A stretch of 64,000 nt of DNA, taken from the IMG/VR virus record IMGVR_UViG_3300021197_001203, positions 44,316 through 108,315 of that record, one strand, 5' to 3'. Made by a program: the position numbers and the translations under genes. Source of the DNA: a virus. Under the pieces are notes generated by a model. That model ran no database searches, was not told the DNA's origin, and was given only the letters and a program-made list of their open reading frames with translations. The first letter of the stretch is position 1, and the number at the start of each line of letters is the position of its first letter. Positions 1 through 64,000 of the stretch are shown here, one piece after another.

Positions 1-153
1 CATGGGATAATCCTCGTCATCATAATCATTACTGTCAATTTTGAACCATGATGGTGTTTTTTGATTCCACGGCAGGGGACCACCCTCATCATCGTGAGTC
101 CTCCCTTCGATTGTGTTTTTCACCAAATCCCATGCTTCATCAAATGCGGTCAT
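1..153 (-). CDS. Partial late protein with N-terminal FDEAWDLVK leader; runs off the window
   Basis: Not in the ORF track. Manual translation from ATG at 153 gives MTAFDEAWDLVKNTIEGRTHDDEGGPLPW..., open to position 1. It starts 1 bp after the stop of ORF 155..442. Confidence 0.8.
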   Translation of the reverse strand, partial: MTAFDEAWDLVKNTIEGRTHDDEGGPLPWNQKTPSWFKIDSNDYDDEDYPM

Positions 154-154
154 C

Positions 155-442
155 TTACTCAATCCTTCCTCGATCCTTGTAGCACCCTTTACAAAAGGCA
201 TTACCTTGCTTTGATTCGTAGCTTATGTTTTCATCGTTAAACTCTTTACCGCACAGCTGGCATTCATTACCTGCATAGCCGCCCGGACCCATCTTGACAA
301 TGTTCCAAGCTCGGTCAAAAGATTTCTTTACGTCTTTCGCAGCATAACAAGGACACTTAGGCTCAGTCTTAGAGCATTTCATGATGCCCTGCTTCATACA
401 AGCACAAGGGTTAGACTTGGTGGCCCCGCAACAGCAGCCCAC
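155..442 (-). CDS. Small Cys-rich protein: metallothionein-like N-half, internal FDRAWNIVK motif, C-terminal zinc finger
   Basis: GTG start directly after the upstream stop. CCC/CxC clusters, then KKSFDRAWNIVKM, then CQLC...CKGC. Confidence 0.7.
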   Translation of the reverse strand: MGCCCGATKSNPCACMKQGIMKCSKTEPKCPCYAAKDVKKSFDRAWNIVKMGPGGYAGNECQLCGKEFNDENISYESKQGNAFCKGCYKDRGRIE

Positions 443-847
443 TTACATCAAGCCTCGTAGCATATCCATGAGCTTAATTTTGTCAAGAGTCCCATAAATG
501 TCTTCACCTTCGTAATCACCCATGAAATCAGGGGCTAGTGGTTCGTATGGACCGCCTTCATAATGTCGGTCGAATAATTCAGACATATCAGGACGGTCTT
601 TCGTATATTGAGCGTAAGGACCCGCTTCGGTCCCATCATATCCTATATCTCGATAAACTTCAGGGTCTGACATCAACATTTCAATCATAGGAACCATACT
701 AGCTGGTACTTCCATAGTCACCATCCCTCCTTCTATGTCTTGGGCTATTGATTGTTGATCTGCAAAAACATCTTCATCTGTTCTGCTTAACTCTTTATTA
801 ACGACATTCCAGCTTTGCTCAAAAACAAAATCTTCGGCATCCGACAT
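443..847 (-). CDS. Acidic late protein with FEQSWNVVNK leader variant
   Basis: ORF track 443..931. The likely start is ATG 847 (MSDAEDFVFEQSW), 19 nt downstream of the late-promoter ACGA box. The upstream extension is translated A-tract sequence. Confidence 0.75.
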   Translation of the reverse strand: MSDAEDFVFEQSWNVVNKELSRTDEDVFADQQSIAQDIEGGMVTMEVPASMVPMIEMLMSDPEVYRDIGYDGTEAGPYAQYTKDRPDMSELFDRHYEGGPYEPLAPDFMGDYEGEDIYGTLDKIKLMDMLRGLM

Positions 848-880
848 ATCACACGCCACGGTACCATCGTTAATAGAATT
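848..880 (-). promoter_or_regulatory. Putative late leaderless promoter (TATTAACGA-N19-ATG)
   Basis: Same AT-rich box + ACGA + 19 nt spacing to the start codon as at 56189-56218 and 56521-56552. Confidence 0.6.
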
Positions 881-883
881 GTC

Positions 884-1042
884 GAAAAAAAATACCCCGA
901 AAAAAAATACCCGAATATACTCCAAAAACACAGGTTTTTTCGATCAAAATGCCACCATGACAGCCCTGACAAAAAAATATCAGAAAAATCGCCGAGCTGC
1001 GTATGCGGTGAGGCGGGCGCAGCCCGCCAAAAAAAAAAAAAA
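884..1042. repeat. A/T-tract cluster, GC hairpin (1012-1028) and A14 run
   Basis: CGAAAAAAAATACCC occurs twice, with several more A/T tracts. GGCGGGC-GCA-GCCCGCC is followed by 14 A. Confidence 0.7.
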
Positions 1043-1054
1043 TATCGGCACCGA

Positions 1055-1360
1055 AGCCTAGCCATTGCTCAATGGGTGTGGCGGGCTAACCACCATTCAC
1101 CAATGCCATTGCCCAGCCCCATTCAATAGCTAAACCCATTCGATCAGACCAGCTTGAGAACACATTGGTGAATGGCTGGGCTGAAACGCCCAGCAACACA
1201 CCCATTCAAGCCTAAATCTAGGGCTATTGACGGCTATCTGAGGCCATTCACGCCCATCCAGCCCACCGTATATCATTCGGGCTGGTTGCATTGGTCAATG
1301 AGGCCACATTGACACGCCATTCACCCATTCGCCAATCCCATTGACCAATGCCCAGCCAAA
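1055..1360. repeat. Dense array of CATT[CG]/[CG]AATG and CAGCC/GGCTG short motifs; probable terminus, packaging or origin region
   Basis: Roughly 20 CATT[CG]-type copies in both orientations within about 300 bp of non-coding DNA between divergent gene arms. Confidence 0.6.
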
Positions 1361-1633
1361 GCGCAGATGTTCGTGATATAATGAAAGTGGGTTATTGGGA
1401 TAGGTGTCTTAGGTTGGCTGGACGAAAAGAGCATACTGCGGGCTTATCGAGACACGTATGACACGATGGACAGACACAATATACTACTTTTACAAAGAAC
1501 GATTTAATTATACTCTGATTTAGAGTATTATAGAGAGGCTGTCCAGTGTCCAACGTGGGTTTTGTCCTATGTTATCGATGTCTGTTAGAAACAGCCTAGA
1601 AAGGGGTGTTTAGGCTGGTTTGACCAACAGTGC

Positions 1634-1682
1634 TTAAGTAGGGTGTTCAACCCCGTAGGGGTATGTAGTCCGATGTGGCTAC
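1634..1682 (+). promoter_or_regulatory. Early promoter (TTAAGTAGGG) plus 5' leader hairpin
   Basis: TATA-like box with GGG, a C-run, then a GTAGTC...GGCTAC stem. The same layout occurs at 8544, 14187 and 15493. Confidence 0.65.
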
Positions 1683-1703
1683 GATTAAATGGAAGTGTAA
1701 AAT

Positions 1704-4700
1704 ATGAGTATGACAGAAATAATGAATGTAATGAGAATGATACTAGGCAGTCTATTGCCTAGCGTATTCGGCCAAAAGGCTGGATTAGAGATGACTGTAA
1801 TGAGTGAGGCTAGAATCGGTGAAGCTGCCGATCAATTATACCACACCGATTTAGTGCTAATACAACAAGAACTACGCACATTATCGCACGTTGTTATCAC
1901 CAATGAGTGGACTGGTGAACACCCAAAGAGAACCGATATGACACATGGTCTTGAAGCACAAATGAAAGTGGACAGATTAATCAAAGCGTCAGCAACACTA
2001 GAGACATACGCAAATGGCTGTGAATGTATCGAATGTAAGTTTGTAGTAGCAAAGGAGATGCCTAGCCTAAAGAATGTAGTATTAGGGACACCAGTGTCCT
2101 CATTCACATGGACAGGGACAGGTATGGTCGAAGAGGCCATTACACCTGACCCAGCACTAGAATTAGATGTGCCTATTACAGAAGATGAAATTAGGTATCA
2201 CATGAAGAAGTGGAACGGTGTAATACGGTCAACCTTCGTATGGCAACACAAAATGAATGCTGCTGAATTGATCGAAGATTTGCGTAAAGCGTCTTATCCT
2301 GCGGCTGGATATGAACCGACCTATGTTGGTGGTGGCAGTGATGCAGAACACGATTGGGTTGAGGCTAACTATAATTTCGATTCAGAATATGATAGAGAAA
2401 AGAATCGAATGAATGCTTCAATGGTAGTAGTGAATGAGGCTAGAACTGCAAATGGGTATAACCTCGATAGGGATAGGACAATACACGATGTTCAGCCAGT
2501 AGTTAAGTCAATGAAAGAAGTGGAGGGCTGGACACAAGAGATGCTCTATATTATTATCCGTGATAGCACAAACGCATCTGATCGAGTGGAGGCGGCTGAA
2601 ATGCTTGTTGAGCTAAAACAGAAGCAATTACACAGCTATCTGAAAGACAACCTAAAACCATCTGTCTTTAGAGCCGTGGATTTTGTTATTGGTTGTATGC
2701 CTAGCGACCTAGATTTGAACACGACAGTGGTGCAGGAATCCCGTGTTAATGATGAAGAACTTAGAGGCTTTCAAGACTATCGCATGGGTGCAACACATCA
2801 GGCTACTGATGGTCTATACTATGAGACACCATTAGATGAATGCCTGTGGCAGATTCTTGACCGAGAAGATGTGGAGGCTAATTGTGGCTTAGAAGAGGGT
2901 GAAATAACCGAAGCGGCTTGGAAACAATTTCTTGCGTTGCATAAGGATGCCTTCGCTAGTGCGGTTTGTGCGTTGGCTTCGGAATATTACAATGATTATC
3001 ATACACCAAAAGATGACTTGAGCGATACAGTAGTGCAGGAATCAAGAACTAGAATGTCATATATGTTCAAAGAAGGAGATGAATATCCAGTCTCAGTGGC
3101 AAATAAATCTCAAGCTCACAAAATGCTTGTTCATATGATTGCTCATGCTTCGGGGGACGGCACACCTATTGCTATCGTTGTGGCCAACACATATGCAGAT
3201 GAAGCCTTCGACATACCTATGGAAACTCCACATTCAGGAGATGAGTTATTGCATGGGACATATCAAGCAGTCAAAGAAGTTAGAGACGGACAGAGCGTTC
3301 ATGTTCAATTAAGTCGAGACGATGAAAGATTCGATCACACGACAGTAAAAACTAGCCATGTATGGGACAGGAGGACTTTGACTAATTCAGACATTAACAG
3401 ACTTAGAGAGCAATGGAATAGAGAGTTAGATGGTTTAGATTCAGACTCAAGATTCTTTCCTTATTCGATAACTGGTGCGAGGGCTGCTTCTAGCTTAATT
3501 GGCCAGCTTCTGACTAAAGCAGAAGATGATGATTATGGCGGTTCAGTAATGGTCAATGTTCTATGTGCCGAATACAAAGCAGAACAGGTGTTGCGTGTGT
3601 ATAATTTGAAAGATGAGTTTGGCGATCAGATTATGTCTCAAGCGGCTGGGTATAATCTCCCAATGACCGATGTAAGTCTGTTAGAGATGAGTCATTCAGT
3701 ACCACTCATTGGTTATCGTGAGGCTAAAAATACCTTTATTTCATTAGATGGAGGTCGCTGGAGTCTTTCATGGGCTATTACTGGTAGTTATGATGATATG
3801 ACTAATGAGTCGCCTAGAATAGAGATTAGCAACCATTACGTTATTGACAAATCAATTAGAGATTTGTGCGACCACATATTAACACGAAAAGACAGTGGTC
3901 GCTTACTAACCACAGGACAGGTAAAGTCTGATGTGTTAGTCAAAGCCACAAGTAAAGAAAACACATATCTTGTTTCAGACCACCAGTTAAAGATAGTCAA
4001 GAAGGATTTGGCTGACCTTCGATCAGCCGCACAGCTCTCGCTAGATGACACAGTAGTCCATGAGGTTAGATTGGACATACCTGATGAGCATTGGGACACA
4101 CTGATGGAGACATTACTACTAGATACTGAAACAATGGCAATAGAGCCGTCTGAGAGGGACAGAATACGTGAGGCTTTGGATAGTGTCGAGACAGTCAATC
4201 CTTTCTTTGATAGAGGTCAATTGCATTGTGGATTTGATGTTCTTAAGAATCCACTTTACAGAATATCTCTTGCTGATGCGATTAATGTATGTAAAGCAGG
4301 AGGATTAGTGTGGTTGGCTAATGAATCTCAAGATAACTATGGAGGGGAGGACAGCAGACACTATTCATACCCCGTTGAGAACCATGAAGACCTATATGAT
4401 TATGAAGATAGTGAAGAATTATTGATCGTATTAGAACCAATGTTTTACAATAAGCATGGTAATTTACTGGAGGGACATATACTACCTAATTCTAAAGATG
4501 GTGTATGGAAGGTGTCATTGACTCTAGCTAGAGATGCGAGACATAGATTAGCTGATGAAACACACTTCGATGAAGAGCATATTGAAGGCGAAATTAAGTC
4601 ATGGTTAGAGGACATAGACTACCGTGTCCTTGAGTGCGACATTATAGATGTATCAAACATCCCTAATGCTAACGATGGGGTCTATGACTTAGGTGATGCT

Positions 4701-5420
4701 GTAAAGAATCAATTAATGGCTGTCGAGACAGAAGAAGAGGTCAAAGAAATAGCGATTCTTTATCAGACCCGTCAAGCATGGTTGGATGGTTTCAGACACA
4801 AGAATGAGGAAGGTGAATATGAATTGCTTGAGCCTAGCACCAAAGAACAAATTGACGCTTTGTATGTCCCATTACCTAATTCAGTCGTTCTTGATGTGAT
4901 AGAGCAATTACAACCAGTATGGGGTTATCATTGGTCAAAGGTAGTAGGCAATCTTGATACTGTGTCTGATCAGATATTTCACATAATGAACCACGACAAT
5001 AGGAATCCATTGTCAGTCAGTTTCCATAAGCATGGTATAGACGGAGATAGAACCATGCAGAATTGGATGGGGGACAACGGACTGGGACATACATCAATGA
5101 GTATGAATGACGTGATAGCCTACCGACTTACAGACGGCTGGGTGTATCACAGTTGCAGAGCTTTAGGATGGGCGTGGTTGCCTGTTATTCATCAGGCTCA
5201 AGGGGCAGAGAATATGACTCGCTTTGAAAAGGTAAAAGCAATGATTAATCTTGATACAAACAGGATTCCGCTTCAAGAGGGAGAATTAGAATTGATTGAG
5301 GCTATGGTTAATGGTTTTAACCATCCCCGTATCAATGACTCATGGGGGGAACTCAATGAAGATGGAATGTTTTGGGCTACAAAAGCCATGGAAACTCTGA
5401 GTCATGAGGTGATCGAATGA
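1704..5420 (+). CDS. Large modular early protein (polyvalent/polyprotein-like) with repeated linkers and a YodL-like domain near the C-terminus
   Basis: 1238 aa, acidic. Five xxxVV[QNHS]E[SAV]R-type motifs. QIFHIMN...GHTSMSMNDVI...CRALGW resembles the YodL-like H[TS]S[LM]SV[GS]DV signature. Confidence 0.75.
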   Translation: MSMTEIMNVMRMILGSLLPSVFGQKAGLEMTVMSEARIGEAADQLYHTDLVLIQQELRTLSHVVITNEWTGEHPKRTDMTHGLEAQMKVDRLIKASATLETYANGCECIECKFVVAKEMPSLKNVVLGTPVSSFTWTGTGMVEEAITPDPALELDVPITEDEIRYHMKKWNGVIRSTFVWQHKMNAAELIEDLRKASYPAAGYEPTYVGGGSDAEHDWVEANYNFDSEYDREKNRMNASMVVVNEARTANGYNLDRDRTIHDVQPVVKSMKEVEGWTQEMLYIIIRDSTNASDRVEAAEMLVELKQKQLHSYLKDNLKPSVFRAVDFVIGCMPSDLDLNTTVVQESRVNDEELRGFQDYRMGATHQATDGLYYETPLDECLWQILDREDVEANCGLEEGEITEAAWKQFLALHKDAFASAVCALASEYYNDYHTPKDDLSDTVVQESRTRMSYMFKEGDEYPVSVANKSQAHKMLVHMIAHASGDGTPIAIVVANTYADEAFDIPMETPHSGDELLHGTYQAVKEVRDGQSVHVQLSRDDERFDHTTVKTSHVWDRRTLTNSDINRLREQWNRELDGLDSDSRFFPYSITGARAASSLIGQLLTKAEDDDYGGSVMVNVLCAEYKAEQVLRVYNLKDEFGDQIMSQAAGYNLPMTDVSLLEMSHSVPLIGYREAKNTFISLDGGRWSLSWAITGSYDDMTNESPRIEISNHYVIDKSIRDLCDHILTRKDSGRLLTTGQVKSDVLVKATSKENTYLVSDHQLKIVKKDLADLRSAAQLSLDDTVVHEVRLDIPDEHWDTLMETLLLDTETMAIEPSERDRIREALDSVETVNPFFDRGQLHCGFDVLKNPLYRISLADAINVCKAGGLVWLANESQDNYGGEDSRHYSYPVENHEDLYDYEDSEELLIVLEPMFYNKHGNLLEGHILPNSKDGVWKVSLTLARDARHRLADETHFDEEHIEGEIKSWLEDIDYRVLECDIIDVSNIPNANDGVYDLGDAVKNQLMAVETEEEVKEIAILYQTRQAWLDGFRHKNEEGEYELLEPSTKEQIDALYVPLPNSVVLDVIEQLQPVWGYHWSKVVGNLDTVSDQIFHIMNHDNRNPLSVSFHKHGIDGDRTMQNWMGDNGLGHTSMSMNDVIAYRLTDGWVYHSCRALGWAWLPVIHQAQGAENMTRFEKVKAMINLDTNRIPLQEGELELIEAMVNGFNHPRINDSWGELNEDGMFWATKAMETLSHEVIE

Positions 5421-8284
5421 GCTGGAAAGTAATTGAGCTAGCCGACTCAACACCAGCACCTGCTATGGATGGTGATGAATCCTTTGACACTATGGGGGGT
5501 TATGCACATACAAGTCTATACGAACGTGCGGTCAAGCTGGGCGCATGGTGTCCTTCAACAAACAAAGACGGCTTCATGTGGTCCATTGAACAAGCTGAGA
5601 TATTAACTAAGACTCAAGTCGATTTAGTTAAATGGACACACTACGGAATACCTTGTCGTGTTTCGATCAATAGTGTTGCAGGTAGTGGTAAAACTACACT
5701 GATTGAAGGGATTGCCAAATTGATTTGTAATATGGGGCTAGGCAATCAGAAGATAATCATGACAGCCTTTAACACCCACATAGCAAAGGCATTAGGTGAT
5801 GTGGCTAAGTCTCTCAAGAAGAGTGGTCTAACAGGCTTCAAATCAATGGGTTATAGCAACACAGCCTCAGCTGGTGGTCGTGAGCTGTTATTCAAAATGA
5901 TAAGGGCTAATGGTATGACACCTATTCAGGATGACCAATACAAATACAGGAGTCTCAGTCGCCAAGTGTTTTCTGAGATAGCAGGAATGAAAGAGATGTT
6001 GATAGGCATAACAAGTCAGCATGAAGAGATTAAGAATCCAGTGGCTGGATGGATGAGTGGCACTAGGGCTATTGAACACCTAGTAAGTGCATCAATGGCC
6101 AGTGGGATAATTACAGAGACAGAAGGTAGTATTGATTCGATCAAGAAATTGATTACAAGTGAACACGGACAACGTGATGATGTAGTATTTCTAATTAGTT
6201 TCCTCGGTGTTGATGCAGTGGCTAATGCTGTTGAACAAGTCATAGAGAGGGCTATGGACACTTTGGTGTCAGACATAGTGTATAGAGCAGACAAGGATGC
6301 AGTAGTGCCTGATTCAGTCTCAGGCTACTATTCACGCAGGTCATTAGTATCAGTGGCCGAATTACTAGCCCAGCCCAATGGACACCAAATACACAGGCAG
6401 TTAGGTGTGGACTTTCCATACAGGAAAGAAGTGCCTAAACAGGTAATGAATCATGAGCTTGGTAGTTTAGCTAAAGTTCAGAATCGTGGTGGTGTATCAG
6501 GCACTTACAAAGTATTGATCGAAGATGTTGATGATGGGTCAGCTTGTTTTAGGTCAGCTAGCTATGCAGCATCTAATATTGTCATGGGTAGTGTTCAGGA
6601 CATAGAAACAAGGCTGGGAGTTTCGTTTCAATATGTCCCTCGCAATAATCAGGTTGTTCTTCGTAATTTAATCAGGACAGCCTCAGAAGACAACCAAGCA
6701 CCAGTGCCTGAATGTCAATACAGATACATTGTATCTAAGGACAGGGCACAAATATTGAAGGCTATTATTAACGAAGTATTAGGTGCAAAGAATGTCGAAT
6801 ATAGCAGTGAAGAGGTTCTTACGACAGGAGTCGCTACATCAGGCAGCAATGCCACTGTGCCTGTGTCGATGCAGGACTTTGTGTATGGTTGTGTTTATCA
6901 TAATCTAACCGACCCAGCACCAGCGGCTATGATAATGATTGATGAGGTGCAAGACTTTTCTCAATTACAAGGTAGGTTCTTACAGTGCTTTTCTAGTTCT
7001 AATACTTCTATGATTTGTGTGGGTGATGTTAGACAAAGCTTGTATCTATTCAATTTTGCTAACAGTAAAGCGACCAAGATGATCATAAATGATTTCAATT
7101 GTGATGTGATGCCTATGACTATTTGCTGGCGAAACAGTAAGAATGTAGTCTATGATGTTCATCAATTTGTCAATCAATGTATTGCTGAGGCGGGGGTTGA
7201 TGGTTATGATAAATACAAGTTATTGAATGCTGGTATGGGTGATTATTCAGCACATAAATGTCCTGATGCGGATTACTGGCCTGATGGTAAAAGGTCTGTT
7301 GTTATGCCAGCGCATTTGCTACCTTATGCGGCTCAATTAGGAGATATAGTGTCGTGTAGGATAAATGCGCCATTGGCTAAATTAGCTTTGAGGACGCTAG
7401 TGGATGGTGAAAAGAGTATTACATTACCCGCTGGTAAAAAGGGAATAGGTGAAGAGGTTATGTCAATAGTCAAGGGTGGCTTGAGATATAATGGGGCGCA
7501 TCAAGGATTCGGTTTGTTAAATGGTGATGAAGCTAGAGAATATCTCGATCATGATACAATAGAAAAGAGATATGATTCATACATGGACACTAACTATGAA
7601 GCGGCGGTAAAGAGGTGTGGTGGTGATTTGACAGCGGCTAAAAGTGAGGCTACTTATGTAAAGCTGGCCGATATTGCTGATGCAGCTCAGACGTTGCTTC
7701 ATGGTTATATTGACAGAAGAGGCGAAAGTGGGACAGCACCAATGGCTAAGTTTGAGGGTTGGTTGAACACTTTATGCGGTGAAACAGAAGGCAGGTCAGG
7801 TCATGATAATACTATCAGATTTGCATCGGTTCATAGGACAAAAGGCGCACAAGGCAAACAGGCATTCGTAATAACTGATCGAATAAACCACGAAGGTCAA
7901 TTGAAACCCACGTTTATGTTGCCACATTGCATGAATAATGCAGCCGAGGTCGTGCAGGAAATAAATGCAGCTTATGTAGCAGCAACGAGAGCCATTGATA
8001 GAGTGGTCTTTGTTTCCTTCTCTCAAGCACTAGCTGATAAATATCCAACATGGGAATCATTCAGCTTAGTATGGAATCAAGAGATAGAAGAAGGTCAGAA
8101 GGTTGTAGCAACACAGAAGATAATTGACCAAGATAACGAATATGGGGTCATAGCTAACACTGGCGATTCAGGAGAGGTTATCCATGTAGCTGAGGATGGT
8201 TTTCCTTGCGTTAGATTTGAAAGCGGTTTAGCTACCGATGTATCATTCGACCAAATAGTGGAGGCGAACAAGCACGATGAGTGA
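5417..8284 (+). CDS. Superfamily 1 (UvrD/Rep-like) helicase with large insertion and C-terminal SH3-like extension
   Basis: Motifs AGSGKTT, TAFN, IDEVQD, VGDVRQSLYLF, ICWRN, SVHRTKGAQ, YVAATRA. Confidence 0.9.
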   Translation: MSWKVIELADSTPAPAMDGDESFDTMGGYAHTSLYERAVKLGAWCPSTNKDGFMWSIEQAEILTKTQVDLVKWTHYGIPCRVSINSVAGSGKTTLIEGIAKLICNMGLGNQKIIMTAFNTHIAKALGDVAKSLKKSGLTGFKSMGYSNTASAGGRELLFKMIRANGMTPIQDDQYKYRSLSRQVFSEIAGMKEMLIGITSQHEEIKNPVAGWMSGTRAIEHLVSASMASGIITETEGSIDSIKKLITSEHGQRDDVVFLISFLGVDAVANAVEQVIERAMDTLVSDIVYRADKDAVVPDSVSGYYSRRSLVSVAELLAQPNGHQIHRQLGVDFPYRKEVPKQVMNHELGSLAKVQNRGGVSGTYKVLIEDVDDGSACFRSASYAASNIVMGSVQDIETRLGVSFQYVPRNNQVVLRNLIRTASEDNQAPVPECQYRYIVSKDRAQILKAIINEVLGAKNVEYSSEEVLTTGVATSGSNATVPVSMQDFVYGCVYHNLTDPAPAAMIMIDEVQDFSQLQGRFLQCFSSSNTSMICVGDVRQSLYLFNFANSKATKMIINDFNCDVMPMTICWRNSKNVVYDVHQFVNQCIAEAGVDGYDKYKLLNAGMGDYSAHKCPDADYWPDGKRSVVMPAHLLPYAAQLGDIVSCRINAPLAKLALRTLVDGEKSITLPAGKKGIGEEVMSIVKGGLRYNGAHQGFGLLNGDEAREYLDHDTIEKRYDSYMDTNYEAAVKRCGGDLTAAKSEATYVKLADIADAAQTLLHGYIDRRGESGTAPMAKFEGWLNTLCGETEGRSGHDNTIRFASVHRTKGAQGKQAFVITDRINHEGQLKPTFMLPHCMNNAAEVVQEINAAYVAATRAIDRVVFVSFSQALADKYPTWESFSLVWNQEIEEGQKVVATQKIIDQDNEYGVIANTGDSGEVIHVAEDGFPCVRFESGLATDVSFDQIVEANKHDE

Positions 8285-8543
8285 GGGGACACAGGACACA
8301 CCTGCATGGGCTAAAGCAGCTCTAAAGGTCAAAGGAGTAGGGGTTGGAACCCCTACCCCCGAAGACTGGGATGGTAGGTGTGATTCTTGTGGTCAATCAG
8401 GCGTTTGCCACCACCCTCATGATCAAGTCGTATGGCGACTTAATGAGAGTGAAGTGTGCTTAAAATGCAATCAATTACTACATGGTAGCCCCACAAAGGA
8501 TGAAGAGAGATGTGCTTCTTGTGGCCGACTATGGTGTGAATGA
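8277..8543 (+). CDS. Small zinc-finger protein
   Basis: CDSC, CLKC and CASC pairs; overlaps the helicase stop; GGAGG RBS. Confidence 0.65.
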   Translation: MSEGTQDTPAWAKAALKVKGVGVGTPTPEDWDGRCDSCGQSGVCHHPHDQVVWRLNESEVCLKCNQLLHGSPTKDEERCASCGRLWCE

Positions 8544-8592
8544 TTAAATAGGGTGTATTCCCTAGAGATTGATGTCCTACGTGGACAGGAGT
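8544..8592 (+). promoter_or_regulatory. Early promoter (TTAAATAGGG), 5' hairpin and RBS
   Basis: Box at 8544-8553; TGTCC-TACGT-GGACA stem at 8573-8587, followed by GGAG. Confidence 0.65.
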
Positions 8593-8602
8593 ATGATGAG
8601 AT

Positions 8603-9484
8603 ATGATTAATGAACAAAATATAGAACAACAACAATACGATGAAAACTTGTGTATAGCTTGCGGCTATAAGTCGCTTGAATACTGTGATGACACTAGCTT
8701 AATGCCTAGTGAATATGCTAGAAGGATGATTTGCACGTCATGTGGTAAATCCACCGAGTTTTACGGTGAAGTCATTTGGACGCACTTAGAGCAGGATGAG
8801 AGACATGATGAGATTACAGACGACTGTGCTGACCTGATAATACAAGCGACAAAAGTAAACCAATTGATTAGTAATTGGTGTGAGCCTTTAGAAGAAGTAA
8901 TAGGGAGTTTTATTGGTTATGATCGAGAAGATTATGTGGCTTTAGATTCATTCGTAAATGCTGAATATTTTACCAAGTTTTTCAGTATCAAGAATATTGC
9001 CAGCTACTATGATGACACAAAATGGTCGCATGGACCCCATGTCCACCGTAATCGTGAGGATGGTAAAGTAGCAATGACTGATTTTATGGCGGCTACTTTC
9101 GGCAAGATAAGACTACTAGGTGTAGGGATAACCACCGAAGTCCTATGGAATTACTTATGGTTTCACACTGAAAACTACATAGAGACAAGATGTCAAGATG
9201 AGGATGATGAAGAGATTTATGAAGAATACATAAACTGGTTGAAAGGTTCTGTAAAACCAGCTTTATCGTTTATACATGAAAGAGAGTTTGCTTACGCATC
9301 TAACCTAGTGAAGAATAACACACATATGAATAGTAGCTGGGCAATTAAACACATGAAGCCGTTTAGCTTAATGCAACAAGCGATAGAATGTGCCATACGA
9401 GGGGACATAGAGATGTTTGAAGAGAATAGAAGAGAATTGAGCAATGAGTATTACGAAAGAAGGAACGGGGGGCGATATGTATGA
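8603..9484 (+). CDS. Hypothetical protein with N-terminal zinc ribbon
   Basis: 293-aa ORF; CIAC...CTSC. Confidence 0.75.
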   Translation: MINEQNIEQQQYDENLCIACGYKSLEYCDDTSLMPSEYARRMICTSCGKSTEFYGEVIWTHLEQDERHDEITDDCADLIIQATKVNQLISNWCEPLEEVIGSFIGYDREDYVALDSFVNAEYFTKFFSIKNIASYYDDTKWSHGPHVHRNREDGKVAMTDFMAATFGKIRLLGVGITTEVLWNYLWFHTENYIETRCQDEDDEEIYEEYINWLKGSVKPALSFIHEREFAYASNLVKNNTHMNSSWAIKHMKPFSLMQQAIECAIRGDIEMFEENRRELSNEYYERRNGGRYV

Positions 9485-9987
9485 GTAAAGCTGTGTCGAT
9501 CAGTCTTGAAGAGATGGATGCTTTTATGGAGGCTCAATTCTTTACTAGATTAGAGCCTGACCAAGTGGGGCATACTTGTTATGAGTGGGTCTATGAACAA
9601 GAGATGAATCATAGATATGCCCCAAACTGTAAGATTAGAATCTATTCAAGTATAGACCGTAATGGTGAATCAAGAGCTAAAGGTTCGGATGCAATAAGAG
9701 TAGTATTGACAGACCCTAAAGGCTATCCCTTCTGTAAAGCTTTCAAGCGTGTGCATAGAGTCAAAGGCTGGAGGCTTAACCTGTTAAGAAGATACGAGCC
9801 TGTGTTGCATGAGCCATGGAATTATACGTGGGCTGAGGAATACTGTTGTCCTAAGTGTAAGAACGGATTGCTAAGGACACGTTGGGGTAAAAAGGGTAGC
9901 TTCATGGGTTGTTCTAATTATCAATTGAGTAATCCCGATCCATGTAAATATACTGAACCCGTAATATTGCAGGAGGTATTACAATGA
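9481..9987 (+). CDS. Protein with C-terminal topoisomerase-type C4 zinc finger
   Basis: CPKC-x-GLLRTRWGKKGSFMGCSNY...CKYT matches the zf-C4_Topoisom pattern. Confidence 0.75.
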   Translation: MSKAVSISLEEMDAFMEAQFFTRLEPDQVGHTCYEWVYEQEMNHRYAPNCKIRIYSSIDRNGESRAKGSDAIRVVLTDPKGYPFCKAFKRVHRVKGWRLNLLRRYEPVLHEPWNYTWAEEYCCPKCKNGLLRTRWGKKGSFMGCSNYQLSNPDPCKYTEPVILQEVLQ

Positions 9988-10208
9988 AAATAGACTTAAG
10001 CGAAACAAAACCTGTGTATGAATTACACATTTGGTATGATAAAACAGAACCACCATTAGGTGAGTTCGATGAGTTTGTAAAGTATGAAAATGCTAACGAA
10101 GCGATAGAAGCATATCACAAATTAGATTGTGCATACAAGATACTCATAGAGTATGCAGGTGATGATGGTGATGTGTTGTTGGAACACAGCAGGGGTGATG
10201 ACAAATGA
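9984..10208 (+). CDS. Hypothetical protein, probable paralog of 17119..17364
   Basis: Coupled ORF with GGAGG RBS; shared Y-x4-W..K..P.LG..D...EA...Y..L pattern. Confidence 0.7.
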   Translation: MKIDLSETKPVYELHIWYDKTEPPLGEFDEFVKYENANEAIEAYHKLDCAYKILIEYAGDDGDVLLEHSRGDDK

Positions 10209-10744
10209 ATATATTTATCTTAGATGAAATACCAAGAATGGCGGCAAAATATCACTGTGATATTCACGTCAATAAAATGATATTAGAAACAACACAGATG
10301 TTATCAACGTGTTTAAGATTGAATGGTGCTGATGATGAGTGGATGATAGAAAGAGGCATTACTACCAAAGCAGGAACGCCATACAAAAAGACGCACCAAC
10401 ATCACCCAGCTGTGAAGTGGGCTTCTGAAACTAGAGATAATTTTGATTGGTTATCGGACTTAGGTTATTGGCTATTGATCGAATATCATTTTCGCTACGA
10501 CAAAACACACGGCTGTGAAAAACCTTTGATGAATATCATAAGATTAGACATAAATCAAAGTCATCTGATCAAAGAAGGTGAAATGACCGACTTTGCTCAA
10601 TGTATGCCCGATGAATACAAAGTCAAGGGTGATGCGGTAGCAGCTTATCGTGATTTTTACATCAATGATAAAGCTGGATTTGCTAAATGGAAACATAGCA
10701 CCCCGCAACCTGATTGGTGGCCTCATGAAGAGGTGGTGGCGTAA
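10205..10744 (+). CDS. Pyrimidine dimer DNA glycosylase / endonuclease V-like protein
   Basis: MNIFILD..P..AAKYHCD.HV.KMILET.QMLST, HQHHPAVKW, FAQCMPDEYK, AYRDFY are typical of this family. Confidence 0.85.
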   Translation: MNIFILDEIPRMAAKYHCDIHVNKMILETTQMLSTCLRLNGADDEWMIERGITTKAGTPYKKTHQHHPAVKWASETRDNFDWLSDLGYWLLIEYHFRYDKTHGCEKPLMNIIRLDINQSHLIKEGEMTDFAQCMPDEYKVKGDAVAAYRDFYINDKAGFAKWKHSTPQPDWWPHEEVVA

Positions 10745-11061
10745 TGGGATGGTGGCCATTAGACTTAGAAACAGGCAACATCAAGTGGGGTAAAACCCCA
10801 CCACATGATATGATGTGGGGTGATGCGGTTGCTGACGCTATGGACAGGATAATGGAAAATGCGTTAGAAGAAGCCATGGTTCAATGTAAGGCTATCTTTG
10901 AATCCTTAGAAGGCGAGCCAGTGATGACTCCTTTGGAGTTTTTATCGGGTATTGCCTTTTCATTGAATACTGTTGAAGAATATGCTTTCAGCCCAGCTTT
11001 CAAAGAAGCGTTGGGTGGTTATACATTACAAGTTAAATTAGTCAAAAAGGAGGATGAGTGA
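10744..11061 (+). CDS. Hypothetical protein
   Basis: Coupled ORF (TAATG overlap) with GAGGTGG RBS. Confidence 0.7.
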   Translation: MGWWPLDLETGNIKWGKTPPHDMMWGDAVADAMDRIMENALEEAMVQCKAIFESLEGEPVMTPLEFLSGIAFSLNTVEEYAFSPAFKEALGGYTLQVKLVKKEDE

Positions 11062-11062
11062 T

Positions 11063-11197
11063 ATGCCTATATGGAAAATATGTGCAAACTGTGGGATGCC
11101 TGACGGCGGGACGACAGAATGCTGGCGTGTTGAAAAGGGCGCAAGGGTTGTGTTTCCAGCTGGGCACAGCTTCTTCGATCAGGAGATGAAAAAATGA
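11063..11197 (+). CDS. Small Cys-containing protein (44 aa)
   Basis: Manual translation MPIWKICANCGMPDGG...; fills the gap and overlaps the next ATG (ATGA). Confidence 0.5.
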   Translation: MPIWKICANCGMPDGGTTECWRVEKGARVVFPAGHSFFDQEMKK

Positions 11198-11544
11198 CTC
11201 GGTATGAATACACTTGTTTAGCTTGTAATGAAACTGTTTTGTTGCGAGGCGAGCCTATGCACAATGACCTTTTGGAAAAGGGTCAATGTCCAGCTTGTGG
11301 ACATAGTGGCAGCTCTATATGGGATTACCGCTATCCTGAACGGACACCCTCTTTTGACCCGTGGAGTAAATGCCCTACTTGTAATAACAAACAAGGTTTA
11401 GCCCTCAAGGTCTTAGTGAAACATAATCCCGATTGGAGGGGCGTGGACAGATGTTTTCGTTTTTGCAGCCCTAAGTATGGTGGTTGTGGTGAAAAGTTCT
11501 TTGAAGATGGAATTGAAGGTATTGAAGGTGATGAAAATGAATGA
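11194..11544 (+). CDS. Multi-zinc-ribbon protein
   Basis: CLAC, CPAC, CPTC and C..FC....GGC motifs. Confidence 0.7.
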   Translation: MTRYEYTCLACNETVLLRGEPMHNDLLEKGQCPACGHSGSSIWDYRYPERTPSFDPWSKCPTCNNKQGLALKVLVKHNPDWRGVDRCFRFCSPKYGGCGEKFFEDGIEGIEGDENE

Positions 11545-11800
11545 TACAGAAAAACGCTGGGTAAAGTATGCACAAGAGCATTTAACGGGCAAAACAATCG
11601 TTTCAGTTAGATACCTGACCAAAGAAGAAGCAAAGGGTATGTATTGGACAGCTCAATGCCTTGTGATCACGCTAAACGATGGAACGGTGTTATTCCCTTC
11701 AAGAGATGATGAAGGCAACGGTGCTGGGACAATGTTCGGCAGAACAAGCAAGAATGGCGGTGCTGATTTGACATTTCCAGTTCTTCAAATCTATGACTGA
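11537..11800 (+). CDS. Conserved viral hypothetical protein
   Basis: Start reassigned to MNDTEKRW after a GGTGA RBS; contains PSRDDEGNGAG. Confidence 0.7.
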   Translation: MNDTEKRWVKYAQEHLTGKTIVSVRYLTKEEAKGMYWTAQCLVITLNDGTVLFPSRDDEGNGAGTMFGRTSKNGGADLTFPVLQIYD

Positions 11801-11809
11801 GGTGATTAA

Positions 11810-12013
11810 ATGAAAGATAATGAGTGGGGGACTAGGTTTTGGTCGCCTATGCCACAGCCGCCAAGAGAACCGCAGGATGAAGATGTAATGTCTATTCACT
11901 TGTGTCCTGTGTGTGAACGAAGATTAAGGCACCCTCAAGACCTAAAACTAGGGCTAAAAAAGGATAGTTTGCTACAATGTGATGGTTGTGGCTGGTGGAC
12001 TATTTTGAAATAG
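11810..12013 (+). CDS. Small zinc-ribbon protein
   Basis: GAGGTGA RBS; CPVC...CDGC. Confidence 0.65.
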   Translation: MKDNEWGTRFWSPMPQPPREPQDEDVMSIHLCPVCERRLRHPQDLKLGLKKDSLLQCDGCGWWTILK

Positions 12014-12068
12014 TTTTGATCGAATCAATGTGAGAGGTTAATAATAACACGACAATCGGTCAGCCTAC

Positions 12069-13703
12069 ATGGGACGAGATGAACAACCAATATATGTATT
12101 GAATCAAAACATAGACCGCAAACAAGGCAGGACAGCACAGCGCAGTAATATAGCTGCGGCCAAAGCAGTAGCTGAAGCTGTTCGATCAACATTAGGGCCA
12201 AGCGGTTCTGATAAGATGTTGGTATCAGGAGAGGGTAAAAGCGTCATAATAACTAATGATGGTGCTACAATACTGAGAGAGATAGATTGCCAACACCCAG
12301 CGGGACAGCTTATGATTAGTGTCGCTGAAGTCCAAGAAGAAGTAGCTTATGACGGCACCACAAGCTCGGTTATAGTAGCAGGTAGTCTATTAGCTGAAGC
12401 TGAACAATTAATATCCAAAGGCATACATCCCACTACTATTTGTAAAGGTTTCAAGAGTGCTTCTAAGGTTGCGTTAGAAAAAATTAAGAGTCAGGCTAAA
12501 GATGTTGAAATGATGATGGAGGCTTCAGACCTTGAAAAAGAGGCGGCTCTGTCTATGATTGCTAAAACCGCATTAACTGGTAAATCCGCAGAGAGTGAGA
12601 TTGACCAAATAGCAGGATTAGCTATTGATTCAGTCATGAGAGTAGGTGGAGAGGGTAAAGCGGATTTGGATGACATTAAGATATTGACATTTTCAGGTGC
12701 TAGCTTTGAAGACTCACATATTTTAGATGGAGTGCTTCTTGAAAAAGAGCCAGTGCATAGTCAGATGCCCACATCAGCGAGTGGTAAAATATTGTGTCTA
12801 ACATCTGATATTGAAGTTAGAGAATTAAAACAAGAGACTACCCTTTCGATCACAGACCCAAACGCACTAGAACAATTTCTAGCTAAAGAAGAGGCGGCCT
12901 TGTTAGAGATGGTTGATGCTATAAAAGCGTCAAAGAGTAAAATTGTGCTGTGTAAAGGGGCTATTGATGAGTTGGCCCAGCACTACTTACAGAATGCAGG
13001 AATTATAGCTGTGAACCGTGTGAAAATGTCAGACCTTCAATTAGTTTGTAAATCCACAGGGGCAAAGCTAGTCAATTCTTTGAAAGATATTAGTCAGAAG
13101 GATTTAGGAGATGGTGCTACCGATGTAGTGGAGTATGGTGATCATAAATGCCTACACATATATGGCGAAAACGCCAACAATCCTTCACCTGTTTCAGCTG
13201 TTTTACGAGGTGTTAGCTCTCATACAGCCGAAGAGTTAGAACGAGCTTTTGATGATACTGTGGGGGTTGTTTCCGTTGCTTATATTAATAATCAATTTTT
13301 AGTGGGTGGCGGGGCATCATACATGGGTTTGTCAAAGGAATTGAATAGCTATGCAAAGTCTGTTGGTGGACGTGAACAAATGGCCGTTGAAGCGTTTGCT
13401 AGAGCATTAGAGAGTGTCCCAATAACATTAGCCGAGAATGCTGGTGCTGATGCCGTTGATGTTATGATTCAGTTGAGGCACGTTGTCGCTAATAATCCCC
13501 GTTCAGTTCACGGTATTGACATGAGTGGTAAAGTAAGTAATATTCTAACCGAGAAGGTCATAGAGCCAGCGATAGTCATCGAATCAGCAGTTAAATCGGC
13601 TACTGAAGCAGCTGTGTCTATTCTGAGGATTGACGATGTTTTGAGTATGAAGCCAGCTGGTGGGCCTATGGGTGGTATGCCTAGTATGGGTGGTATGGGC
13701 TAA
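12069..13703 (+). CDS. ths: Thermosome subunit (group II chaperonin)
   Basis: RSTLGP.G.DKMLV, ITNDGATILRE, (Y)DGTTS, GIHPT, LAENAG, ILRIDD and a C-terminal GGM repeat. Confidence 0.95.
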   Translation: MGRDEQPIYVLNQNIDRKQGRTAQRSNIAAAKAVAEAVRSTLGPSGSDKMLVSGEGKSVIITNDGATILREIDCQHPAGQLMISVAEVQEEVAYDGTTSSVIVAGSLLAEAEQLISKGIHPTTICKGFKSASKVALEKIKSQAKDVEMMMEASDLEKEAALSMIAKTALTGKSAESEIDQIAGLAIDSVMRVGGEGKADLDDIKILTFSGASFEDSHILDGVLLEKEPVHSQMPTSASGKILCLTSDIEVRELKQETTLSITDPNALEQFLAKEEAALLEMVDAIKASKSKIVLCKGAIDELAQHYLQNAGIIAVNRVKMSDLQLVCKSTGAKLVNSLKDISQKDLGDGATDVVEYGDHKCLHIYGENANNPSPVSAVLRGVSSHTAEELERAFDDTVGVVSVAYINNQFLVGGGASYMGLSKELNSYAKSVGGREQMAVEAFARALESVPITLAENAGADAVDVMIQLRHVVANNPRSVHGIDMSGKVSNILTEKVIEPAIVIESAVKSATEAAVSILRIDDVLSMKPAGGPMGGMPSMGGMG

Positions 13704-13966
13704 TGCCTATACGTGCAAATAAAACATTAAGATTAAGAAACAAATTAATTGCATTCTTAAAGGTGCGAGGCACTGCTTCTTCAAGGCAATTGCTCGATCA
13801 CTTCAACTCAACGACAAGACAAGGCTCAACCATGAATAGCATGACAAACGTGCTAGCAAAAGACCCTAGATTCAAAATAGTAGGACATACCAAAGTATCA
13901 AAGTTTTCAGGTAAATACTCTATGCTAGTGTGGGGTCTTTCAGGTGAAGAAGAAGAAGAAGAGTGA
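13703..13966 (+). CDS. Small basic winged-helix-like protein (DUF3860-like)
   Basis: Basic 87-aa protein with the pattern LLDHFN..TRQG.TM..MTNVLAKD.RF...VW. Confidence 0.55.
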   Translation: MPIRANKTLRLRNKLIAFLKVRGTASSRQLLDHFNSTTRQGSTMNSMTNVLAKDPRFKIVGHTKVSKFSGKYSMLVWGLSGEEEEEE

Positions 13967-14186
13967 TACGTTGTGCAACGTGCATCATTTGAGAGTCAGA
14001 AGAGAAACTAAGTGTAGGTTATGTGGTAGGTCATATTCATGAGAAATAGAAGAGCTTGCAGGTGGTGTGGAGGCAAGGTCGATCACAACCATGATAGGAA
14101 ATATAGGTGTGAAAATTGCCCCCCAAAATGGAACGCACGATAAAACAAAAAATGCCTCGCAGTATCACGTTTAGCTGACCTAAGTA

Positions 14187-14246
14187 TTATAAGGGGTGCC
14201 CCCCCTCATAGGTAATGTAGTGGACACGGGGCCACTGAGAATGGAG
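14187..14246 (+). promoter_or_regulatory. Early promoter (TTATAAGGGG), 5' hairpin and RBS
   Basis: Box at 14187-14196, a C-run, then AGTGG...CCACT stem at 14219-14236 and GGAG. Confidence 0.6.
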
Positions 14247-14377
14247 ATGAAGAGAATGACAACAGATAAAACGGAATGTAATGGTAAAGAATGTATGTGC
14301 GGCACTAAATCATCAGGTGAGATGATAGTGCCTATTGGACAGGGACACAGCTGGTGTCTTGATTGTGGAGGGATTGT

Positions 14378-15427
14378 ATGAGCCACATGAAACATGAATC
14401 ATGGATGATCAGATTGGACAACAAAGCAGTTAATAAAATGGAGTTAGTAAAACACTTCTGTCTAAATATAGACTGGGATTCGATTGTCGATCAAGCGTAT
14501 GACTGGTGTAAAGAGAATCATTACTTAGGTCAGCAGCCTACACTTATGGATGAATTGCCTAAAGTAAAGCAGACAGAATATAGCTCAAATAAAAGAATGG
14601 CCGACCTATGGTCTAATACTGAATCCTCATTAAGAAGTCAAGCAATACTTAGAAGACAGCCAGTAAAAGTAGGCGGTGGATTCATTGTGCGATTTAGTGG
14701 TAATGGGTCAAGAGCTGGCCCTCATTACGGTTGCACACTTGGGACTAATTGGGTATCGACAAAGGCAGGTGTTGATACAATAATCCATGAGCTGGCGCAT
14801 ATAGCTCATCTAGGACGTTATCATAAAGCAGTGATTAATGGACGGGCTAGGCCACACGATATATTTTACAATAGGATTATGCTGACTGCTATGGACGCAG
14901 CGTTTGGTTTGACTAAATCATGCACTGACCCCATTTACATGGGTTATTCTGTTGGTAATGGCTATGCGCCAACATCAAAGGTAAAAGGAATGATTAATCT
15001 TGATACAGACAGGATGAAGCCATTCATCACAAGAGAAAACTTTGATTGGTTGGATGATCGAGAAGAAGCAAAACAAATCAAGGCGGCTAAACCAAAGAAA
15101 CAACGAATTACAAGACAAACAGGTGAAGGGACATACGAAACTAATTGTGGTGATATTGAAATTACCAATGTTGGTGGCTACGGCTATACTTGTTATGAGA
15201 TTGAAGCACCAAACGGATTCAATTGGTGTGGTGCCCATTACAAAGAAGTTAATACAATCAAAGAGGCGTATTCCTACCTAGGCACGTATGACAAAGACAA
15301 GGGACGATACACAGGTGATGAGCTAGAACGATGCGAGGCTGGTTGTGATTGTGAATGGGACGTTGTTGATAGCGAGCATTACAGTTCTGTCCGATCACTT
15401 GATGGTCTAGCGTCATTGTTTGCATAG
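14378..15427 (+). CDS. Zincin-like (SprT-like) metallopeptidase domain protein
   Basis: IIHELAHIAH (HExxH) with a downstream PHDIFY third ligand. Start reassigned to ATG 14378 after GGAGG. Confidence 0.7.
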   Translation: MSHMKHESWMIRLDNKAVNKMELVKHFCLNIDWDSIVDQAYDWCKENHYLGQQPTLMDELPKVKQTEYSSNKRMADLWSNTESSLRSQAILRRQPVKVGGGFIVRFSGNGSRAGPHYGCTLGTNWVSTKAGVDTIIHELAHIAHLGRYHKAVINGRARPHDIFYNRIMLTAMDAAFGLTKSCTDPIYMGYSVGNGYAPTSKVKGMINLDTDRMKPFITRENFDWLDDREEAKQIKAAKPKKQRITRQTGEGTYETNCGDIEITNVGGYGYTCYEIEAPNGFNWCGAHYKEVNTIKEAYSYLGTYDKDKGRYTGDELERCEAGCDCEWDVVDSEHYSSVRSLDGLASLFA

Positions 15428-15492
15428 AGGTATTGGGTGAATACCCTATATGAATTAATTAGGCAGTAAGTTAGAGTATCAAACTGCTGTAT

Positions 15493-15540
15493 TAATATAG
15501 GGAACCTACCCCTGAGAGGATTACCACTACGAGTGGGAGT
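15493..15540 (+). promoter_or_regulatory. Early promoter (TAATATAGGG), 5' hairpin and RBS
   Basis: Box at 15493-15502; CCACT-ACG-AGTGG stem at 15524-15536, followed by GGAG. Confidence 0.6.
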
Positions 15541-15541
15541 A

Positions 15542-16519
15542 ATGATTGAGATGACGAGAAAGATATTGAAAGAGAAACTTGAAGCACAGCTAGAAGGAAT
15601 GCTAACACCCGAAATAGGGCCATTATTAGAAGTGGCCGGATCGCTATGTAAGGAGATATGGCATGAAAAAAATGGTGTCTATCTTGATGCCGATGACCGT
15701 AAGGTCAAGCAGCAAACAAATGATGTATTGGCGGTAGTCGATTCAGTCAGCCATATTGAAATCAAATTAGGCAATGGTAAAGTATTATCATTTGGCAATG
15801 CTAAACCTGACAAACCAGCTATGACTATACCTTACGGCATGAGTGATAGAATCAATACAGCAGCAATGCCTAAAGATTGGTTGCCTATGGCTCTATACCA
15901 ACACTTAGTCGATGTATATGAAGGAGACACTACCTTTGCACAGGATGTTGCAGATTATCTGAATAAATGTATTGACGCAGCTACTGAGATTAGTGAAGAG
16001 GGTAGGCTTTCGATCAACAAGAAGAAACTACCGACTCCTTCAGCTACTGTGTTTACACAAGGTTTAGTGGAGTCTCACAAAAGAATGTTCAAATCAAAAA
16101 CCAAAGGTTCAACAGTATTCAATCTGACTTGTAGTATTGAAGATATTCAAGACGACCAGCCACTTAGAATACCACCACGATTAACGGGATTCATATCCCC
16201 TAATATCATAGAAACTCCAGTTGCGCCACCAATGACTTCAAGGCCGCACACTTTACAGTCAGAAGCAACGGAGGACAAGGAGGCAGACGAAGGTGGTATG
16301 TCTGTTTCCGACCACTTGTTCAATGTGCTGGGTAATGACCCACTAACTAAGGGCATGATCAGAAAGGCGATAGCTGATAACGTCCCTGAGCCGATGTGGG
16401 TGGCTGAATTAGATAAGCTGGTCAAAGAGGGTATCATAATCAAGGACGCTAGTGGTGGGCCTAGAAGCACAAAATATGTGGTGGTTTCACCTATTCCTGA
16501 TTTGGAGGTGATCGAATGA
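15542..16519 (+). CDS. Hypothetical protein with possible C-terminal winged-helix
   Basis: Long ORF; Pro-rich linker, then LTKGMIR...LDKLVKEGII....G..RSTKY. Confidence 0.7.
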   Translation: MIEMTRKILKEKLEAQLEGMLTPEIGPLLEVAGSLCKEIWHEKNGVYLDADDRKVKQQTNDVLAVVDSVSHIEIKLGNGKVLSFGNAKPDKPAMTIPYGMSDRINTAAMPKDWLPMALYQHLVDVYEGDTTFAQDVADYLNKCIDAATEISEEGRLSINKKKLPTPSATVFTQGLVESHKRMFKSKTKGSTVFNLTCSIEDIQDDQPLRIPPRLTGFISPNIIETPVAPPMTSRPHTLQSEATEDKEADEGGMSVSDHLFNVLGNDPLTKGMIRKAIADNVPEPMWVAELDKLVKEGIIIKDASGGPRSTKYVVVSPIPDLEVIE

Positions 16520-16899
16520 AGGCAAATGGTATTCCTGTCAAAGAGGCATACATTTTGAGAGCTTCAGGCGAGCTAGATTATACTCTCTTGTCTGAAGAGG
16601 ATTGGTTTGAAGAGGTTTCAATCATATTAGGAGGAATGGTTGAGCCTGTAAATTATGTTAGAGAACACATAGGTGAAATGTATGTAAATGAAGAAGGCAT
16701 ACCTTTAGGACTCCAACCTAATCTTTTAGCTATGTCATTATTTGACCGACAGCCTTTCGGAAACACAGTGTTTAGAGGTAATGTTGTCTTGATGAGAAAA
16801 GGCATGAATGCTGATGTTAGAAATAACATAGACCTACTGATCGCATCAATGGAAATACAAACAAAAGAATGGTTCGATGTAAAGGAGGAAGAGGAATGA
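16516..16899 (+). CDS. DUF3846-like protein
   Basis: LGGMVEPV...MYVNEEG..LGL.PN..A...GNVVL. Confidence 0.7.
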   Translation: MKANGIPVKEAYILRASGELDYTLLSEEDWFEEVSIILGGMVEPVNYVREHIGEMYVNEEGIPLGLQPNLLAMSLFDRQPFGNTVFRGNVVLMRKGMNADVRNNIDLLIASMEIQTKEWFDVKEEEE

Positions 16900-17118
16900 A
16901 TAATTACGAATGTTCATGTTGTGGTCATATATGGGCTGATGATGACGGACAACCATGTGGATGTGGTGAAGAATGAGCGACACAGAAAAGACTTGTTGTG
17001 AATGGTGTAGTGAAACTATCTCATCTAAAAAAGATGAGAGACGCATTAGAGGGGAGACGATTTGTAAGGATTGTAAAGATGGTTGGAATGAGCAACCTGC
17101 TGATGGGGGGTTTTGGTA

Positions 17119-17364
17119 ATGAGCAAGGCAACAGAATATGCAATATTAGTATGGGATGTGAAGCCCGAAGATTACCCCTTTCTCGGTTGTATAGACAGGG
17201 AGTTCAACGTGGACACTCTTGATGAGGCAAACAAAATCTATGAAGGTTTAACGGATGTGTTTGCTAAGGAACTACATCACTATTACGAATACAAAACACA
17301 TGGGTTCATGTCTAGTTCTAACTGTCTAATGTCATGGGCGATTGAAGGAGATGATGATGAATGA
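17119..17364 (+). CDS. Hypothetical protein, probable paralog of 9984..10208
   Basis: ORF within the operon; similarity seen by eye. Confidence 0.65.
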   Translation: MSKATEYAILVWDVKPEDYPFLGCIDREFNVDTLDEANKIYEGLTDVFAKELHHYYEYKTHGFMSSSNCLMSWAIEGDDDE

Positions 17365-17588
17365 GCAAAGAAGATTATTACATGAGTAATGAACACGGTG
17401 CGGCTCTTTACTTGTTTGCTGGTGCAGGAGATTTAAGATTCGTAATAACGCCTAGTGGTGATGGACGCATTGAATTGAGTCAGCCTAGAAAACATATTCA
17501 ATTTAAGTTAGATAACTCTCAAATCACTATGATGACTAAATATCTTAATGAAGAATACGAGAAGGTGTATCAGGAGGAATCAGAATGA
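17361..17588 (+). CDS. Hypothetical protein
   Basis: ATGA-coupled ORF. Confidence 0.65.
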   Translation: MSKEDYYMSNEHGAALYLFAGAGDLRFVITPSGDGRIELSQPRKHIQFKLDNSQITMMTKYLNEEYEKVYQEESE

Positions 17589-18007
17589 AGTTTATGATAG
17601 AAGTTGAATTGTCAAAGGAGGACATTTGGGGTCAGCTTGTTGGGGCTTTAGAAGGAGGGAGTAATTATTGGATCGATTATGTTGAAGAACAAGTTCCTAA
17701 AGATTTCACCCATGTAAGCTCATCTGAAGTGCCTTATAGTAATCAAGAAATAGATTACCACACTAAGAATCAAACCTATTCATATACAAGTCAGCTGCCG
17801 TTATTAGGTGGTTCATTTACAGTTATAGAGAGAGGTTATGACCACAACCCGAAAGTGGTCAATGCAGAAAATATCCTAGCTGGCCTAAAAAAAATGGCTG
17901 AAAAATCACCAAGACACATGAAAGATTTGATCGAGGAAACATTCGACTCAACAACCAGTGATGTATTGCTACAATACACTGTCTTTGGAGAGGTTATCTA
18001 TGGGTAG
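17585..18007 (+). CDS. Conserved viral hypothetical protein
   Basis: ALEGGSNYW and the C-terminal D...SDVLLQ..VFGEVIYG pattern recalled from phage early proteins. Confidence 0.75.
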   Translation: MKFMIEVELSKEDIWGQLVGALEGGSNYWIDYVEEQVPKDFTHVSSSEVPYSNQEIDYHTKNQTYSYTSQLPLLGGSFTVIERGYDHNPKVVNAENILAGLKKMAEKSPRHMKDLIEETFDSTTSDVLLQYTVFGEVIYG

Positions 18008-18233
18008 GACTCGTATAGAGTATAATAGAAAACCACGTTCAAGGTCGCAAAGAAGAGCAAACTTAGTTTGGAGTGGGGCTAGAATGGTATTTGGTTCGCC
18101 TCCTGATTCTATGACTATCATAAAAGCTGGTCAAGGCAGAAGCACTGAATGGATAATAAGAAAGAATGATAAAAAGATAGAGTTGTCAGGAGACAGTAAA
18201 GCGGCTTATCAGAAGCTGATGGAGATGATATGA
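18000..18233 (+). CDS. Small basic hypothetical protein
   Basis: Start reassigned to MGRTRIEY after GGAGAGG. Confidence 0.6.
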   Translation: MGRTRIEYNRKPRSRSQRRANLVWSGARMVFGSPPDSMTIIKAGQGRSTEWIIRKNDKKIELSGDSKAAYQKLMEMI

Positions 18234-19042
18234 TGAAGATAGTAAGGTCATTCCCTAGCTCGCTACCTACTGAATTATTAACTCAATTTTATCGTGTAAG
18301 AAACACGATCAGAGTTGGGGGCGACTTAGTAAGTGTAGCTGGTGAATCGAAAGTCTCAAGATTTCCATACAAAGACGCAAGGTTCCCTATGTGGTCTAAA
18401 GAAGGCATTGAATCAATGTATGATTATGGGCAACATACAGTTTCTTCTAACCCGTTTTTTGTAGGCGGGGTTGAATATCTTGAAGAGCCAAAGGAACCAA
18501 TACATTATACTAATAAAGAAGTATTAGGATGGATAGAATCAGAATATCCTATTCATAATGTTTGGGATGAAGGGGAGATAATTGCTTTATTACCCGAAGT
18601 CGAAATACCCCCTCTTTTCTTCAACAGGGGGCAGATGTATGCAGCGGTTAATATGAATGGCGAGCTGGGGGTTGTCTGTCGTTCTGTGCGTGATTCTTAT
18701 GTTATGATAGACTTTGATGACACCTGTTTAGATGACTTCAAGATTGCAGCTTTAACATCAGGCTGGCAGTGTATAGAGTATGAAACCCATCTATTAAACG
18801 ACCCTCCAGTAATCAGGGCTAATTTATCAGGTCATCACGATTTGAAATATTTCCCAAGAGTCGATGACGGCCATTTTGATCAGAAAACCTTTGCATTTTG
18901 GGTGGGTTCCCGTTGTAAATGGTGTGGCTCATCATCCCTAACACCTCCGTTCTTAGGCGAAAGAGGGTGTGTTGCTTGTAAAACAGTCGGAGAGGATAAC
19001 GTATCTAGTGATAACTTCATTAATCTAAATGATTTAGTGTGA
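18230..19042 (+). CDS. Hypothetical protein with C-terminal zinc finger
   Basis: 270 aa; CKWC...CVAC. Confidence 0.7.
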   Translation: MMKIVRSFPSSLPTELLTQFYRVRNTIRVGGDLVSVAGESKVSRFPYKDARFPMWSKEGIESMYDYGQHTVSSNPFFVGGVEYLEEPKEPIHYTNKEVLGWIESEYPIHNVWDEGEIIALLPEVEIPPLFFNRGQMYAAVNMNGELGVVCRSVRDSYVMIDFDDTCLDDFKIAALTSGWQCIEYETHLLNDPPVIRANLSGHHDLKYFPRVDDGHFDQKTFAFWVGSRCKWCGSSSLTPPFLGERGCVACKTVGEDNVSSDNFINLNDLV

Positions 19043-19078
19043 GTGATTAAAGGCAGCACTACATTCAGATCGCTTAAG

Positions 19079-19405
19079 ATGAACGATAAAAGGCTCAAGG
19101 CAATAAGCATAGAGAGAAGATACAGGGTGTTTCATTCGGCATGGACAGATATACTGAGAGAGCTTAGAGCTGAAAGAGGGGCTTTGTTAGGCAGCAGTGA
19201 ATATGATGACCAATTAGCTATGCAGAAGGCTGTTAGCTTAGATTTGATCGACCAAAGAATACAAGACGCTGAAACATGGATGACAAGATACCAAAATGAG
19301 AGAGAGGATAATTACAGGAAACTGAAATGGAATGCACGAAAGCTCATCAATGAGATAAAGACCATGACTGATAATGAATTGGAGGCAGGGCACCATGAAA
19401 TCTAA
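19079..19405 (+). CDS. Helical/coiled-coil hypothetical protein
   Basis: ORF track 19043..19405; first ATG at 19079. Confidence 0.65.
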   Translation: MNDKRLKAISIERRYRVFHSAWTDILRELRAERGALLGSSEYDDQLAMQKAVSLDLIDQRIQDAETWMTRYQNEREDNYRKLKWNARKLINEIKTMTDNELEAGHHEI

Positions 19406-19539
19406 AGTTAAGTGTAGTAGCAGGTGTCTCGATCCAAGAGGTAAACCAATTTATATGATTCGTGGTCCTGAAAAGTGGATGGTTATAGAATCAAGAAAAG
19501 CACCAACTTTAGTGTGCCCTGCTTGTAGGGGGTGGACAT

Positions 19540-20067
19540 TTGAAAGAGTTTGAAGATGTGTCCAATCATCAAATTGAGTGGTGCGATAGACTTTGGACAT
19601 CACTAAAGATAGACGCTAGCTGGACATTACCTAGTGTTGGCATCTATATCAAAACAGGAACCTACGAATTAACCTTGAATGAATTATTCTTTTCAAAACC
19701 AACGCCTGACGCTTTTGGCATGAACGCATTTGATACGCACGATTGGGTTATTTACGTGGCAGGACTTTTGAATTGGAATGTAAAAACCGAGATTGTAAAA
19801 GCCCATGACTGGGATGGGAACGAAGTTGAAATGTGGGACTCATCGAGGGTAGGTGAAGTTGATGTATGTTCTAAAAAGTGTGGTGCGGTAATACGAATTG
19901 AACCTTATGTTGCAGGAAACCATTACACACAGATTGACGACAAAGGTGTTTGTCCTTGTTGCGATCAAATAGGTTTTGAAAGTCAGTGGTTTAATTGTTG
20001 GGTAGTGGTCGATGATCGAGCTGCGAGATTGAAGATAGAAAACAGCTGGATAAAAGAAGAGGAATAA
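19540..20067 (+). CDS. Hypothetical protein with zinc-binding Cys
   Basis: TTG start after GGGGGTGG; CSKKC...CPCC. Confidence 0.65.
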   Translation: MKEFEDVSNHQIEWCDRLWTSLKIDASWTLPSVGIYIKTGTYELTLNELFFSKPTPDAFGMNAFDTHDWVIYVAGLLNWNVKTEIVKAHDWDGNEVEMWDSSRVGEVDVCSKKCGAVIRIEPYVAGNHYTQIDDKGVCPCCDQIGFESQWFNCWVVVDDRAARLKIENSWIKEEE

Positions 20068-20069
20068 AT

Positions 20070-20363
20070 ATGGTCAATAAACACGATTACAAAAGCAAAA
20101 TACATGAAGTTGTGCAAACTTCTTGCCACATGGGTCAGGAATTACATTTGACTACATCTAATGCTTATGGTAGTCGTGTCTTGAATCTTAGGATGAATAG
20201 AGTGGTGCCTAGTAAAACAGGTTATACTGGCTACACAAAGGTTGGTGTATTTATGACAAGAAAAGAAGCTACTCAGTTAAGGGATGCTTTGATTGATTTG
20301 CTAGCTGATGATATAGCGTGGGATGAAGGGGAGGATGAATGGAATGAAATGGAACACAATTGA
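20070..20363 (+). CDS. PC4/YdbC-like ssDNA-binding protein
   Basis: G..VLNLR...TGYTKVGVFM...A..LRDAL resembles the PC4 fold pattern. Confidence 0.55.
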   Translation: MVNKHDYKSKIHEVVQTSCHMGQELHLTTSNAYGSRVLNLRMNRVVPSKTGYTGYTKVGVFMTRKEATQLRDALIDLLADDIAWDEGEDEWNEMEHN

Positions 20364-20808
20364 TGATTTTTTAGAATATCACCACGACATAATTAGGAAA
20401 TTGACCGAGGGCTGTTTTAGAGAAACTTATCTAAGAGACAAATACTATAATAAAAACACAAAGGAAATTGAAACTGAAAGAAAAAAATTAGACATTGACA
20501 GCATAACTCGGTTATCTTTTGAATTATGGAAACAAAGTCGTGTCTTTAGTAATAGACAAGTATTCCCTTTGTGTTTTGATTGTTGTTATTTGATCATGAA
20601 AGCAACAGGCAACAAGGTTTCAATAACTGAATTAGAAATGGTAGGGTTAGAAGCCGTAGGCAATCCAGTGTCGGCTCTTAAATGGCGTAAAGAAAGATGG
20701 TTTGAATCAGAAAAGGGCAAACAAGCTATTCTGAATGTGTTGTCAGATGGTGATAGCTCACACCCCTCATTCATACTAGAGCTGTATGAGGATTTAATTG
20801 AAAGGTGA
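20344..20808 (+). CDS. Hypothetical protein
   Basis: Start MKWNT after GGAGG. Confidence 0.65.
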   Translation: MKWNTIDDFLEYHHDIIRKLTEGCFRETYLRDKYYNKNTKEIETERKKLDIDSITRLSFELWKQSRVFSNRQVFPLCFDCCYLIMKATGNKVSITELEMVGLEAVGNPVSALKWRKERWFESEKGKQAILNVLSDGDSSHPSFILELYEDLIER

Positions 20809-20812
20809 TACA

Positions 20813-22255
20813 ATGTTATCTTTCAGGGGCTTTGCTGAATCGTGGAGGGTGCTTCACCCAAGTTTGGGAAATGCTCGCAATAAAGATGTCTTGATCGCAA
20901 ATAACCTAAAGGCAACCATGTCTAATCAATGGCCTGTAATATATTTATTCTATTCACCGATTTCTGAAAAAAGGTTATCAGACGAAGATTTCAGAGAGAT
21001 TTATTACCTACTAACAGGGGCATATCCCTCAGAAGTAATGGAAAATCCTGACTTAATACGATTGATTAGTAAATTATCAGAGACACAAATCACTACTGTT
21101 TCAGTGTTGTCAGCGTATATGCGTATTGAAAGAATAATACAGAACAAGGACAATGAAGTTAGAGCTGAGTTATTAGTCCCTATGTTTAGCGCAATTAACG
21201 AAAGGGACTTGTGGGTCTTTTTAGCCCGATTAAGTGTTAAGGGGGGTGCTACTAAACGAAGAGATATAATTTCAGGGTTGGCCTTAGCTAACGATGAAAG
21301 GTTCCATCATGTCAGGTCTTCTGTTAATCTGTCCGGCTTAAAACGCACCGTGTCTCTCATTTCATCAGGGTCTTTTGATTACAACGCTGTCAGGCCACGC
21401 CTAGGCGTTCCTATGATAATACCAAGTCCATCTTACGAAAAAGACCCCTCTTCAATATCTTTTACTAAATGTTATGCCGAAGAAGTTGAGGGGGCATGGG
21501 TGTCTATCCACAAAACAGCCGCAGGGACTACTTTTGGCTATACTTCGTCCGGTGAAGAGCTTCCTGATGAGGACAACCAATCTTCACTTAACGCATGGGC
21601 TGAGGCGGCTGGTTTGCCTACTGGCATATTCCTATGTGATTACGCTGAAATGAGAGAAACGCAAGTTATGGTAATTGACTGGCTAACCCCCAGCGACCCA
21701 AAGATGCCCTTCAATAAGAGACATGAATATTTGCTCGATCATGTGGATTCATGGGCAATGAAAAAGTTAGTGCCATTAGACGACCCTTTAGATTCGATAG
21801 CTATCACAGGTAATAAAAGGCCGATAATAATAAGAAATGCAAGGGGCATTATTTCTTATGAGAACACGCCTGATGAGGTTGTATTAATCAAAACAGAAGA
21901 AACTCCTAAAATATTCAGGGTCATATCAGGCAAAGTAATACAATCTCAGACAGGCTCACCACCTACTATAATATGGGCAATATCAGCTAGAGATGGGCTG
22001 GGCTATTACACGGTGGGCGACATGGAAACCGAAAACCAAATTGCAGACCGATATATCAAAAGACACATAACGTCTAGTTTCAAGATGTTAGAAGGCGAAT
22101 TGATAAGGATTGATGTCCCTTGTTTTGTCGAAGTCGAAGTTATGTCAGCTGGGTGGGGGGATTATGGTCCTTATATTGTAGGCCGTATAGTCAAAGGTAG
22201 CCCCACTTCAGGTATATCGAATGTAGTAGGTATTGAGGAATTGGGATGGATTTAA
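20813..22255 (+). CDS. Degenerate ATP-dependent DNA ligase-like protein (catalytic Lys absent)
   Basis: Ligase-like order: helical N-domain, RPRLGVP, then EEVEGAWVSIHK in place of E.KYDG.R.Q.HK, PFNKRHEYL, and an OB-like C-terminus (ARDG...Y.VG, FVEVE). Confidence 0.6.
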   Translation: MLSFRGFAESWRVLHPSLGNARNKDVLIANNLKATMSNQWPVIYLFYSPISEKRLSDEDFREIYYLLTGAYPSEVMENPDLIRLISKLSETQITTVSVLSAYMRIERIIQNKDNEVRAELLVPMFSAINERDLWVFLARLSVKGGATKRRDIISGLALANDERFHHVRSSVNLSGLKRTVSLISSGSFDYNAVRPRLGVPMIIPSPSYEKDPSSISFTKCYAEEVEGAWVSIHKTAAGTTFGYTSSGEELPDEDNQSSLNAWAEAAGLPTGIFLCDYAEMRETQVMVIDWLTPSDPKMPFNKRHEYLLDHVDSWAMKKLVPLDDPLDSIAITGNKRPIIIRNARGIISYENTPDEVVLIKTEETPKIFRVISGKVIQSQTGSPPTIIWAISARDGLGYYTVGDMETENQIADRYIKRHITSSFKMLEGELIRIDVPCFVEVEVMSAGWGDYGPYIVGRIVKGSPTSGISNVVGIEELGWI

Positions 22256-22623
22256 GCAATGACCAAAAAGATTTGATTGTCTTTGCCTCTAGCATAAGAG
22301 GGGGTATTGTTTCCCGAAGAAGCAGTAAAAGACGATGTGGTTATGAAATTAGAGTCGAATTAAATATTAAAAACACCTCTGACAGAAACATTGTCGCTAA
22401 GGTATTAGATGGTTTAGGTGTAAAACATAGAAAAACTTACACTAATTCAGATGAAATAGATAAAATAATGAAACTGATCGAGGGGTTAGAAGGACTTTCC
22501 GATACAACACACGGCTTGAAAATGGTGAATCGCCTTAATGGTGTGCTAAAACAGCCTGAAACCCATGATGAAGTCATACTAGCTTTATCGCTAATACAAA
22601 CACATTTGGAAGTGAGAGGTTAA
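22246..22623 (+). CDS. Degenerate LAGLIDADG-like protein
   Basis: N-terminal helix followed by GYEIRVELNI; the acidic LAGLIDADG residues are not conserved. Confidence 0.4.
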   Translation: MDLSNDQKDLIVFASSIRGGIVSRRSSKRRCGYEIRVELNIKNTSDRNIVAKVLDGLGVKHRKTYTNSDEIDKIMKLIEGLEGLSDTTHGLKMVNRLNGVLKQPETHDEVILALSLIQTHLEVRG

Positions 22624-22676
22624 AGGTAAGACCTATCTCCCACAATCTCCCGAACAAAAAAACCGAGGTATCAAGA

Positions 22677-24008
22677 ATGACTTACAAAGATGAATTAGAA
22701 TTGACAGCACAAGAACGTGGACAGAATGCAGAAGAGGTTGAAGCCTCTTTTACAGACTGGCTTAAAACTCATTTAGGTGAGTTATGGGCAGCAAATGGCG
22801 GGTCATTAGAAAACTGGCCAGCTGTGGATTTAGCAGATGTATTCCAACAATATTACTCAGCATCATCAAGAAGGTCAGGTTCAAGCGGTGGCGGGAAAGG
22901 CGACACATGGGTTGGAATGGTAGTAGGCTACAACGGAGTAAGAGACAATATGAGAGTCCAGCGTCAGGCGGCTATTGATGCGGCTGAGACTAATTTAAGT
23001 GCTACACTAAAACATGGCTTTGTGCATAATAGTAAGAATATTGGAGTAGGTAGGGTGTTCTATGACTCAGGTAGCTGGGTTGCTGTAAATGCAGATGATC
23101 ATCGTATTCATACTGAAGAAGGTGTGCAAGAACCGTTGCCTGATTGGGTAATCCCTATTAACAATGGTATGTCTAATATATGTCTTCTTAGAGAGGACCG
23201 CAAACCAAAAACTGCTTACATTTGGAAAAGGTCGTGGATTTTCGTGGGCAATAAGTTAGACGATTTCATGACAAATGGCCCACTAAAGCCTATGTCATTA
23301 GAATGTTCTTTTGATGCAGCTAAGGTTAAACTAAAGATGAATGTGCCTATACTTTTCAAAGCCGAAGAGAAGGCTGCGTGGAATAATGAGAAGGTGATGA
23401 ATCTTGAAGCGAATATGATAGACCCGAATTACGGCCTTGACTGGATTCCTGATGAACAATTAGGTAAAGCACAAGCAATGTTTTCGCCCGATCAATATAT
23501 CGCACAATTCCTACCAGTGGTTCCTTTAGAGGATTACATGGATTACCACGATAACGCTCAAGATAAGATACAGCTAAGAAATGGCGGAGAGATTGGGCCT
23601 ATCTTTGCGGTTATGGGTGAAGTGGATTATATACAGTCTGATGGACGTGATGACCCTTACGCAGAAGGTGGTTTCAAACACCCTATTGTGTTATCTAATC
23701 AGAATCTAAAAAGAGAGAACCCTTCTAATTCAGGCATATGGATTAATTTAACAGCGGCTCATGTAAATGACCATCAAGCTCACAAAGTTAAGAAAGCCGA
23801 TGGCTGGCATGATTACCAACAGGGGTCAAGAGTATGGTGCGTTGTCCAAACAAGGACATGGATCGGAAATGATGGTTCTATTGGCTACAATATGGAAGGG
23901 TTAAATGTTTATGCTTTACCACTACGTTCTATTGTTTCAGCTACGCCAACAGTAGCAACAAACGATGTATCACAATTTGATGGCTTCCATGAGGGGGAAT
24001 GGGAGTGA
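22677..24008 (+). CDS. Putative single-stranded DNA-binding (OB-fold) replication protein
   Basis: First gene after a TTAAAGGT promoter and ahead of the recombination ATPase; aromatic/beta-rich with an acidic-aromatic C-tail. Function inferred from context. Confidence 0.5.
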   Translation: MTYKDELELTAQERGQNAEEVEASFTDWLKTHLGELWAANGGSLENWPAVDLADVFQQYYSASSRRSGSSGGGKGDTWVGMVVGYNGVRDNMRVQRQAAIDAAETNLSATLKHGFVHNSKNIGVGRVFYDSGSWVAVNADDHRIHTEEGVQEPLPDWVIPINNGMSNICLLREDRKPKTAYIWKRSWIFVGNKLDDFMTNGPLKPMSLECSFDAAKVKLKMNVPILFKAEEKAAWNNEKVMNLEANMIDPNYGLDWIPDEQLGKAQAMFSPDQYIAQFLPVVPLEDYMDYHDNAQDKIQLRNGGEIGPIFAVMGEVDYIQSDGRDDPYAEGGFKHPIVLSNQNLKRENPSNSGIWINLTAAHVNDHQAHKVKKADGWHDYQQGSRVWCVVQTRTWIGNDGSIGYNMEGLNVYALPLRSIVSATPTVATNDVSQFDGFHEGEWE

Positions 24009-25216
24009 GTGGAACAGGATTTTTTGACTCATTTGAGCCTGTTGATACCAACAGTGAAGAAGGTGCATTGAATAAGAAAAAGGTTCCAGCACCTACTGTT
24101 TTATCAAAAGGTTTCAAGCCTAACCCAACGCCTCAAAGGAAAACTCCCGATGAACATCTAATGCCTCCAACGCCCCCACCATTACCGAGTAAGGGGGCTT
24201 TAGGTAATACAAACCAGCCAACCGGAATAATGCAACAACAGCCAGTCCCTCCTAGTAAGAGGACACGCAGTAATAACCCAGCATGGCAACAGATAGATGC
24301 GGCTAGAGGCAGGGCTTCTAGTAGCCACAAACATATCCTTCTAGGGATAGCTGGTCCCCCAAAATCGGGTAAATCAGGTATGGTATTAGATTCTTTAACC
24401 GATCAGGAAAAAGAAAATGGTGCTGAAATACACCATATTGACTTCGATGCAGGAGGCGAAAGCACAAAGGCAGCACATCACAGTGGTTCAAAAAACATAG
24501 TCGTATTGAATCCGTGGGTTATGAATGATAAGCCCAGCCGTGTTCCTTATGATTTCCCTGCTACTTATCAGATGACGATTGATTATCTGAAGGCAGCTAT
24601 TGAACAAGCTGATTACCAAATGGCTTATTTTGAAGAGCATGGTAAAATGCCAACTCCTTATCTGAAAACAGTTTGTTTCGATGGGGCTGACCACTGGTTG
24701 AATATATGTGAGACTACAATGAAAGTGGATGACCTTCAATTAGGTGTGGATGGAATTGCTACTTCAGGAAAAGCGACAACCACTAAAATAGGCAGATTCA
24801 ATTGGAACATTCGTAAAAACAGATATAACTCCGCTTTGACAGCGTTGCAGGAATTATGCAGAAGAGGTATTCATTGTTATTTGATCACGCACATGAAGTC
24901 GGCTTACGATTCACAGGGTAATGAGTTAATAGGTGCTGATACCCCTAATTGGCTCAAGGACACCGAAGGCTGGTTGCAGCAAATGGCTGTCGTGGAGTTA
25001 GAAGAGGAACGAAATGAAAGAGGCGAATTGACGGGTGTCACTGAAGCTTCAGCTATCCTTACACAGAACCGCACTAGCTTGAAATCTTACGGTAGGGTCA
25101 AACTATTCCGTAAGGACAACGAAGGTGGCGAATGGTATGGTTGGAAGGGCTTACGAGATGGAACATTTGAACATCCCGAAGATGTAAAAGACGATAGCGA
25201 AACTTCTTCGGAATGA
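23999..25216 (+). CDS. RecA-superfamily / AAA_24 (Sak4/RadB-like) ATPase with Pro-rich N-terminus
   Basis: Walker A GPPKSGKS, IDFD.G, Walker B VCFDG, YLITH. Confidence 0.75.
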   Translation: MGVSGTGFFDSFEPVDTNSEEGALNKKKVPAPTVLSKGFKPNPTPQRKTPDEHLMPPTPPPLPSKGALGNTNQPTGIMQQQPVPPSKRTRSNNPAWQQIDAARGRASSSHKHILLGIAGPPKSGKSGMVLDSLTDQEKENGAEIHHIDFDAGGESTKAAHHSGSKNIVVLNPWVMNDKPSRVPYDFPATYQMTIDYLKAAIEQADYQMAYFEEHGKMPTPYLKTVCFDGADHWLNICETTMKVDDLQLGVDGIATSGKATTTKIGRFNWNIRKNRYNSALTALQELCRRGIHCYLITHMKSAYDSQGNELIGADTPNWLKDTEGWLQQMAVVELEEERNERGELTGVTEASAILTQNRTSLKSYGRVKLFRKDNEGGEWYGWKGLRDGTFEHPEDVKDDSETSSE

Positions 25217-26190
25217 TCGTAATGTCAGCTGAGACTGGTGTCGTCTGTTTTTCAGGGGGCAAAGATAGCACTGCTATGATGATTGAATTGCTCAAGAGGT
25301 ATTACGAAGAAGGGGACACTGAGCTGCCTGTGACACGCATTATATTTGCAGATACTGGTTTTGAGTTTCCCGAATTGATAGCGTATTTGAAGAAAATAGA
25401 GGTTTATATTCAAGAGAGATTCGATCCTGAACTCAAAGTGGAGTTTGTCAAATCTCCTAGAACATGGGAGGATTGGTTCTATGGTGAAATAACTAGAGGG
25501 CACAATAAAGGCAAACAACGAGGGGCACCATTACGTGCCTACCCTTGTTGGTGGGCTAGAGAGTCTAAGGTTCAGCCCTTACAAAGAGCCACAAAAGATG
25601 CCGACATTGTTTATGTGGGTATAGCTAAGGATGAAGAACACAGGACAAGGAATAGTGGGAAACACGGCAAATCGGGTAAATCACATACAGAAGACCCTAG
25701 AAACGCACGTAATCGTTATCCTTTGGTCGAATGGGGGTGGACTGAGCAGGATTGTTTTGACTATCTCGATGACTTAGGTATTATGAATGAGCTTTATGTT
25801 AATTTTACAAGACTGGGGTGTTTCCATTGTATCAAACAACCAGCCGAATCATGGTGGGGGGTTTATCGTGGTTATCCCGATCTATGGGAGATAGCGAAGC
25901 ATTGGGACAAAGAGAGTATAAAGATTACAGGACACGGTTTGAGGTCTATGAAAGTAGGTGATGGTTGGTCTTTAGAAGAAATGGAAGTCCGTTTCAAAGA
26001 TGGCTGGGTGCCTAAGAGTAGGACTAAGTTTGATTGTAATTCATGTGATGCTGTGCGCTTTGTTGCAGAAGGGCAGATGTCGTTAGAAGATTTTAACGAT
26101 GATAACGCACATGAAAGAATGGGACTGATAGATGAAGAAACACCAGCGTGTGATATTGTATGGGGTAAAGAGGATGAAGCTTCAGCGTAG
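25213..26190 (+). CDS. PAPS reductase / PP-loop family protein (DndC-related superfamily)
   Basis: FSGGKDSTAM, FADTG.EFPE, CWW.RESK..PL, GIAKDE..R, YPLVEWGWTE, RLGCFHC. Confidence 0.85.
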   Translation: MIVMSAETGVVCFSGGKDSTAMMIELLKRYYEEGDTELPVTRIIFADTGFEFPELIAYLKKIEVYIQERFDPELKVEFVKSPRTWEDWFYGEITRGHNKGKQRGAPLRAYPCWWARESKVQPLQRATKDADIVYVGIAKDEEHRTRNSGKHGKSGKSHTEDPRNARNRYPLVEWGWTEQDCFDYLDDLGIMNELYVNFTRLGCFHCIKQPAESWWGVYRGYPDLWEIAKHWDKESIKITGHGLRSMKVGDGWSLEEMEVRFKDGWVPKSRTKFDCNSCDAVRFVAEGQMSLEDFNDDNAHERMGLIDEETPACDIVWGKEDEASA

Positions 26191-27133
26191 GCCGCCAAGA
26201 GCATACCCTGTCCCAAATCGTGAAGGTTTGACATCTTCTTACAATTGGAACCCAGCTATGACAGACAGGGTAATTTTGAGAGTATCGAAGTCATCATTAG
26301 GGGCTTACAATTTTTGCCCTCAACAATATTTTATTAAATATATTTTAGGAGTTAAAGAACCACAAAACGATAACATGGTTAGAGGTAGTAATGTCCACGA
26401 TGCGACTGAGGACTTTTACAATGACGTTAATGTAAGTTATGCAGCTTCTATGCGTTCTTATGGGTATGATCGAGTTTTAGAATACTTCAAAGGATTCATA
26501 CCTGACTCTAATCCCGAAAGAGGACTTTTTGAGTTGGGTGAACAAAAACACCTAGAGATACTCTTTGAAGCTGAAGCTAAACGATTTATGACCTGCGACC
26601 CATTGCATTTTCTTCCAGTGGGAAATGAAGTCACTTTAGATGCGGTGGTCGAAATAGAAGGGGTATTGGTTCATTTAACTGGTATAGTGGACCGTATCTT
26701 TATGGATGAGAATAACGACATACATATTCACGAATTGAAGACAGGAGTTTGGAAACACAAACCCTCAAAATTACTTGGTATGCAGAAAGAAATGGCGTAT
26801 TACGTTTATCTTATGACTCAAACCGATCATGAAAAGTTGGGAGGTATTAATGCGGCTTACTGGGGCTGGGACCATACTGCTGGATTATTGAACCAGTACG
26901 ATGATAGAGTATATCGGTTTATAGAAATAGTTCAAGCTGACGCAATTAGAGAAATGATGAATGACTTGAGGGATTTAGTTAAATCCCATAAAAGATATAA
27001 CGGATTGGAACGGGATGACATATCATTCCCATTGAAAGACATCGGGGCTGTGCAATATATTTGCGAACCGTGGTGTCGTTTGAAGGGCTATTGCTCACGA
27101 TACAACCGTGTTGCTATGTATGAGGAAGAATAA
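26174..27133 (+). CDS. Cas4-like PD-(D/E)XK exonuclease with probable Fe-S staple
   Basis: SKSS....FCPQQY, G.NVH, GIVDRI, HELKTG, EMAYY and C-terminal C..WC.....C. Confidence 0.85.
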   Translation: MKLQRRPPRAYPVPNREGLTSSYNWNPAMTDRVILRVSKSSLGAYNFCPQQYFIKYILGVKEPQNDNMVRGSNVHDATEDFYNDVNVSYAASMRSYGYDRVLEYFKGFIPDSNPERGLFELGEQKHLEILFEAEAKRFMTCDPLHFLPVGNEVTLDAVVEIEGVLVHLTGIVDRIFMDENNDIHIHELKTGVWKHKPSKLLGMQKEMAYYVYLMTQTDHEKLGGINAAYWGWDHTAGLLNQYDDRVYRFIEIVQADAIREMMNDLRDLVKSHKRYNGLERDDISFPLKDIGAVQYICEPWCRLKGYCSRYNRVAMYEEE

Positions 27134-27135
27134 TT

Positions 27136-28233
27136 ATGGCCAGTATGTTTGATGGTTTCCCCCGTGAAGTGGATATGCGTGTCAGGAAGGTCATTCATTC
27201 AAAAGAAGAGTTTCAAAGATACGTGTCTAAAACAAACGGTAAAGCTAACATGACAATAACCGTTTATCCTTTTAGAGAGACAAAACCAAAGGGAAACCGC
27301 TGTGAATACAATACCGCCATAATACCCCATTTTGTTATTGACCTCGATAAAGGTCGTGCTATTGATATGTTAGGAATGACTGATGAAGAAGCAGGACAGC
27401 GATGTGCCGAGGACACTTGGAAATTATCTTCGCACCTATTAAAAAATAATTGGAAACACTGTGTATTCTTTAGTGGTGGTGGCTTTCACATATGGTGTCT
27501 TTTAGATAAGACATATCGTTTACCCCCTGATGAGCTAAGTAAATTGTTATTTTCAGGGCGTATGCAAATCAACAAATGGGTTAAGGAAATGGACTTGGTT
27601 TCTCTTGATCCAGTAGTCTCCTTCAGACCTGATCGACACATAAGAATACCAAATAGCTACAATGTAAAAAGAAAGCTGTGGAGTATTCCTCTAAGTTTAG
27701 GTTCACTCTCAATGGGTTGGGACCACATTACCGAATTAGCAGAAAAACCCTCTCACGGCATGATACCTATGGGAAATGAGGGTATGCCGTTGGAGATAGT
27801 GGACACGGAAGACCAACAATATAAGATGTCAGGGCTGACAGGTTTTTTTGGAAAGTTTGACGCTGCGGCGATACGGGTTGAGATGAAGAATGTCGAAGGG
27901 ATTCCCATGTTGCCCTGTCTCAAAGCGGCTTGCTGTGAACAGGGGTCTAACCCTCCGCATCAATCCCGTGTTTATCTTATGATGTATCTCTTAGATTATT
28001 TCAGAAGGTTCGCTAGACCTGCTCATACTAGCAACATAACAAATAACGATGCTGTGCTTAAAGCACACGCATTTATCGAATCTTTAGAGTGGTCTGATTA
28101 CAATCCTAAAATCACAAGACAGATGTTAAACCACGGTGCCGCACGTTATTATCAAACACCCTCCTGCCCGAAACTCTTTGCTGAGAGTTTATGTGTAGGA
28201 CGCTGCCCGTTTTATGATGGGAAAGGGACGTGA
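27136..28233 (+). CDS. Archaeo-eukaryotic primase, PriS fused to the PriL C-terminal Fe-S domain
   Basis: DLD, FSGGGFH and DRHIRIPNSYN (PriS); PCL, NPPHQSR and TPSC..L....LCVGRC (PriL C-terminal domain). Confidence 0.9.
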   Translation: MASMFDGFPREVDMRVRKVIHSKEEFQRYVSKTNGKANMTITVYPFRETKPKGNRCEYNTAIIPHFVIDLDKGRAIDMLGMTDEEAGQRCAEDTWKLSSHLLKNNWKHCVFFSGGGFHIWCLLDKTYRLPPDELSKLLFSGRMQINKWVKEMDLVSLDPVVSFRPDRHIRIPNSYNVKRKLWSIPLSLGSLSMGWDHITELAEKPSHGMIPMGNEGMPLEIVDTEDQQYKMSGLTGFFGKFDAAAIRVEMKNVEGIPMLPCLKAACCEQGSNPPHQSRVYLMMYLLDYFRRFARPAHTSNITNNDAVLKAHAFIESLEWSDYNPKITRQMLNHGAARYYQTPSCPKLFAESLCVGRCPFYDGKGT

Positions 28234-28557
28234 ATGAATATGTCAGACGAATTAAATGAGATTAGAATGAAAAAAGCTAGAGAATTGATGGGGCTTCTTG
28301 AGAAGACCGAGAACAGTCAAGAAGACGAGGAAAAAATGGCAGAATTGAAGGCTATGATGCCGTGGTCATTCAGGGTCAATATAGAAAATGGATTTACTGA
28401 AGTGCTACACAACTTTCATGATGATGACGAAGAGCCTAATGTTGTCTGTATAACTGTTGACCCAGCCTTTGCAGACATGGTGACTGAAATGTTAAACCGA
28501 GCTTGGTTATTCCAGCAAGCTAACCCTGAACATTTAGGAGTTGAAAACGATGAATAA
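28234..28557 (+). CDS. Hypothetical protein
   Basis: ORF within the operon. Confidence 0.65.
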   Translation: MNMSDELNEIRMKKARELMGLLEKTENSQEDEEKMAELKAMMPWSFRVNIENGFTEVLHNFHDDDEEPNVVCITVDPAFADMVTEMLNRAWLFQQANPEHLGVENDE

Positions 28558-28783
28558 GATTAGGCTCAATACCGATAGCGGCTACACTACTATTGATTTG
28601 CACAAAGTCATGGCGATTACCACCATAGTGACTAGCGACCCACTGATCAAAGTGATGGGCAGAACAGCTATGGTAAAAATGGATATTCATATGATTGGTG
28701 GGACTATTTTTACTACTAAAGAAATGGACACAGCCGAGGCTGCAAAAGTCACTTCGCAATGGGCAGGTGATGAAGATGAGTAA
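28550..28783 (+). CDS. Hypothetical protein
   Basis: Start MNKIRL after AGGAG. Confidence 0.6.
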   Translation: MNKIRLNTDSGYTTIDLHKVMAITTIVTSDPLIKVMGRTAMVKMDIHMIGGTIFTTKEMDTAEAAKVTSQWAGDEDE

Positions 28784-29096
28784 AATCGACAAAGCGATTG
28801 AATGGTTGGAAAAACGATGTGCAAAACATCCCCCTAATGATTATCAATTTGTTAATTTTATTAAAGAAACATTGAATCAAAGTAAAGGGGTGATAACACC
28901 TCACGCTTGTTGGTTCTGTAATGGTAATCTGATATGGGGCGGCGACCATTCGTTTGAAGACTATGGGGTATTAGTGGACGAAGAAACTGGCAAGGGGGAT
29001 GGGGTAATAGCCAATTTACAATGCAGTGATTGTGGGGCATCAGCATTTTTCTTAACCGCCCCCGATGAAGGACACCAACAACCGGAGATATTCTGA
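28776..29096 (+). CDS. Zinc-ribbon protein
   Basis: CWFCNG.LIWGGDH...NL.CSDCGA; start after GGTGA. Confidence 0.7.
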   Translation: MSKIDKAIEWLEKRCAKHPPNDYQFVNFIKETLNQSKGVITPHACWFCNGNLIWGGDHSFEDYGVLVDEETGKGDGVIANLQCSDCGASAFFLTAPDEGHQQPEIF

Positions 29097-29284
29097 TGAG
29101 CGAAGAAGAGTATGAATGGGTTGATGTTGAAAACGAAGAGGATATAACTTGTATTCACCCTGAATGTAAGAGAGAGGTTTCAGTCAATTCAGGCATACAT
29201 GGTATGTGTGAGCATCATTATGCGGAGTGGTATAACGGCTACGCTAGGGCTTACGGATGGACGGAGATCGAGATTGATGGCTAA
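29096..29284 (+). CDS. Small Cys/His protein
   Basis: CIHPEC...MCEHH; TGATG coupling. Confidence 0.55.
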   Translation: MSEEEYEWVDVENEEDITCIHPECKREVSVNSGIHGMCEHHYAEWYNGYARAYGWTEIEIDG

Positions 29285-29981
29285 GATATTGTTTATTGAT
29301 AACCGTGAGAAATCGGGGTTAGAAGATTTGGTCAAAAAGTATTGCGACAAAAAAGGTTTAATGCACCAAACCAAACAAAATCTAATCACGGACTATGCTT
29401 TCAATAGTGTAGGTATAGAAGCTAAGAGTGTCCAAGATTACATGAGTAGTATGATGTCAGGGCATTTAGAGCAACAGCTACAAAATCTTGATGACAATTA
29501 CAATCAAGGGATATTATTAATTTGGGGGACTCTTGACCAGTATCTAGCTCAAGCTGTTAAAAGTGGCCGCAAGATACCATATGGTAGGGCGTGGTCATCG
29601 TGGATTGGTTCTTTAGCACGTTATAGTATAGATTTTGACGTGAATATTATTACTTTACCTGACCGATCAAGTGCAGCTAGATATATTTGTAAGAGATTTG
29701 AGAAAGACGGAACATTAAGGTCTTCATCGACTTACAGGGTATTAAGAAAAACATCTTCTGAAGATATGAGAGTGGATGTTCTTAGGGCGGCAGGGGCTAG
29801 TGCTACTATCGCTAAAAATCTATTAGATGAGTTTGGGTCAATAGCTGAAATCTCTTCGTTGCCAATAAATGAAATGACTACGCTTGCTGGTTTAGGTAAA
29901 ATACGGTCTGAAAAAATAAGTCGTGTATTGAACAGCGAAGAAAAAGTCGTCAGTGAAAAGGTGAAAATGTCTCGTTCATAA
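29277..29981 (+). CDS. ERCC4/XPF (Hef-like) structure-specific nuclease with HhH motifs
   Basis: IDNRE, TDY, IEAKS..DY.SS...G.L..Q, and C-terminal HhH2 (LLDEFGSI, GLGKIRS). Confidence 0.9.
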   Translation: MAKILFIDNREKSGLEDLVKKYCDKKGLMHQTKQNLITDYAFNSVGIEAKSVQDYMSSMMSGHLEQQLQNLDDNYNQGILLIWGTLDQYLAQAVKSGRKIPYGRAWSSWIGSLARYSIDFDVNIITLPDRSSAARYICKRFEKDGTLRSSSTYRVLRKTSSEDMRVDVLRAAGASATIAKNLLDEFGSIAEISSLPINEMTTLAGLGKIRSEKISRVLNSEEKVVSEKVKMSRS

Positions 29982-30029
29982 TGTAAGAGGTTAAGAGTGA
30001 TAACTATTACCCAAGTCTCCGGTGATACT

Positions 30030-31478
30030 ATGCTACTCAGAAACGAACAAGACACAACACGAAAATGGAGTGATTATTCCCTTGTTTCATCACCTTATGA
30101 TGGCAGCAAGTTCATTCGGCAATACATAGACCGATTCAATACCGTATCATTCTTCAATGAATATGCAGGACTGATGTCATACTTTTTTGTTATGGGTCAG
30201 ATACTTGCACCATACATGAGAATGCCTATTCATGGTATCTTTATTGATTGCCGTTTTCACTTGTATTGGATTCAACCATCTAGGTCAGGTAAATCAGTAG
30301 CTTACGAGTTTATATCTAAGATTCTGAAGCTTTGTGAAATTGATACAGAACAATTTAGTGCTGGTTCAGACGCAAAGTTAATCGGTTCTGTTATCGAAAA
30401 GGCAGTTTTTGATGAGAAGGGTGTAGCCACTGGCAAAACAGAATATGAAACCGTACCGGGAATATTGAACGGCTACAAGACGCTTTTATTCGATGAGGCT
30501 AGTGTTCTTCTCAACGATCAGAAAGCTTACTTCAGCGATAAGATTCTTTACTTACAGCAAGCAATGGCCCCAATCGGTTCTGAGACAAATGTGCTGGTAA
30601 AGCATCTAGTCTCAGGGACAGTAAGGACACCTTCGGGGGTATCACTATGGATGACTACTTATCCTCCAAAAGATATTATGCACCACGTTCTTGAGAAGGG
30701 TTTCTTTCAACGTGTATTCTTGTATCAGAATGATGTCACTGTTGAAACAAGACAGACCACAAGTGAACACCGATTGAGTGGGGCTTATGTCCCAGTGCCT
30801 GACCGTCTTTGGAAATATGAAGACCTAGCAAAATACTTTTTAGACATCAGAGACGAAATAAAAGGTAGGTTGTTTGAGGCAGCAGGTATAACAGAAGAAG
30901 AATGGGGGCAGCTATCAGACGGTGAAAGAGAGGACATAGCAATACGCCATTCTTACGACCTGTTCACAGTAGGACCGTCTTATCATGCGGCTTTGTTGAA
31001 TGCTGATGATAACTACTATGCCTTAATCAAATCTGTTGCGAATGATGACATTAGAGAAACTGCAATGAGCTTTTTACCTAACACTGAAAACTATACTATT
31101 ATTTTGAGTAATCTTATTGCAGCTAGTATGAAGTCCACCGTTATAACGGCAGAACACATCAACATGGCTCATGAAATAATCTATGATAATCTTCACAACC
31201 TCATAATATGGTTAGAACAGAAACAAAGTGTAGCCACTAAGAAGAGAACACAGGCAGAACAACATTCATGGAGAGAATCATTCAACAAATGTGTAAAGGC
31301 GTTGCACCCTAAGACAGCTAGAGAAGTTGTGAAGAAAGCAGAATTAGAACAAAGATATGCTCAGGCTAATCAAGTAAGTGTCAAGACAGCCAAGAGGCGT
31401 TTGGATAAGTTGATCGGCAATAAGACAGCCGAGAGATTCATGAAAGGCCGTGTGGCTTATGTTGCTATGAATTGGTGA
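30030..31478 (+). CDS. P-loop ATPase, putative replicative helicase (AAA+/MCM-related) with C-terminal wHTH
   Basis: PSRSGKS, S.AKLIGS, LLFDEAS and GFFQR (Arg finger). Start at 30030 after GGTGA. Confidence 0.65.
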   Translation: MLLRNEQDTTRKWSDYSLVSSPYDGSKFIRQYIDRFNTVSFFNEYAGLMSYFFVMGQILAPYMRMPIHGIFIDCRFHLYWIQPSRSGKSVAYEFISKILKLCEIDTEQFSAGSDAKLIGSVIEKAVFDEKGVATGKTEYETVPGILNGYKTLLFDEASVLLNDQKAYFSDKILYLQQAMAPIGSETNVLVKHLVSGTVRTPSGVSLWMTTYPPKDIMHHVLEKGFFQRVFLYQNDVTVETRQTTSEHRLSGAYVPVPDRLWKYEDLAKYFLDIRDEIKGRLFEAAGITEEEWGQLSDGEREDIAIRHSYDLFTVGPSYHAALLNADDNYYALIKSVANDDIRETAMSFLPNTENYTIILSNLIAASMKSTVITAEHINMAHEIIYDNLHNLIIWLEQKQSVATKKRTQAEQHSWRESFNKCVKALHPKTAREVVKKAELEQRYAQANQVSVKTAKRRLDKLIGNKTAERFMKGRVAYVAMNW

Positions 31479-31482
31479 TTCT

Positions 31483-32193
31483 ATGTTAGGAAACAGATTA
31501 GCAACATTTATGCAAACAGAAAAGATAATCTCATTTAGAGTTTTTAGCTCATATGATGATGACAAGGATTACACCGACCTTGATAAGTTTCATATTGATG
31601 CTGCTGTTTTCTTCGATGGCAGAACATTCTATGTATTCACTGATGTTGTGAATGAATTAATACATAAGGGGTATAAAACTCAAGTCAGATCAAGAAAAGA
31701 AATGGGTGCTTGGATAAAAGCTTTGGATCATGAAACTACATTAGTAGGTTTTAATTCTAACAAGCTACAATACCAGCTACTACTCAAAGCATACGATATA
31801 CAATTCAAAACAATTGACTTGATGGATTCAATAGGACTCGCTGCTGCCTCTTACTATGACACTTCTAAACCACGCTTTACACTTAGAGAATGTTCTCGGT
31901 GGAATAGTGTCAAACAAAGTATATTGCCTCACTACACTTGGATGTTCACTACAATTGAATTGTTCGATGAATGGTATAGTGAAAGATTTCGTAGTGTTGC
32001 TAAGAATCTAGCAGCTGAATGCGAAATGATAGCAAAGCTAGCACACCGTATCAGGAAGAGAAAACAAGTACGCTGGCTAGATAGGGTGTCAGGAAAAGGT
32101 GTTGCGATACCTATGGACTTCTATGGTCAAATCATACCTAGAGGTTTTTTCAAAGGGGCTAAAGATGACCCATCTCTTGAAGGTAGCGAATAG
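31483..32193 (+). CDS. Degenerate RNase H-fold (DEDD/YprB-like) exonuclease homolog
   Basis: TLVGFN...Y.LL, TIDLM, RFTL..C...N are retained, but the acidic catalytic residues appear substituted. Confidence 0.5.
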   Translation: MLGNRLATFMQTEKIISFRVFSSYDDDKDYTDLDKFHIDAAVFFDGRTFYVFTDVVNELIHKGYKTQVRSRKEMGAWIKALDHETTLVGFNSNKLQYQLLLKAYDIQFKTIDLMDSIGLAAASYYDTSKPRFTLRECSRWNSVKQSILPHYTWMFTTIELFDEWYSERFRSVAKNLAAECEMIAKLAHRIRKRKQVRWLDRVSGKGVAIPMDFYGQIIPRGFFKGAKDDPSLEGSE

Positions 32194-33943
32194 TATCAGG
32201 ATGCACGATGTTGCTTAATTGATCGATAGTAGTCACGCCACCTTTGTCTAAGAATCGTTGCACGTTATGGTTAGGGTTTTCTAAATGGAACGCTGTTTCC
32301 GGTTGCACAGGAGGTAATGCCCCCAGTGCTTCTTCAGTAGCCCTACCAAAGTCTGTACCCATTTGGAACGGTATAATTGATTTAGCGTGATATGCGGGTA
32401 CTGATACTTTTTTCCCAGTGATTGGATTAATGTAGCTGAAACCTCTTGTTTGTTGTGTACCACGGTTTGACCCTTTAGGTGCAAAGGCATATCCAGCACC
32501 CGAAAGTATGCTGCCCATCGTCCTTACTTTTCCTTCACGATTCCCAAATTGAAAGCTATCCAATAATGCGTCTCTAGGTTGTCTAGTTAATGAATTACTT
32601 TTCATGCCTTTTTTTGAAAACTTTCTCATACCCTCTAATAATATTTCATCTAAGAAAGCTCTAGGCACAGGAACAGATGAACTTCTAAGTTGAGGGACGC
32701 TAGAGAAATCACTGTATTTTGCTTTAGTATTAAACAACACGTCTTTTCTAGGGTCTTTAGATATTTGTCCTATTCTTGGTCTAGGCACCCACCCTTTAGG
32801 AAACCTACCAAAAAAATCTGTTCTCTTTAACGGTGGAAGATTCGCAGCACCATACCTCAATTGTTCACCTGTATTCCCTGCATATTTTATTGATGTCTCT
32901 AAGGGGTCTAAACCAGTCCCAGTAATAGGTGATCGATTTTGGGCTATACCGAAGAGAGAGGCTACTGGGTCAGAATAAGATGCGTGATTGACCGAAGCAA
33001 AATCAGGTAATATTTTACTGTATGTCATCGGCATAAATCTAGCCATCCCCGTAGGGTTTTCAAGAATACTAAACATATCGGGATTACGGCGTGTCATCTC
33101 TTCAACTAATTTGAAAGTATCACGGAATAATTTTGCAGTTCCTTTATTAGACCCTCCAAAGTTTTTCTTTTTACCAGTAATAGGGTCGGTCCTCCAATCA
33201 GGCATTTTTGGTTTCCAATTACCAGCTGGATTTTCATCAGTCGATTCTCCCATCCACGCTGGGGCTTCATTTGTAGTGCCTCTAGCCTCTAGTGCTTCTC
33301 TTTTCCCTTCTTTATTATATCCCTCCGGTTCGTGCCATTTACTACCTACGGCAGCAACACTCATATCAACACAGGTAGGACTACCGAATAACACATCAGG
33401 CATACGACCACCAAAATGATCTTCGATTTCATTTACAGATAAGTCCTGTATATCAGATAAGAACGTAGGGGTTATACCCATTTGCTTACTGTCAGGGCCA
33501 CCCGTTTTACCCCAATCAGACGTTGCCCCTGTATGTCCTCTTCGATACATATCAGAACCCCAGCCACCCGGCAAAACCTTTTCTCCACCTACTCCTGAAA
33601 ACAATTCCATTGACATAAGTTCCTTTTGTTTAGGGGACATATTAGGACGCTCAGGTGCTAACACTGCTACACTCAATTCTTCTTCAGATGCTTTCGCAAT
33701 ATGTTTGCGGCTACCTCCCGCGCCCAGCTGCCTACGCATTGTAGGTCTAACATTACCCCTTGATTTGTTTCTTGAGTATCTTCTTTGAGTCTTTGCTCGT
33801 TTATTCTTACGGCTCTTATTCCAAGCTCTAGCTTTAGCTTGTCTCTCAGCTCGGCCACTTATTGTATTGCGTGAATAACCAGTGAACTTACCCTTGTCCT
33901 CATTCTTGGTCATCTCCCAAGCCTCATCAAAAGGATCAGTCAC
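32159..33943 (-). CDS. Late protein: FDEAW leader, Arg/Lys-rich segment and C5 DNA-cytosine methyltransferase-like domain
   Basis: Begins MTDPFDEAWEMTK. Motif I-like MELFSG, DI.DL, motif IV-like PDVLFGSPTC..MS.A, motif VI-like ILENP.G, and KRTDFF. Confidence 0.7.
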   Translation of the reverse strand: MTDPFDEAWEMTKNEDKGKFTGYSRNTISGRAERQAKARAWNKSRKNKRAKTQRRYSRNKSRGNVRPTMRRQLGAGGSRKHIAKASEEELSVAVLAPERPNMSPKQKELMSMELFSGVGGEKVLPGGWGSDMYRRGHTGATSDWGKTGGPDSKQMGITPTFLSDIQDLSVNEIEDHFGGRMPDVLFGSPTCVDMSVAAVGSKWHEPEGYNKEGKREALEARGTTNEAPAWMGESTDENPAGNWKPKMPDWRTDPITGKKKNFGGSNKGTAKLFRDTFKLVEEMTRRNPDMFSILENPTGMARFMPMTYSKILPDFASVNHASYSDPVASLFGIAQNRSPITGTGLDPLETSIKYAGNTGEQLRYGAANLPPLKRTDFFGRFPKGWVPRPRIGQISKDPRKDVLFNTKAKYSDFSSVPQLRSSSVPVPRAFLDEILLEGMRKFSKKGMKSNSLTRQPRDALLDSFQFGNREGKVRTMGSILSGAGYAFAPKGSNRGTQQTRGFSYINPITGKKVSVPAYHAKSIIPFQMGTDFGRATEEALGALPPVQPETAFHLENPNHNVQRFLDKGGVTTIDQLSNIVHPDTIRYLQEMGHL

Positions 33944-34581
33944 TGGACATCACCTACATTTAACATCAATTCAGGGTCAATGTCTAGCAGCTGTTCTTGA
34001 TCGTACTGCCCTCTTAAGGGCATACCTTGTAAAATAAGCTGTCTTTGCATATCAGGGAAGTAATTTGATGATAGTTCAATAGGGACAGGGACGTTTCCTA
34101 AGAGTTGAAGTATAGCCATCATCCTGTGTCTGCCTTCATGCCCCACAATATCTCTTGATTGAGACACTTTGCCCAAAGTAGTATCGTTATTTGATGCAAT
34201 TCTTAGATTGGGGATATAAGTAGGCTTGCCCTCTTTCATTCCCTGTATAATATTTTCTGTACGAGGGTTTTTTTGTTTCTTCTTCTTATCCCACCACATA
34301 TAGTCCTGTAATACGCTGCCGTACATTTGTTCACCTTTATGATTCCCTTTTATTGGAGAGGTGAGCCTGAGATAGTCCTGTGGCTTCATCATGGTCTTAG
34401 TATGGTAGCTTCCAAAAACCGGACTCCCCCCCATCGGATAATAATTCGTTTCTCCATCTATGCCGGGTTCTCGCCAGCTTCTGCCCTTGTCGTTTTCTTC
34501 TTTATCCCAAAACTCCGTAGGGCCGACTTTGTATGTAGCCATTTTGACTAATGCCCAACCATGTTGAAAGGCATCGCTCAT
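33940..34581 (-). CDS. Late protein: FQHGW leader and ParB/Srx-like domain
   Basis: Likely start ATG 34581 (ATGA overlap): MSDAFQHGWALVK. Contains M.P.DYL.L, P.L.I and IVGHEGRHRMMA...G..PVP. Confidence 0.7.
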   Translation of the reverse strand: MSDAFQHGWALVKMATYKVGPTEFWDKEENDKGRSWREPGIDGETNYYPMGGSPVFGSYHTKTMMKPQDYLRLTSPIKGNHKGEQMYGSVLQDYMWWDKKKKQKNPRTENIIQGMKEGKPTYIPNLRIASNNDTTLGKVSQSRDIVGHEGRHRMMAILQLLGNVPVPIELSSNYFPDMQRQLILQGMPLRGQYDQEQLLDIDPELMLNVGDVQ

Positions 34582-34775
34582 GTATGCGCCTTTGTTTTCA
34601 ATCCTTTTTTGAGTTTGGGGTTTATTTTTTTCCACACCGCATCACAAATAGGACATTCCCATAAGAAAATCCGGTCTCTCGATCCTGCATAAAATCCGTT
34701 TATACGGATAGCCAATACTCGATTAGAACACTCAGGGCAGTCTTGACTTATCTTATCCTGATAGTGATTGACCAT
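34578..34775 (-). CDS. Small zinc-ribbon protein
   Basis: CPEC...WECPIC; coupled to genes on both sides. Confidence 0.7.
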   Translation of the reverse strand: MVNHYQDKISQDCPECSNRVLAIRINGFYAGSRDRIFLWECPICDAVWKKINPKLKKGLKTKAHT

Positions 34776-35941
34776 CAGGTATGCCCCGCATGAGTGTAGG
34801 TGACTAATATTTTATCAGCCCCGCCAGTCTCAAAACCACCACCATTGTCGTCAGGTATGGTTATCGCAGTGCCCGCAGTATTGACATAGAAATCACCAAC
34901 GGGTGCGCCACCACCTTGAGCTGATTGGATTAAAATACCATCACGCAATTTTTCTCCTGCCCCTGTGTCCGAAGCATCATAAGAATGAATCTCAATAAGA
35001 TACAAAGTGGAGTCATCTTGTGATTGCAGCGGCTTAAAAAGAATGTCCGTTCCGAATGTAATAGTTTTTGCAGCAGCCGGATTCCAATCAAATATCTTTT
35101 TTGAAGTACGGTGTGTAGGAGTTAGTTGGTACACTCCACCCCCTCCTGCATATTCTCCTACACCTTTATCTGATTGGAAGAAAAGGTGTGTCTGATCAAT
35201 GCCGTTTGGCGTTCCTGATAACCCTCTAGGGTTTCTAGCAAATAAGAAACCTAAATCTGAAACAGGCAGGGTGCCGTTTTGACTACCTGCTATGAAATCG
35301 TTGGCTGGGTTGGAACCGTTGCTTGCATGATTACTTAAAGCCGAGATTGGATAAGGGCCGGGGCGAATGAATACTCTTTTGTCATTACACTTCGCAATAG
35401 CAACGCCGCTGTTGTAAGTTAATCTGCATGAAGCTAATACGATAGTGTGTTTAGCTAGATGACCTGATGGGCTTTGTGGATAAACACCAGTTGCAGTATT
35501 CACTTCGTCTCCGTAAATATAACCTATGAAACCTGCTTTGGTAGGGTCAACATAAACTAACAACATTCTTTCGTAGCCACTACCAGTCAAGGTAGGAACC
35601 GAATTGCCGTTATACGGGAAAAAAGATGCAGTGCCTCCAGCTGTAATATCTTTAGCAATACTAGATACTTCGTAAAACATACCATCTAGTAAAACAGTAC
35701 CAGCTGCAACTGTAATAGTGGTGCCGCTAAATGAGGTGGCACAATTGCCATTAACATAGGACAACCTATTAGAATTAGAGCTGTGATAATCATTTACGGT
35801 GATTGGTACTACCCCGTTCATCAAAGCCCTTTCATTAAAATTAGTTAGTGTGGGGCTTGTCAATACATCTCCATCGAGCAAACCATCTTCTTGGTCAGAC
35901 CCCGTTTTCTTCTCATGTCCTTCACCTAAACTCGCCATCAT
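34775..35941 (-). CDS. Virion tail-tip / baseplate-associated protein
   Basis: G/S/T-rich with ITVAAGTVLLDG, VLAS and D.RVF patterns; lies in the tail module. Confidence 0.6.
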   Translation of the reverse strand: MMASLGEGHEKKTGSDQEDGLLDGDVLTSPTLTNFNERALMNGVVPITVNDYHSSNSNRLSYVNGNCATSFSGTTITVAAGTVLLDGMFYEVSSIAKDITAGGTASFFPYNGNSVPTLTGSGYERMLLVYVDPTKAGFIGYIYGDEVNTATGVYPQSPSGHLAKHTIVLASCRLTYNSGVAIAKCNDKRVFIRPGPYPISALSNHASNGSNPANDFIAGSQNGTLPVSDLGFLFARNPRGLSGTPNGIDQTHLFFQSDKGVGEYAGGGGVYQLTPTHRTSKKIFDWNPAAAKTITFGTDILFKPLQSQDDSTLYLIEIHSYDASDTGAGEKLRDGILIQSAQGGGAPVGDFYVNTAGTAITIPDDNGGGFETGGADKILVTYTHAGHT

Positions 35942-36279
35942 CTCACCTCGATCAACACATCAACCTTAATCTCATTAGTTGCGTCTTTGGTTATTGGCAT
36001 AAATGTAGCCCTGTATGCAGGGGTGTCCAATGCCGTATCTCCCGTCAAAACTAATTCCTTAATTGATTGAGAAGATACAAGTTGGTTATCAAACGTAGCG
36101 GAAATAGCCAAAGTGCGGTCATCTATTCTTCTTACGTTTGGTGTCACACTCATCTGAGGATTACCCGCACCGCCGTCCCTACTAGACGAATCGCCACCAC
36201 TAGAACCCAATGTTATTTGAGATACTAAAGTGGCTAAGTGGTCTGTAAGAGCAGATTTTAATGTATCGAGAATAGGCAT
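35938..36279 (-). CDS. Small tail-tip / baseplate protein
   Basis: Beta-rich 113 aa (IKELVL, RATFMPITK); follows the hub-like gene. Confidence 0.55.
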   Translation of the reverse strand: MPILDTLKSALTDHLATLVSQITLGSSGGDSSSRDGGAGNPQMSVTPNVRRIDDRTLAISATFDNQLVSSQSIKELVLTGDTALDTPAYRATFMPITKDATNEIKVDVLIEVR

Positions 36280-39200
36280 TATTTCACCACATAATATATT
36301 GATTTGGATTCGCCCATCGGTAAAGCCCGCTTGCCACCATCACGCACTCCTACCTTACCCATCCCATTAGTGTGTTTCGCACCAATTAAGAATCCACGGT
36401 TGTTTGTTGAACGTATTGATATACGATGGACTGCCTTTATTTTAACACTACCCGATATTGCTAGCTCTATCAAATCTATTGTTTCAGAGGCTGAATCATC
36501 TGCTGGTGCTGTATTACTTGTGAATGCTTGTAAGTCTGATAATAATCCTTCAATCCCCTTATCATATTGCCCTATGACAAAATTACTTTCTAGGTTAGTA
36601 TAATCGTGTTCAGCCTCAAAGACGGCATATTCACCTCTAACTTCATGTATCGGTAAATTAAGATTTATGATCTCACCGGGGGCAATATTTGTGCTAGACA
36701 TAACACCCTTCAATTCTATAACAGGGCTTTTATTTTCAGTTCTCGCCAATATAGCCTTAGCTAATTTCATCGCTTCCTGTTTTGTTTTCAATCCCGGTAT
36801 CTCTTGACGTAATGTTTTTGCTAAACCTGTTGTAGCACCTCTCCCCGCTTCGTCCCTCATTCTTTCAGGGTCTTTTATGGCAACATATACTCGTTCATTG
36901 TTCGCTAGTGTATCTCCAGCAACAATTACTTCATTTGGAGAGTCAATCATTTTACTTACACCAACAGCTCTAACCGGATTACTGACATTGATCGTTGAAC
37001 CCTTGTTGTTGAAAGTAGCTCTTGAATAAATTAACCCTCCATTTCTTTCATTGACAAGTTGCCTCCCATCCAATTGTGAAAGATTTCTTATAGCCTCCAT
37101 GATGTTAATTCCTTTTGTTTTTCTAGCAACAAAAGTATTAGAATGGTCATTGATTAATCTAAGTGATGGATGAGCATTTAAGGAAGAAGAAACCTCCTTA
37201 TCATTTGCTGTTAATGCAGATGTAGGTGTCACGTTATAACCAGCTAATTCGGACCCAGCATCATCTAATAGCATCAAAGCTGCATCTGATGTTCTGACAC
37301 CCACAAAACCATATTGCCCTAAGACTACCCCACTCTCTAAATCAATTCCATTATCGCCCAAACTATCTCCTTTGATATTCTTAAATCGTAGTGAAGTGGT
37401 GTTTTCTTCAGTAGTAATGTCTGCGATTCTTAACCTAACACCTTGACTATCGAATAGATATGGCGGGGAAAATGTCTCACTAAGTTCCCTACCGTCAACT
37501 CTAATTTTTTGAATACCTTTGTTCTGATTGGTAATTGCAGATATGTTTTTTCCATTAGAAATATTAAATATTCTCTGACTGACCATTATGAAATCTGAAG
37601 GGTCGTATTCTAACAGCCCTCTGTATGAAAGCGAAGTTTGTTTTACCACTGAAAGCGTAGCATCAAATCTTTTCCAAGTATCAGTTTCTATTTTACCCAA
37701 AACCAATGCGTTATCTGCTAATGTGGGTATAGTGACATATGGTAATGTTAATGCCCGCCTGTCGGATAATGAAGTAGGACTTGACTCGGTTGTGTAGTGA
37801 AGAGTCTGTCCTGTTAAGTCGGTGATGCCTGTATTGTTTGCAGATAGTGTCAATCTATTCCCTGATTTAGCGGAGTAAGTAAGTTTACCTTTTGAGACTA
37901 CAAACAATGTACCACTGTTAGGTAGCAAAGAAGCATCATCGATCACGATGTAGTTATTGCTACTTATTGTATATTGTGATTTAACCAAAAATGTGGGGTA
38001 TGTCCTCATCATAGAATCTAATGTTGTATGCGTGGCTTGGTCTTCTAACCCTTGTTTAGCAAAGTCGCCCCCTATGCCTGTACCATCAACATAGTATCTA
38101 ACTTGTGTTTGATGAAGTTTCTCGCCGCCACCGGGGTGAGGGGTTTGAGAATATCTAGGCTCGATTTCAGGATTAAAACCACCGTCAATAGTTTTCCTAG
38201 CTGCATCTGATTTGAAAAATTGTAGCATTGATGAAGACGGTATAAGGTGGTATGCAGCATCATATTCATTAGCATCAGGCCAGTCAATGCTTAACGTGCC
38301 TTCAGCCGTACTCACGAATCTATTATTTCCTAAGCCTTTAGACACATTAGCTTCAAACACACCATAGCGGCCATCTCTAGTAAATGGCTGATGAGCTAAT
38401 TTTTCGGTGTTAGTGGTTTTACATCTAGCCCCATTTAGCCAACCATCTTGAAGTAAGTCAGATGCAAAACCAAATAGCTTCAATGGCCTTACTGGTCTAA
38501 CTATGTAATCAACTGCTTTGCGTCTTGGATGTGATGACATAGCATTTCCGCTAGTCCCATGTACCTCAGTGGACATGACTCCATCTTTTTCTCTATTCAA
38601 ATATGATTTACGAAGAATATAGACACCACCCCAAGCTGGCAGATCGGCAGAACCTCTTACCGTCCAAGAATCAAGAGCATGAGTCTTTGCATATACTAAC
38701 GGGACATAATCTATTGTGGCTAATGTAGGGGCTATAACCGCACTGCTTCCTGCATTGCTGAGGACAATTGTAGGATTGCTTGTGAAACCTAACCCCCCAT
38801 TGGTCATTGTTAGAGATATTACGGGGCCAGTTGTGCCTACTACTGCAACACCGGAACCGTTAGAGGGGCTGGTTTCCACGTAATTCCCTCCTAAATCCTG
38901 AACTTCATATGTTAAAGAAAGCGTATGTGCAGCTAAGAAATTAGCACCTGCACTTGTTATACTAATCCCCGTGACAGTCAATTGACCGTTGACGGTTAAA
39001 GCAATTATGGCTTGTGTTGCTGTGATTCCACCAACCGCATTACTATTGATTCTGACTCTATAAGTTGTGGTTTCGGCATTCGACATACGAAGGCTATTCA
39101 AAGTGAATCCAGTTATTGTTCGGCCTACTAGATAGGTACCCGCAAAACCACTACCGCCCCCTCCTGTTGCGGTTAGATTGCCATCAGAATAACCAGTACC

Positions 39201-42200
39201 AGCAGCGGAAATAGCCAGTGAAGCTACCGCAACGCCTCCACTCCCTTTAGCATCATCACTATCGGGAGACCATGTAGGTTGAGTGTATTCATTTGCGAAA
39301 GTAGTATTACTACCCGCACCACCATCAAGTGTGTACCCTGACTTTGACAATTGTGCTTTATTCACCCAAGAAGGTGCCACAGGGTAATGTTGCCCCACAA
39401 TTAAATCAGAGTGTAATGATGCTGCTTTCGTTCCTATAACTTGATACTCAACACTTTTATTTTCTAGTATCTCGTTTTGTGTATCTATGATCAAACCCAA
39501 TCTTGGTTCGGTTCTTGATTGCACTTGTCTATGTTCTGCAATTTCTGAAAGAGGAATAGGTTTTAGCTCAGTAGTTGCATTGTTTGATGAATTATATTTT
39601 GCACTACCCCAACCAGTCGTGGGATAATGTGTTTGTTTTTCACCACCGCTTGCTGCTAATATCCTCATAGCTGAATGGTCGATTGCTGAAGCATTTGTAT
39701 GCAAAGCATTTCCTTTTAGATGGAAAAATGCTGCGCTGCTATTGCCAAAATTAGTTGCCGCATTATTAGCTGTCGTAGTCACTGCGGCATTAGATTGAGA
39801 TTGATTGTAAGAGGCCGAGCCAGTATATTGATACAAGTCTATAAGCGGGTCTGAACCCTTGTTTTGGGGCTGTGCTTTCAACGGGGCTTCTAAGTAATCA
39901 GTGTCCCATAACCCAGCAGGGAATGAAGTGGGCAGCGTCATACCTCCTGACTCTAGTTTGAGAGTAGCACCTATCCCAATAGGAGTTTCAGATTTACTCA
40001 AAGGCAGATTCGATCTTCTCACATTATTTGAAAAGGGCGTAGCTTCAGATGTATGGCCACTCATTATCAACCCAATAGGTGTTGATCTTTCAACGCCATT
40101 GTAATCTTTATCGAAAAACCACGAAGCACCGTGGTCTGTTTGGTTTGGCAATACTTGAACTGAATCATGCACCCCCCCATCAAAACGTCCTTTACCATAT
40201 ATTGGCTGATTGTTTGACGTTGATTCATTCGGGTCTCCCGCCAACATATCTAAAGCATCTGAAGCTGTTCTAATTCCCCAAGCACGTATAGGCAATCTCC
40301 TACTCATATCATATGCGACCATTGAATCAATTACTGACACATATTTAGAATATGAGACTCCATCAGCATCGACATCGTAAGATATGGTACCCGCAGTTCT
40401 TTCAGGGTTCACTCCATCCCCTATACCTTCACCTCTTGAATGCCTTACGTTATCATATATGGTCTGTAATCTCAAAGTCCCCTGCGGTTCTCTAATTGTA
40501 GTATGCCCCATCAATACCGAGTTCGCACTTCTAAGACCTAATGTAGCCCCATGCCCCCCAGCGTTCAAACCATTGTAGCCATAATTCTGAAGCCATTGAG
40601 TGACATATAGTCTTTCTATCGGGTCTGCGTTTTCAGCTTGTGCTGCGGTGGGGTGATGTGAAAAGTTTCTCAGATACAAACCCCTGACTGGTGGATATTG
40701 TAATGCCCGTGGCATCCCAGCTTCTCTATACCTAAAAGTCATAAAATGTTCTCTTGAAGTGCCGAACACTGCTGGATGGCTATACTCAGCCAACCAATTA
40801 CACAAAAATGCGTCAGGCGTTGCACCCGTTCCGGTGTCTGCTGCCTTCAACAATCCTCTGTCTGCATTTGTGGCCGTTATACCACCACCAGCTGAAGTTC
40901 TAGCGGCTAAATTGAGGTATTCAGGGTCGTGACAAATTAATGGGGGAACCGTTGCTAACTCAGTACCTATTCGCCCTACTGCTACCCCTTCTTCTCTTCC
41001 TGAGACAAAATAATTAGAAGAGCCAGCGTAAATTATAGGAGGAATTGGTTTGCCTCCTGCAAGAAGATAATCTCCAAGAATAAATCCGTTTATAACGAAC
41101 TCATTGGCTACGTTATATTCAGCAGAAGGTAGGGTATTGTCAAAAGTTAGCTTGGTAGGCCCAGCTACCGTCAAAGCCGTATCTCGACTTGGAACCGCCC
41201 TCCTTACAACGTGCCCCACGCCCATTTTTTCAGTATGTTCTTGACCGGGTGCGATCAGATAGTCTATCTTGTCTCTAGGTACGATGCTGCTGTAAGTTGT
41301 TTTGACATCAGGAAGTCTATACCCCTTTATTTCGTCTAAAGGCATACCATCTGCTGAAAATGACCCTGTGGAGTAATCATAATTTGTTTGTCCTTTTGTG
41401 TCAAGAGTGTCTAATTCGTAAATCTGATTAGTTTGACCTGCTTTGCCCGAACCAAAACCATGATGTTTATGTTCGCTCTCAGCTTCAAACAAAAGAGAAT
41501 AAGAGGAACCGTGTGAACGGTGCAATTGCTTTCTAAGAGCCATTGGTGTACCCCTGTGCATTAAAGGAGACACAAAGCTATGCCCTTGCCTACCAAAACG
41601 TATTCTATGGTGGGGGTAGGGGTAGCCTGATTGAACACCGTTAGCAGCCTGTGTAAGCACTGAACCCCTCTCAGCGTGGTCTGTTATCCTATGAGCCGTA
41701 TAGAGGCGTGTAGTGCCGCTTGGAACGGCCCCAGCAGTAGTATGCGGCACTAGACCTTGTTTCGTGGCTAGATCGGGATGCAATAGCCTTTGACAATGAA
41801 ATACTAACGTGCGGTCATGTGTATCAAACTGTGAAGCCTTATTTGCTGCCTCCGCGATACCGGGTGTACGAGGGTCAGGTGCTGAAAGACCACCAAGCCC
41901 CCAAGTCATGTTAGAATAGGCTTGAACTCTATCGTGCCCACTTCTTACGAATATTTCTCCCGGTATGTCTTGGGGGTCGGGCAGCTGAATCTCCAAATTA
42001 GGGGTTAATTTACCATCAGTAGTCGAAGGGCCTGTTATTTCTTCACCAGTAATGGGGTCTTCTCGGACATTCTTTGTCTTCATGTCTTTGATTACTACCC
42101 CCCACGGTGAACCCCCGGATATAGTAAGCACATTTCCTTGATCATCTTTTGTCAACAAATCTTCAAAGACCATATGTTCGTTAGGTATCTGCAAACCTTT

Positions 42201-43553
42201 GACTTTGTTAGTTGAGTTTAGAGACTTAGCTGAGAATATGGGGCGGGGTACATACTTGTCGTTATCATATTTCACACCTTGAGCCACGAAATCTCCAACA
42301 TATGAGATAGAGCTAATTTCGTCAAGAGAATGTTTGACCATATTTGAAGTAGTTCCGGTTGTTGCTTTGTAGCCGTTTTTCAAATGTAGCACATCTCCGC
42401 TAGTCATTGGGACCTTCGTACCATATTCTAAAGACGCTAATTTCACATTGGATGAACCAGTAGTATCTTCTTGGGCTTTTGTAATTCCACGAAATGAAGG
42501 AGACGTGACTGTAAAGTCGGGAGGGGGTATTTCAGGTAGGTCGCAAGAATTGAGACCTTCTATGCTGAAACGAACATACCCATGTCCTGACGTATGTGCG
42601 ACAGCTGTCGAACCTCTTGAATCGTAATTCGTGGCTGGTAGCCCCATGTTCCCTCCATCCATCGGCTTTGCAGCTAATAGCCAAGTAGGTACGCTTTGAC
42701 CTAATCCTTGAATGATCGGGCCAGCGTTAGCACCAGCCCAGTAGCCACCAGCTGTATTCGGAGTAGTTTCTTCCCAACCTAGAACTATCGTATGTTTCTC
42801 AGGTTCTCCAGTTATGGTGAAAGTTGCGCCACTCAGCACATCGGGGTTGGTAAAGTCGGTTCCTACCTGCGTTATATCGCTTGACATATTTTCAGTAATG
42901 GTAAAAATCGCCCTAGAAGTCTGTCCTGTGGCGATATTTATTATTCTTTTAGGGCCATAGACCACTCCTGATACATTAGTATAATTTAATGTTATACCGC
43001 TTGAATGGTCGCCATCAGTGTATGTTAAGGTCCCAGTAGTAGGTAAATCTGACGGGAAACCTTTGCCAAATGCACCCGCAAAATCAACGGTTAGTAAGTT
43101 TGCACTGCTAGCCCACTTAGCGGTGCCGCTGTATGTCGGTTTGCCTGACATTCTAACATATCTAGCTTTTAGATAACGAGTTTCACTGTGGTCTCCTACC
43201 TGTTTTACCCTCCGGCTATTTATCTTAGCAGCAATATATCTAGTAGCTTCCTCAGTCCCTAAATTGTAAGTATATCCACTGTGCGCTGCGCCAATAGTTT
43301 TCAGATCAACGACTATGACGTTATCAGCTTCAGAAGGTGCAGCTGCCGTAGCAAGAGGCGTTCTAACAATAACAGTCAATCCTTGTTTCCAACCACTTGA
43401 ATTAGCACCATACGTCCAATCGGTGACATCATCATTGTATTCAGTATCAGGGTAGGTAATGTGCATCGCAAAGAATCCACTTTTAGGATAACCCGATGAA
43501 CTAGCCAATGGTTGGACCTTAGCAGGGTAAAGTTGTTTTTCATATCGTACCAT
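36279..43553 (-). CDS. Very large tail protein with C-terminal baseplate-hub-like region
   Basis: About 2424 aa; likely start ATG 43553 (TAATG overlap). C-terminal PNEVIVAG...EA.KLAKAIL...PGEII is typical of hub/Tal proteins. Contains repeated I...G.GY/F tail-sheath-like motifs. Confidence 0.7.
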   Translation of the reverse strand: MVRYEKQLYPAKVQPLASSSGYPKSGFFAMHITYPDTEYNDDVTDWTYGANSSGWKQGLTVIVRTPLATAAAPSEADNVIVVDLKTIGAAHSGYTYNLGTEEATRYIAAKINSRRVKQVGDHSETRYLKARYVRMSGKPTYSGTAKWASSANLLTVDFAGAFGKGFPSDLPTTGTLTYTDGDHSSGITLNYTNVSGVVYGPKRIINIATGQTSRAIFTITENMSSDITQVGTDFTNPDVLSGATFTITGEPEKHTIVLGWEETTPNTAGGYWAGANAGPIIQGLGQSVPTWLLAAKPMDGGNMGLPATNYDSRGSTAVAHTSGHGYVRFSIEGLNSCDLPEIPPPDFTVTSPSFRGITKAQEDTTGSSNVKLASLEYGTKVPMTSGDVLHLKNGYKATTGTTSNMVKHSLDEISSISYVGDFVAQGVKYDNDKYVPRPIFSAKSLNSTNKVKGLQIPNEHMVFEDLLTKDDQGNVLTISGGSPWGVVIKDMKTKNVREDPITGEEITGPSTTDGKLTPNLEIQLPDPQDIPGEIFVRSGHDRVQAYSNMTWGLGGLSAPDPRTPGIAEAANKASQFDTHDRTLVFHCQRLLHPDLATKQGLVPHTTAGAVPSGTTRLYTAHRITDHAERGSVLTQAANGVQSGYPYPHHRIRFGRQGHSFVSPLMHRGTPMALRKQLHRSHGSSYSLLFEAESEHKHHGFGSGKAGQTNQIYELDTLDTKGQTNYDYSTGSFSADGMPLDEIKGYRLPDVKTTYSSIVPRDKIDYLIAPGQEHTEKMGVGHVVRRAVPSRDTALTVAGPTKLTFDNTLPSAEYNVANEFVINGFILGDYLLAGGKPIPPIIYAGSSNYFVSGREEGVAVGRIGTELATVPPLICHDPEYLNLAARTSAGGGITATNADRGLLKAADTGTGATPDAFLCNWLAEYSHPAVFGTSREHFMTFRYREAGMPRALQYPPVRGLYLRNFSHHPTAAQAENADPIERLYVTQWLQNYGYNGLNAGGHGATLGLRSANSVLMGHTTIREPQGTLRLQTIYDNVRHSRGEGIGDGVNPERTAGTISYDVDADGVSYSKYVSVIDSMVAYDMSRRLPIRAWGIRTASDALDMLAGDPNESTSNNQPIYGKGRFDGGVHDSVQVLPNQTDHGASWFFDKDYNGVERSTPIGLIMSGHTSEATPFSNNVRRSNLPLSKSETPIGIGATLKLESGGMTLPTSFPAGLWDTDYLEAPLKAQPQNKGSDPLIDLYQYTGSASYNQSQSNAAVTTTANNAATNFGNSSAAFFHLKGNALHTNASAIDHSAMRILAASGGEKQTHYPTTGWGSAKYNSSNNATTELKPIPLSEIAEHRQVQSRTEPRLGLIIDTQNEILENKSVEYQVIGTKAASLHSDLIVGQHYPVAPSWVNKAQLSKSGYTLDGGAGSNTTFANEYTQPTWSPDSDDAKGSGGVAVASLAISAAGTGYSDGNLTATGGGGSGFAGTYLVGRTITGFTLNSLRMSNAETTTYRVRINSNAVGGITATQAIIALTVNGQLTVTGISITSAGANFLAAHTLSLTYEVQDLGGNYVETSPSNGSGVAVVGTTGPVISLTMTNGGLGFTSNPTIVLSNAGSSAVIAPTLATIDYVPLVYAKTHALDSWTVRGSADLPAWGGVYILRKSYLNREKDGVMSTEVHGTSGNAMSSHPRRKAVDYIVRPVRPLKLFGFASDLLQDGWLNGARCKTTNTEKLAHQPFTRDGRYGVFEANVSKGLGNNRFVSTAEGTLSIDWPDANEYDAAYHLIPSSSMLQFFKSDAARKTIDGGFNPEIEPRYSQTPHPGGGEKLHQTQVRYYVDGTGIGGDFAKQGLEDQATHTTLDSMMRTYPTFLVKSQYTISSNNYIVIDDASLLPNSGTLFVVSKGKLTYSAKSGNRLTLSANNTGITDLTGQTLHYTTESSPTSLSDRRALTLPYVTIPTLADNALVLGKIETDTWKRFDATLSVVKQTSLSYRGLLEYDPSDFIMVSQRIFNISNGKNISAITNQNKGIQKIRVDGRELSETFSPPYLFDSQGVRLRIADITTEENTTSLRFKNIKGDSLGDNGIDLESGVVLGQYGFVGVRTSDAALMLLDDAGSELAGYNVTPTSALTANDKEVSSSLNAHPSLRLINDHSNTFVARKTKGINIMEAIRNLSQLDGRQLVNERNGGLIYSRATFNNKGSTINVSNPVRAVGVSKMIDSPNEVIVAGDTLANNERVYVAIKDPERMRDEAGRGATTGLAKTLRQEIPGLKTKQEAMKLAKAILARTENKSPVIELKGVMSSTNIAPGEIINLNLPIHEVRGEYAVFEAEHDYTNLESNFVIGQYDKGIEGLLSDLQAFTSNTAPADDSASETIDLIELAISGSVKIKAVHRISIRSTNNRGFLIGAKHTNGMGKVGVRDGGKRALPMGESKSIYYVVK

Positions 43554-46500
43554 TACCACTCCCCCTTTGCTGCCCATATTGCGGCTGCTTCAGTAGCTGT
43601 AAGGGCGTGATTGAATACCGCAAGATTAGATAGATAACAATTCCATAGATAGTGGTCAACCGCATTTGTCATGGGGTTAGTTATTCCGTTAGTCCCATCT
43701 GTTGTACCCACTGACATTACAGCAGTCACAGCTGATGAAGTAGGGTTTGCGTATGTCCCCTGATATTGATTTGTCAAAGTATAATTTGCCCCATTATCTG
43801 TGGAGTTAGCAATATCTCTTAGAGCCGATAATCCGATCAAGGTCATGTTTGTTGCGGCAGTAGTGCCCAAAGCTGAAGGTATTGTCGCAGCCACTACTTG
43901 GGACGGACTCATCCCCGTATCTTTTGTGTTTCTTAAAAATGCTGAAATTGGCGCACTGCTATAATCTGTTATATTTGTTAGATTGCCTATGTTCTGTTGC
44001 CCTGTTAAAGTAGCCTCACCGCCTTGATAACCTGCCTTTCCAAACTTTAAGTAAGATTCGTTAGCCAAATAGAATGAAGCTGTGCTTCCACTTTTAGTCA
44101 CAATAATATTTGTCCAAGCGTCTCGGTCTATCCTTAGCCCCAATCTTGTCACATCATTAAAATGGATAATCTGAGTCCCGTCTGCTTCACACGCTATCAA
44201 TCCAAAATTGACATATTGGTCTGCCGAGGAATGACTGCTGTTTTGACCGCCAGCCATAACTAATCCCCAAAAACGTCCTCCTGAATCTCTCCCAGTAATG
44301 ATCGGACCCGATGCCGGGTTTCCTGAAGTGGAGGCATTATTGCACTTGAACCAAACGCTAATAGAAAAATCTCCACGGCAATCGAAATCTTTCATAGGCC
44401 CATATTCTGCTTCAACGCCACTATTATAATTGTAAAGAGCTAGAGCTTGGTCGTTTCCAAATAACATCCCTTTGTCTGTATTGTCAACAGAATAAGCAGG
44501 GCCGTTAGTTAGAGTAAAGTCCCCCCCAGTCCCGGTGACTCTTACTGGAGACCCATACAAATCTTCGGTCATAACAGAAGCACTTTGACTTAGAGTGCCT
44601 GAACCAATTGTTTGATTCATACGCATATACAACCTACACCCGTCCTTAACTTCACCATTGTCAACTATTAATTTATGATGAACACCTTGTAGTGTATTGT
44701 CATTGATCGTATCATTATTCGTTATGTCTGTAAAATCCAGTATTGCAGTGGCCGTACTAACTTCATGAAGATTCTGAAAACCACTAAAACCCGTTGGCCC
44801 CTTAGAATAATGATGTTTGTAATCGTCACTATAATCATTAGCAGTACCATCGCTTACATCAAGAACAACGCCAGTATGCCCACCCCCGAAGAACACTATC
44901 CCCTCGCTATCAATTCTCGGCCAAAGGATTTCAACGTCAATGTCTCCTATCCTATCTGAACCATCAAAAAATTGATTATAGAACGATTTCGGGTCATTAC
45001 GTGCAACAATGTTGTGAATGAAGAAACAGTTTTCCCCGGTATCAGGGCCGATATATTGACTGATATAATCAAAATCAGCAATACGTCCATTCACACTTAA
45101 TATCCCTTTATTTATAGACGAAGTAAGCTGGCTAGTTCTTTGGTTCCAATCCTCAGCTTTCAATGATACAGCCAATGAAGTGATTGTGGAAGCGTAAGAT
45201 GTAGGTTTAACCATTTCATCATTTACCGAATCCGCTGAACCGTCAGAGTTCTTAGTAGTAGGTGCTGCTATGGTTTTAACTACGAATCTCCCGCCTAGTC
45301 CATCGTAAGTTCTAATATTGCCATCAGCATCTGTTATCGAACCGTGAGGTGCGCCCCTGAATGTGGATATAGGAACATAGCTTTCCCCGTCTTCACCTAT
45401 TGGCATCGGTGCTGGGAATGAATTAGGAAGATACGCCCTACTATTAGTTGCTAGTAGCCCTGCATACCCTGTGACTGATGCTGGCTTATATGGATAAGGC
45501 GTTCTATTTGAAAGATGCACAGCAAAGTTTCTTCCTGTCGCACCGGGAACTGTGCTATGAATTACAATACTACGTCCACGTTCTCCCTCCCTGCTTTCAG
45601 TATTTGCACCCTCAAAGGCCCTAACATATCCCATATGTGTCCCTGTATCTGAACTTGTGCTACCAGTGAATAATGCTGGCGGATTAAATGCACTGTCTCC
45701 TGTGCTATTCTTTGCTTGTGGATGGGCAGCCATATTTATAATCCGAATAACCTCATTGACACATTGTTCAAAATCGTCCATTTTCAATGCTATATCTGAA
45801 AAATCTATTTCTAACGGGCGAGTATATTCTAAAGAAGTGCCATCTGTTTTTTTACCCTTCAAAGCTAAATGAGAGGTTTTACATATAATAGGGGGGACTA
45901 ACGGCCTATCATTATTTGATTCGTAAAGTTCTAACACGTCAAAATCAAACGCCTCCATATTAGGCCCGTCTTTGATCAAGTATCGTTTTGGGTTATTCGG
46001 GTCAACTTGAATAGCATTTGCTGTTTTACCAAATAGATGTCTAACAGCGGTTGCTATTTCAGTGGCTAACAAGGGGGCTACTAGATCGAATAGATAATTT
46101 ACATCAGAAGGAGTACCATAAGCAGTATTGTATTGAGAAATTACATCCGTGAGATTAGCTATACATTCGCTATCAACAGCAGTTCCTCCGTTTATCGGCA
46201 CATATCCTCCAAGAGTCACTACCGCCCCATCAAACTCAAGAGTGTTATAATTTTGAGCTGCTAAAGTTAATGGGTGCCATACATGACTTGTATCTATAAC
46301 TAATACATTTGTTGAGGAACCATGAATAGATGCTTTGGCTAATACCCCTAAACCATCATTTAACACACCCTCTCCAATAGTAATATAGAAGTTTGAGTCA
46401 TTACAATATGATGCTTCGCCTCTTTCACCTGTGGCTTTTAGGAATGCACTGTAATCATCAACGGTTAAGTTTGGTGAAGACCAACCCGTTTGGACAGCTT

Positions 46501-49500
46501 GGACAGAAGGACGCTGACATCGTATTAGATGTACCATTCCTGCCGTAAGAAAATCCCAGTATTGTTCCGTTATTTCAACTGATGCTACCTCGCTATGTAA
46601 GCCCCAATCAATCGCATATCTTGATTCATGCTCTTTCATTTGTGGCCTATTCATGGCTGTCATAGTAGTATCAACAGTCATCTTAAATCTTTTATTACTC
46701 GATATAGGGGTCCTAGAATCATTACCTTCTTTTTCTATTTTATCGACATCATAAAACATTGAGGGGAATAAAGGGATTTCCGTCAACGCTCTTGTTGATG
46801 CGTAATATGTTGAAGCTTGTTTATCATTACGCACAGAGTTATTACCGCTGCCTACTATTCTATCCTTCCATCCGGGGAATAACGGGTGTTCGTCATATAC
46901 TGGTTGAATGTCTATACCCCCTTGCCCAAGCCCTCCTAATGTCAAACTTACAGAAGGAGTCCCAAGATCGCCAATTTCTTTAACAGGTGTGCCTTGACTC
47001 AAATCAAAGTCTCTTTCTGCCCTACTATCGGAAATATCCATCAATATTGACCTGCCTCTTAGAGCTAAAAAGGAACCCACTTCAGACAGCGTAGGGCTAA
47101 CTTCTTCAATGCGCCCTTTCATAAGAGTCAACTCTAATGTAGCAATAGAAGCATTTTTTGTTCCATCTGATGAAACCATTATGTCGTCTAATGACCCAAA
47201 GCGGCTTCTTTTTGTTGGATGTACCAGCACATAACTTTCATCCGCTTTTATATCATTATCAACTACATCAAACCCTAAAAGATTTGACTTTCTAAATGAT
47301 GAAGGAGTTTGTTTATTTGAGGTATGGGTCTTTAGATTTCGTTTCCCTATGTTTTCGATTACCATTGTATGATATTCAGAATTACTAGAAGCATCCGGGG
47401 TATTAGTGCTGGGCACCGCCTTTGGCCTACCATACCCTCTTATGCTGGTGCCTAAAGACAAAACACAATCCTCTATATTGATGAATGGAGAGGGTGTGAT
47501 GTCCCCCGTGGGATTAGACGACAATATATTTCCTTGAATTGGTCTATTAAACGAAGCACTACTAACGCTCACAAGACCGCCGGGTGCGGTAATCTTCAAC
47601 AGAACCTCCTTCGTATTGGAGGGCGTGTTAGTATAGGGGACTCTGAGGTAATCCGCAATAGTCCTATTGTTGAATACCGCTGAACCATTTGGAACTGTTT
47701 TTTTCACCACCAAATAACCCTTATTCCCAATAGCATGAAATGGATTAAACTTAACATTAATTCCTGACCTTAAATTGAATCCGGTCCCAGCTACAACCTC
47801 TCCTGTGAGGTCAATAGCATCATAATAAACAAGTATCTTCTTTGGCCCTCCAGCTGAAACCAATACGCTAGGTGATTCGATCACAGCAATACGTGGTTCT
47901 TTCTCAGGAGTTAAATGACGGATATAAGAATCGTTTGTAGGCACACCGCCCACAATAGATGCGGTATGGTTATCGTCAAGACCCTTTAACAAAAATGGTT
48001 TAATGTTTTCAACCGCAATAGCCACTATCTCATCACGGGTCGAGGATGACATATTATTTGCCGAATCAAAATAACCTACCCCATCTTCAGTGACTATTCT
48101 GTTAAAGGGTGCGTTATCTGCTTTCAACGCCATAACAGTATTAGATGTGTTGACCACTCTTTCTATCTCGCCCGTAAATACGGTTTCAGTGACTTTAACA
48201 ATATCATTCTGACCGATTATAGAATCAACATGAATATCCTCGCTAATGTATTCAAACGTGTTCGCAATACCCTGAACTGTCTGTTTTACCGTTTGTTGTT
48301 TAGGTATCGGCAATTTCTTCAGATAGAAATCACCTTCATACAAACTGTATGATGTCACGCCCCCCATAGCCGGATAGCTATCCGAGGGTTCTGATAATAC
48401 AGTCCCATCCCCTAAACCAGTCATCCTACTCTTGGGCGACACAAAGTACGCATCGTGGTTATACGATGTTAAATCTGAAAACCTTTGACCTTGAGTAAAT
48501 AAATATTTAGTAAACGTGTCGCTAGCTCTTGTGCGTTGTTGTGAAATTGTGCTGACACTTTCATTACCTGTATCAATCAACAAGTCGGTCTTACCAATCA
48601 TAAACCAAATAGGTATATCTGCTGATCTTGGGAATAAAGGATTTTGAGTAATAGGTAGGTTATCTCTCCCCCCACTGTATGTAGTCGAAGAAGCACTATT
48701 CGCTAAAATAGTCGAAGTCGCAATCAATTTATTATTAGCAAAGTCAATACCAGTAATCCTCACTCTTTCAATATTATTTGCAGCAATCATCGGGTTATGG
48801 TCAACTGCTGCCGAGGTGGATGTAGCTACGTCATCAGCCCATCTTATCCTTCTGCTTGCAGGACTGGTGATAACTCCAGTTAAGGGATGTGTCCCTGAAT
48901 GATTGAATATTGCATTGAGGGTTGTTGATGATACACCATCAAAATACTCTCCGTCAGTCAAATCTAAAGTTCCGACAGACCATGTTTGATTTGCTATGTC
49001 TTTCAATTCAACGCCAGTCATAAGAGAAGCTAGTTTTTCCAATGCGGTATAACGGTCAACACTTGAATTAGGATTTGAGGGGTAATCTCTCAGCTTGAAA
49101 CTATTGCCGCTAAATGTATGCGCCATAGCCACCATTGGTATAGGCATCAAGCCGTCATGAGTATCAGGGCCATCCCTGCCCTGTGTCAAAACCGCAGCTC
49201 TAGCATTATCAAAGAAATATATATCGGGGGATTCGTAGTCATCTTCAAACAACCAAAGGCCCAGTGTTGAATCTTGTTTTGTTAAAGGTGCAACATTCGG
49301 TTCAATAATCCCCCTACTCACTCTAATAGATTCGATCAGGCCCCTGTATTCGCCTCCCTGCCCACCTATGAATAAGTCTGACGAGTTTTGAACCACATAG
49401 GGGGTATCGCCGCCGAAGTTAATTTCACCTACTAAATCCCCATTGATATAACACCGCATATACTCCTGACCAAACTGAGCTGTGATCATCACAAGAGGCT

Positions 49501-49951
49501 GCTCACCTAAAGTCAACTCTTGAGGTTTGTGTCCTCCATCTGCAAATGTCCCTGAATTACTCTCAATTGATACAGGGATATTATAAGATGTTTCTATACG
49601 ATACGTTTGTTTGTCAGATATAACATCGAATACAAGAGGGCCATTTGTAAATGGTTTACCATAACTTAGTTTGAATTGTCCCGGTTTATCTAGTATCACA
49701 CCTCCATAATCAGGTATGATAAATGCGTCAACTGTGAACTCGGTTCTAAATGAGTTTAATGGGTTAGACATTTGTTCTTCGTGCATTCTGCCTATTTTGG
49801 TAGCATTACTTTTAGGGTTCTTGGCTGTTGATTCAAAAAGCGGGTGCCGTATATCTTTACCGGATTCTTTGAACTTACCAGTAGGGACAATTAGGCCATC
49901 AGTCAAACCGTTCAGTCTTAGTGCCCTGCCGTGATAACGAATAATCCCCAC
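43553..49951 (-). CDS. Very large tail protein with LamG/concanavalin-like domains at both ends
   Basis: N-terminal FTVDAFI...YINGDL...LFIGG..EYRG.IE..R; C-terminal FSISVWFK...W.NI.VT...LAVFNHALT..E. Confidence 0.75.
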   Translation of the reverse strand: MGIIRYHGRALRLNGLTDGLIVPTGKFKESGKDIRHPLFESTAKNPKSNATKIGRMHEEQMSNPLNSFRTEFTVDAFIIPDYGGVILDKPGQFKLSYGKPFTNGPLVFDVISDKQTYRIETSYNIPVSIESNSGTFADGGHKPQELTLGEQPLVMITAQFGQEYMRCYINGDLVGEINFGGDTPYVVQNSSDLFIGGQGGEYRGLIESIRVSRGIIEPNVAPLTKQDSTLGLWLFEDDYESPDIYFFDNARAAVLTQGRDGPDTHDGLMPIPMVAMAHTFSGNSFKLRDYPSNPNSSVDRYTALEKLASLMTGVELKDIANQTWSVGTLDLTDGEYFDGVSSTTLNAIFNHSGTHPLTGVITSPASRRIRWADDVATSTSAAVDHNPMIAANNIERVRITGIDFANNKLIATSTILANSASSTTYSGGRDNLPITQNPLFPRSADIPIWFMIGKTDLLIDTGNESVSTISQQRTRASDTFTKYLFTQGQRFSDLTSYNHDAYFVSPKSRMTGLGDGTVLSEPSDSYPAMGGVTSYSLYEGDFYLKKLPIPKQQTVKQTVQGIANTFEYISEDIHVDSIIGQNDIVKVTETVFTGEIERVVNTSNTVMALKADNAPFNRIVTEDGVGYFDSANNMSSSTRDEIVAIAVENIKPFLLKGLDDNHTASIVGGVPTNDSYIRHLTPEKEPRIAVIESPSVLVSAGGPKKILVYYDAIDLTGEVVAGTGFNLRSGINVKFNPFHAIGNKGYLVVKKTVPNGSAVFNNRTIADYLRVPYTNTPSNTKEVLLKITAPGGLVSVSSASFNRPIQGNILSSNPTGDITPSPFINIEDCVLSLGTSIRGYGRPKAVPSTNTPDASSNSEYHTMVIENIGKRNLKTHTSNKQTPSSFRKSNLLGFDVVDNDIKADESYVLVHPTKRSRFGSLDDIMVSSDGTKNASIATLELTLMKGRIEEVSPTLSEVGSFLALRGRSILMDISDSRAERDFDLSQGTPVKEIGDLGTPSVSLTLGGLGQGGIDIQPVYDEHPLFPGWKDRIVGSGNNSVRNDKQASTYYASTRALTEIPLFPSMFYDVDKIEKEGNDSRTPISSNKRFKMTVDTTMTAMNRPQMKEHESRYAIDWGLHSEVASVEITEQYWDFLTAGMVHLIRCQRPSVQAVQTGWSSPNLTVDDYSAFLKATGERGEASYCNDSNFYITIGEGVLNDGLGVLAKASIHGSSTNVLVIDTSHVWHPLTLAAQNYNTLEFDGAVVTLGGYVPINGGTAVDSECIANLTDVISQYNTAYGTPSDVNYLFDLVAPLLATEIATAVRHLFGKTANAIQVDPNNPKRYLIKDGPNMEAFDFDVLELYESNNDRPLVPPIICKTSHLALKGKKTDGTSLEYTRPLEIDFSDIALKMDDFEQCVNEVIRIINMAAHPQAKNSTGDSAFNPPALFTGSTSSDTGTHMGYVRAFEGANTESREGERGRSIVIHSTVPGATGRNFAVHLSNRTPYPYKPASVTGYAGLLATNSRAYLPNSFPAPMPIGEDGESYVPISTFRGAPHGSITDADGNIRTYDGLGGRFVVKTIAAPTTKNSDGSADSVNDEMVKPTSYASTITSLAVSLKAEDWNQRTSQLTSSINKGILSVNGRIADFDYISQYIGPDTGENCFFIHNIVARNDPKSFYNQFFDGSDRIGDIDVEILWPRIDSEGIVFFGGGHTGVVLDVSDGTANDYSDDYKHHYSKGPTGFSGFQNLHEVSTATAILDFTDITNNDTINDNTLQGVHHKLIVDNGEVKDGCRLYMRMNQTIGSGTLSQSASVMTEDLYGSPVRVTGTGGDFTLTNGPAYSVDNTDKGMLFGNDQALALYNYNSGVEAEYGPMKDFDCRGDFSISVWFKCNNASTSGNPASGPIITGRDSGGRFWGLVMAGGQNSSHSSADQYVNFGLIACEADGTQIIHFNDVTRLGLRIDRDAWTNIIVTKSGSTASFYLANESYLKFGKAGYQGGEATLTGQQNIGNLTNITDYSSAPISAFLRNTKDTGMSPSQVVAATIPSALGTTAATNMTLIGLSALRDIANSTDNGANYTLTNQYQGTYANPTSSAVTAVMSVGTTDGTNGITNPMTNAVDHYLWNCYLSNLAVFNHALTATEAAAIWAAKGEW

Positions 49952-49963
49952 AATATAGCCCCC

Positions 49964-51250
49964 TTATAGACCAATCAACTGTTCGGCAACACTCAGGGTC
50001 ATATTGTATGACCAATACCCGTCTCCTGCATTGTAAGTAGGAACTACTGACATAAGAACCGCAGGGATAGCGACTCCCTGTTCTAAAAATGGATTAGGGC
50101 GTGAAATCTTATTATCGACTACAATTGTAGGGTCATAATCAGATGTGTTTTTTTCCGAACTATAATCCGTACCGGGGCCAGCAGGTATTACATATTGTCT
50201 TAACACACGATGACCTAATGCGTTGCTAGCTATTGATTCGTAAGGAACTCTAACACCTACTATGTATTTTTTGACTACTGCTGCTTCGTTAATTCGTAAA
50301 AACTTTGAAACATCAAACGAAGACATACTGTCGGGAAGGTCGAGAACATCACCTGTTAATGTTGCCGGAGATATTAATGCCCCCCCTGCTGATTGGTTGG
50401 CTAGGTTTAGTAAATCTTGAACCTTATCGCCCATTGAGAGTTTCACACTTGATGCGCCACCTGTCATACTACTGGTGACAAATGCTTTGTCCCATTTCTG
50501 AAGTGAGCCAGCGACTAATGCGTAAGTATTCGTGCCGTCTCTTTCACCCTTCTGAACGGACACCGAAACATCGCCGTTTACACCTACTGTCTTATTTTTA
50601 ATACTGATCAATTCGCCTGAATATACTGCATTGACATCTCCTGTCTGATGGTAATATGAATTATTCATTTGTTGCCCATTGGATGCAGACACGTCAAAAG
50701 CGGTGGTGAATGCGACTGTTGCCGTGTTTTCTTTGATCGAAGCTGAAGCCAAAGCATTCCTTATGGTTGTTGAAAGTGTGCCTGTATTTGTAGTGGAAGA
50801 TATATCCACTCCTATCAAACTTTCAGTAGCCACAACAGAGGTAGTGGTTCCGTTAGCTAACCTAATTTTTGTCGTTTCGCCTAAATCCGCATCAACCTGT
50901 CCTATTGATTTGAAAGCAATCTCCACACCGTCTAAATCGGTTTTTACCGCCGACCAAGAACCTGTCACTACCGCATATTGCCCATACCATGTTGAGCTTG
51001 GAATTGTACCAGCTGATCTTGAGAGGTCTATTGTGAAAGCTGAACCATTTCCTGCAACCTCTCCCTCATCATCACTGATTATCCCATCAATACTAATTCC
51101 GATTGTAGCAACATTCATATCTAAAGCAAATCTTTGAGCTATAACGGGCAAGGGAGTCACAGATGTTTCACGTTTAACATCAAAAGTAATCATGTTTGCA
51201 TCTAATTCAATTACAGAACTATCCCTACGGATTAATTGTATTTTAGGCAT
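49964..51250 (-). CDS. Tail protein following the tape measure (distal-tail-like)
   Basis: Position after the tape measure gene; beta-rich; ends WSYNMTL. Confidence 0.55.
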   Translation of the reverse strand: MPKIQLIRRDSSVIELDANMITFDVKRETSVTPLPVIAQRFALDMNVATIGISIDGIISDDEGEVAGNGSAFTIDLSRSAGTIPSSTWYGQYAVVTGSWSAVKTDLDGVEIAFKSIGQVDADLGETTKIRLANGTTTSVVATESLIGVDISSTTNTGTLSTTIRNALASASIKENTATVAFTTAFDVSASNGQQMNNSYYHQTGDVNAVYSGELISIKNKTVGVNGDVSVSVQKGERDGTNTYALVAGSLQKWDKAFVTSSMTGGASSVKLSMGDKVQDLLNLANQSAGGALISPATLTGDVLDLPDSMSSFDVSKFLRINEAAVVKKYIVGVRVPYESIASNALGHRVLRQYVIPAGPGTDYSSEKNTSDYDPTIVVDNKISRPNPFLEQGVAIPAVLMSVVPTYNAGDGYWSYNMTLSVAEQLIGL

Positions 51251-51251
51251 A

Positions 51252-52859
51252 TTATATCACTCCCCTACCGAAACTATTACCCCTAGACCTTGACCTAAAA
51301 GCCCTTTGAACTTCTTTACTTACTTCTCTAGCTATTTCACGGGCATTTCCCCCGCCGGACACATTTATTGCTAGATTCATCGTGTCTCCTTCACTGCCGC
51401 CACCCATGCCGCTTAGTGTGACTGGTATAGACTGACCGTCAGGCAGAGGAACCACCGCTTCAGTTCCGTGTAGTGTGACTGGGTAGCCACTTGTTGGACC
51501 GGATGCAATACCTCCACTAGCAAACAGTAAATCTTTTGCTTTTCCACCCAATCCTCCTACGTCTTTCATCCAATCAGGCATACTAGGCATATTGCCCTCA
51601 ATCCAATCAAAGGCTCTTTTTGCACCACCTGTTAAACCATCATAAAAATCATTACCAAGACTGGAAAAACCATCCGCTATCCAAGAACCAAAATCCGCCA
51701 TCGCACCAATGAAAGCAGCCCCAAGATCAATTATTCCATTAATTAGTGACATTATAAAATCTGATACTATTTTCTTAATACCGTCCCATATTTCAGCCAT
51801 TTTACCCATGATAGTCCATTCGCCACTAACATAGGAGGCAACTCCTTCAAACGCCCATATACAAAGGTCTAGGAAACCGATTATAATTACTGCTATTACT
51901 TTGAATACAAATGTGACCACTTTCATAATAAGCCCAAAGGCCCAAAGGAATATTTTTACAACGGGTCCACCAACGTATGCAAGTATTTTAGCGAATAGAA
52001 CCAAACCTTCACCAATTACTATAACAAATATAGGCAAAAGCATGGAAACTACCTCTCCTATTTTTACGAATACATCAATCAATCCACTGTTAATACAAAA
52101 ATCAACAAAACCAATAAATATTGTATTTATCAAACCAAATACACTAGCAAAACTGATACCAAACACACCTAATATTTCTTTAATATAGACAAATGTCAAA
52201 ACAAATGCAAGTCCCAAATTAGTGACCATTCCAATTATCGTATCAAAATGCCCAGCTTCATTCATATAAACAAGGAGGCCCACAAACGACCCTAGTATTA
52301 CCTCAAACGAATCAGCAGCTGCAACTGCAAAGTTCATGAGGAAACCAATTATACCGAATATTACCATTTTAGCCATATCTAACATTGGCTGCCAGTTCAT
52401 GCCCCCTACAAGCCCAGCAACAGTTTCCAAATGCCCCATCACTCCTTCTAATGAACCTTTTATAGATTCTAAGCCGCCAAAGAACTCAGGGAAAATAGCG
52501 GTCCCACCAGCAACAGACCCTCCAAAATAAATTAATGCAGCAGCCGTTAATGCAAACAAACCGATCAAGAATAAAATAGTAGTAGCCATTGCTTTGAGTA
52601 TAGTAAAGAGTATAGTCAAAGGACCCAATGCTACTTCAGTAGCCTCTCCTAATTCCTCCACTACTTCTGTTGATTCACCAAATACTTCATTCCACAATTC
52701 GCCCCACTGCTTTAATTTTATTATAGCTTTTAGTAAGTCTTTGCCCAATAATTTTTGTAATCCTTTTGCTATGAGGGCTTGGCTTTGCATCCCCTTAGTC
52801 ATTTTGGTGATGTTTGTCATTCCAGTTGCTATTCCAGCATTAAGGTCAGCCACTGTCAT
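51252..52859 (-). CDS. Tape measure protein
   Basis: Long amphipathic/hydrophobic helical repeats; C-terminal FASGGIASGP.SGYPVTLHGTEAVVPL; follows the chaperone pair. Confidence 0.85.
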   Translation of the reverse strand: MTVADLNAGIATGMTNITKMTKGMQSQALIAKGLQKLLGKDLLKAIIKLKQWGELWNEVFGESTEVVEELGEATEVALGPLTILFTILKAMATTILFLIGLFALTAAALIYFGGSVAGGTAIFPEFFGGLESIKGSLEGVMGHLETVAGLVGGMNWQPMLDMAKMVIFGIIGFLMNFAVAAADSFEVILGSFVGLLVYMNEAGHFDTIIGMVTNLGLAFVLTFVYIKEILGVFGISFASVFGLINTIFIGFVDFCINSGLIDVFVKIGEVVSMLLPIFVIVIGEGLVLFAKILAYVGGPVVKIFLWAFGLIMKVVTFVFKVIAVIIIGFLDLCIWAFEGVASYVSGEWTIMGKMAEIWDGIKKIVSDFIMSLINGIIDLGAAFIGAMADFGSWIADGFSSLGNDFYDGLTGGAKRAFDWIEGNMPSMPDWMKDVGGLGGKAKDLLFASGGIASGPTSGYPVTLHGTEAVVPLPDGQSIPVTLSGMGGGSEGDTMNLAINVSGGGNAREIAREVSKEVQRAFRSRSRGNSFGRGVI

Positions 52860-53226
52860 CTTCAGGCACCCTCATGTCAGCATTGACAAGGTCGAAAAAG
52901 TCATCGAGATTGTCTGCATCACTGGTAGTCCGTATAACCCTACCGTCTTTATTGTTGCCTCCGTTATACCGTTTTTTCATATCTTTTGTTTGCTTTTCTG
53001 TTTGTTCTGCCCTTTCTTCCTCAACGGCTCTTACAAACATATAATCTAGTATAACACGGTCATAGGGTTGGTCATCCCAAGAATGAGGGGGACAATTGAA
53101 ATGTTGACCCAAGACATACCTTATTGTTTGAAAAGTCAACAAATTATTTTGTTCGGAATTAAAAGGATTTACTTCCCCATTTGATTGAATATATTTTTTC
53201 AAGTCAGGGAAGCTTATCCCAAAGGG
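52846..53226 (-). CDS. Tail assembly chaperone, frameshifted C-terminal part (gpT-like)
   Basis: The -1 frame is open from the slippery site through ORF 52846..53202, which has only a TTG start. Confidence 0.75.
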   Translation of the reverse strand, partial: PFGISFPDLKKYIQSNGEVNPFNSEQNNLLTFQTIRYVLGQHFNCPPHSWDDQPYDRVILDYMFVRAVEEERAEQTEKQTKDMKKRYNGGNNKDGRVIRTTSDADNLDDFFDLVNADMRVPEDDSG

Positions 53227-53576
53227 TCTGCTTCACCGCCGACAGCAGCCATTATGTCTGATAGCTGAGGCAATAATTGTGAAATCTTTTTACCGACTTC
53301 AGGCTTTAGATTAACCAAGTCGTATTTTGATAATTTAGGGCTTGTATCAGTAATGCAGGTCGCAATTACAAATCTCCAGTAGCCGCCGAAGTCTAATTTT
53401 GGTATTATCTCTTCACCAACCATATTAAAATCCACGAACTTTGACATGGCTTCTTGCTGTTGAACCCAAGAAAGTGGTTTGATCCATACGGATAAATTAC
53501 CTTCTTCGGTCACTATGTCATGCTGCGTTGATGCGTTGCTAATTACGAATGGATTATTCTGTTTCATTTGTTTCAC
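53214..53576 (-). CDS. Tail assembly chaperone (gpG-like)
   Basis: Lies between the tail tube and tape measure genes and ends at the slippery site. The start may be ATG 53567. Confidence 0.8.
   Translation of the reverse strand: MKQMKQNNPFVISNASTQHDIVTEEGNLSVWIKPLSWVQQQEAMSKFVDFNMVGEEIIPKLDFGGYWRFVIATCITDTSPKLSKYDLVNLKPEVGKKISQLLPQLSDIMAAVGGEADPLG
53220..53226 (-). other. Programmed -1 ribosomal frameshift site C CCT TTG
   Basis: X XXY YYZ heptamer correctly phased one codon before the gpG-like stop. A -1 shift reads ...GISFPDLKKYIQ. Confidence 0.8.
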
Positions 53577-53940
53577 TCTCGTCCGTTTCTGATACTAATG
53601 ATTGTGCGCCCCCCGGTACACCATCATCTTCTGTTGTTGATAACCCTTCAGGGTGAGCTGCATCCCATCCCCTCAAACGTGTTATCAAATCTGATTTATT
53701 GCCATATACTGGTTCTGACCTAGCTGATAACAATACACGAAGATCGACAACAGTTAATTCGTCATAACCATCATCAGGTAATACTTCTTCGGTTTCTGCT
53801 AAAGCTATTGTAGGTAATACACCAGTTAATACCACATTTTCAGCACCTAAACCCCCTGCGGAAGTAATTTCAGATTCAGTTATTGTCCAATTGAGTGGTA
53901 CTCTTGTAGTACCCACAGTCACATATCCAGTTAGTTTCAT
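53554..53940 (-). CDS. SAP/HeH-domain protein
   Basis: YDELTVVDLRVLL.AR...VYGNKSDLITRL matches the SAP motif. Confidence 0.75.
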   Translation of the reverse strand: MKLTGYVTVGTTRVPLNWTITESEITSAGGLGAENVVLTGVLPTIALAETEEVLPDDGYDELTVVDLRVLLSARSEPVYGNKSDLITRLRGWDAAHPEGLSTTEDDGVPGGAQSLVSETDESETNETE

Positions 53941-53980
53941 TGTCAGTCTCTCCATTATATTTTATTCTTAAGTATTCCCT

Positions 53981-56188
53981 TCATAGTAAGAAGTAAGGCG
54001 AGGTTTCGCTTACTTTCATGTGCCTGACCACCAATGCAACATCGGCAGTCACAGGTCCTTTATCATTAGGAATATCGTGGTTTGCACTTTCAATGGTATA
54101 ATCCTCTAGGGTGATAGTAGCTGTCTGCCTAGTCGCATGGCCCCCCGGTTTAGTCATTGTAATAGTAATATCATTTGTGTTTCTATGGTGTCGGCGTGTC
54201 CTCAGCTCTTCCCAAAGTCTGTCATCTTCAACTAATGCTTTGAAGGTAAATGTGTATTCTCTCGCTGCCTCACTTATTTCCAATGGGGTTTGTGTTGCCC
54301 CGTGTTGAACCTGATCATTATCCGTGGTTGTTCCTTCATATCCTCTAATATAATACTGGCTTTGTAGCCCATTTGAGATTTGAAGGTTAAACTCGGTGCC
54401 TCTTAAGACTGGCCTTCCAAATACCTCCACACTTATGTCTTGGAATAAATATGGTTTCTCGCCGTCAACAGCAATACCACTCATTTTTCTAGTGGTAGCT
54501 GTATTAGCTGTGTTGTCAAACATTCTATGAGGGGTCAGGGTATTAGTGGTCTCAGTATAATGTCTTGATGCGTCATAAGAAATATCAATTTTTAATTCTC
54601 CTTCAGTATCTGCTTGAACCGTAGCATTTGTAGCTTTACAACCACCGTATAACCGAAGTAATTGGTTTGCATCAGTAGCCGAATCTGTCTGCCTGAAAGA
54701 CTGTTCTAACGTAAATGAAGGTAGCACATTATGGCCAAAGATAGTATGTTCCACACCAAATTGTAATTCTTTGTCTGATGCTTTGATATGCGGGCTACCG
54801 TGTTTTGTATCATCTTGGTAGTATAATCTTTCAACACCGCAGCTAGTTTTTGTATGGTCGAACATAAATGCTTCTTCAACATAGATATAACCTTCATCTC
54901 CGCTATTAGCCGAACCCACCCCGATTACCCTGCGAATCTCATGTTTGTGGATTTGACGTGCAGTGACTGTTGTATCTTGACCCGGAATTGTAAATACATC
55001 GTTATCCACGATCTGAACATATACATTCCCACTAAGATAACCAGCCCATTTAGCCGCATTAGTGGCACCGAGGTCAATTCTATGGTCTCCTGCTGATATA
55101 TCAGTCTCAACTTCCGCTAAGAGATATACAGCCATGTCCACGGTTTGCGCTCTTGCTAATGCCCCGGTTGTAATATCTATGCAACTTGATAAGACCGTAC
55201 CGCTAGCCCCTCCGTAATGGCCATAAAGTGGCTTTCCTGCTGCGGATAAAACTTTGAATATTCCTTTAGTGCCGACATTCTCAAAATGAGTATTGTAAGC
55301 TGAAGTTTCAAACGTAATGTCAGTGCCAGCATCTGCAACAGTTTCTTGACCTAACAAGAAATTGCCTGTTGCGGTGCCGCTTGTCGTGACCAAACCACTG
55401 ATTGCAGTGATTCCTGTTCTCACGGTACTAGCCCCGTAAAGCTGGGTTGCGTATTTTGCGTTTGCTGCGACTACCTTTATGTTCAACGGCAACTGACCGA
55501 TAATCGTGTTTGCTACTGTCGAATAAGCATATTCGCCTTGACTCAATGCGGTGTGTCCACCCAATGCGTACTTTAGCCATCTGATTGTATGTGCATTAAC
55601 TTGTAGTGAACCGCCTGAAAGCTCTTCTCTCCCGCTGGTGATTATATTGACATCTCTCCCTAATCCAATGACGTGTTGTTTTCTAACATCTATTTTTGGT
55701 TCAGGTATTTTCAATTCGTTCAACAAACCAATAAACTGGTCTGTTTTTACTTGTTGAGTATCTTTTGTCATACTTGATTCAAAGGTGGGTAGCCTATAAC
55801 CGTCTATGACCAAATTGTCTGATGCGACAGCAGCTGTACCAGCCGCTGAGACTAAAGCAGGTTGAACGGTTATTGTGCCATTATCTGTATTATTAGCCGT
55901 AATGTAATAAGTGCGTCTAGTGGTAGCGAAATCGTCAGCGGTGAAATTGCCTCCACCTTCGATCTTTAAGGTGCAACCAACAAGAATATTGTCAGGTAGC
56001 TCTAAATCTCCGTTTGCGTCCACCCAATAATTATGTTGTGACATTGTGATGAGGCTGGTGTTTCCAGTGGTTGATGTCAATGTAAAGGCAGTTTGAGTGT
56101 CGTTTCCATTTGCTCTTAGCCCTGTCTCTTTACCGAATGAGACTTCAGCCAAGTCTCCCTTGAAAAGCTTGTTCGCCATGTTTACCAA
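53981..56188 (-). CDS. Major tail tube protein with large inserted domains
   Basis: KGDLAEVSFG.E, WLKYALG, LPSFTLEQ, YGGCK, GELK and REYTF; located upstream of the chaperones. Confidence 0.75.
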   Translation of the reverse strand: MVNMANKLFKGDLAEVSFGKETGLRANGNDTQTAFTLTSTTGNTSLITMSQHNYWVDANGDLELPDNILVGCTLKIEGGGNFTADDFATTRRTYYITANNTDNGTITVQPALVSAAGTAAVASDNLVIDGYRLPTFESSMTKDTQQVKTDQFIGLLNELKIPEPKIDVRKQHVIGLGRDVNIITSGREELSGGSLQVNAHTIRWLKYALGGHTALSQGEYAYSTVANTIIGQLPLNIKVVAANAKYATQLYGASTVRTGITAISGLVTTSGTATGNFLLGQETVADAGTDITFETSAYNTHFENVGTKGIFKVLSAAGKPLYGHYGGASGTVLSSCIDITTGALARAQTVDMAVYLLAEVETDISAGDHRIDLGATNAAKWAGYLSGNVYVQIVDNDVFTIPGQDTTVTARQIHKHEIRRVIGVGSANSGDEGYIYVEEAFMFDHTKTSCGVERLYYQDDTKHGSPHIKASDKELQFGVEHTIFGHNVLPSFTLEQSFRQTDSATDANQLLRLYGGCKATNATVQADTEGELKIDISYDASRHYTETTNTLTPHRMFDNTANTATTRKMSGIAVDGEKPYLFQDISVEVFGRPVLRGTEFNLQISNGLQSQYYIRGYEGTTTDNDQVQHGATQTPLEISEAAREYTFTFKALVEDDRLWEELRTRRHHRNTNDITITMTKPGGHATRQTATITLEDYTIESANHDIPNDKGPVTADVALVVRHMKVSETSPYFLL

Positions 56189-56218
56189 TTATTGCTACGT
56201 GAAGCAATCGTCTATAAC
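56189..56218 (-). promoter_or_regulatory. Putative late promoter (TTATAGACGA-N19-TTG)
   Basis: Same spacing as the other two copies; includes an ATTGCT/AGCAAT inverted repeat. Confidence 0.55.
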
Positions 56219-56259
56219 GATACGCATTGAAAGCAGCGTTTTTACTCCTTAAAACAATA

Positions 56260-56520
56260 TTATTCTTCTTCGGATGCAGGTTCGTCAGATACTTTGCCGA
56301 TTGAATCCCTGATAGCAATTGAATTATTTATTTCCTGAATATCCGCCAAAAGGCGTGTTCTTGCTTGGTCAACACTATTGAAGAAACCTTCCATTGACCT
56401 GAGAATTACGAGACGGTCTGCTGAGACAACTTCGCTTCTTTGTAGCATAGTGAGTAATTGTTCGGCAGTCACCGTAGTCGATTTTTGTTCTTGCTCTTCA
56501 TCTGCGTCATCTTTGGACAT
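56260..56520 (-). CDS. Small acidic coiled-coil protein
   Basis: 86-aa ORF with its own promoter. Confidence 0.7.
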   Translation of the reverse strand: MSKDDADEEQEQKSTTVTAEQLLTMLQRSEVVSADRLVILRSMEGFFNSVDQARTRLLADIQEINNSIAIRDSIGKVSDEPASEEE

Positions 56521-56552
56521 ATTAGCCCGGTATCGCAGCTCGTTCTTAAAGT
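56521..56552 (-). promoter_or_regulatory. Putative late leaderless promoter (TTTAAGAACGA-N19-ATG)
   Basis: Same architecture as 848-880. Confidence 0.6.
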
Positions 56553-56572
56553 TGTCAGTAATGACAGTTATC

Positions 56573-57148
56573 TTACGGCCAATTCCAACCGTTTATTTCA
56601 TCGGCATAATCGCCGTATTTATTGTTAATTCGGGTGACGTATTCATCGATTGGCTCATCATGAGTAAGCCAAGTATCGAACCAAGCGAAGTCCCAATGAC
56701 TGTCTTCGGGTATTTCCCAAGTATTAACGTCTGCATGGATCAATGTAAATCGGTCATCCTTTGCACAGTGTTCCCAAACCAAATCAATAACATCTTGTTC
56801 TTTTTCAATAATGGTGACACTTGTAATATCGTCTGAAGCCAATAAAGGTATATTGACCATACCAATCCCTAATCCTCCGATCAAGACATCTCCTGTTCTT
56901 TGAGTCACCCAAATATGTTCTTCACATTCTCTTGTTGTATCTTGCATTATATTGAGCTTGGCGTTTTGAGGGCCATAAGCCTCAAACAAAACAGTATATG
57001 TCCCATCGGGTATATTTGCATATTTACAATAAGTCTGCCAAGATAAAGGGCTTGTTAGCTCTGTATCAACTCTTTGATAATCTAATATCTGTATAGAAAA
57101 ACGCCCTGATTCCCCTTCGGGTATTCCTGATACCTCCCACCTACTCAT
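56573..57148 (-). CDS. Class I SAM-dependent methyltransferase (spermidine-synthase-like fold)
   Basis: GDVLIGGLGIGM, VTIIE...VIDLV, IHAD, DFAWFDTW. Confidence 0.85.
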   Translation of the reverse strand: MSRWEVSGIPEGESGRFSIQILDYQRVDTELTSPLSWQTYCKYANIPDGTYTVLFEAYGPQNAKLNIMQDTTRECEEHIWVTQRTGDVLIGGLGIGMVNIPLLASDDITSVTIIEKEQDVIDLVWEHCAKDDRFTLIHADVNTWEIPEDSHWDFAWFDTWLTHDEPIDEYVTRINNKYGDYADEINGWNWP

Positions 57149-57152
57149 AGTA

Positions 57153-59105
57153 TCACGGAATCTCTATATTCACTTTAAGTTGCGTGGCTGTGGTACTGCC
57201 TGAGTTATTAGTAGCAGTAGCATCCACATCAAAATGAAACCCATCTCCCGAATCACTCATCAACAAATATCCTCTTCCGCCTGAATTGTGAGTAGCAACG
57301 GCTTCTTCAACTATCCCACCCGACCCCGTACAATCTTGAGTTGTTGATGGTGCGCCATTTGTTCCGACACTCGCAAGTGCGCTAAAGGTGTCTTGATTTA
57401 CAGTAGCACCGCTTAGATTCCATGCGTAGCTAGTAGCCCCTGATGCACGAATGAATCCTCTTACATCCCATTTTAGAACACCACTATTATTCAATAGAGC
57501 ATGATTATAATCCACGTTGTAATACATATCTAATGTCACCTGATTGCCTGAAAACGCAGACCCATCCGATATAGGGTCTGTCGCCATAGGATTTTGACCA
57601 CTACTACCAAGCGTAGTCAATTCAACTTTAATCGCATTATTGTAATTGCCGCTAGAGCTAGTCGCTATACTTACTCCGGTAGGCGCACTTGCATTGTTTT
57701 GTGTGGTTTCATTTACTATACTAGAAAACGCACCATTACCCGCCGCATTAACCGCTAATACTTTGTAATAATAAGTGCTATTTTGAGTTAAACCTGTATC
57801 GTTAAATGTTGTTCCTGTTGGCGTTCCGACTGAAGAATATGTGCCTCCGCTTGATGTAGCCCTATGGACTTGATAGCCCGTTTCAGTACCCGATGGATTG
57901 TTCCAAGACAAGTTTATTTGAGTATTAGACTGAGCTGAGGCCGACAAACCTGTGACTTGCCCCGGTAAAGTAAAAGCATTTACTTCACTTGAAAAGGCAC
58001 TATTTCCATCATCATTTGTTGCTTTAATTTTGTAATAATAACGTGTGCCTTGACTCAAACCTGTGTTGTTATATGATGTAGCGGTGACACCTGACGCTAT
58101 TTCTGAAAAACCACTACCCGATGAAGCAGATCGAAATATTTTGTAAGAATCTGCACCCGAAGCCGCAGACCAGCTAAGATTTAATTGTGAAGTGGAGGCT
58201 GTGCTTACGGCCAAGTTAGCCGGAACATCAGGAACATCGGCCAAATTAATTCTATCCACGTCATCATCATTTTCTCCTACAAGGAACATATAAGTCCAAT
58301 CGTCATCAAACCAAATGCCTCCGCCTGTGCTTTCACTTGATGCGAATGACCCACTTGAAGAATGAAAAGATGCTGTTGAAACATCAAAGGCAGTAGTCAT
58401 ATTATATTTATGAGCTTTATCTCCTGAGTTATCATATACGACAAAAGCATAACCATCTGTTGAAAAATGAACCCCTGAAGTGACGGTTGACTTAGCTGAA
58501 ATATCGAATGATTGATTGAAGCTCGCTGTATTTAATGCGTAAGCGGTTGATAAATCGTATTCATAAATATGGTCAGGCGCATAACCTACAACATACATTT
58601 TCGTACCATCGTTTTTCATGTACCCATCATACATATTGGTTGTTTGAGAACTTACGCTAAATGTTCCTGAAACGTGGCTTCCTGTGCTTAAATCGTAAGG
58701 TGTTGATAAATCCCATCTATCAACAGTATTCCTCCCAAATGTAATTAATTTTGACCCATCATCTGCAAAATCAATTCCTCCAATTAATACTTCATAAGTA
58801 CCAATACTCAAATGATCTGAAGCTGTGTTTGATACTGATGCTGTTGAAACACTAAAATTAGTGCTTAATGGGTATTCAATCACATAATCGTTAAATGTTC
58901 CCGCCATAGAACCAACAAAAAGAATTGAACCATCGGGTTTCAAACCAACACCGTGAGCGTGAGTAGTTTTATTCCCTAAGTCGTATGTCTGATCGACAGC
59001 AGTATTACCTATCCCATCCAATGTTTTAGCCCATATGGTGGGGTCTGCTTCGTTAGCAGTTTCATATTGTTGAATGCAGCCAATCAGACCTTTCATGTAT
59101 GTCAT
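57153..59105 (-). CDS. Virion adhesin-like protein: beta-propeller repeats and two fibronectin type III domains
   Basis: Repeated F..DG.K.....Y.LST.[FY]D.STAS blades; LNLSW...Y...R.....F..I.....Y..TGL...T.YYYK..A.N..G occurs twice. Confidence 0.8.
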   Translation of the reverse strand: MTYMKGLIGCIQQYETANEADPTIWAKTLDGIGNTAVDQTYDLGNKTTHAHGVGLKPDGSILFVGSMAGTFNDYVIEYPLSTNFSVSTASVSNTASDHLSIGTYEVLIGGIDFADDGSKLITFGRNTVDRWDLSTPYDLSTGSHVSGTFSVSSQTTNMYDGYMKNDGTKMYVVGYAPDHIYEYDLSTAYALNTASFNQSFDISAKSTVTSGVHFSTDGYAFVVYDNSGDKAHKYNMTTAFDVSTASFHSSSGSFASSESTGGGIWFDDDWTYMFLVGENDDDVDRINLADVPDVPANLAVSTASTSQLNLSWSAASGADSYKIFRSASSGSGFSEIASGVTATSYNNTGLSQGTRYYYKIKATNDDGNSAFSSEVNAFTLPGQVTGLSASAQSNTQINLSWNNPSGTETGYQVHRATSSGGTYSSVGTPTGTTFNDTGLTQNSTYYYKVLAVNAAGNGAFSSIVNETTQNNASAPTGVSIATSSSGNYNNAIKVELTTLGSSGQNPMATDPISDGSAFSGNQVTLDMYYNVDYNHALLNNSGVLKWDVRGFIRASGATSYAWNLSGATVNQDTFSALASVGTNGAPSTTQDCTGSGGIVEEAVATHNSGGRGYLLMSDSGDGFHFDVDATATNNSGSTTATQLKVNIEIP

Positions 59106-59109
59106 TTAA

Positions 59110-62100
59110 TCACCCTATGTATATCCACTTTTGAGCTACTGGGCAAATGTAGGTTCTAGCGGTTTCATCTGCCATAGCAGTGTGGGCAGTCCAGTTTGTA
59201 GCAATATCATTTGATGTACCCAAGTCGGGCGTTGCCGCACCATTTGTGTTATTGATGATCACAAACTGTTGACCTACTTCGGCAGTAGGAGGTAATTCAA
59301 GTGTTCCGCCAGTCCAATAAATGGTCTTGCCTGAATCAGCATCACCCAATACCGTGTTGGTACTAACTGCTTTGATAACGGTCTTGTAGCCTTGTAAGGT
59401 GCTTGTGAATGTTTTAGCACCTGTAAATGATTGAGTACCTGCTAAGGTAGCATCACCTGTATTAGTAGTATAACCATAATCTTCAATCTTTTCTTTGATT
59501 GCGCCTGATGACATCAAGTGGTCGTCAGTATCAACGAACTCACTACCTATGTCTATATCGTTAAAGGAATGGCCGCCCAAAGTTATTGAGGCGGGTGTCA
59601 CAGCCCCCGTCACAGTTATTGAATCCACAAATGTATCTTTGAATCTTAGACTTGTAGTACCCAAATCAACATCACTATCAACAGGTGGATAAATTGCACC
59701 ATCTGTAATATATAATTGGTCGTCTTGATTAGCCATTAGTCTGAGTTGATTCGCGCTATGGAAATACTTTATTCCCCCTGCATATTGGTCTGACCCATTG
59801 ATGAAAAAGATAGCATCATTATTCACATTTCCATTACTATCCTTTTTGAAATTAAGACGGCCATACAAAGAAGAAATATCTATGTCGCCTGTTTCATCAA
59901 GTGTTCCTGTTATTGTTGGAGTTGCTATTGTCGGTGAAGTTAGAGTTTTGTTAGTCAAGGTTTGTGTTCCTGTTAATGTCACATCACCTGTACCATAATT
60001 GTAAGACTCAATCTTTTCTCTGATTGCACCTGATGACATTAAATGGTCGTCTGTATCGACAAACTCAGTACCTACATCTATGTCTGCAACCGCATGACCG
60101 CCAAGTGTAATAGAACCTGCTGTTGTAAAACCACCCGCAGTAATAATGCCTGTTGTTGTATCATTACCGTTATTGACTAAGAAAGCATCATCCACATTAA
60201 ATGTAGTACCACTCAATGAAATGTTAGTCCCTGCTGAATAAGTAGTGTTTGTTGCAGATAAAACCCCGTTAGCAGCTGTAAGGTTAGTCCCTGCTGTTGC
60301 AGCGATTAAATCCACAATAGATTCTTTCTTGGTGGCCCCAGTAGCACCCCCATCAAGGAATAAAACGTAATCAGAGGCAACGGCCACCGCTGCTTCAGTA
60401 GCTTCAGACAGATCGACATTGAATGTAGTGCCTGACAAGTCAAGAAGTGTACCAGCTGTATATTCGGTATTGGTATTAGTCGTAAATGTAAGACCGTTTT
60501 GCATATATGTCTTCAACCTAGACATTGTTGCTTTTCTGTTGGTCCCACCTGCCCCGTCATCAACTATCATCAGGTCTGCATCAGCCAATGCTGCACCAAT
60601 ATCAGTCATACCGTCTATATCCAAATTGATAGTCACGGTATCAGTCGCACCGACAACAGTTGCTAAACCAACACCACCAGCAATATCGAATGTATTACCG
60701 TGTGCTATTGTTTGGTTCGTACCCGAATCAGCAGTTAATGTAAAAGTGGTTAATTGATTAGTATTAGTGTTTGTAGGGGTCGCCCATTCACCATCTTTTC
60801 TCAAAAACGTATCGCCATGAGTAGCGGAACCAGCAAGTACCAAACCAGCTGCATAACTGTTGCCTCCACCCATGATGGAATAAACAGTATTAGTATCGGT
60901 TGCATTGATATTAGTGCCGCTAATTGCTAAATTACTGTTAGGTGTAGCGAATGCAATAGCCCCTGCTGAATCATCCCAAATTAGAATCCTATCAGCACCG
61001 GGGTCAGACAATGACTCTATACCAAGATGAGATAATGCAAGCCCATTTGTTGCCTGAGAAAGCCCAGCACCAGCGGCAACACTGAATGTAGTGCTACTAA
61101 GAGCAATCCCATTCCCAGCTGAATAGGTGGTATTTGTGTTAGTATCAGTAGCAGACAGAACTCCATTAGATGCAGATAAATTATTACCAGCCATAGCTGC
61201 AACTAAATCAGCAATCGCCTCCTTCTTTGTGGCCCCTGTTCCCCCTCCGTCAAGGAACAAAAAGTAATCATCAGCTACTGCGACAGTAGTTTCCGTAGCT
61301 TCGGATAAATCCACATTGAATGTAGTTCCGCTAAGATCAAGAAGTGTGCCAGCAGTATATTCAGTATTGGTGTCGGTGTTTGCATCATTGATCCAAGTAA
61401 AACCGCCAGTTGCCGCATTATAACTCAATACTTGATTGTCGCTAGGACTGTTAGACACTTTGAGATTTGCTTCATCCACCACATTATCTGCAATTGTTAA
61501 TGAGGTAGCACCTGTGACTTCACCCGTATGTGCTGTATGGCTAAAGGTCGTACTAGATAGAGTGATACCCGTACCAGCACTATATGTTGTATTCGTATTA
61601 GTATCGGTTGCATTAATATTAGTCCCACTTGAAGTAATATTGCTGTTCAAAGTAAACCATGCTAATGTTCCAGCTGAATCATCCCACCCCAATACCCGGT
61701 CTGCATTAGGATCGCTAAGAGATTGTAGGCCCAAGTGAGATAACGCCAGCCCACTAGATGATTGAGATAAACCAGTTCCCGCCGCTACACTAAATGTGGT
61801 ACCGCTTAAAGCAATACCATTTCCGGCAGAATAAGTAGTATCTGTATTAGTATCAGTAGCGGCAATAGTCAAGTTTGTACCGCTGGGTGTTAATGTGATG
61901 TTAGAACCTGCTACAAACTTAATGTCTTGGGTGCCGCTTGACGCACCACTTTTAGTTAATCTAAGTATAGTATCATTAGATGAATCAACAAAAGATGATG
62001 TGAATATATTCTGTGTGTTTGTGTCAGTATTAGTATCTGTTGAAGCAATGGTCACTGCCCCTCCGCTTTCAGTAATGGTCACATTACTACCTGCTGTAAA

Positions 62101-64000
62101 CGCTAAAGTTTCAGATGAACCAAGAGTATTGCCCCCTGCTGTTATTGTTCTAAAAGTGTTAGTATCAGTAAGTGATATTGTTCCGCTTGCATCGGGGAGG
62201 ACTATTGTTCGGTCAGCAGTTGGGTCAGTTATATCCAAAGTAGTTTCGTATGCGTTAGTTGTATCTCCTTCAAAAATTAAGTTTGAGCCGCCGTTATTCA
62301 CTTTATTGAACTTATAACCTGCTGAACTAAACTCCATTGTAGCAATAGCATTGTTGTCGCTACCTGTGAATGAAAGACTCGCACCACTACTTGCTACTGC
62401 CCCTGTCTTAACTGCGAAATTAGTTGATGTGCCGCCTACTAATTGAATACTATTAGCAAGAGTGACATTACCCGCGGCAGACGCAATTGTCACAGTATCG
62501 CTGGATGCGTTTGTAGTTAATGCGATATTAGTCCCAGCTGCTAAAGTTAGAGTATCAGTAGCCGAATCTGCCACTACGTTAGATTGTCCTGAAACTGCAA
62601 TTGTTTTGAATGCCTCACCCGCACCACCGGACGCAGTTGTGTCGATCTCGTCTTGAAGGTTATCTATTGTCACATATTTCCATGACGAAGCCGATTCATC
62701 CCAAATAGGCATTCTATCGTCTGCGGCAATAGTGCCCTCATCTATGCTAGTGCCATCAGCAGGGTCGGCCATACTGAAAGTTGTCCCACTAAGAGCCAAT
62801 CCGGTTCCAGCAGAATATTCAGTATTAGTATCGGTAGCAGCAATAGTTAGATTCGTGCCACTGGGAGTTAATGACACATTGGAACCAGCTACAAACTTAA
62901 TATCTTGAGTGCCGCTACTTGCACCACTCTTAGTCAATCGAAGTATTGTATCATTAGAAGAATCGACAAATGATGATGTGAATACATTTTGTGTATTTGT
63001 ATCTGTATTAGTATCTGTCGAAGCAATTGTGACCGCACCCCCACTCTCAGTAATAGTCACATTAGACCCTGCGGTAAATGCTAAAGTTTCAGTAGCACCT
63101 AATGTATTTGACCCCGCCGTAATTGTTCTAAATGTGTTTGTGTTAGTATCTGTTGCATTTACGTTAGTGCCACTTATCGCCAAATTACTATTAGGAGTAG
63201 CAAATACGATAGCACCAGCAGAATCATCCCAAATTAACAATCTGTCTGCACCGGGATCGCTTAAGCTCTCTATCCCTAAATGACTTAGGTTCACTGTCAC
63301 TGTATCTGTATTGCCAACCGCTGTTGCTATTCCCGTCCCACCAGCAACGTCTAATGTATTGCCGTGTGCGATAGTTTGGTTGGTGCCCGAATCTCCTGTT
63401 AATGTGAATGTAGTTAATTGATTTGTATTAGTATCACTAAGCGATATTGTTCCGCTTGCATCAGGCAATACGATTGTTCTATCCGCACTAACTGTTCCTG
63501 CTTTCAATAATATCTCATTGTTGTTTGCAGCACTGCCTTCAAATTGAACCCCATTGGATGTTGATACTGTTTCCACGTTATTGGTAATAGTTGTCCCAGT
63601 GACAGTAAGGTCGCCAGCAACCGTCATATCATGATTTACTGCAATGGTCCCGCTACCGTTAGTGCCCAATGAATAACTAGCTACATCGTTTAATAAAGCG
63701 GTGATTTCAGATGCTGTTTGATCTGCGGTTGCACTTGCTTCTATTGCGTCAAGTTTCGATTTCAATGTATTCGTAAAGTTGTTTTGTGTAAGCCCGCCAT
63801 CGCCTACTGAATACTCAGTATTAGTATCAGTAGCAGCAATAGTTAGATTTGTGCCGCTAGGTGTTAAAGTCACGTTGGAACCAGCTACGAACTTAATGTC
63901 TTGAGTACCACTTGACGCACCACTCTTGGTTAGCCTAAGTATTGTGTCATTAGAAGAATCAACGAATGATGATGTGAATACATTTTGTGTATTTGTATCT
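59110..64000 (-). CDS. Long repetitive tail fibre protein (5'-partial)
   Basis: The frame stays open to the window end; T/G/S/A/D/N-rich modules joined by TDTNT linkers. Confidence 0.85.
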   Translation of the reverse strand, partial: DTNTQNVFTSSFVDSSNDTILRLTKSGASSGTQDIKFVAGSNVTLTPSGTNLTIAATDTNTEYSVGDGGLTQNNFTNTLKSKLDAIEASATADQTASEITALLNDVASYSLGTNGSGTIAVNHDMTVAGDLTVTGTTITNNVETVSTSNGVQFEGSAANNNEILLKAGTVSADRTIVLPDASGTISLSDTNTNQLTTFTLTGDSGTNQTIAHGNTLDVAGGTGIATAVGNTDTVTVNLSHLGIESLSDPGADRLLIWDDSAGAIVFATPNSNLAISGTNVNATDTNTNTFRTITAGSNTLGATETLAFTAGSNVTITESGGAVTIASTDTNTDTNTQNVFTSSFVDSSNDTILRLTKSGASSGTQDIKFVAGSNVSLTPSGTNLTIAATDTNTEYSAGTGLALSGTTFSMADPADGTSIDEGTIAADDRMPIWDESASSWKYVTIDNLQDEIDTTASGGAGEAFKTIAVSGQSNVVADSATDTLTLAAGTNIALTTNASSDTVTIASAAGNVTLANSIQLVGGTSTNFAVKTGAVASSGASLSFTGSDNNAIATMEFSSAGYKFNKVNNGGSNLIFEGDTTNAYETTLDITDPTADRTIVLPDASGTISLTDTNTFRTITAGGNTLGSSETLAFTAGSNVTITESGGAVTIASTDTNTDTNTQNIFTSSFVDSSNDTILRLTKSGASSGTQDIKFVAGSNITLTPSGTNLTIAATDTNTDTTYSAGNGIALSGTTFSVAAGTGLSQSSSGLALSHLGLQSLSDPNADRVLGWDDSAGTLAWFTLNSNITSSGTNINATDTNTNTTYSAGTGITLSSTTFSHTAHTGEVTGATSLTIADNVVDEANLKVSNSPSDNQVLSYNAATGGFTWINDANTDTNTEYTAGTLLDLSGTTFNVDLSEATETTVAVADDYFLFLDGGGTGATKKEAIADLVAAMAGNNLSASNGVLSATDTNTNTTYSAGNGIALSSTTFSVAAGAGLSQATNGLALSHLGIESLSDPGADRILIWDDSAGAIAFATPNSNLAISGTNINATDTNTVYSIMGGGNSYAAGLVLAGSATHGDTFLRKDGEWATPTNTNTNQLTTFTLTADSGTNQTIAHGNTFDIAGGVGLATVVGATDTVTINLDIDGMTDIGAALADADLMIVDDGAGGTNRKATMSRLKTYMQNGLTFTTNTNTEYTAGTLLDLSGTTFNVDLSEATEAAVAVASDYVLFLDGGATGATKKESIVDLIAATAGTNLTAANGVLSATNTTYSAGTNISLSGTTFNVDDAFLVNNGNDTTTGIITAGGFTTAGSITLGGHAVADIDVGTEFVDTDDHLMSSGAIREKIESYNYGTGDVTLTGTQTLTNKTLTSPTIATPTITGTLDETGDIDISSLYGRLNFKKDSNGNVNNDAIFFINGSDQYAGGIKYFHSANQLRLMANQDDQLYITDGAIYPPVDSDVDLGTTSLRFKDTFVDSITVTGAVTPASITLGGHSFNDIDIGSEFVDTDDHLMSSGAIKEKIEDYGYTTNTGDATLAGTQSFTGAKTFTSTLQGYKTVIKAVSTNTVLGDADSGKTIYWTGGTLELPPTAEVGQQFVIINNTNGAATPDLGTSNDIATNWTAHTAMADETARTYICPVAQKWIYIG
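61845..64000. repeat. Three near-identical intragenic fibre modules (about 61845-62170, 62810-63150, 63815-64000)
   Basis: FTSSFVDSSNDTILRLTKSGASSGTQDIKFVAGSN..LTPSGTNLTIAATDTNT is repeated with mostly synonymous differences. Confidence 0.85.

Follow-up and report, generated by a model that had tools for sequence, protein, structure and literature searches.

An amphipathic peptide shared by unrelated proteins of a marine archaeal virus looks like an address tag and may be a capsid-loading signal

Results

Five tagged genes in the window

The window analysed here, a stretch of 64,000 nucleotides, is taken from a virus record of 108,315 bp (G000), in which it covers bases 44316-108315. A sequence-only reading of this DNA had claimed that a short peptide is shared by five proteins, and all five peptides were found on the minus strand where that reading had placed them. 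Six-frame translation of the window gave these five matches only, even with a loosened regular expression. The genes are listed below with the codons of the tag.

1..153 (contig 44094-44468), minus strand: the opening 51 codons for a tagged protein of 124 aa, the rest of which lies past the window's left edge; MTAFDEAWDLVK begins at window position 153, tag codons at 118-144
155..442, minus strand: 95-aa protein with a Cys-rich N-terminal module (GCCCGATKSNPC...), the internal tag KKSFDRAWNIVK at 293-319, and a Cys-containing, zinc-finger-like C-terminal body
443..847, minus strand: acidic protein of 134 aa with the variant tag MSDAEDFVFEQSWNVVNK at 794-823, which has one additional residue ahead of the Lys
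32159..33943, minus strand: protein of 594 aa whose start codon is GTG; tag (V)TDPFDEAWEMTK at 33905-33931, then an Arg/Lys-rich segment of ~65 aa and a weakly C5-methyltransferase-like body
33940..34581, minus strand: 213-aa protein with the tag MSDAFQHGWALVK at 34543-34569, followed by an invariant MA[ST]YKVGPTEFWD segment

The start codon of the 1..153 gene lies one base past the stop of the upstream gene, and the acidic body of its product has no Pfam or PHROG match and no homologue in four related genomes. The gene at 443..847 is the first of the tag array and adjoins a divergent intergenic region; its product has a weak match to a PHROG of unknown function. At two other loci, L030 and L012, the Cys module of the 155..442 protein is followed by KKSF[DE]xAW and then by a different body, indicating that the tag also occupies a non-N-terminal position in a conserved arrangement.

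The two remaining proteins had been called methyltransferase-like and ParB-like. For 32159..33943, the last gene of the minus-strand block, the first label is weakly supported by a PHROG DNA methyltransferase (phrog_116, 7.9e-5), whereas the match to the Pfam C5 methyltransferase family (PF00145, E=0.023) is below the cut-off, and no relative of the body was found in the PDB. The type of basic segment seen in this protein occurs in other genomes as a separate module after a tag. The body of the 33940..34581 protein contains HEGRHRMAAILQLLGN, its HEGRHRMAA motif is invariant in 10 sequences, and the tag is present in all nine homologues found, as MTAFDRAW... or MSDAFQHGW.... The top Foldseek matches of its AF2 model (Osa, sulfiredoxin (Srx), PadC and ParB) are all ParB/Srx folds, but their E-values are weak (0.2-3), the model is of low confidence (pLDDT 58) and Pfam gives no ParB match; the model suggests that the protein possibly has a ParB/Srx-like fold.

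Distribution and conservation of the tag

The consensus of the tag is M-T-A-F-D-x-A-W-x-[LIV]-[VL]-K-[AM]-[PD]. The sequence-only reading had suggested scanning the remaining genome and looking for enrichment at N-termini. Strict matches number 19 in the whole 108,315-bp record; each is on the minus strand, and 17 stand at the start of an ORF. By chance, 0.22 would be expected according to 100 nucleotide shuffles, or 0.06 when the residues of the ORFs are shuffled 300 times. About 17% of the ORFs of this virus, or one protein in six, are tagged. A 10-position matrix trained on tags from contigs other than G000 gave 18 matches in G000 at 18 bits or more; the range from 12 to 18 bits was empty, and no match lay on the plus (replication) strand.

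Related uncultured marine viruses yielded 340 distinct tagged proteins, the bodies of which fall into 138 unrelated BLAST clusters. Over 90% of tags sit at the very N-terminus, and in the first related loci retrieved (551 kb, 335 tags) a Met lies exactly three residues before the Phe in 224 cases. Information content is at background level from two residues past the Lys, which together with the BLAST clusters bears out the description of the following sequence as unrelated. The tagged genes are hypervariable, most being without a homologue even in other tag-bearing genomes.

Across 312 tags, synonymous codons are mixed (TTT 189 and TTC 123; GAC 181 and GAT 66; GCT 172, GCA 74 and GCG 47; AAA 167 and AAG 145), indicating that conservation is at the peptide level, as had been proposed, and not at the nucleotide level. 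The tag residues are invariant in genomes with G+C contents from 0.37 to 0.62. An ART-like (ADP-ribosyltransferase-like) body in the sister-clade genome G163 has no tag; it shares 49% identity over 109 aa with a tagged counterpart, in which the N-terminal add-on is the difference. In the AlphaFold prediction, the tag forms a short amphipathic helix. The unrelated bodies, the untagged sister-clade body and this prediction agree with the notion of a portable amphipathic-helix tag. One 690-aa ORF carries four tags with a conserved [AR]SGD before each internal one, and further multi-module ORFs combine the Cys module, a tag and a body, or a zincin, a tag and a basic module. The internal tags of these few ORFs are not needed by a pure N-terminal targeting signal.

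A 43-bit DNA pattern of the tag was found at 58 IMG/VR loci, compared to a single contig among 185,579 species genomes. That contig, of 106 kb, belongs to a Poseidoniales single-cell genome and holds 16 of the 17 matches in that cell. In 150 Poseidoniales genomes a loose pattern occurred about 0.3 times per genome, which is not above background; no tag arrays were found in these genomes. The tag is also absent from two complete sister-clade viruses, and it has no homology to the capsid-targeting sequence (CTS) of phage T4, to which MTAFDxAWxLVK is unrelated. A host signal peptide was considered and rejected: the hydrophobic core, twin-arginine and host use of Sec/Tat signals are missing from what appears as a 12-residue amphipathic charged helix, and the motif is at background in the 150 host genomes. 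The tag thus exists, is under peptide-level selection and is portable, virus- and clade-specific and strand-restricted; from its sequence, this 12-residue peptide looks like a previously undescribed address tag.

Predicted functions of the tagged proteins

The largest tagged family, exemplified by the gene at contig 39098-39721, is predicted from its profile and an AF2 model to belong to the ADP-ribosyltransferase superfamily. The profile matches Tpt1/KptA across the NAD-binding YHGT...G[LI]xP segment (E=1.5e-4) and DarT at E=0.12, which is above the usual significance level. The model (pLDDT 75.5) retrieves Tpt1/KptA (E 3e-4), tankyrase and pertussis S1, the structure matches having modest TM-scores of 0.3-0.4. 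Other tagged bodies include D12 and C5 methyltransferases, a GH-E nuclease, HTH proteins, Zn ribbons, DUF6321 and GP88. No MuF-type Pfam domain was found in the scanned tagged proteins, the tagged-protein census or the 1137-aa head protein; membership in the MuF/polyvalent head-protein toxins was rejected, as the proteins scanned have no N-terminal MuF (SPP1 gp7-like) domain.

Genome position and strand

Every tag in G000-G005 shares its strand with the genes for TerL, portal, protease and capsid protein; the replication strand carries none. The five tagged genes of the window do lie on the minus, structural-gene strand, and the word late was drawn from strand only. Two tagged genes abut TerL. 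The main tag array (contig 36323-45162) lies directly beside a divergent control region and, in G000, has a gene of the opposite strand between itself and the head genes; given this arrangement the array may be an early operon, and early expression could be its mode. The tag arrays are syntenic with a cluster of membrane-protein and Arf-like GTPase genes, and no linked untagged partner gene was found inside them.

Similarity of the tag end to sites in the capsid protein and head protease

The head protease matches Peptidase_S78 (HK97 type) and is not of the T4 gp21 type. In HK97, the S78 archetype, the capsid protein is cut at K103/S104, that is, after a Lys (PMC10275583). A matrix of the tag end (tag positions 6-11, the last six), trained on contigs other than G000, was run over G000. 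The best non-tag score of 34,339 positions fell on capsid protein residues 34-39 (DLLKAD), a conserved site ~35 residues into the major capsid protein. Of the top 12 scores, 5 were in the capsid protein and protease, which make up 2.4% of residues, while 719 column permutations gave a mean of 0.46 and a maximum of 3. In 27 protease orthologues, Y-x-[IL]-L-K-M occurs exactly where the S78 domain ends and GNxxVIK occurs twice in the C-terminal extension, these motifs being conserved islands within variable linkers. The tagless sister clade keeps the capsid and protease sites, and the matrix ranks the capsid site first there too. The tag end thus resembles sites in the capsid protein and protease, a match that has low information (two hydrophobic residues and a Lys), was sought after the capsid and protease sequences had been seen, and involves orthologous rather than independent sites. 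The earlier suggestion of a possible cut behind the Lys gains indirect support from it. The full tag, which the sequence-only reading had proposed to look for in scaffold, capsid and portal propeptides, is on none of the capsid protein, scaffold-like domain, protease and portal.

Discussion

By analogy with the T4 CTS, we favour a dock-then-trim capsid-loading tag, to which we give slightly less than an even chance. The Phe, the Ala/Trp and the [LIV]/V would form one face of a short amphipathic helix, and this face would dock its carrier onto one of the virus's own components in the assembling head, candidates being the scaffold-like C-terminal part of the protease, the interior of the capsid shell, the portal and the conserved 1137-aa head protein. 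The other half of the tag, [LIV]-[VL]-K and the adjoining [AM]-[PD], is similar to the putative S78 protease sites in the capsid protein and in the protease's own extension, and inside the prohead the tag would be trimmed behind its Lys. Up to ~19 proteins per virus, a set that changes fast, would then enter the virion with the DNA and reach the inside of the Poseidoniales host upon infection, among them predicted ADP-ribosyltransferase-fold proteins, DNA methyltransferases, an HNH-type nuclease, HExxH proteins and basic DNA-binding-like proteins. Some 19 different cargo proteins is many for one capsid, which counts against capsid loading, as do the internal tags, the place of the main array beside the control region, the low information of the cleavage-site match and the finding that none of the capsid protein, scaffold-like domain, protease and portal has a full tag. 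No metaproteomic study of magroviruses was found in the literature, and to our knowledge no magrovirus has been cultured so far.

The tag might instead dock onto a partner outside the virion (a host hub, the viral chaperonin, or a compartment derived from the membrane-protein/Arf-like GTPase cluster), in which case the tagged proteins would work in the infected cell and might help to take over the host early. Like early accessory operons, the main array is promoter-proximal, beside the divergent control region, and the synteny with the membrane/GTPase cluster points the same way. A Cpn60/TCP1-family chaperonin is encoded in 9 of the 10 tag-bearing records with an estimated completeness of 63% or more (G000-G003, G005 and five others; the exception is 70% complete), and the spacing F(i), W(i+4), hydrophobic (i+7) is typical of groove-binding helices. 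However, the complete tagless sister-clade genomes also have the chaperonin and the cluster, host proteins never use the motif above background, not one replication-arm protein is tagged, and the likeness of the tag end to the capsid and protease sites would be left unexplained; we regard this reading as unlikely, if still a serious candidate. That likeness, along with the internal tags at module junctions (in the 690-aa four-tag, Cys-module and zincin ORFs), would suit a tag that is only a recognition or cleavage element for a viral or host protease, releasing or activating modules with no role in packaging. Yet the best-conserved residues, F, D, A and W, precede the proposed scissile bond by 5-9 residues and are missing from the capsid and protease sites, and so need a separate function; at the extreme N-terminus, where most tags are, cleavage would free merely a 12-residue peptide. 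Cleavage as the sole role is therefore improbable.

Two further readings dispense with an address altogether. The tag could be a remnant of one expanded paralogous family, whose diverged domain kept a common N-terminal helix, or a structural cap, and in some body clusters conservation does reach past the tag, for example as K-M-P-x-Y-H-G-T. This is very hard to reconcile with bodies of different established folds and families (ART, D12 and C5 methyltransferases, GH-E, Zn ribbons, DUF6321, GP88), with a body that is known without a tag and with the abrupt end of conservation after the Lys. As for a nucleotide-level element, one that marks the boundary of a recombination cassette or serves translation initiation, with the peptide as a by-product, 27 identical bases are common to some G000 copies and an SD-like GGAGG precedes many starts, but the freely mixed synonymous positions, the invariance of the residues over the range of G+C contents and the internal copies, which have no start codon or SD context, make it scarcely credible.

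The capsid-loading reading can be compared to several known systems. Phage T4 carries Alt, an ADP-ribosyltransferase, among its cargo, and phage P1 packages Dar proteins, a set that the tagged enzymes also resemble. The T4 CTS is an N-terminal peptide of ~10 residues, the sole conserved part of the internal proteins IPI-III and Alt, and it directs them into the scaffolding core (PMC3012670). As in T4, the peptide described here is short, heads otherwise diverse, fast-evolving proteins and has an end that resembles predicted head-protease sites; the tagged genes are hypervariable, like the T4 internal-protein locus, and encode an enzyme set resembling the packaged one (Alt, internal proteins; PMC3012670). 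Unlike in T4, the tag has no sequence similarity to the CTS, the head protease is of S78/HK97 type, the predicted cut is after Lys rather than Glu, the host is archaeal, as many as ~17% of ORFs are tagged, some copies are internal, and packaging is a prediction.

In the giant phages phiKZ and SPN3US, as outlined in PMC10052503 and PMC7411985, the prohead protease processes the propeptides of numerous proteins inside the head, such as ejection and inner-body proteins, and the short motif at which it cuts is also found in the capsid protein. The protease family and cleavage motif of these phages differ from those of this virus. We know of no single shared leader of fixed sequence in either phage. 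Encapsulin cargo-loading peptides, which are usually C-terminal and are not removed, suffice to direct unrelated enzymes into an HK97-fold shell; they are like the tag in its proposed addressing role and different in sequence. Polyvalent and MuF proteins are reported (Iyer et al. 2017; Jamet et al. 2017) to deliver methyltransferases, ADP-ribosyltransferases, nucleases, zincins and ParB-like proteins with the phage DNA. Polyvalent proteins, MuF toxins and P1 Dar proteins have an enzyme repertoire similar to that of the tagged bodies, but these systems rely on large fused polypeptides or a MuF head domain, whereas here a 12-residue tag is carried by separate small proteins.

Thermosome-clade magroviruses are abundant viruses of ocean-surface archaea. 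We consider it possible, with somewhat more doubt than belief, that the thermosome-encoding magroviruses (group A, Apasviridae-like) have a programmable cargo system, in which a 12-residue helix would dock any protein into the prohead and be cut off after Lys by the HK97-type protease, each virion then injecting up to ~19 enzymes along with its DNA, in a set that varies with the clade. If this is true, archaeal viruses would have their first described capsid-targeting signal in this tag, which would also be minimal and transplantable.

A tag confined to one strand of the viral record

Five F-[DEQ]-x-[AGS]-W-x(3,4)-K leader peptides had been claimed, in the sequence-only reading of the window, as a candidate virion-cargo targeting or processing signal on late proteins. 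All five were found on the minus strand where they had been placed, and they are the sole matches in a six-frame translation of the window, loosened pattern included. The window spans bases 44316-108315 of one 108,315-bp record (G000, to which contig coordinates refer). The whole record contains 19 strict tag matches, 19 of 19 on the minus strand, compared to 0.22 expected by chance from nucleotide shuffles or 0.06 from residue shuffles. In 17 of the 19 the tag is the start of the open-reading frame, with the form M-[TS]-x-F-D-x-A-W-x-x-V-K, slightly extended in some, and 12 lie within ~16 genes in a main array (contig 36323-45162) that is cut by the left edge of the window. A 10-position tag matrix trained on contigs other than G000 scored the G000 tags at 18-34 bits, with nothing between 12 and 18 bits. 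The replication strand gave no match to this matrix at all, in keeping with the earlier remark that early-arm proteins lack the leader.

The tags share their strand with the following genes:

Contig 8793-9959, strand of the tags, major capsid protein
Contig 9999-11315, strand of the tags, S78 prohead protease with a 260-aa extension
Contig 16922-18715, strand of the tags, portal
Contig 20008-21378, strand of the tags, TerL

Two of the genes directly adjoining TerL are tagged (406 and 580 aa), the gene for a 71-aa Zn protein that comes after the head genes also has the tag, and the tail/fibre block ends with two tagged window genes at 32159-34581. The term "late" used in the sequence-only reading holds as far as the head-module strand is concerned; late status itself is not established, since the main array begins at a divergent intergenic region (window 848-1703) and a plus-strand GP88 gene lies between this array and the remainder of the block. 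The distribution of the heptamer TGATCGA provided no usable early/late marker.

The divergent intergenic region contains a CCATTCACCAATGCC-like 13-15-mer in four direct and three inverted copies (window 1093-1352) as well as A-rich direct repeats (883-988), which are candidate origin or operator iterons. The first gene of the replication arm (window 1704-5420, plus strand) encodes a 1238-aa protein with no Pfam match and no homologue among the seven related genomes compared. Two GP88-family (PF17338) paralogues lie left of the window. One, at contig 35447-36274 (plus strand), is untagged, and its Cys cluster and GGGD motif look like those of a radical-SAM enzyme; in the other (contig 32752-35088, minus strand), GP88 makes up the C-terminal half of a 778-aa protein, with an internal tag before it. 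CCWGG is absent from all of G000, window included, where ~119 copies are expected from base composition, and GATC is under-represented (213 vs 399 expected), a composition suggesting that the virus strongly avoids a CCWGG-specific restriction system of its host. Because CCWGG is absent, GCC is almost never used for the tag Ala that precedes TGG (1 of 294).

The tag is viral and is conserved as a peptide

A fully degenerate 36-nt version of MTAFDxAWxxVK (~43 bits) matched 58 IMG/VR loci and, among 185,579 species genomes, only one contig of 106 kb from a Poseidoniales single-cell genome, which also held 16 of the 17 loose-pattern matches of that cell. The loose pattern occurred ~0.3 times per genome in 150 other Poseidoniales genomes, with no arrays. 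Taken together, these counts indicate that the motif is viral; a reading as a host signal was rejected, the motif being at background in the 150 Poseidoniales genomes.

In 551 kb of related loci, 335 tags were found, nearly all tags of any one locus sharing a strand, with Met exactly three residues before Phe in 224. Related loci, G000, and the single-cell contig together contain 340 distinct tagged proteins; complete N-terminally tagged proteins (n = 309) have a median length of 160 aa, and the bodies that follow the tag fall into 138 BLAST clusters. In the magrovirus literature searched, such an N-terminal signal, motif or leader was not mentioned, and the best match of TerL in the GenBank phage collection was 28% identical.

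Conservation extends to positions left free by the regular expression (M 0.69, T 0.62, A 0.71, [LIV] 0.96, [VLAM] 0.90) and, to a lower degree, to the two residues after the Lys ([AM] 0.45, [PD] 0.49), beyond which information content is at background. This, with the 138 clusters, agrees with the earlier description of the sequence after the Lys as unrelated. Codons for the invariant residues are mixed and tag-bearing loci span 0.37-0.62 G+C, indicating that selection acts on the peptide, as had been proposed; a nucleotide-level element was rejected because synonymous codons are mixed. AlphaFold predicted tag residues 3-11 to be helical, at a confidence below that of the body, with F, A/W and [LIV]/V on one face, so the amphipathic helix claimed earlier is borne out as a prediction.

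Tagged proteins are diverse

The largest tagged family, which includes contig 39098-39721, continues K-M-P-x-Y-H-G-T after the tag. By profile, it matched Tpt1/KptA over the NAD-binding segment (E = 1.5e-4) and, short of conventional significance, DarT (E = 0.12), and a search with its model (pLDDT 75.5) recovered Tpt1/KptA, tankyrases, and pertussis S1; this is an ADP-ribosyltransferase (ART)-fold family. Other tagged bodies match D12 and C5 methyltransferases, GH-E nuclease, HTH_38, Zn ribbons, DUF6321, GP88, and Phage_zn_bind_8, and the alignment of tagged proteins contains sub-families with HExxH and others with a GNAT-like motif. For the five window proteins, Pfam and PHROG scans returned almost nothing, and neither the 213-aa nor the 594-aa protein gave anything useful in PDB sequence searches. 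For the 594-aa protein (window 32159-33943, minus strand), called MTase-like before, a methyltransferase match is present but weak, and the same is true of the ParB/Srx match of the 213-aa protein (window 33940-34581, minus strand), called ParB-like.

The tag is present in 9 of 9 homologues of the 213-aa protein, with F, W, and K constant and the free positions variable. G163, a complete genome of a sister clade, encodes on its replication strand an untagged ART-like protein (start MTRYYHATP) that shares 49% identity across 109 aa with a tagged protein whose start is MTAFDAAWALVKAPWYYHATP. Inside the G000 array, contig 40094-41587 (minus strand) encodes an untagged D12-class DNA methyltransferase with a DPPY motif; its homologue at the related locus L025 is tagged, so homologues can differ in tagging. 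For most G000 tagged genes no homologue exists even among four other tag-bearing genomes; they are hypervariable accessory genes.

The end of the tag resembles sites in the capsid protein and protease

A matrix of tag positions 6-11, built from tags of contigs other than G000, was used to score every non-tag G000 hexapeptide. Of 34,339 positions, the highest score went to DLLKAD, residues 34-39 of the capsid protein. Among the 12 best, five fell in the capsid protein and protease (2.4% of residues), compared to a mean of 0.46 and a maximum of 3 in 719 column permutations, a result for a short motif examined after these proteins had been seen. Alignment of 27 protease orthologues revealed conserved islands amid variable, indel-rich linkers; one, Y-x-[IL]-L-K-M, is placed exactly at the end of the Pfam S78 match (K179), and others are G-L-x-K-A-Y and G-N-x-x-V-I-K, the latter present twice. 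Residues that follow the Lys agree across tag, capsid, and protease sites (A/M/Q, then P/D/E). In HK97, the S78 archetype, the capsid protein is cut at K103/S104 (PMC10275583).

The sister clade (L162-L258; IMG/VR contigs G162-G164) comprises at least 599 contigs, with a capsid protein ~64% identical, and offers a natural control for experiments, having the same head genes and no shared leader in two complete genomes. Those genomes (106.9 kb with terminal repeats; 102.9 kb) contain no tag, and a search of their N-terminal k-mers found no alternative shared leader; a third member, the 85% complete G164, has three tags. The sister-clade capsid protein retains D-I-L-K-A-D-A-P and the protease [IL]-L-K and G-N-x-x-V-I-K, and in both complete genomes the tag-end matrix placed the capsid site first of ~33,000 positions; capsid sites of different genomes are orthologous, not independent. 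Retention of these sites in tagless genomes indicates that the putative protease motif is older than the tag, whose end copies it.

Candidate partners and mechanism

Sister genomes retain genes for the chaperonin and the Arf-like GTPase/membrane cluster as well as those for the capsid protein, protease, portal, and a 1137-aa head protein. The presence of the chaperonin and GTPase cluster in complete tagless genomes weakened both as candidates, and neither is a tag-specific partner. No untagged partner enzyme linked inside arrays is common to them, the GP88 gene beside the G000 array being missing from the related genomes G001-G003. Genes specific to the tag-bearing clade (e.g., those for 155-aa, 294-aa, and 436-aa proteins) are no more than a lead for a possible tag receptor; these three have no detectable homologue in the three-tag, 85%-complete G164.

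The chaperonin (window 12069-13703, plus strand) is a virus-encoded, thermosome-type group II protein (PF00118, E = 2.7e-136) with homologues of 34-44% identity in tag-bearing and tagless related viruses alike. From this chaperonin and the size of G000 we infer a match to magrovirus group A / Apasviridae (PMC5434244, PMC12999244). The conserved cluster adjoining the tag array left of the window (contig 28744-31834; L061/L062) includes genes for a weakly Arf/Ras-like GTPase of 242 aa, a 143-aa EF-hand protein, and M/Q/G proteins of low complexity. Homologues of the GTPase and of several neighbours are present in the tagless sister clade too; no genome compared contained a homologue of the EF-hand protein.

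In a few open-reading frames, tags occupy module junctions. A conserved Cys-rich module is followed by KKSF[DE]xAW and then variable bodies in the 95-aa window protein (155-442, minus strand) and at related loci L030 and L012, a 690-aa frame carries four tags, and one frame has the order HExxH module, tag, basic module. A free N-terminus is thus not required. As read from sequence, these internal copies argue against N-degron-like or ribosome-exit mechanisms and fit a docking and/or cleavage motif. Docking with subsequent trimming, as a capsid-loading signal, is the best-supported mechanism and may well apply, at somewhat less than even probability. That the tag docks its carriers onto a non-virion partner is distinctly less probable, and that it serves processing only is improbable. 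Capsid loading would give the tag a function analogous to that of the T4 capsid-targeting sequence (PMC3012670), from which it differs in being unrelated in sequence and in its setting of an HK97-type protease and an archaeal host.

One short tag unites about one-sixth of the proteome and hundreds of metagenomic "hypothetical" proteins as one functional class, and it provides a testable rule for finding members of this class. Magroviruses rank with the most abundant archaeal viruses of the surface ocean, and no function has been assigned to most of their genes. Even if the tag does not load the capsid, it is a virus-specific signal for sorting or docking that has not been described before. If it does, archaeal viruses would have evolved T4-style cargo targeting independently and with an HK97-type protease; many effectors so far hidden (ADP-ribosyltransferase-fold proteins, methyltransferases, and nucleases) would be injected, and the tag would be a minimal peptide to package foreign proteins into HK97-fold shells.

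Follow-up and report, generated by a model that had tools for sequence, protein, structure and literature searches.

A strand-neutral, evenly spaced heptamer concentrated on the early arm of a probable archaeal virus genome

The heptamer TCGATCA (TGATCGA on the opposite strand) is strongly over-represented on one arm of the genome of an uncultured marine virus, where its copies occur in both orientations, are spaced more evenly than by chance and are probably selected functional sites. The window analysed here, a stretch of 64 kb (IMGVR_UViG_3300021197_001203, positions 44,316-108,315) forming the final 64 kb of a 108,315-bp contig, holds 40 copies; the whole contig holds 54, of which 30 lie in genome 45,255-66,796. 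Because the excess survives protein- and codon-preserving nulls (30 copies vs 9-10), as the initial annotation had argued in setting aside amino-acid use as a cause, selection is supported as acting at the DNA level on the exact word. We propose, giving the statement as a whole slightly less than an even chance, that BTCGATCA is a selected word that marks the early arm and is read or modified by a protein acting on this early-exposed DNA.

The virus and its early arm

The virus is head-tailed and infects Marine Group II (Poseidoniales) archaea, both probably. Its thermosome subunit finds its best cellular matches in Poseidoniales MAGs (45-46% identity), relatives of this chaperonin are found on viral contigs of 91-108 kb, and a 108-kb contig with a chaperonin in a replicative cluster that groups with Poseidoniales fits Magrovirus-like viruses, a family described from Marine Group II archaea (PMC5434244). 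Pfam and PHROGs scans of arm proteins gave no recognisable archaeal-type DNA polymerase B or primase, many open reading frames being without a match. The contig ends lie inside a repetitive gene, at assembly breaks, and no terminal repeat was found on the 108,315-bp contig. The principal features of the arm, in window coordinates, are:

285..32285, + strand: early/replicative gene block (genome 44.6-76.6 kb), delimited by word depletion and gene content
931..1704, no strand assigned: control region in the divergent intergenic stretch that opens the arm, recognised by its repeat and iteron pattern
940..22481, no strand assigned: the heptamer array, 30 exact copies of TCGATCA/TGATCGA with BTCGATCA as the effective word, characterised by coordinate search, nulls, frames and spacing
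Heptamer positions 1-15: 940, 1140, 2269, 2579, 3331, 4019, 5410, 5663, 6137, 6516, 7545, 7876, 8920, 9496, 10476
Heptamer positions 16-30: 11175, 12017, 12182, 12846, 13794, 14079, 14487, 15055, 16010, 16509, 17928, 19245, 20013, 21735, 22475
5417..8284, + strand: SF1 UvrD-like helicase gene, 955 aa, with 5 heptamer copies, assigned by profile searches

The early block encodes the UvrD-like helicase, the thermosome subunit, a Sak4-like ATPase, a PAPS reductase, a PD-(D/E)XK nuclease and an ERCC4 nuclease, and the heptamer array occupies its promoter-proximal two thirds. A-tract repeats lie at 883-912 and about eight iterons CCATTSRCCAATGSC, in both orientations, at 1058-1355; the control region, which may be an origin or regulatory region, includes the heptamer copies at 940 and 1140.

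Several short words are purged from the arm and tolerated in the rest of the genome, namely CCGG (7 vs 128), GTAC (6 vs 118), CAACTA (0 vs 39) and GAGACC (0 vs 29), and GTCAC is likewise specifically depleted on the + strand early block. Relatives show arm-specific purges of their own (GTAC in G002, 1/85; AGTTC in G004, 0/64), and G001-G003 have zero GATC and zero AGCT. By analogy with the leading regions of T5-like phages and Autographiviridae, such purging of short words gives indirect support to the view that the arm would be first-entering DNA. Across the whole genome, 43 of the 64 hexamer palindromes are absent and the contexts of GATC are restricted.

Enrichment and placement of the heptamer

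In the 21.7-kb cluster, the 30 observed copies compare with 3.4 and 2.8 expected under Markov models of order 2 and order 3 (z 14-16), and TCGATCA is the top 7-mer of the cluster under Markov nulls. Dinucleotide shuffling of the whole window yields 6.7 +/- 2.3 copies vs the 40 observed. Within the cluster, synonymous-codon shuffling yields 9.2 +/- 2.1 (maximum 17) and synonymous MCMC sampling with forbidden palindromes kept out yields about 10 (range 5-16), in both cases vs 30; when arm 7-mers are ranked by codon shuffle, TCGATCA comes first (p=1e-8) and the next word reaches 2e-5. The enrichment of about 10-fold in the initial annotation, which assumed ~39% GC (the measured G+C is 0.40-0.43), thus holds against compositional nulls (about 9-10-fold) but falls to about 3-fold (z about 8-10) against codon-preserving ones. 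It disappears under neither codon- nor dinucleotide-preserving nulls, and the codon-preserving nulls are conservative because they keep the motif's own codons and leave intergenic copies untouched.

Outside the cluster, the remaining genome is mildly enriched, with 24 copies vs 5-10 expected under Markov models or about 12 under codon shuffling. Only the full word is local: the 21 one-mismatch neighbours show no enrichment on the arm (total 62 vs 71 expected), and GATC not belonging to a heptamer copy shows no trend along the genome. Of 32 occurrences of TCGATC on the arm, 30 continue with A, and the base preceding the 30 array copies is T in 17, C in 9, G in 4 and A in 0.

All 30 copies were found exactly at the coordinates of the initial annotation, and its count of about 10 in the other 41 kb proved to be exactly 10. 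As it had described, they occur in both orientations (16 + and 14 -, with 18 runs vs 15.9 expected, a random run pattern), in different reading frames and in intergenic DNA. Copies fall in each of the five stop-free frames, where they encode S-I, D-Q/H, R-S, I-E/D or D-R according to frame, and three copies are intergenic; ribosome-binding sites are overlapped only at 5410 and 16509, both of which overlap GAGGTGATCGAATG start regions. Array density is 1.4 per kb, or about one copy per 0.74 kb, with a largest gap of 1.7 kb. The spacing dispersion that the initial annotation had proposed to examine is lower than under random placement (CV 0.54 vs 0.97, P=0.0003), and both maximum-gap (P=0.006) and minimum-gap (P=0.001) tests agree. 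An orientation-neutral, dispersed set with 30/54 copies within 20% of the genome has the pattern of a domain-marking array of the matS/SBS/NBS type.

The word in related genomes

Relatives were found with the UvrD-like helicase gene as marker. The closest readable one, L028 (helicase 70% identical, 2.1 kb of DNA), carries the word at density, with three copies (P 0.001-0.03); one site is positionally shared with the window and two are lineage-specific in each, one of these differing by a synonymous change alone. Over these 2.1 kb, the aligned sequences show that copies have apparently been gained and lost while density was kept.

The sister lineage G004 has zero copies of TCGATCA and carries an analogous heptamer, AGCTCTC, which is enriched on the homologous arm alone (22 vs 3.2-4.5 expected; 8 vs 7.9 in the rest of the genome). 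AGCTCTC occurs in all frames and in both orientations (11+/11-), and its neighbour words are at expectation. Between G004 and L030 (91% identical), 9/9 AGCTCTC copies are intact and 0/63 columns are changed vs a background of 8.7% (P about 0.003), a comparison that shows AGCTCTC to be under purifying selection. The G004 parallel is good and not unique, since other words of its late region have similar p-values (e.g. CAGCTCA, 7e-8) and AGCTCTC is not evenly spaced.

These comparisons bear on the possibility that the array is a non-functional by-product of codon or dipeptide use, of palindrome avoidance, or of a mosaic arm acquired from a differently worded donor. The missing palindromes and restricted GATC contexts do distort k-mer statistics, codon-preserving nulls do lift the expectation from 3 to 9-10, and the arm has an oligonucleotide signature of its own, with other G004 words at p about 1e-7. 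Yet 30 copies stand 8-10 sd above codon- and constraint-preserving nulls, neighbour words are unenriched, spacing is under-dispersed, L028 has gained and lost copies at an undiminished density and the G004 word is conserved beyond background; a mosaic origin would leave the donor's excess to be explained, and relatives, too, have signatures specific to the arm. We regard a by-product as improbable.

Recombination and host signals

The initial annotation had also raised Chi-like protective sites, an arrangement in which a processive helicase-nuclease of host or virus would read the word, with the linear leading arm protected from degradation or recombination stimulated. Chi sites are indeed exact, asymmetric, lineage-specific words of 5-8 nt that are sometimes over-represented and clustered toward one end, but they act in an orientation-dependent manner and show strand biases in phages of 20:3 or 32:0 (PMC12315714), vs 16:14 here. 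The UvrD-like SF1 helicase gene at the arm start and the PD-(D/E)XK nuclease encoded nearby could suggest such an enzyme; the helicase, however, has no nuclease domain, and the 1238-aa protein adjoining it, made up of small modules in a row, is not RecC/AddB-like; its gene is absent from G004-like relatives. No RecBCD/AddAB-like enzyme was found in the virus, and we know of none in Poseidoniales archaea. The word occurs in 156 Poseidoniales genomes at 0.005-0.48 per kb vs 1.4 per kb on the viral arm, so that no enrichment near the viral density accompanies it there. Lacking strand bias, an excess in these 156 candidate hosts and a viral RecBCD/AddAB, the Chi-like reading is disfavoured and has a low probability.

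About as unlikely is the proposal that the copies are cleavage or nicking sites of a viral site-specific endonuclease, from which recombination-dependent replication, or the exchange of early genes as modules, would start. Nicking and type IIS-like enzymes typically recognise asymmetric 7-bp words, the word is found on both strands of an arm rich in recombination genes, and natural arm variants differ, in contig comparison, by cassette-like indels; the indel and contig breakpoints, on the other hand, do not match heptamers except at 5410-5418, and the arm has no recognisable nickase or HNH/GIY-YIG gene. Nicks in T5 are confined to one strand, which also counts against this proposal. Sequence-specific nicks of a comparable kind are described for T5-like phages (PMC10644984).

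A host self-marker or uptake-type signal like DUS/USS, with the virus copying an over-represented word of its host, is very improbable: some Poseidoniales genomes do carry the word at up to about 4 times random density (0.47 per kb), but the enrichment looked for in hosts was seen near viral density in none of the 156 candidate genomes, those five whose thermosome is most similar carry it at the level of a control word, and a copied signal would leave the restriction to one arm unexplained.

Proposed mechanism and candidate readers

In the reading that we prefer, BTCGATCA would be a recognition word under positive selection that is read on double-stranded DNA and sets apart the 21.5 kb of the early/replicative arm nearest its promoter. 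Of the whole genome, this arm may be what the cell encounters earliest, or unprotected, and a lineage-specific sequence reader, most likely virus-encoded, would bind or chemically modify it at the heptamers and so cover its full length at sub-2-kb resolution. Methylation, phosphorothioate marks and the loading of a co-ejected protein, all raised in the initial annotation, are possible forms of such marking. The specificity of the reader may evolve as fast as that of the target-recognition domain of a methyltransferase, and its purpose may lie in protecting, silencing or timing this arm. Since a protective mark normally gives no reason for sites to accumulate, the selective benefit is unexplained, and proteins that bind specifically would be expected to need more than an asymmetric 7-bp word, which counts against the proposed reading.

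Genes that could encode a reader or modifier are:

32159..33943, - strand: divergent C5-DNA-methyltransferase-like gene, 594 aa (phrog_116, E 8e-5; motifs)
25213..26190, + strand: PAPS-reductase/DndC-superfamily gene, 325 aa (PF01507, E 7.8e-15; phrog_424, E 3e-38)
9481-9987 and 11194-11544: zinc-ribbon proteins, candidate word binders
10205-10744: phrog_624 DNA-binding protein, candidate word binder

The leader-tagged C5-methyltransferase-like protein is placed first among the possible readers, with the PAPS-reductase-like enzyme and a small zinc-ribbon early protein as alternatives. It has the motifs FSGVGG, GSPTC and ENP, read by eye, of which TC and ENP are degenerate, and a basic N-terminal segment with a shared leader. 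G004 has a homologue of the gene in syntenic position, whereas G001-G003 lack one, so that among five genomes it occurs only in the two that bear a heptamer (G000 and G004). From this we infer that the protein is a candidate for reading or writing the word; the link is drawn from a weak profile match, motifs read by eye and co-occurrence in five genomes only. The PAPS-reductase/DndC-family enzyme, which has a clear domain and is encoded outside the heptamer array, is an alternative candidate modifier through phosphorothioation, although no partner NTPase of the DndD/SspC/BrxC type, on which phosphorothioation depends, was recognised for it in the virus.

A wider proposal is possible but doubtful, namely an "early-arm code" in which each lineage of this clade would keep its own exact asymmetric heptamer (BTCGATCA here, HAGCTCTC in G004) densely placed on the arm that meets the cell first, read by a fast-evolving reader. 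The latter would be virion-delivered or early-made, possibly a repurposed C5-methyltransferase, and would coat or mark the arm and in this way protect, silence or time it.

Significance

Over-represented functional oligomers are a rare case in which counting words across a genome can bring a molecular machine to light. Those known to us (Chi, uptake sequences, KOPS, matS) are all cellular or borrowed by phages from the host. Here an uncultured archaeal virus appears to keep its own arm-confined, strand-neutral word, and a sister lineage another word on the same arm. If confirmed, this would point to a factor, not yet described, that reads sequence on the early or leading DNA of viruses abundant in the ocean, and arm-restricted enrichment together with restriction-site avoidance would offer a computational handle on the factor, its specificity and the genome end that first faces defences. 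The absence of two thirds of hexamer palindromes, alongside relatives with zero GATC and zero AGCT, shows that restriction pressure between this virus and its host is exceptionally strong. The early-arm code, if true, would give viruses an equivalent of the domain-marking systems of chromosomes and would add a new layer to the arms race over restriction in which archaeal viruses take part.

Comparison with known systems

The sites of matS/MatP, SlmA and Noc, and parS/ParB form domain-marking arrays on bacterial chromosomes. They resemble the present array in being short words that are confined to one domain and orientation-neutral, and in those systems a DNA-binding protein acts domain-wide; they differ in being 13-16 bp long, mostly palindromic, far sparser and located on cellular chromosomes, as against 7 bp on a 21-kb viral arm.

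Clustered Chi sites are known from lambdoid phages that lack a recombination module, such as phage LLS and Pseudomonas phage MD8 (PMC12315714). In both cases an exact, short, asymmetric and lineage-specific word is over-represented in one part of the genome, with density mattering over position. The Chi sites of LLS and MD8, however, lie in nearly one orientation and are shared with and enriched in the host, whereas the present word is distributed 16:14 and no candidate host is enriched. The presumed host here is, moreover, an archaeon without known RecBCD/AddAB.

The first-step-transfer DNA of T5 and BF23 and the early-injected region of Autographiviridae are restriction-site-free leading regions (PMC10644984, PMC12455610). 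The likeness lies in one arm that avoids words of its own (CCGG and GTAC here, GTAC in G002, AGTTC in G004) and which the rest of the genome tolerates. Those regions are marked by site absence only, and an over-represented, evenly spaced leading-arm word is not described for them; stepwise entry belongs to the T5-type system and would apply to the present virus by analogy.

Asymmetric targets are also recognised by type IIG, type III and BREX methyltransferases and by phosphorothioation systems (dnd, ssp, tdp, BREX type 4) (PMC12914056). Their targets are likewise exact asymmetric words of 4-7 bp, whose specificity shifts fast between relatives. GATC-containing phosphorothioation motifs exist, and this virus carries PAPS-reductase-family and methyltransferase-like genes. 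Viruses normally avoid or tolerate such modification targets, whereas here the word accumulates.

Enrichment of the heptamer

Pattern search of the window recovered all 30 copies of TCGATCA/TGATCGA that the initial annotation had listed, from position 940 to 22481, and its estimate of about 10 copies for the remaining 41 kb proved to be exactly 10, giving a window total of 40. The window forms the final 64 kb of a 108,315-bp viral contig, which as a whole holds 54 copies, with 8, 7, 8, and 5 in successive 5-kb bins at genome 45–65 kb and 0–3 in every other bin, and counts are lowest close to the contig ends. The enrichment had been put at about 10-fold, a value that holds under compositional nulls (30 vs 2.8–3.4 expected) but is reduced to about 3-fold under a codon-preserving null.

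Expected and observed heptamer counts under each null model (cluster, the 21.7-kb part of the early arm that holds the array)
Dinucleotide shuffle, whole window: expected 6.7 ± 2.3 (maximum 13), observed 40
Markov order 2, cluster: expected 3.4, observed 30
Markov order 3, cluster: expected 2.8, observed 30
Synonymous-codon shuffle, cluster: expected 9.2 ± 2.1 (maximum 17 in 300), observed 30
Synonymous-codon shuffle, genome: expected 21 ± 3.5, observed 54
Constrained synonymous swaps, cluster: expected about 10 (range 5–16), observed 30

The codon shuffle preserves each protein and its codon usage gene by gene, and is conservative because codons supplied by the motif are kept and intergenic copies stay put. 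The constrained null is a Markov chain of synonymous swaps in which the creation of avoided words is prohibited (RGATCY, CCGG, GTAC, CGCG, three asymmetric words, and the 43 hexamer palindromes absent from the genome). The initial annotation had allowed that the excess might vanish once codons were preserved; it persists under both models (30 vs 9.2 ± 2.1 and about 10). TCGATCA is the top over-represented 7-mer of both the region and the genome under Markov models (z 14–17), and an unbiased scan of all 7-mers in the arm against the codon-shuffle null gives it p = 1e-8, with the second-ranked word at 2e-5. The heptamer observation is correct and robust. A sequencing-adapter artefact is ruled out, as the word differs from the start of the Illumina adapter and the arm is present in metagenomes of seven marine studies.

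Anatomy and spacing of the array

Enrichment is limited to the exact word, since its 21 one-mismatch neighbours total 62 copies vs 71 expected, and an A completes the heptamer at 30 of the 32 TCGATC occurrences on the arm. The base at position −1 of the arm copies is T in 17, C in 9, G in 4, and A in none, while off-arm heptamers carry A there at near background frequency. A ban on ATCGAT is rejected as the cause, as ATCGAT is present three times in the + strand block; because A is absent at −1 and such a ban does not explain it, the effective word is BTCGATCA. Past position −1 the array copies show no flank conservation, and a longer hidden repeat around the word is rejected on these uninformative flanks. 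GATC outside the heptamer shows a uniform density across the genome, with about 7 copies in each 5 kb.

As had been described from the sequence alone, copies occur in both orientations (16+/14−, with a random run pattern), in different reading frames, and in intergenic DNA: all five stop-free frames are used, encoding S-I, D-Q/H, R-S, I-E/D, or D-R, and three copies are intergenic. Amino-acid or codon use as the source of the excess is ruled out by this spread over frames together with the codon-preserving nulls. Only two copies had been said to overlap a ribosome-binding site, and two indeed overlap GAGGTGATCGAATG start regions; mimicry of an extended Shine-Dalgarno or anti-Shine-Dalgarno sequence (GGTGATC) accounts for just 2–3 copies, at gene starts. 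The dispersion test that had been proposed for the array shows it to be under-dispersed, with a coefficient of variation of 0.54 vs 0.97 for random placement (P = 0.0003). Gaps average 743 bp, with a maximum of 1722 bp (P = 0.006) and a minimum of 165 bp (P = 0.001), and no helical phasing of the spacings was detected.

The virus and its early arm

A divergent intergenic region of 770 bp, possibly an origin or a control region, lies at the start of the arm.

Window 883–912: tandem A-tract repeats CGAAAAAAAATACCC, in the divergent intergenic region
Window 1058–1355, both orientations: about eight iterons CCATTSRCCAATGSC, in the divergent intergenic region
Window about 1704–32193, + strand: gene block of the arm

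Recognised arm genes encode a UvrD-like SF1 helicase, a thermosome-type chaperonin, a Sak4-like ATPase, a PAPS-reductase/DndC-family protein, a PD-(D/E)XK nuclease, and an ERCC4 nuclease; no polymerase or primase was recognised among the arm proteins scanned against Pfam and PHROGs, and searches of the arm for tRNAs and Rfam families returned no matches. Among cellular proteins the chaperonin comes closest, at 45–46% identity, to thermosome subunits from metagenome-assembled genomes of Poseidoniales (Marine Group II), and its viral relatives lie on 91–108 kb IMG/VR contigs. Magroviruses have terminally redundant genomes of about 100 kb and a replicative cluster with a chaperonin (PMC5434244), a description that the present genome and its chaperonin relatives fit. 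Both contig ends fall inside a repetitive giant gene.

The virus was detected in marine metagenomes from seven studies. Natural variants in marine metagenomes carry cassette-like deletions or replacements relative to the window at 2444–2719, 4777–4828, 5150–5418, 9982–10204, and 16909–17359; a 221-bp skip in natural variants deletes a small ORF at 9984–10208. When contigs of four runs were aligned to the sequence, none of the 40 differences listed, out of 511, fell at a heptamer. Window 13613–14279 has a contig depth of 60.8 and 197.9 in two runs vs about 1–7 elsewhere and seems to be common to something much more abundant. Neither a tRNA nor an Rfam family was found within this stretch. ACACAG is a second arm-restricted word, with 23 of its 48 genome copies at window 928–19927, in both orientations.

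Avoided words, genome-wide and on the arm

Palindrome avoidance is extreme in this virus. Of the 64 hexamer palindromes, 43 are missing from the 108-kb genome, many with 17–66 copies expected, and the genome holds only 7 copies of CGCG vs about 90–200 expected; GATC is confined to few flanking contexts, with RGATCY and CGATCG absent. The related genome G004, of a sister lineage, lacks 45 of the 64, and the three more distant relatives G001–G003 (91–109 kb) have zero GATC and zero AGCT, with TCGA and ACGT likewise zero in G003. Superimposed on this is a purge specific to the + strand block (window 285–32285), for which counts in the block vs the rest of the genome are 7 vs 128 for CCGG, 6 vs 118 for GTAC, 9 vs 120 for GTCAC, 0 vs 39 for CAACTA, and 0 vs 29 for GAGACC. 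Relatives purge their own arms of words as well (arm vs rest: GTAC 1 vs 85 in G002, AGTTC 0 vs 64 in G004). The excess as a by-product of palindrome avoidance is ruled out by the constrained swaps and the one-mismatch neighbour counts.

In T5-like phages, restriction acts only via sites in the first-step-transfer region (PMC10644984), and in Autographiviridae only motifs of the leading region count (PMC12455610). The arm-specific purge found here is the pattern described for the first-entering DNA of these phages, and the arm bears the signature of DNA that meets restriction unprotected. The purge lends indirect support to the framing of the initial annotation, in which the arm would be early, first-entering DNA.

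Turnover of the word among relatives

The helicase has one near relative among 5.8 billion proteins (P0002, 72% identity, on a 106-kb contig); megablast against phage records gave no match for closer relatives, and scanning IMG/VR with degenerate 20-mers yielded chance matches only. A 2.1-kb Tara scaffold of the P0002 virus, L028, has three heptamers vs 0.2–0.7 expected (P 0.001–0.03) and zero CCGG and zero GTAC over its length. In a codon alignment with the window (70% amino-acid identity), one site is common to both, and each of the two sequences has two sites of its own. A wholly synonymous change (GAT CGA vs GAC CGA) accounts for one of the differences; density is therefore maintained while positions turn over.

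The sister-lineage genome G004, whose helicase is 57% identical, has zero TCGATCA, and its homologous arm (62,000–80,544, equivalent to L022/L032) is enriched for a different exact asymmetric heptamer, AGCTCTC, with 22 copies vs 3.2–4.5 expected on the arm and 8 vs 7.9 over the remainder of G004. The arm copies are 11+/11−, occupy all frames, and have neighbour words at the expected level; the base at −1 of AGCTCTC copies is never G, and their spacing is uneven. In L030, an overlapping early-arm piece 91.3% identical to G004, all nine overlapping AGCTCTC copies are intact, with 0 of 63 motif columns changed vs 8.7% background (P about 0.003). The AGCTCTC excess is gone in the early-arm pieces L031 and L033 (76–77% nucleotide identity), and other words reach similar p-values in the G004 late region. 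The word is selected for density on one arm, and the sister lineage has the same arrangement with another word.

No clear stand-out word emerged from the early arms of L029, L031, and L033. In L029 (11.8 kb; helicase 46% identical; G+C 0.53), CCCGATCC occurs 7 times vs 0.4–0.7 expected and may be another GATC-centred arm word, not clearly above noise. AGCTCTT in L033 (13 vs 3–3.6) is a hint only.

Candidate readers of the word

An exact, asymmetric word of 7–8 bp, indifferent to orientation and quick to switch between lineages, best resembles what a monomeric DNA-binding protein or a recognition domain of the methyltransferase type would target. The array would most likely represent recognition sites for a putative lineage-specific reader or modifier covering the early arm. 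Gene content offers candidates.

Window 32159–33943, − strand: divergent C5-methyltransferase-like ORF (phrog_116, E 8e-5)

Its product, a candidate reader or modifier of the word, has a strongly basic N-terminal segment and the motifs FSGVGG, GSPTC, and ENP, with TC in place of the catalytic PC and ENP in place of ENV. A syntenic homologue in G004 is 51% identical over the first 181 residues and patchy beyond; none was found in G001–G003, which lack both GATC and AGCT. The PAPS-reductase-family enzyme, encoded outside the array, is a second candidate modifier, members of this family placing sequence-selective phosphorothioate marks, GATC included (PMC12914056); no NTPase partner for it was recognised.

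Comparison with known systems

Among the roles suggested by the initial annotation, Chi-like protective sites fail on three defining features: strand bias, host enrichment, and a RecBCD/AddAB-like enzyme. Strand bias is absent from the array, the word is enriched in none of 156 Poseidoniales genomes (0.005–0.48 per kb) and is no denser than the control in the five whose thermosome is closest, and no RecBCD/AddAB-like enzyme was found in the virus. A virus-encoded AddAB/RecBCD with its own Chi, formed by the UvrD-like helicase and the protein encoded next to it, was considered.

Window 1704–5420: 1238-aa first early protein, adjoining the helicase

The AddAB/RecBCD reading is rejected, as the 1238-aa protein is modular and its gene is missing from G004-like genomes. 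HMMER against 1.8 billion representatives resolves it into a chain of small modules, whose segments match unrelated stand-alone metagenomic proteins of 50–170 aa; it has a single full-length relative (78% identity), and PDB and Atlas look-ups on the AddAB/RecBCD question returned no matches. Chi-like protection, known in lambdoid phages with 20–32 Chi sites clustered terminally (PMC12315714), is the nearest known analogy, but the array lies outside the Chi family and belongs with the known kind of functional over-represented oligomer.

What the first reader, a model, noticed from the sequence alone, without database searches (positions are those of the whole stretch)
1704..5420. First early gene is a modular giant punctuated by a repeated linker motif: possible polyprotein
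Five copies: LEMTVMSEAR (1785-1814), ASMVVVNEAR (2415-2444), LNTTVVQESR (2715-2744), LSDTVVQESR (3018-3047), LDDTVVHEVR (4041-4070). They separate segments of about 100-450 aa with no visible mutual similarity, resembling concatenated small phage early proteins, and the last region includes a YodL-like domain known from polyvalent proteins. Inference: the linker is a protease site, a docking motif or a recombination joint for shuffling anti-host modules. The early HExxH peptidase (14378) is one candidate processing enzyme.
Basis: partly seen in the sequence, partly recalled or inferred. Interest (0 to 1): 0.75.

Follow-up and report, generated by a model that had tools for sequence, protein, structure and literature searches.

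The report
Linker-punctuated cassette protein of a magrovirus
The first gene of the replication arm of a marine archaeal virus encodes a 1238-residue string of unrelated small-protein modules, joined at five places by one conserved ten-residue linker that is most likely a cutting site, though no cleavage has been shown.

Summary
ORF 1704-5420 (1238 aa) carries five copies of [LA]xx[TV]V[VM]xExR at the stated coordinates. Shuffling predicts 0.07 copies, and no other copy lies in a gene of the 108-kb genome.

The host genome is a magrovirus-like archaeal tailed virus: it encodes a thermosome-type chaperonin and an HK97-type prohead protease.

The segments between motifs are unrelated to each other. 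Several have stand-alone small-protein homologs whose ends coincide with motifs 3, 4 and 5. In orthologs, motifs 2 and 4 bracket a hypervariable stretch, and one module plus one motif behaves as a cassette indel.

The codons of the five copies differ about as much as codon usage alone predicts, so selection acts on the peptide, not the DNA.

The motif is not a universal separator. The last 449 aa hold at least five further modules without it. The C-terminal module is shared with a larger family of multi-module proteins that use a different linker, AE[ST]F[GE]A[ED].

My best reading is an in-frame cassette array (an archaeal-virus "polyvalent protein") whose linker is a protease site, perhaps Glu-specific. 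Cleavage and the protease are untested, and nothing ties the HExxH protein to processing. The YodL-like call rests on weak leads only.

The parts
1704..5420 (+). Whole ORF P0001, 1238 aa. It is the first gene of the + strand arm and overlaps the start of the UvrD-like helicase gene (5417-8284) by ATGA.
1704..1784 (+). N-terminal 27-aa hydrophobic/amphipathic leader (MSMTEIMNVMRMILGSLLPSVFGQKAG), nearly invariant in orthologs.
1785..1814 (+). Linker motif 1, LEMTVMSEAR.
1815..2414 (+). Module A (aa 38-237). Conserved in orthologs; no other homologs found.
2415..2444 (+). Linker motif 2, ASMVVVNEAR. It is the left edge of the hypervariable stretch: 0 of 20 columns are conserved just after it.
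2445..2714 (+). Module B (aa 248-337). Its sub-modules occur in a different order in P0002 and P0003.
2715..2744 (+). Linker motif 3, LNTTVVQESR.
2745..3017 (+). Module C (aa 348-438). It matches stand-alone 86- and 93-aa proteins (P0028, P0058, Tara Oceans) that end exactly where motif 4 starts. It is absent from P0002 and P0003, so it behaves as a cassette.
3018..3047 (+). Linker motif 4, LSDTVVQESR. It is the right edge of the hypervariable stretch.
3048..4040 (+). Module D (aa 449-779). Conserved in orthologs; function unknown.
4041..4070 (+). Linker motif 5, LDDTVVHEVR. In the AF2 model of aa 760-925 it lies in a coil between the last helix of D and the first helix of E0.
4071..4202 (+). 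Module E0 (aa 790-833). Stand-alone homologs P0032 and P0045; P0032 begins at the position of motif 5.
4233..4451 (+). Module E1 (aa 844-916). Stand-alone homologs P0030, P0031, P0033, P0035 and P0037, three of which carry an FDxAWxIAK leader. Model pLDDT is 78-87.
4497..4661 (+). Module E2 (aa 932-986). Stand-alone 52-80-aa homologs P0026 and P0038-P0044.
4761..5177 (+). Module E3 (aa 1020-1158). Stand-alone homologs P0022, P0023, P0034 and P0036. Possibly YodL-like, on weak evidence.
5202..5405 (+). Mosaic C-terminal module F (aa 1167-1234), absent from P0002 and P0003. It consists of GAENMTRFE (the start of module F, with its linker remnant, as in the AESFGAE-linker family), then a 39-nt patch shared with the HExxH gene, then about 140 nt that are ~96% identical to a stand-alone ORF in L003.
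14363..15427 (+). The motif IIHELxHxxH is invariant in its four homologs. It has no Pfam or NCBIfam match. Its role in processing is not shown.

Best explanation
P0001 is an in-frame array of small-protein cassettes, the archaeal-virus counterpart of a phage 'polyvalent protein'. It is encoded at the head of the replicative arm of a magrovirus-like virus. The decapeptide [LA]xx[TV]V[VM]xE[ASV]R is a dedicated inter-cassette linker kept by selection on the peptide.

Most likely it is the recognition site of a sequence-specific endopeptidase. I favour cleavage after the invariant Glu (P4 Val, P1 Glu, P1' Ala/Ser/Val, P2' Arg); cleavage after the Arg is the alternative. Cleavage would strip the 27-aa leader and release modules A, B, C and D and the C-terminal block E-F as separate proteins.

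Because the linkers lie between autonomously folding units, they are also the places where cassette insertions and deletions survive.

Shown: the motif copies, their statistics, the module boundaries, the stand-alone homologs, the cassette indels and the peptide-level conservation. Inferred: cleavage, the scissile bond and the protease. The protease could be the HExxH protein, the HK97-type prohead protease, a cryptic protease module, or a host enzyme.
For: - Motif statistics: five copies against 0.07 expected, and none elsewhere in genes of the genome.
- Peptide-level selection: at identical residues the codons are identical in 26 of 54 cases against 18.7 expected from codon usage, and the longest exact DNA run between copies is 11 nt. 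The motif is conserved in orthologs P0002 and P0003 even where both flanks are unalignable.
- Boundaries: stand-alone P0028 ends exactly at motif 4. Stand-alone P0032 starts at motif 5. Motif 5 is modelled as coil between a helix of D and a helix of E0.
- A copy sits directly after a conserved 27-aa N-terminal leader, as in pro-peptide removal.
- The modules are unrelated to each other, and six of them exist as independent 52-167-aa proteins elsewhere.
- A sibling family sharing module F uses another strictly conserved, Glu-rich linker: AE[ST]F[GE]A[ED], 61 copies in 18 of 20 proteins. Conserved linkers are therefore a general device in this virus group.
- The Val-x-x-Glu / small-residue pattern resembles sites of Glu/Gln-specific viral proteases. 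This is from my own knowledge and is a lead only.
Against: - There is no evidence of cleavage.
- No peptidase domain is detectable in P0001.
- No trypsin-like or T4-type protease is in the genome. The only recognisable protease is an HK97-type prohead protease in the structural arm, whereas this gene sits in the replicative arm.
- At least five module junctions after motif 5 lack the motif, so the protein need not be fully processed.
- Cassette indels bounded by linkers fit a recombination role equally well.
- The structural models are poor: pLDDT 28 for the 1200-aa model and 63 for aa 760-925.
Confidence: 0.42

Rival explanations
1. The linker is mainly a recombination joint. Short conserved linker-coding DNA lets cassettes be swapped in frame between genomes, as the VENN or PxxxxDPxGL motifs mark exchangeable C-terminal toxins in CdiA and Rhs proteins. 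The protein works uncut as beads on a string.
For: - Motifs 2 and 4 bracket the only hypervariable stretch of the orthologs.
- P0003 joins the motif-3 flank straight to module D, so module C plus one motif is an indel.
- In the sibling family, P0005 and P0056 are 826/829 identical except for a 43-aa cassette sitting inside an AESFGAE linker, with 'AES' repeated at both ends.
- Module F entered P0001 together with the 'GAE' remnant of its linker.
- These genomes exchange short patches: a 39-nt and a ~140-nt patch are shared with other genes.
Against: - Within the gene the copies share at most 11 exact bases, and codon identity is near the codon-usage expectation. DNA homology is therefore not what is conserved.
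- A joint needs no invariant Glu and Arg.
- A copy right after the N-terminal leader has no obvious exchange role.
- Breakpoints also occur away from motifs: sub-modules of B are reordered, and patches lie inside module F.
- Indels between direct repeats are expected whatever the repeats are for.
Confidence: 0.2
2. The linker is a short docking motif: a beta-strand-forming peptide flanked by acidic residues. It is present in five copies to bind a multimeric partner, such as the capsid interior (as encapsulin or T4 targeting peptides do), a chaperonin, a replication factor or a ubiquitin-like protein. It is not cut.
For: - Conservation is at the peptide level, and the motif lies in a coil or linker.
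- The flanks are acidic or polar.
- The same genome puts another short tag, FDxAWxxVK, on about 17 minus-arm proteins and between domains. Stand-alone homologs of module E1 carry that tag.
Against: - No partner is known.
- The motif occurs in one gene only, whereas a general docking tag would be expected on several proteins.
- Its strict placement at module borders, including borders of swappable cassettes, is not required for docking.
Confidence: 0.18
3. The motif is a structural element inherited passively: the same first or last strand of a linker-plus-domain unit that was duplicated when the cassettes were added. It has no function of its own.
For: - The last three residues of motif 5 (EVR) align with the first strand of stand-alone E0 homologs.
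- Codon identity is elevated for pairs 1-2 and 3-4.
Against: - The flanking modules are unrelated.
- P0028 shows that the motif belongs to neither neighbour.
- A neutral relic would have drifted at the peptide level as its codons did.
Confidence: 0.08

Closest known systems
Polyvalent proteins of phages and conjugative elements (Iyer, Burroughs, Anand, de Souza, Aravind 2017, PMC5512222)
   Same: One polypeptide strings together many unrelated small domains that also occur as stand-alone proteins. The domain set varies between close relatives. A possible YodL-like domain is present. Processing by a zincin-like peptidase is proposed for that class.
   Different: - The host is an archaeal virus.
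- None of the catalogued domains is detected with confidence.
- The polypeptide contains no peptidase domain.
- That paper's text does not contain the word 'linker' (0 occurrences), and I found no repeated linker motif described for that class.
- The gene lies in the replicative arm, and packaging into the virion is unknown.
Viral polyproteins cut at repeated sites by a Glu/Gln-specific protease (picorna-, poty-, arteri- and astrovirus type; own knowledge)
   Same: Unrelated functional units sit in one ORF, with a 7-10-residue conserved site at the junctions. The site pattern is hydrophobic P4, Glu P1 and a small P1' residue.
   Different: This is a dsDNA tailed virus of archaea. No chymotrypsin-like protease is found. 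Only half of the junctions carry the site. Cleavage is not shown.
Pre-toxin demarcation motifs of polymorphic toxins (VENN in CdiA, PxxxxDPxGL in Rhs; own knowledge)
   Same: A short conserved peptide marks the border between a constant part and exchangeable cassettes. Indels and swaps occur at it.
   Different: Here there are several copies per protein rather than one. No toxin-immunity pair is present. Internal cassettes are exchanged, not only the C-terminus.
T4 internal proteins and phiKZ inner-body proteins processed by the prohead protease (own knowledge)
   Same: A short N-terminal leader is followed by a hydrophobic-x-Glu site, and unrelated small effector-like proteins are involved.
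   Different: The genome has an HK97-type S78 protease, not the T4-type S77. The gene is not in the structural arm. The motif is absent from the capsid and scaffold proteins.
AE[ST]F[GE]A[ED]-linker proteins found here (P0004-P0021, P0027; undescribed in the literature searched)
   Same: They share module F with P0001. They have multi-cassette architecture, a hypervariable middle between constant ends, and cassette indels exactly at the linker.
   Different: The linker sequence differs. They often start with a CxxCGC motif or a P-loop domain and often end in a transmembrane helix. The family is much wider than the P0001 family, which has three clusters of full-length proteins plus two fragments.

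Membership tests
Polyvalent proteins (Iyer et al. 2017) | 2-15 unrelated domains in one polypeptide of a virus or plasmid | tested here: met
   At least 10 modules with no mutual similarity, six of them with stand-alone homologs.
Polyvalent proteins (Iyer et al. 2017) | Contains catalogued effector or anti-defence domains (MPTase, ArdC-N, DarA, YodL, LPDs and others) | tested here: inconclusive
   P0001 has no Pfam or PHROG hit. YodL is reached only through homolog P0034, below the cut-off, and through an Atlas lead. The direct YodL search was negative.
Polyvalent proteins (Iyer et al. 2017) | Zincin-like peptidase domain within the polypeptide for self-processing | tested here: not met
   No peptidase domain and no HExxH-family hit in P0001. 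A separate HExxH gene lies 9 kb downstream.
Polyvalent proteins (Iyer et al. 2017) | Delivered into the host with the DNA (packaged in the virion) | not testable with these tools
   This needs virion proteomics. The gene lies in the replicative arm.
Protease-processed viral polyprotein | Conserved cleavage motif at the junctions of independent units | tested here: met
   Five conserved motifs sit at module borders. The later junctions lack it.
Protease-processed viral polyprotein | Cognate protease encoded by the virus | tested here: inconclusive
   An HK97-type S78 protease and an HExxH protein exist. There is no trypsin-like or S77 protease. Nothing links either candidate to the motif.
Protease-processed viral polyprotein | Cleavage products observed | not testable with these tools
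   This needs expression or proteomics.
Polymorphic-toxin-like cassette system (VENN / Rhs type) | Conserved peptide motif at the border of constant and variable parts | tested here: met
   Motifs 2 and 4 bracket the hypervariable stretch.
Polymorphic-toxin-like cassette system (VENN / Rhs type) | Variable C-terminal toxin with an adjacent immunity gene, and orphan cassettes carrying the motif DNA | tested here: not met
   The downstream gene is a UvrD-like helicase. No other motif copy lies in any gene of the genome.
Pfam YodL (PF14191) | Score above Pfam's gathering threshold (24 bits) | tested here: not met
   There is no hit for P0001 or the genome. The best relative, P0034, scores 22 bits.

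The most novel reading that the evidence does not exclude
Magroviruses run a protein-level cassette system. Short conserved peptides (TVVxExR here, AESFGAE in a larger sibling family, and perhaps the FDxAWxxVK leader on single proteins) serve at once as in-frame recombination joints and as protease or targeting signals. Small host-directed effector domains can thus be shuffled between viruses, translated as one polyprotein and released. This would be the first polyprotein strategy described in a tailed dsDNA virus of archaea.
Probability: 0.2. Interest if true: 0.85.

Novelty: new variant of a known kind. Interest (0 to 1): 0.62.

Why it matters
Magroviruses are abundant, uncultivated viruses of marine group II archaea, and most of their genes have no known function (PMC5434244).

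A gene that visibly concatenates small orphan proteins shows which of these belong together. The conserved linker, its sibling linker family and recent cassette indels show how these viruses shuffle such proteins.

If the linkers are cleavage sites, this is a polyprotein expression strategy in an archaeal dsDNA virus. Its highly specific protease-and-site pair could then be found and tested by simple co-expression.

If the linkers are recombination joints, it is a natural in-frame domain-shuffling device.

Either way, the three peptide signals (TVVxExR, AESFGAE, FDxAWxxVK) give concrete handles for mining and for experiments in a system that cannot yet be grown.

Tried and rejected
Approaches that gave nothing:
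Scans of viral contigs, metagenome contigs and genome contigs found no relative of P0001, P0005, the HExxH protein or the helicase. The phage collection had no match by DNA or protein. The test of where DNA similarity breaks between genomes was therefore impossible.
- AF2 of aa 1-1200 with a 3-sequence alignment was useless (pLDDT 28).
- Foldseek of the aa 760-925 model gave no significant match in the PDB or BFVD.
- A profile search against PDB sequences found nothing.
- The ESM Atlas found nothing for module D.
- A degenerate DNA scan for AESFGAE in IMG/VR gave 50 loci. Nearly all are chance or other families; only L034 and L036 look related.
- A global MAFFT alignment of short stand-alone homologs to the long protein misplaced modules. 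I therefore used a restricted alignment.

Readings rejected:
- One repeated homologous domain: rejected, no similarity between segments.
- Assembly chimera as the source of the mosaic C-terminus: rejected, because the same protein comes from an NCBI and an ENA assembly.
- T4-type prohead-protease site: rejected as family membership, no S77 protease.
- The 'NPEAR' in the prohead protease as a related site: rejected. From my knowledge of S78 proteases, it lies in the conserved C-terminal strand of that fold.
- Internal translation starts at the motifs: rejected, start codons are not consistently present.
Full report
**Observation**

The ORF at window 1704-5420 (+) encodes 1238 aa (P0001).
- LEMTVMSEAR at nt 1785
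- ASMVVVNEAR at nt 2415
- LNTTVVQESR at nt 2715
- LSDTVVQESR at nt 3018
- LDDTVVHEVR at nt 4041

The core [TVM]V..E.R is expected 0.07 times in shuffles of the protein, and 0 of 5000 shuffles reached five copies. The window has no other copy in any of the six frames. The whole genome has only two loose matches, both on the strand opposite to the genes there.

The five segments between the motifs are 200, 90, 91, 331 and 449 aa long. They show no similarity to each other (best blastp E = 0.11). The motifs are therefore not a strand of one repeated domain.

**What the genome is**

The window is bases 44316-108315 of a 108,315-bp virus record with 41.7% G+C. About 30 kb of genes lie on the + strand (window 1704-32193), and the rest lie on the minus strand.

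The + arm encodes a UvrD-like helicase directly after P0001, a group II (thermosome-type) chaperonin (Pfam E = 2.7e-136) and a weak primase-like match. The minus arm encodes an HK97-type prohead protease (Peptidase_S78, E = 3.5e-12).

A roughly 100-kb genome with a replicative block, a thermosome subunit and halovirus-like head genes matches the published description of magroviruses, the viruses of marine group II archaea (PMC5434244). That paper's text contains neither 'polyprotein' nor 'linker'.

P0001 is the first ORF of the + arm. Upstream lies a non-coding stretch with iteron-like CCATTSACCAATG repeats. The label 'early' is an assumption.

**The protein is a string of independent modules**

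Pfam, PHROGs and NCBIfam find nothing in P0001. A full HMMER search of 1.84 billion representatives with aa 38-1237 found 42 proteins. These were one ortholog cluster plus short proteins that each match one small piece. In protein coordinates:
- aa 376-436: P0028, 86 aa
- aa 789-833: P0032 and P0045
- aa 853-916: P0030, P0031, P0033, P0035 and P0037, 58-138 aa
- aa 932-986: about ten proteins of 52-80 aa
- aa 1020-1158: P0022, P0023, P0034 and P0036, 120-167 aa
- aa 1180-1234: about twenty multi-module proteins

The gene is therefore a fusion of units that live elsewhere as separate small proteins. P0058, a 93-aa relative of module C, comes from Tara Oceans data and sits on a 103-kb contig.

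**Do the motifs sit at module borders?**

Yes, wherever this can be tested.
- P0028 aligns to aa 377-438 and ends one residue later, exactly where motif 4 begins.
- P0032 aligns from its residue 6 to aa 788, so the free protein starts at the TVV of motif 5.
- An AF2 model of aa 760-925 (8 sequences, mean pLDDT 63) puts aa 761-778 in a helix, aa 779-793 (motif 5) in a low-confidence coil, and aa 794 onwards in the helices of the next module.
- In the alignment with orthologs P0002 (1146 aa) and P0003 (1090 aa), identity falls to 0 of 20 columns right after motif 2. It is 2 of 30 just before motif 4 and then resumes.
- P0003 joins the flank of motif 3 (MPSDLDLN.TVVQE.R) directly to module D. Module C plus one motif is thus a cassette that is either present or absent.
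- Between motifs 2 and 4 the three orthologs carry different and reordered sub-modules.

**Limits of the 'punctuation'**

The 449 aa after motif 5 contain at least five modules (E0-E3 and F) with stand-alone homologs and no TVVxExR between them.

The E0/E1 junction (HCGFDVLKN) aligns with the FDxAWxIAK leader that stand-alone E1 homologs carry. It may be a worn copy of that other signal, but this is weak.

**Peptide or DNA?**

The 30-nt copies are only 13-22 of 30 identical. At residues that are identical between copies, 26 of 54 codons are identical against 18.7 expected from the gene's codon usage. The longest exact run shared by any two copies is 11 nt.

What is conserved is therefore the peptide. 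This argues against a purely DNA-level recombination signal and for a function of the peptide itself.

**A sibling linker family**

The C-terminal module F of P0001 is missing from P0002 and P0003. It is shared with proteins of 112-872 aa (P0004-P0021, P0024, P0027).

Eighteen of twenty of these carry a different, strictly conserved linker, AE[ST]F[GE]A[ED]. I counted 61 copies, up to six per protein, separating segments of 27-270 aa. Many start with CxxCGC or a P-loop domain and end in a transmembrane helix.

P0004 and P0005 share their ends but have entirely different middle cassettes. P0005 and P0056 are 826/829 identical except for one 43-aa Cys-rich cassette. It lies inside a linker, with 'AES' repeated on both sides.

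In P0001, module F begins with GAENMTRFE. It therefore arrived with the tail of its own linker.

Conserved linkers that bound swappable cassettes are thus a general device of this virus group. The literature search found none of these peptides.

**Mosaic C-terminus**

Window 5228-5266 is 37/39 identical to window 14977-15015, inside the HExxH gene (E = 9e-11). The patch is native to the HExxH lineage, since P0049 and P0050 also have it.

The next ~140 nt are about 96% identical to a stand-alone 116-aa ORF on an unrelated 47.6-kb IMG/VR contig (L003).

The same protein is present in independent NCBI and ENA assemblies (P0053 and P0054), so this is not an assembly artefact. These genomes evidently exchange very short patches.

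**Mechanism**

I favour a protease site (about 0.4), for four reasons:
- The peptide is conserved while its codons drift.
- It lies in linkers that belong to neither neighbour.
- One copy follows a conserved 27-aa leader, as in pro-peptide removal.
- The pattern Val(P4)-x-x-Glu(P1)/small(P1')-Arg resembles sites of Glu/Gln-specific viral proteases. The sibling linker also offers Glu-small bonds. This last point is from my own knowledge and is only a lead.

Against this reading:
- Cleavage has not been shown.
- P0001 contains no peptidase domain.
- The genome has no trypsin-like or T4-type protease.
- The one clear protease belongs to head maturation.
- The HExxH protein has a conserved IIHELxHxxH motif but no link to the motif.

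The rivals are:
- A recombination joint (about 0.2). The cassette indels support it; the lack of DNA conservation within the gene weakens it.
- A docking motif (about 0.18). This genome does use another short tag, FDxAWxxVK, on about 17 minus-arm proteins.
- A passive structural relic (about 0.08).

The roles need not exclude each other. Any linker between autonomous units is where indels survive.

**YodL**

There is no direct hit. P0034, a free homolog of aa 1020-1158, matches the C-terminal third of the YodL model at E = 3.3e-4, which is 22 bits against a 24-bit cut-off. An ESM Atlas neighbour cluster (score 0.87) has YodL on 11% of its members. This is a lead, not a membership.

**Comparison with known systems**

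The architecture is that of the polyvalent proteins of phages and conjugative elements (PMC5512222). It differs in four respects:
- The host is an archaeal virus.
- No catalogued domain is recognised with confidence.
- No peptidase is present in cis.
- A repeated dedicated linker is present. That paper's text does not contain the word 'linker'.

The gene also shares the 'conserved motif at the edge of a variable cassette' logic of CdiA (VENN) and Rhs toxins, and the 'site at every junction' logic of RNA-virus polyproteins. It is a member of neither family.

I class it as a new variant of a known kind.

**Tools and gaps**

No nucleotide comparison between orthologous genes could be made. Only one motif (motif 5) has structural support, at moderate confidence.

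Noticed in passing
window 5228-5266 and 14977-15015: A 39-nt patch is 37/39 identical between the C-terminal module of P0001 and the HExxH gene of the same arm (KVKAMINLDTNRI / KVKGMINLDTDRM; E = 9e-11). It is native to the HExxH lineage and was apparently copied into P0001.
   Followed up: partly
window ~5267-5406 and L003:8160-8300: About 140 nt of module F are ~96% identical to a stand-alone 116-aa ORF on an unrelated 47.6-kb IMG/VR contig (IMGVR_UViG_3300021197_000970). This points to a recent transfer of a very short patch.
   Followed up: partly
proteins P0004-P0021, P0027 (no DNA held): A large family of multi-cassette proteins is joined by the linker AE[ST]F[GE]A[ED] (61 copies in 18 proteins). 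Members often start with MCKTCGCKDAESF or a P-loop domain and end in a transmembrane helix. P0005 and P0056 differ only by one 43-aa Cys-rich cassette inserted in a linker. I found no description of this in the papers searched.
   Followed up: partly
window 1050-1360: The non-coding stretch between the divergent arms is packed with direct and inverted copies of CCATTSACCAATG-like 13-15-mers. They look like iterons, so this is a candidate origin or regulatory region. An AT-rich, TATA-like stretch follows at about 1490-1540, ahead of the gene.
   Followed up: no
genome 6.6-45.2 kb and 78.2-78.9 kb (window up to ~850 and 33900-34600), minus strand: The leader F[DEQ]x[ASG]Wxx[VIL]xK starts, or lies between domains of, about 17 minus-strand proteins, as other readers noted. 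Stand-alone homologs of module E1 from other viruses (P0031, P0033, P0037) carry the same leader.
   Followed up: partly
window 12069-13703 (+): A virus-encoded group II chaperonin (thermosome subunit; Pfam Cpn60_TCP1, E = 2.7e-136). It marks the genome as magrovirus-like.
   Followed up: partly
L036 (IMGVR_UViG_3300027845_000169, 150 kb), minus-strand ORF of 613 aa: A Cys-rich, membrane-anchored protein with looser AE[ST]-type linkers (GAETLEAE, KAESECS, SAESEDD, GAESFGAE) on a 150-kb viral contig. It may be a distant member of the linker family.
   Followed up: no
protein P0047 (319 aa, 1422-bp ENA contig): A relative of module D whose called ORF starts at the Met of the preceding motif (MTVVQESR...) and ends early (…SKENRKEKNKD) where P0001 continues. 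This could be a frameshift, a truncated variant or a separately encoded module D.
   Followed up: no
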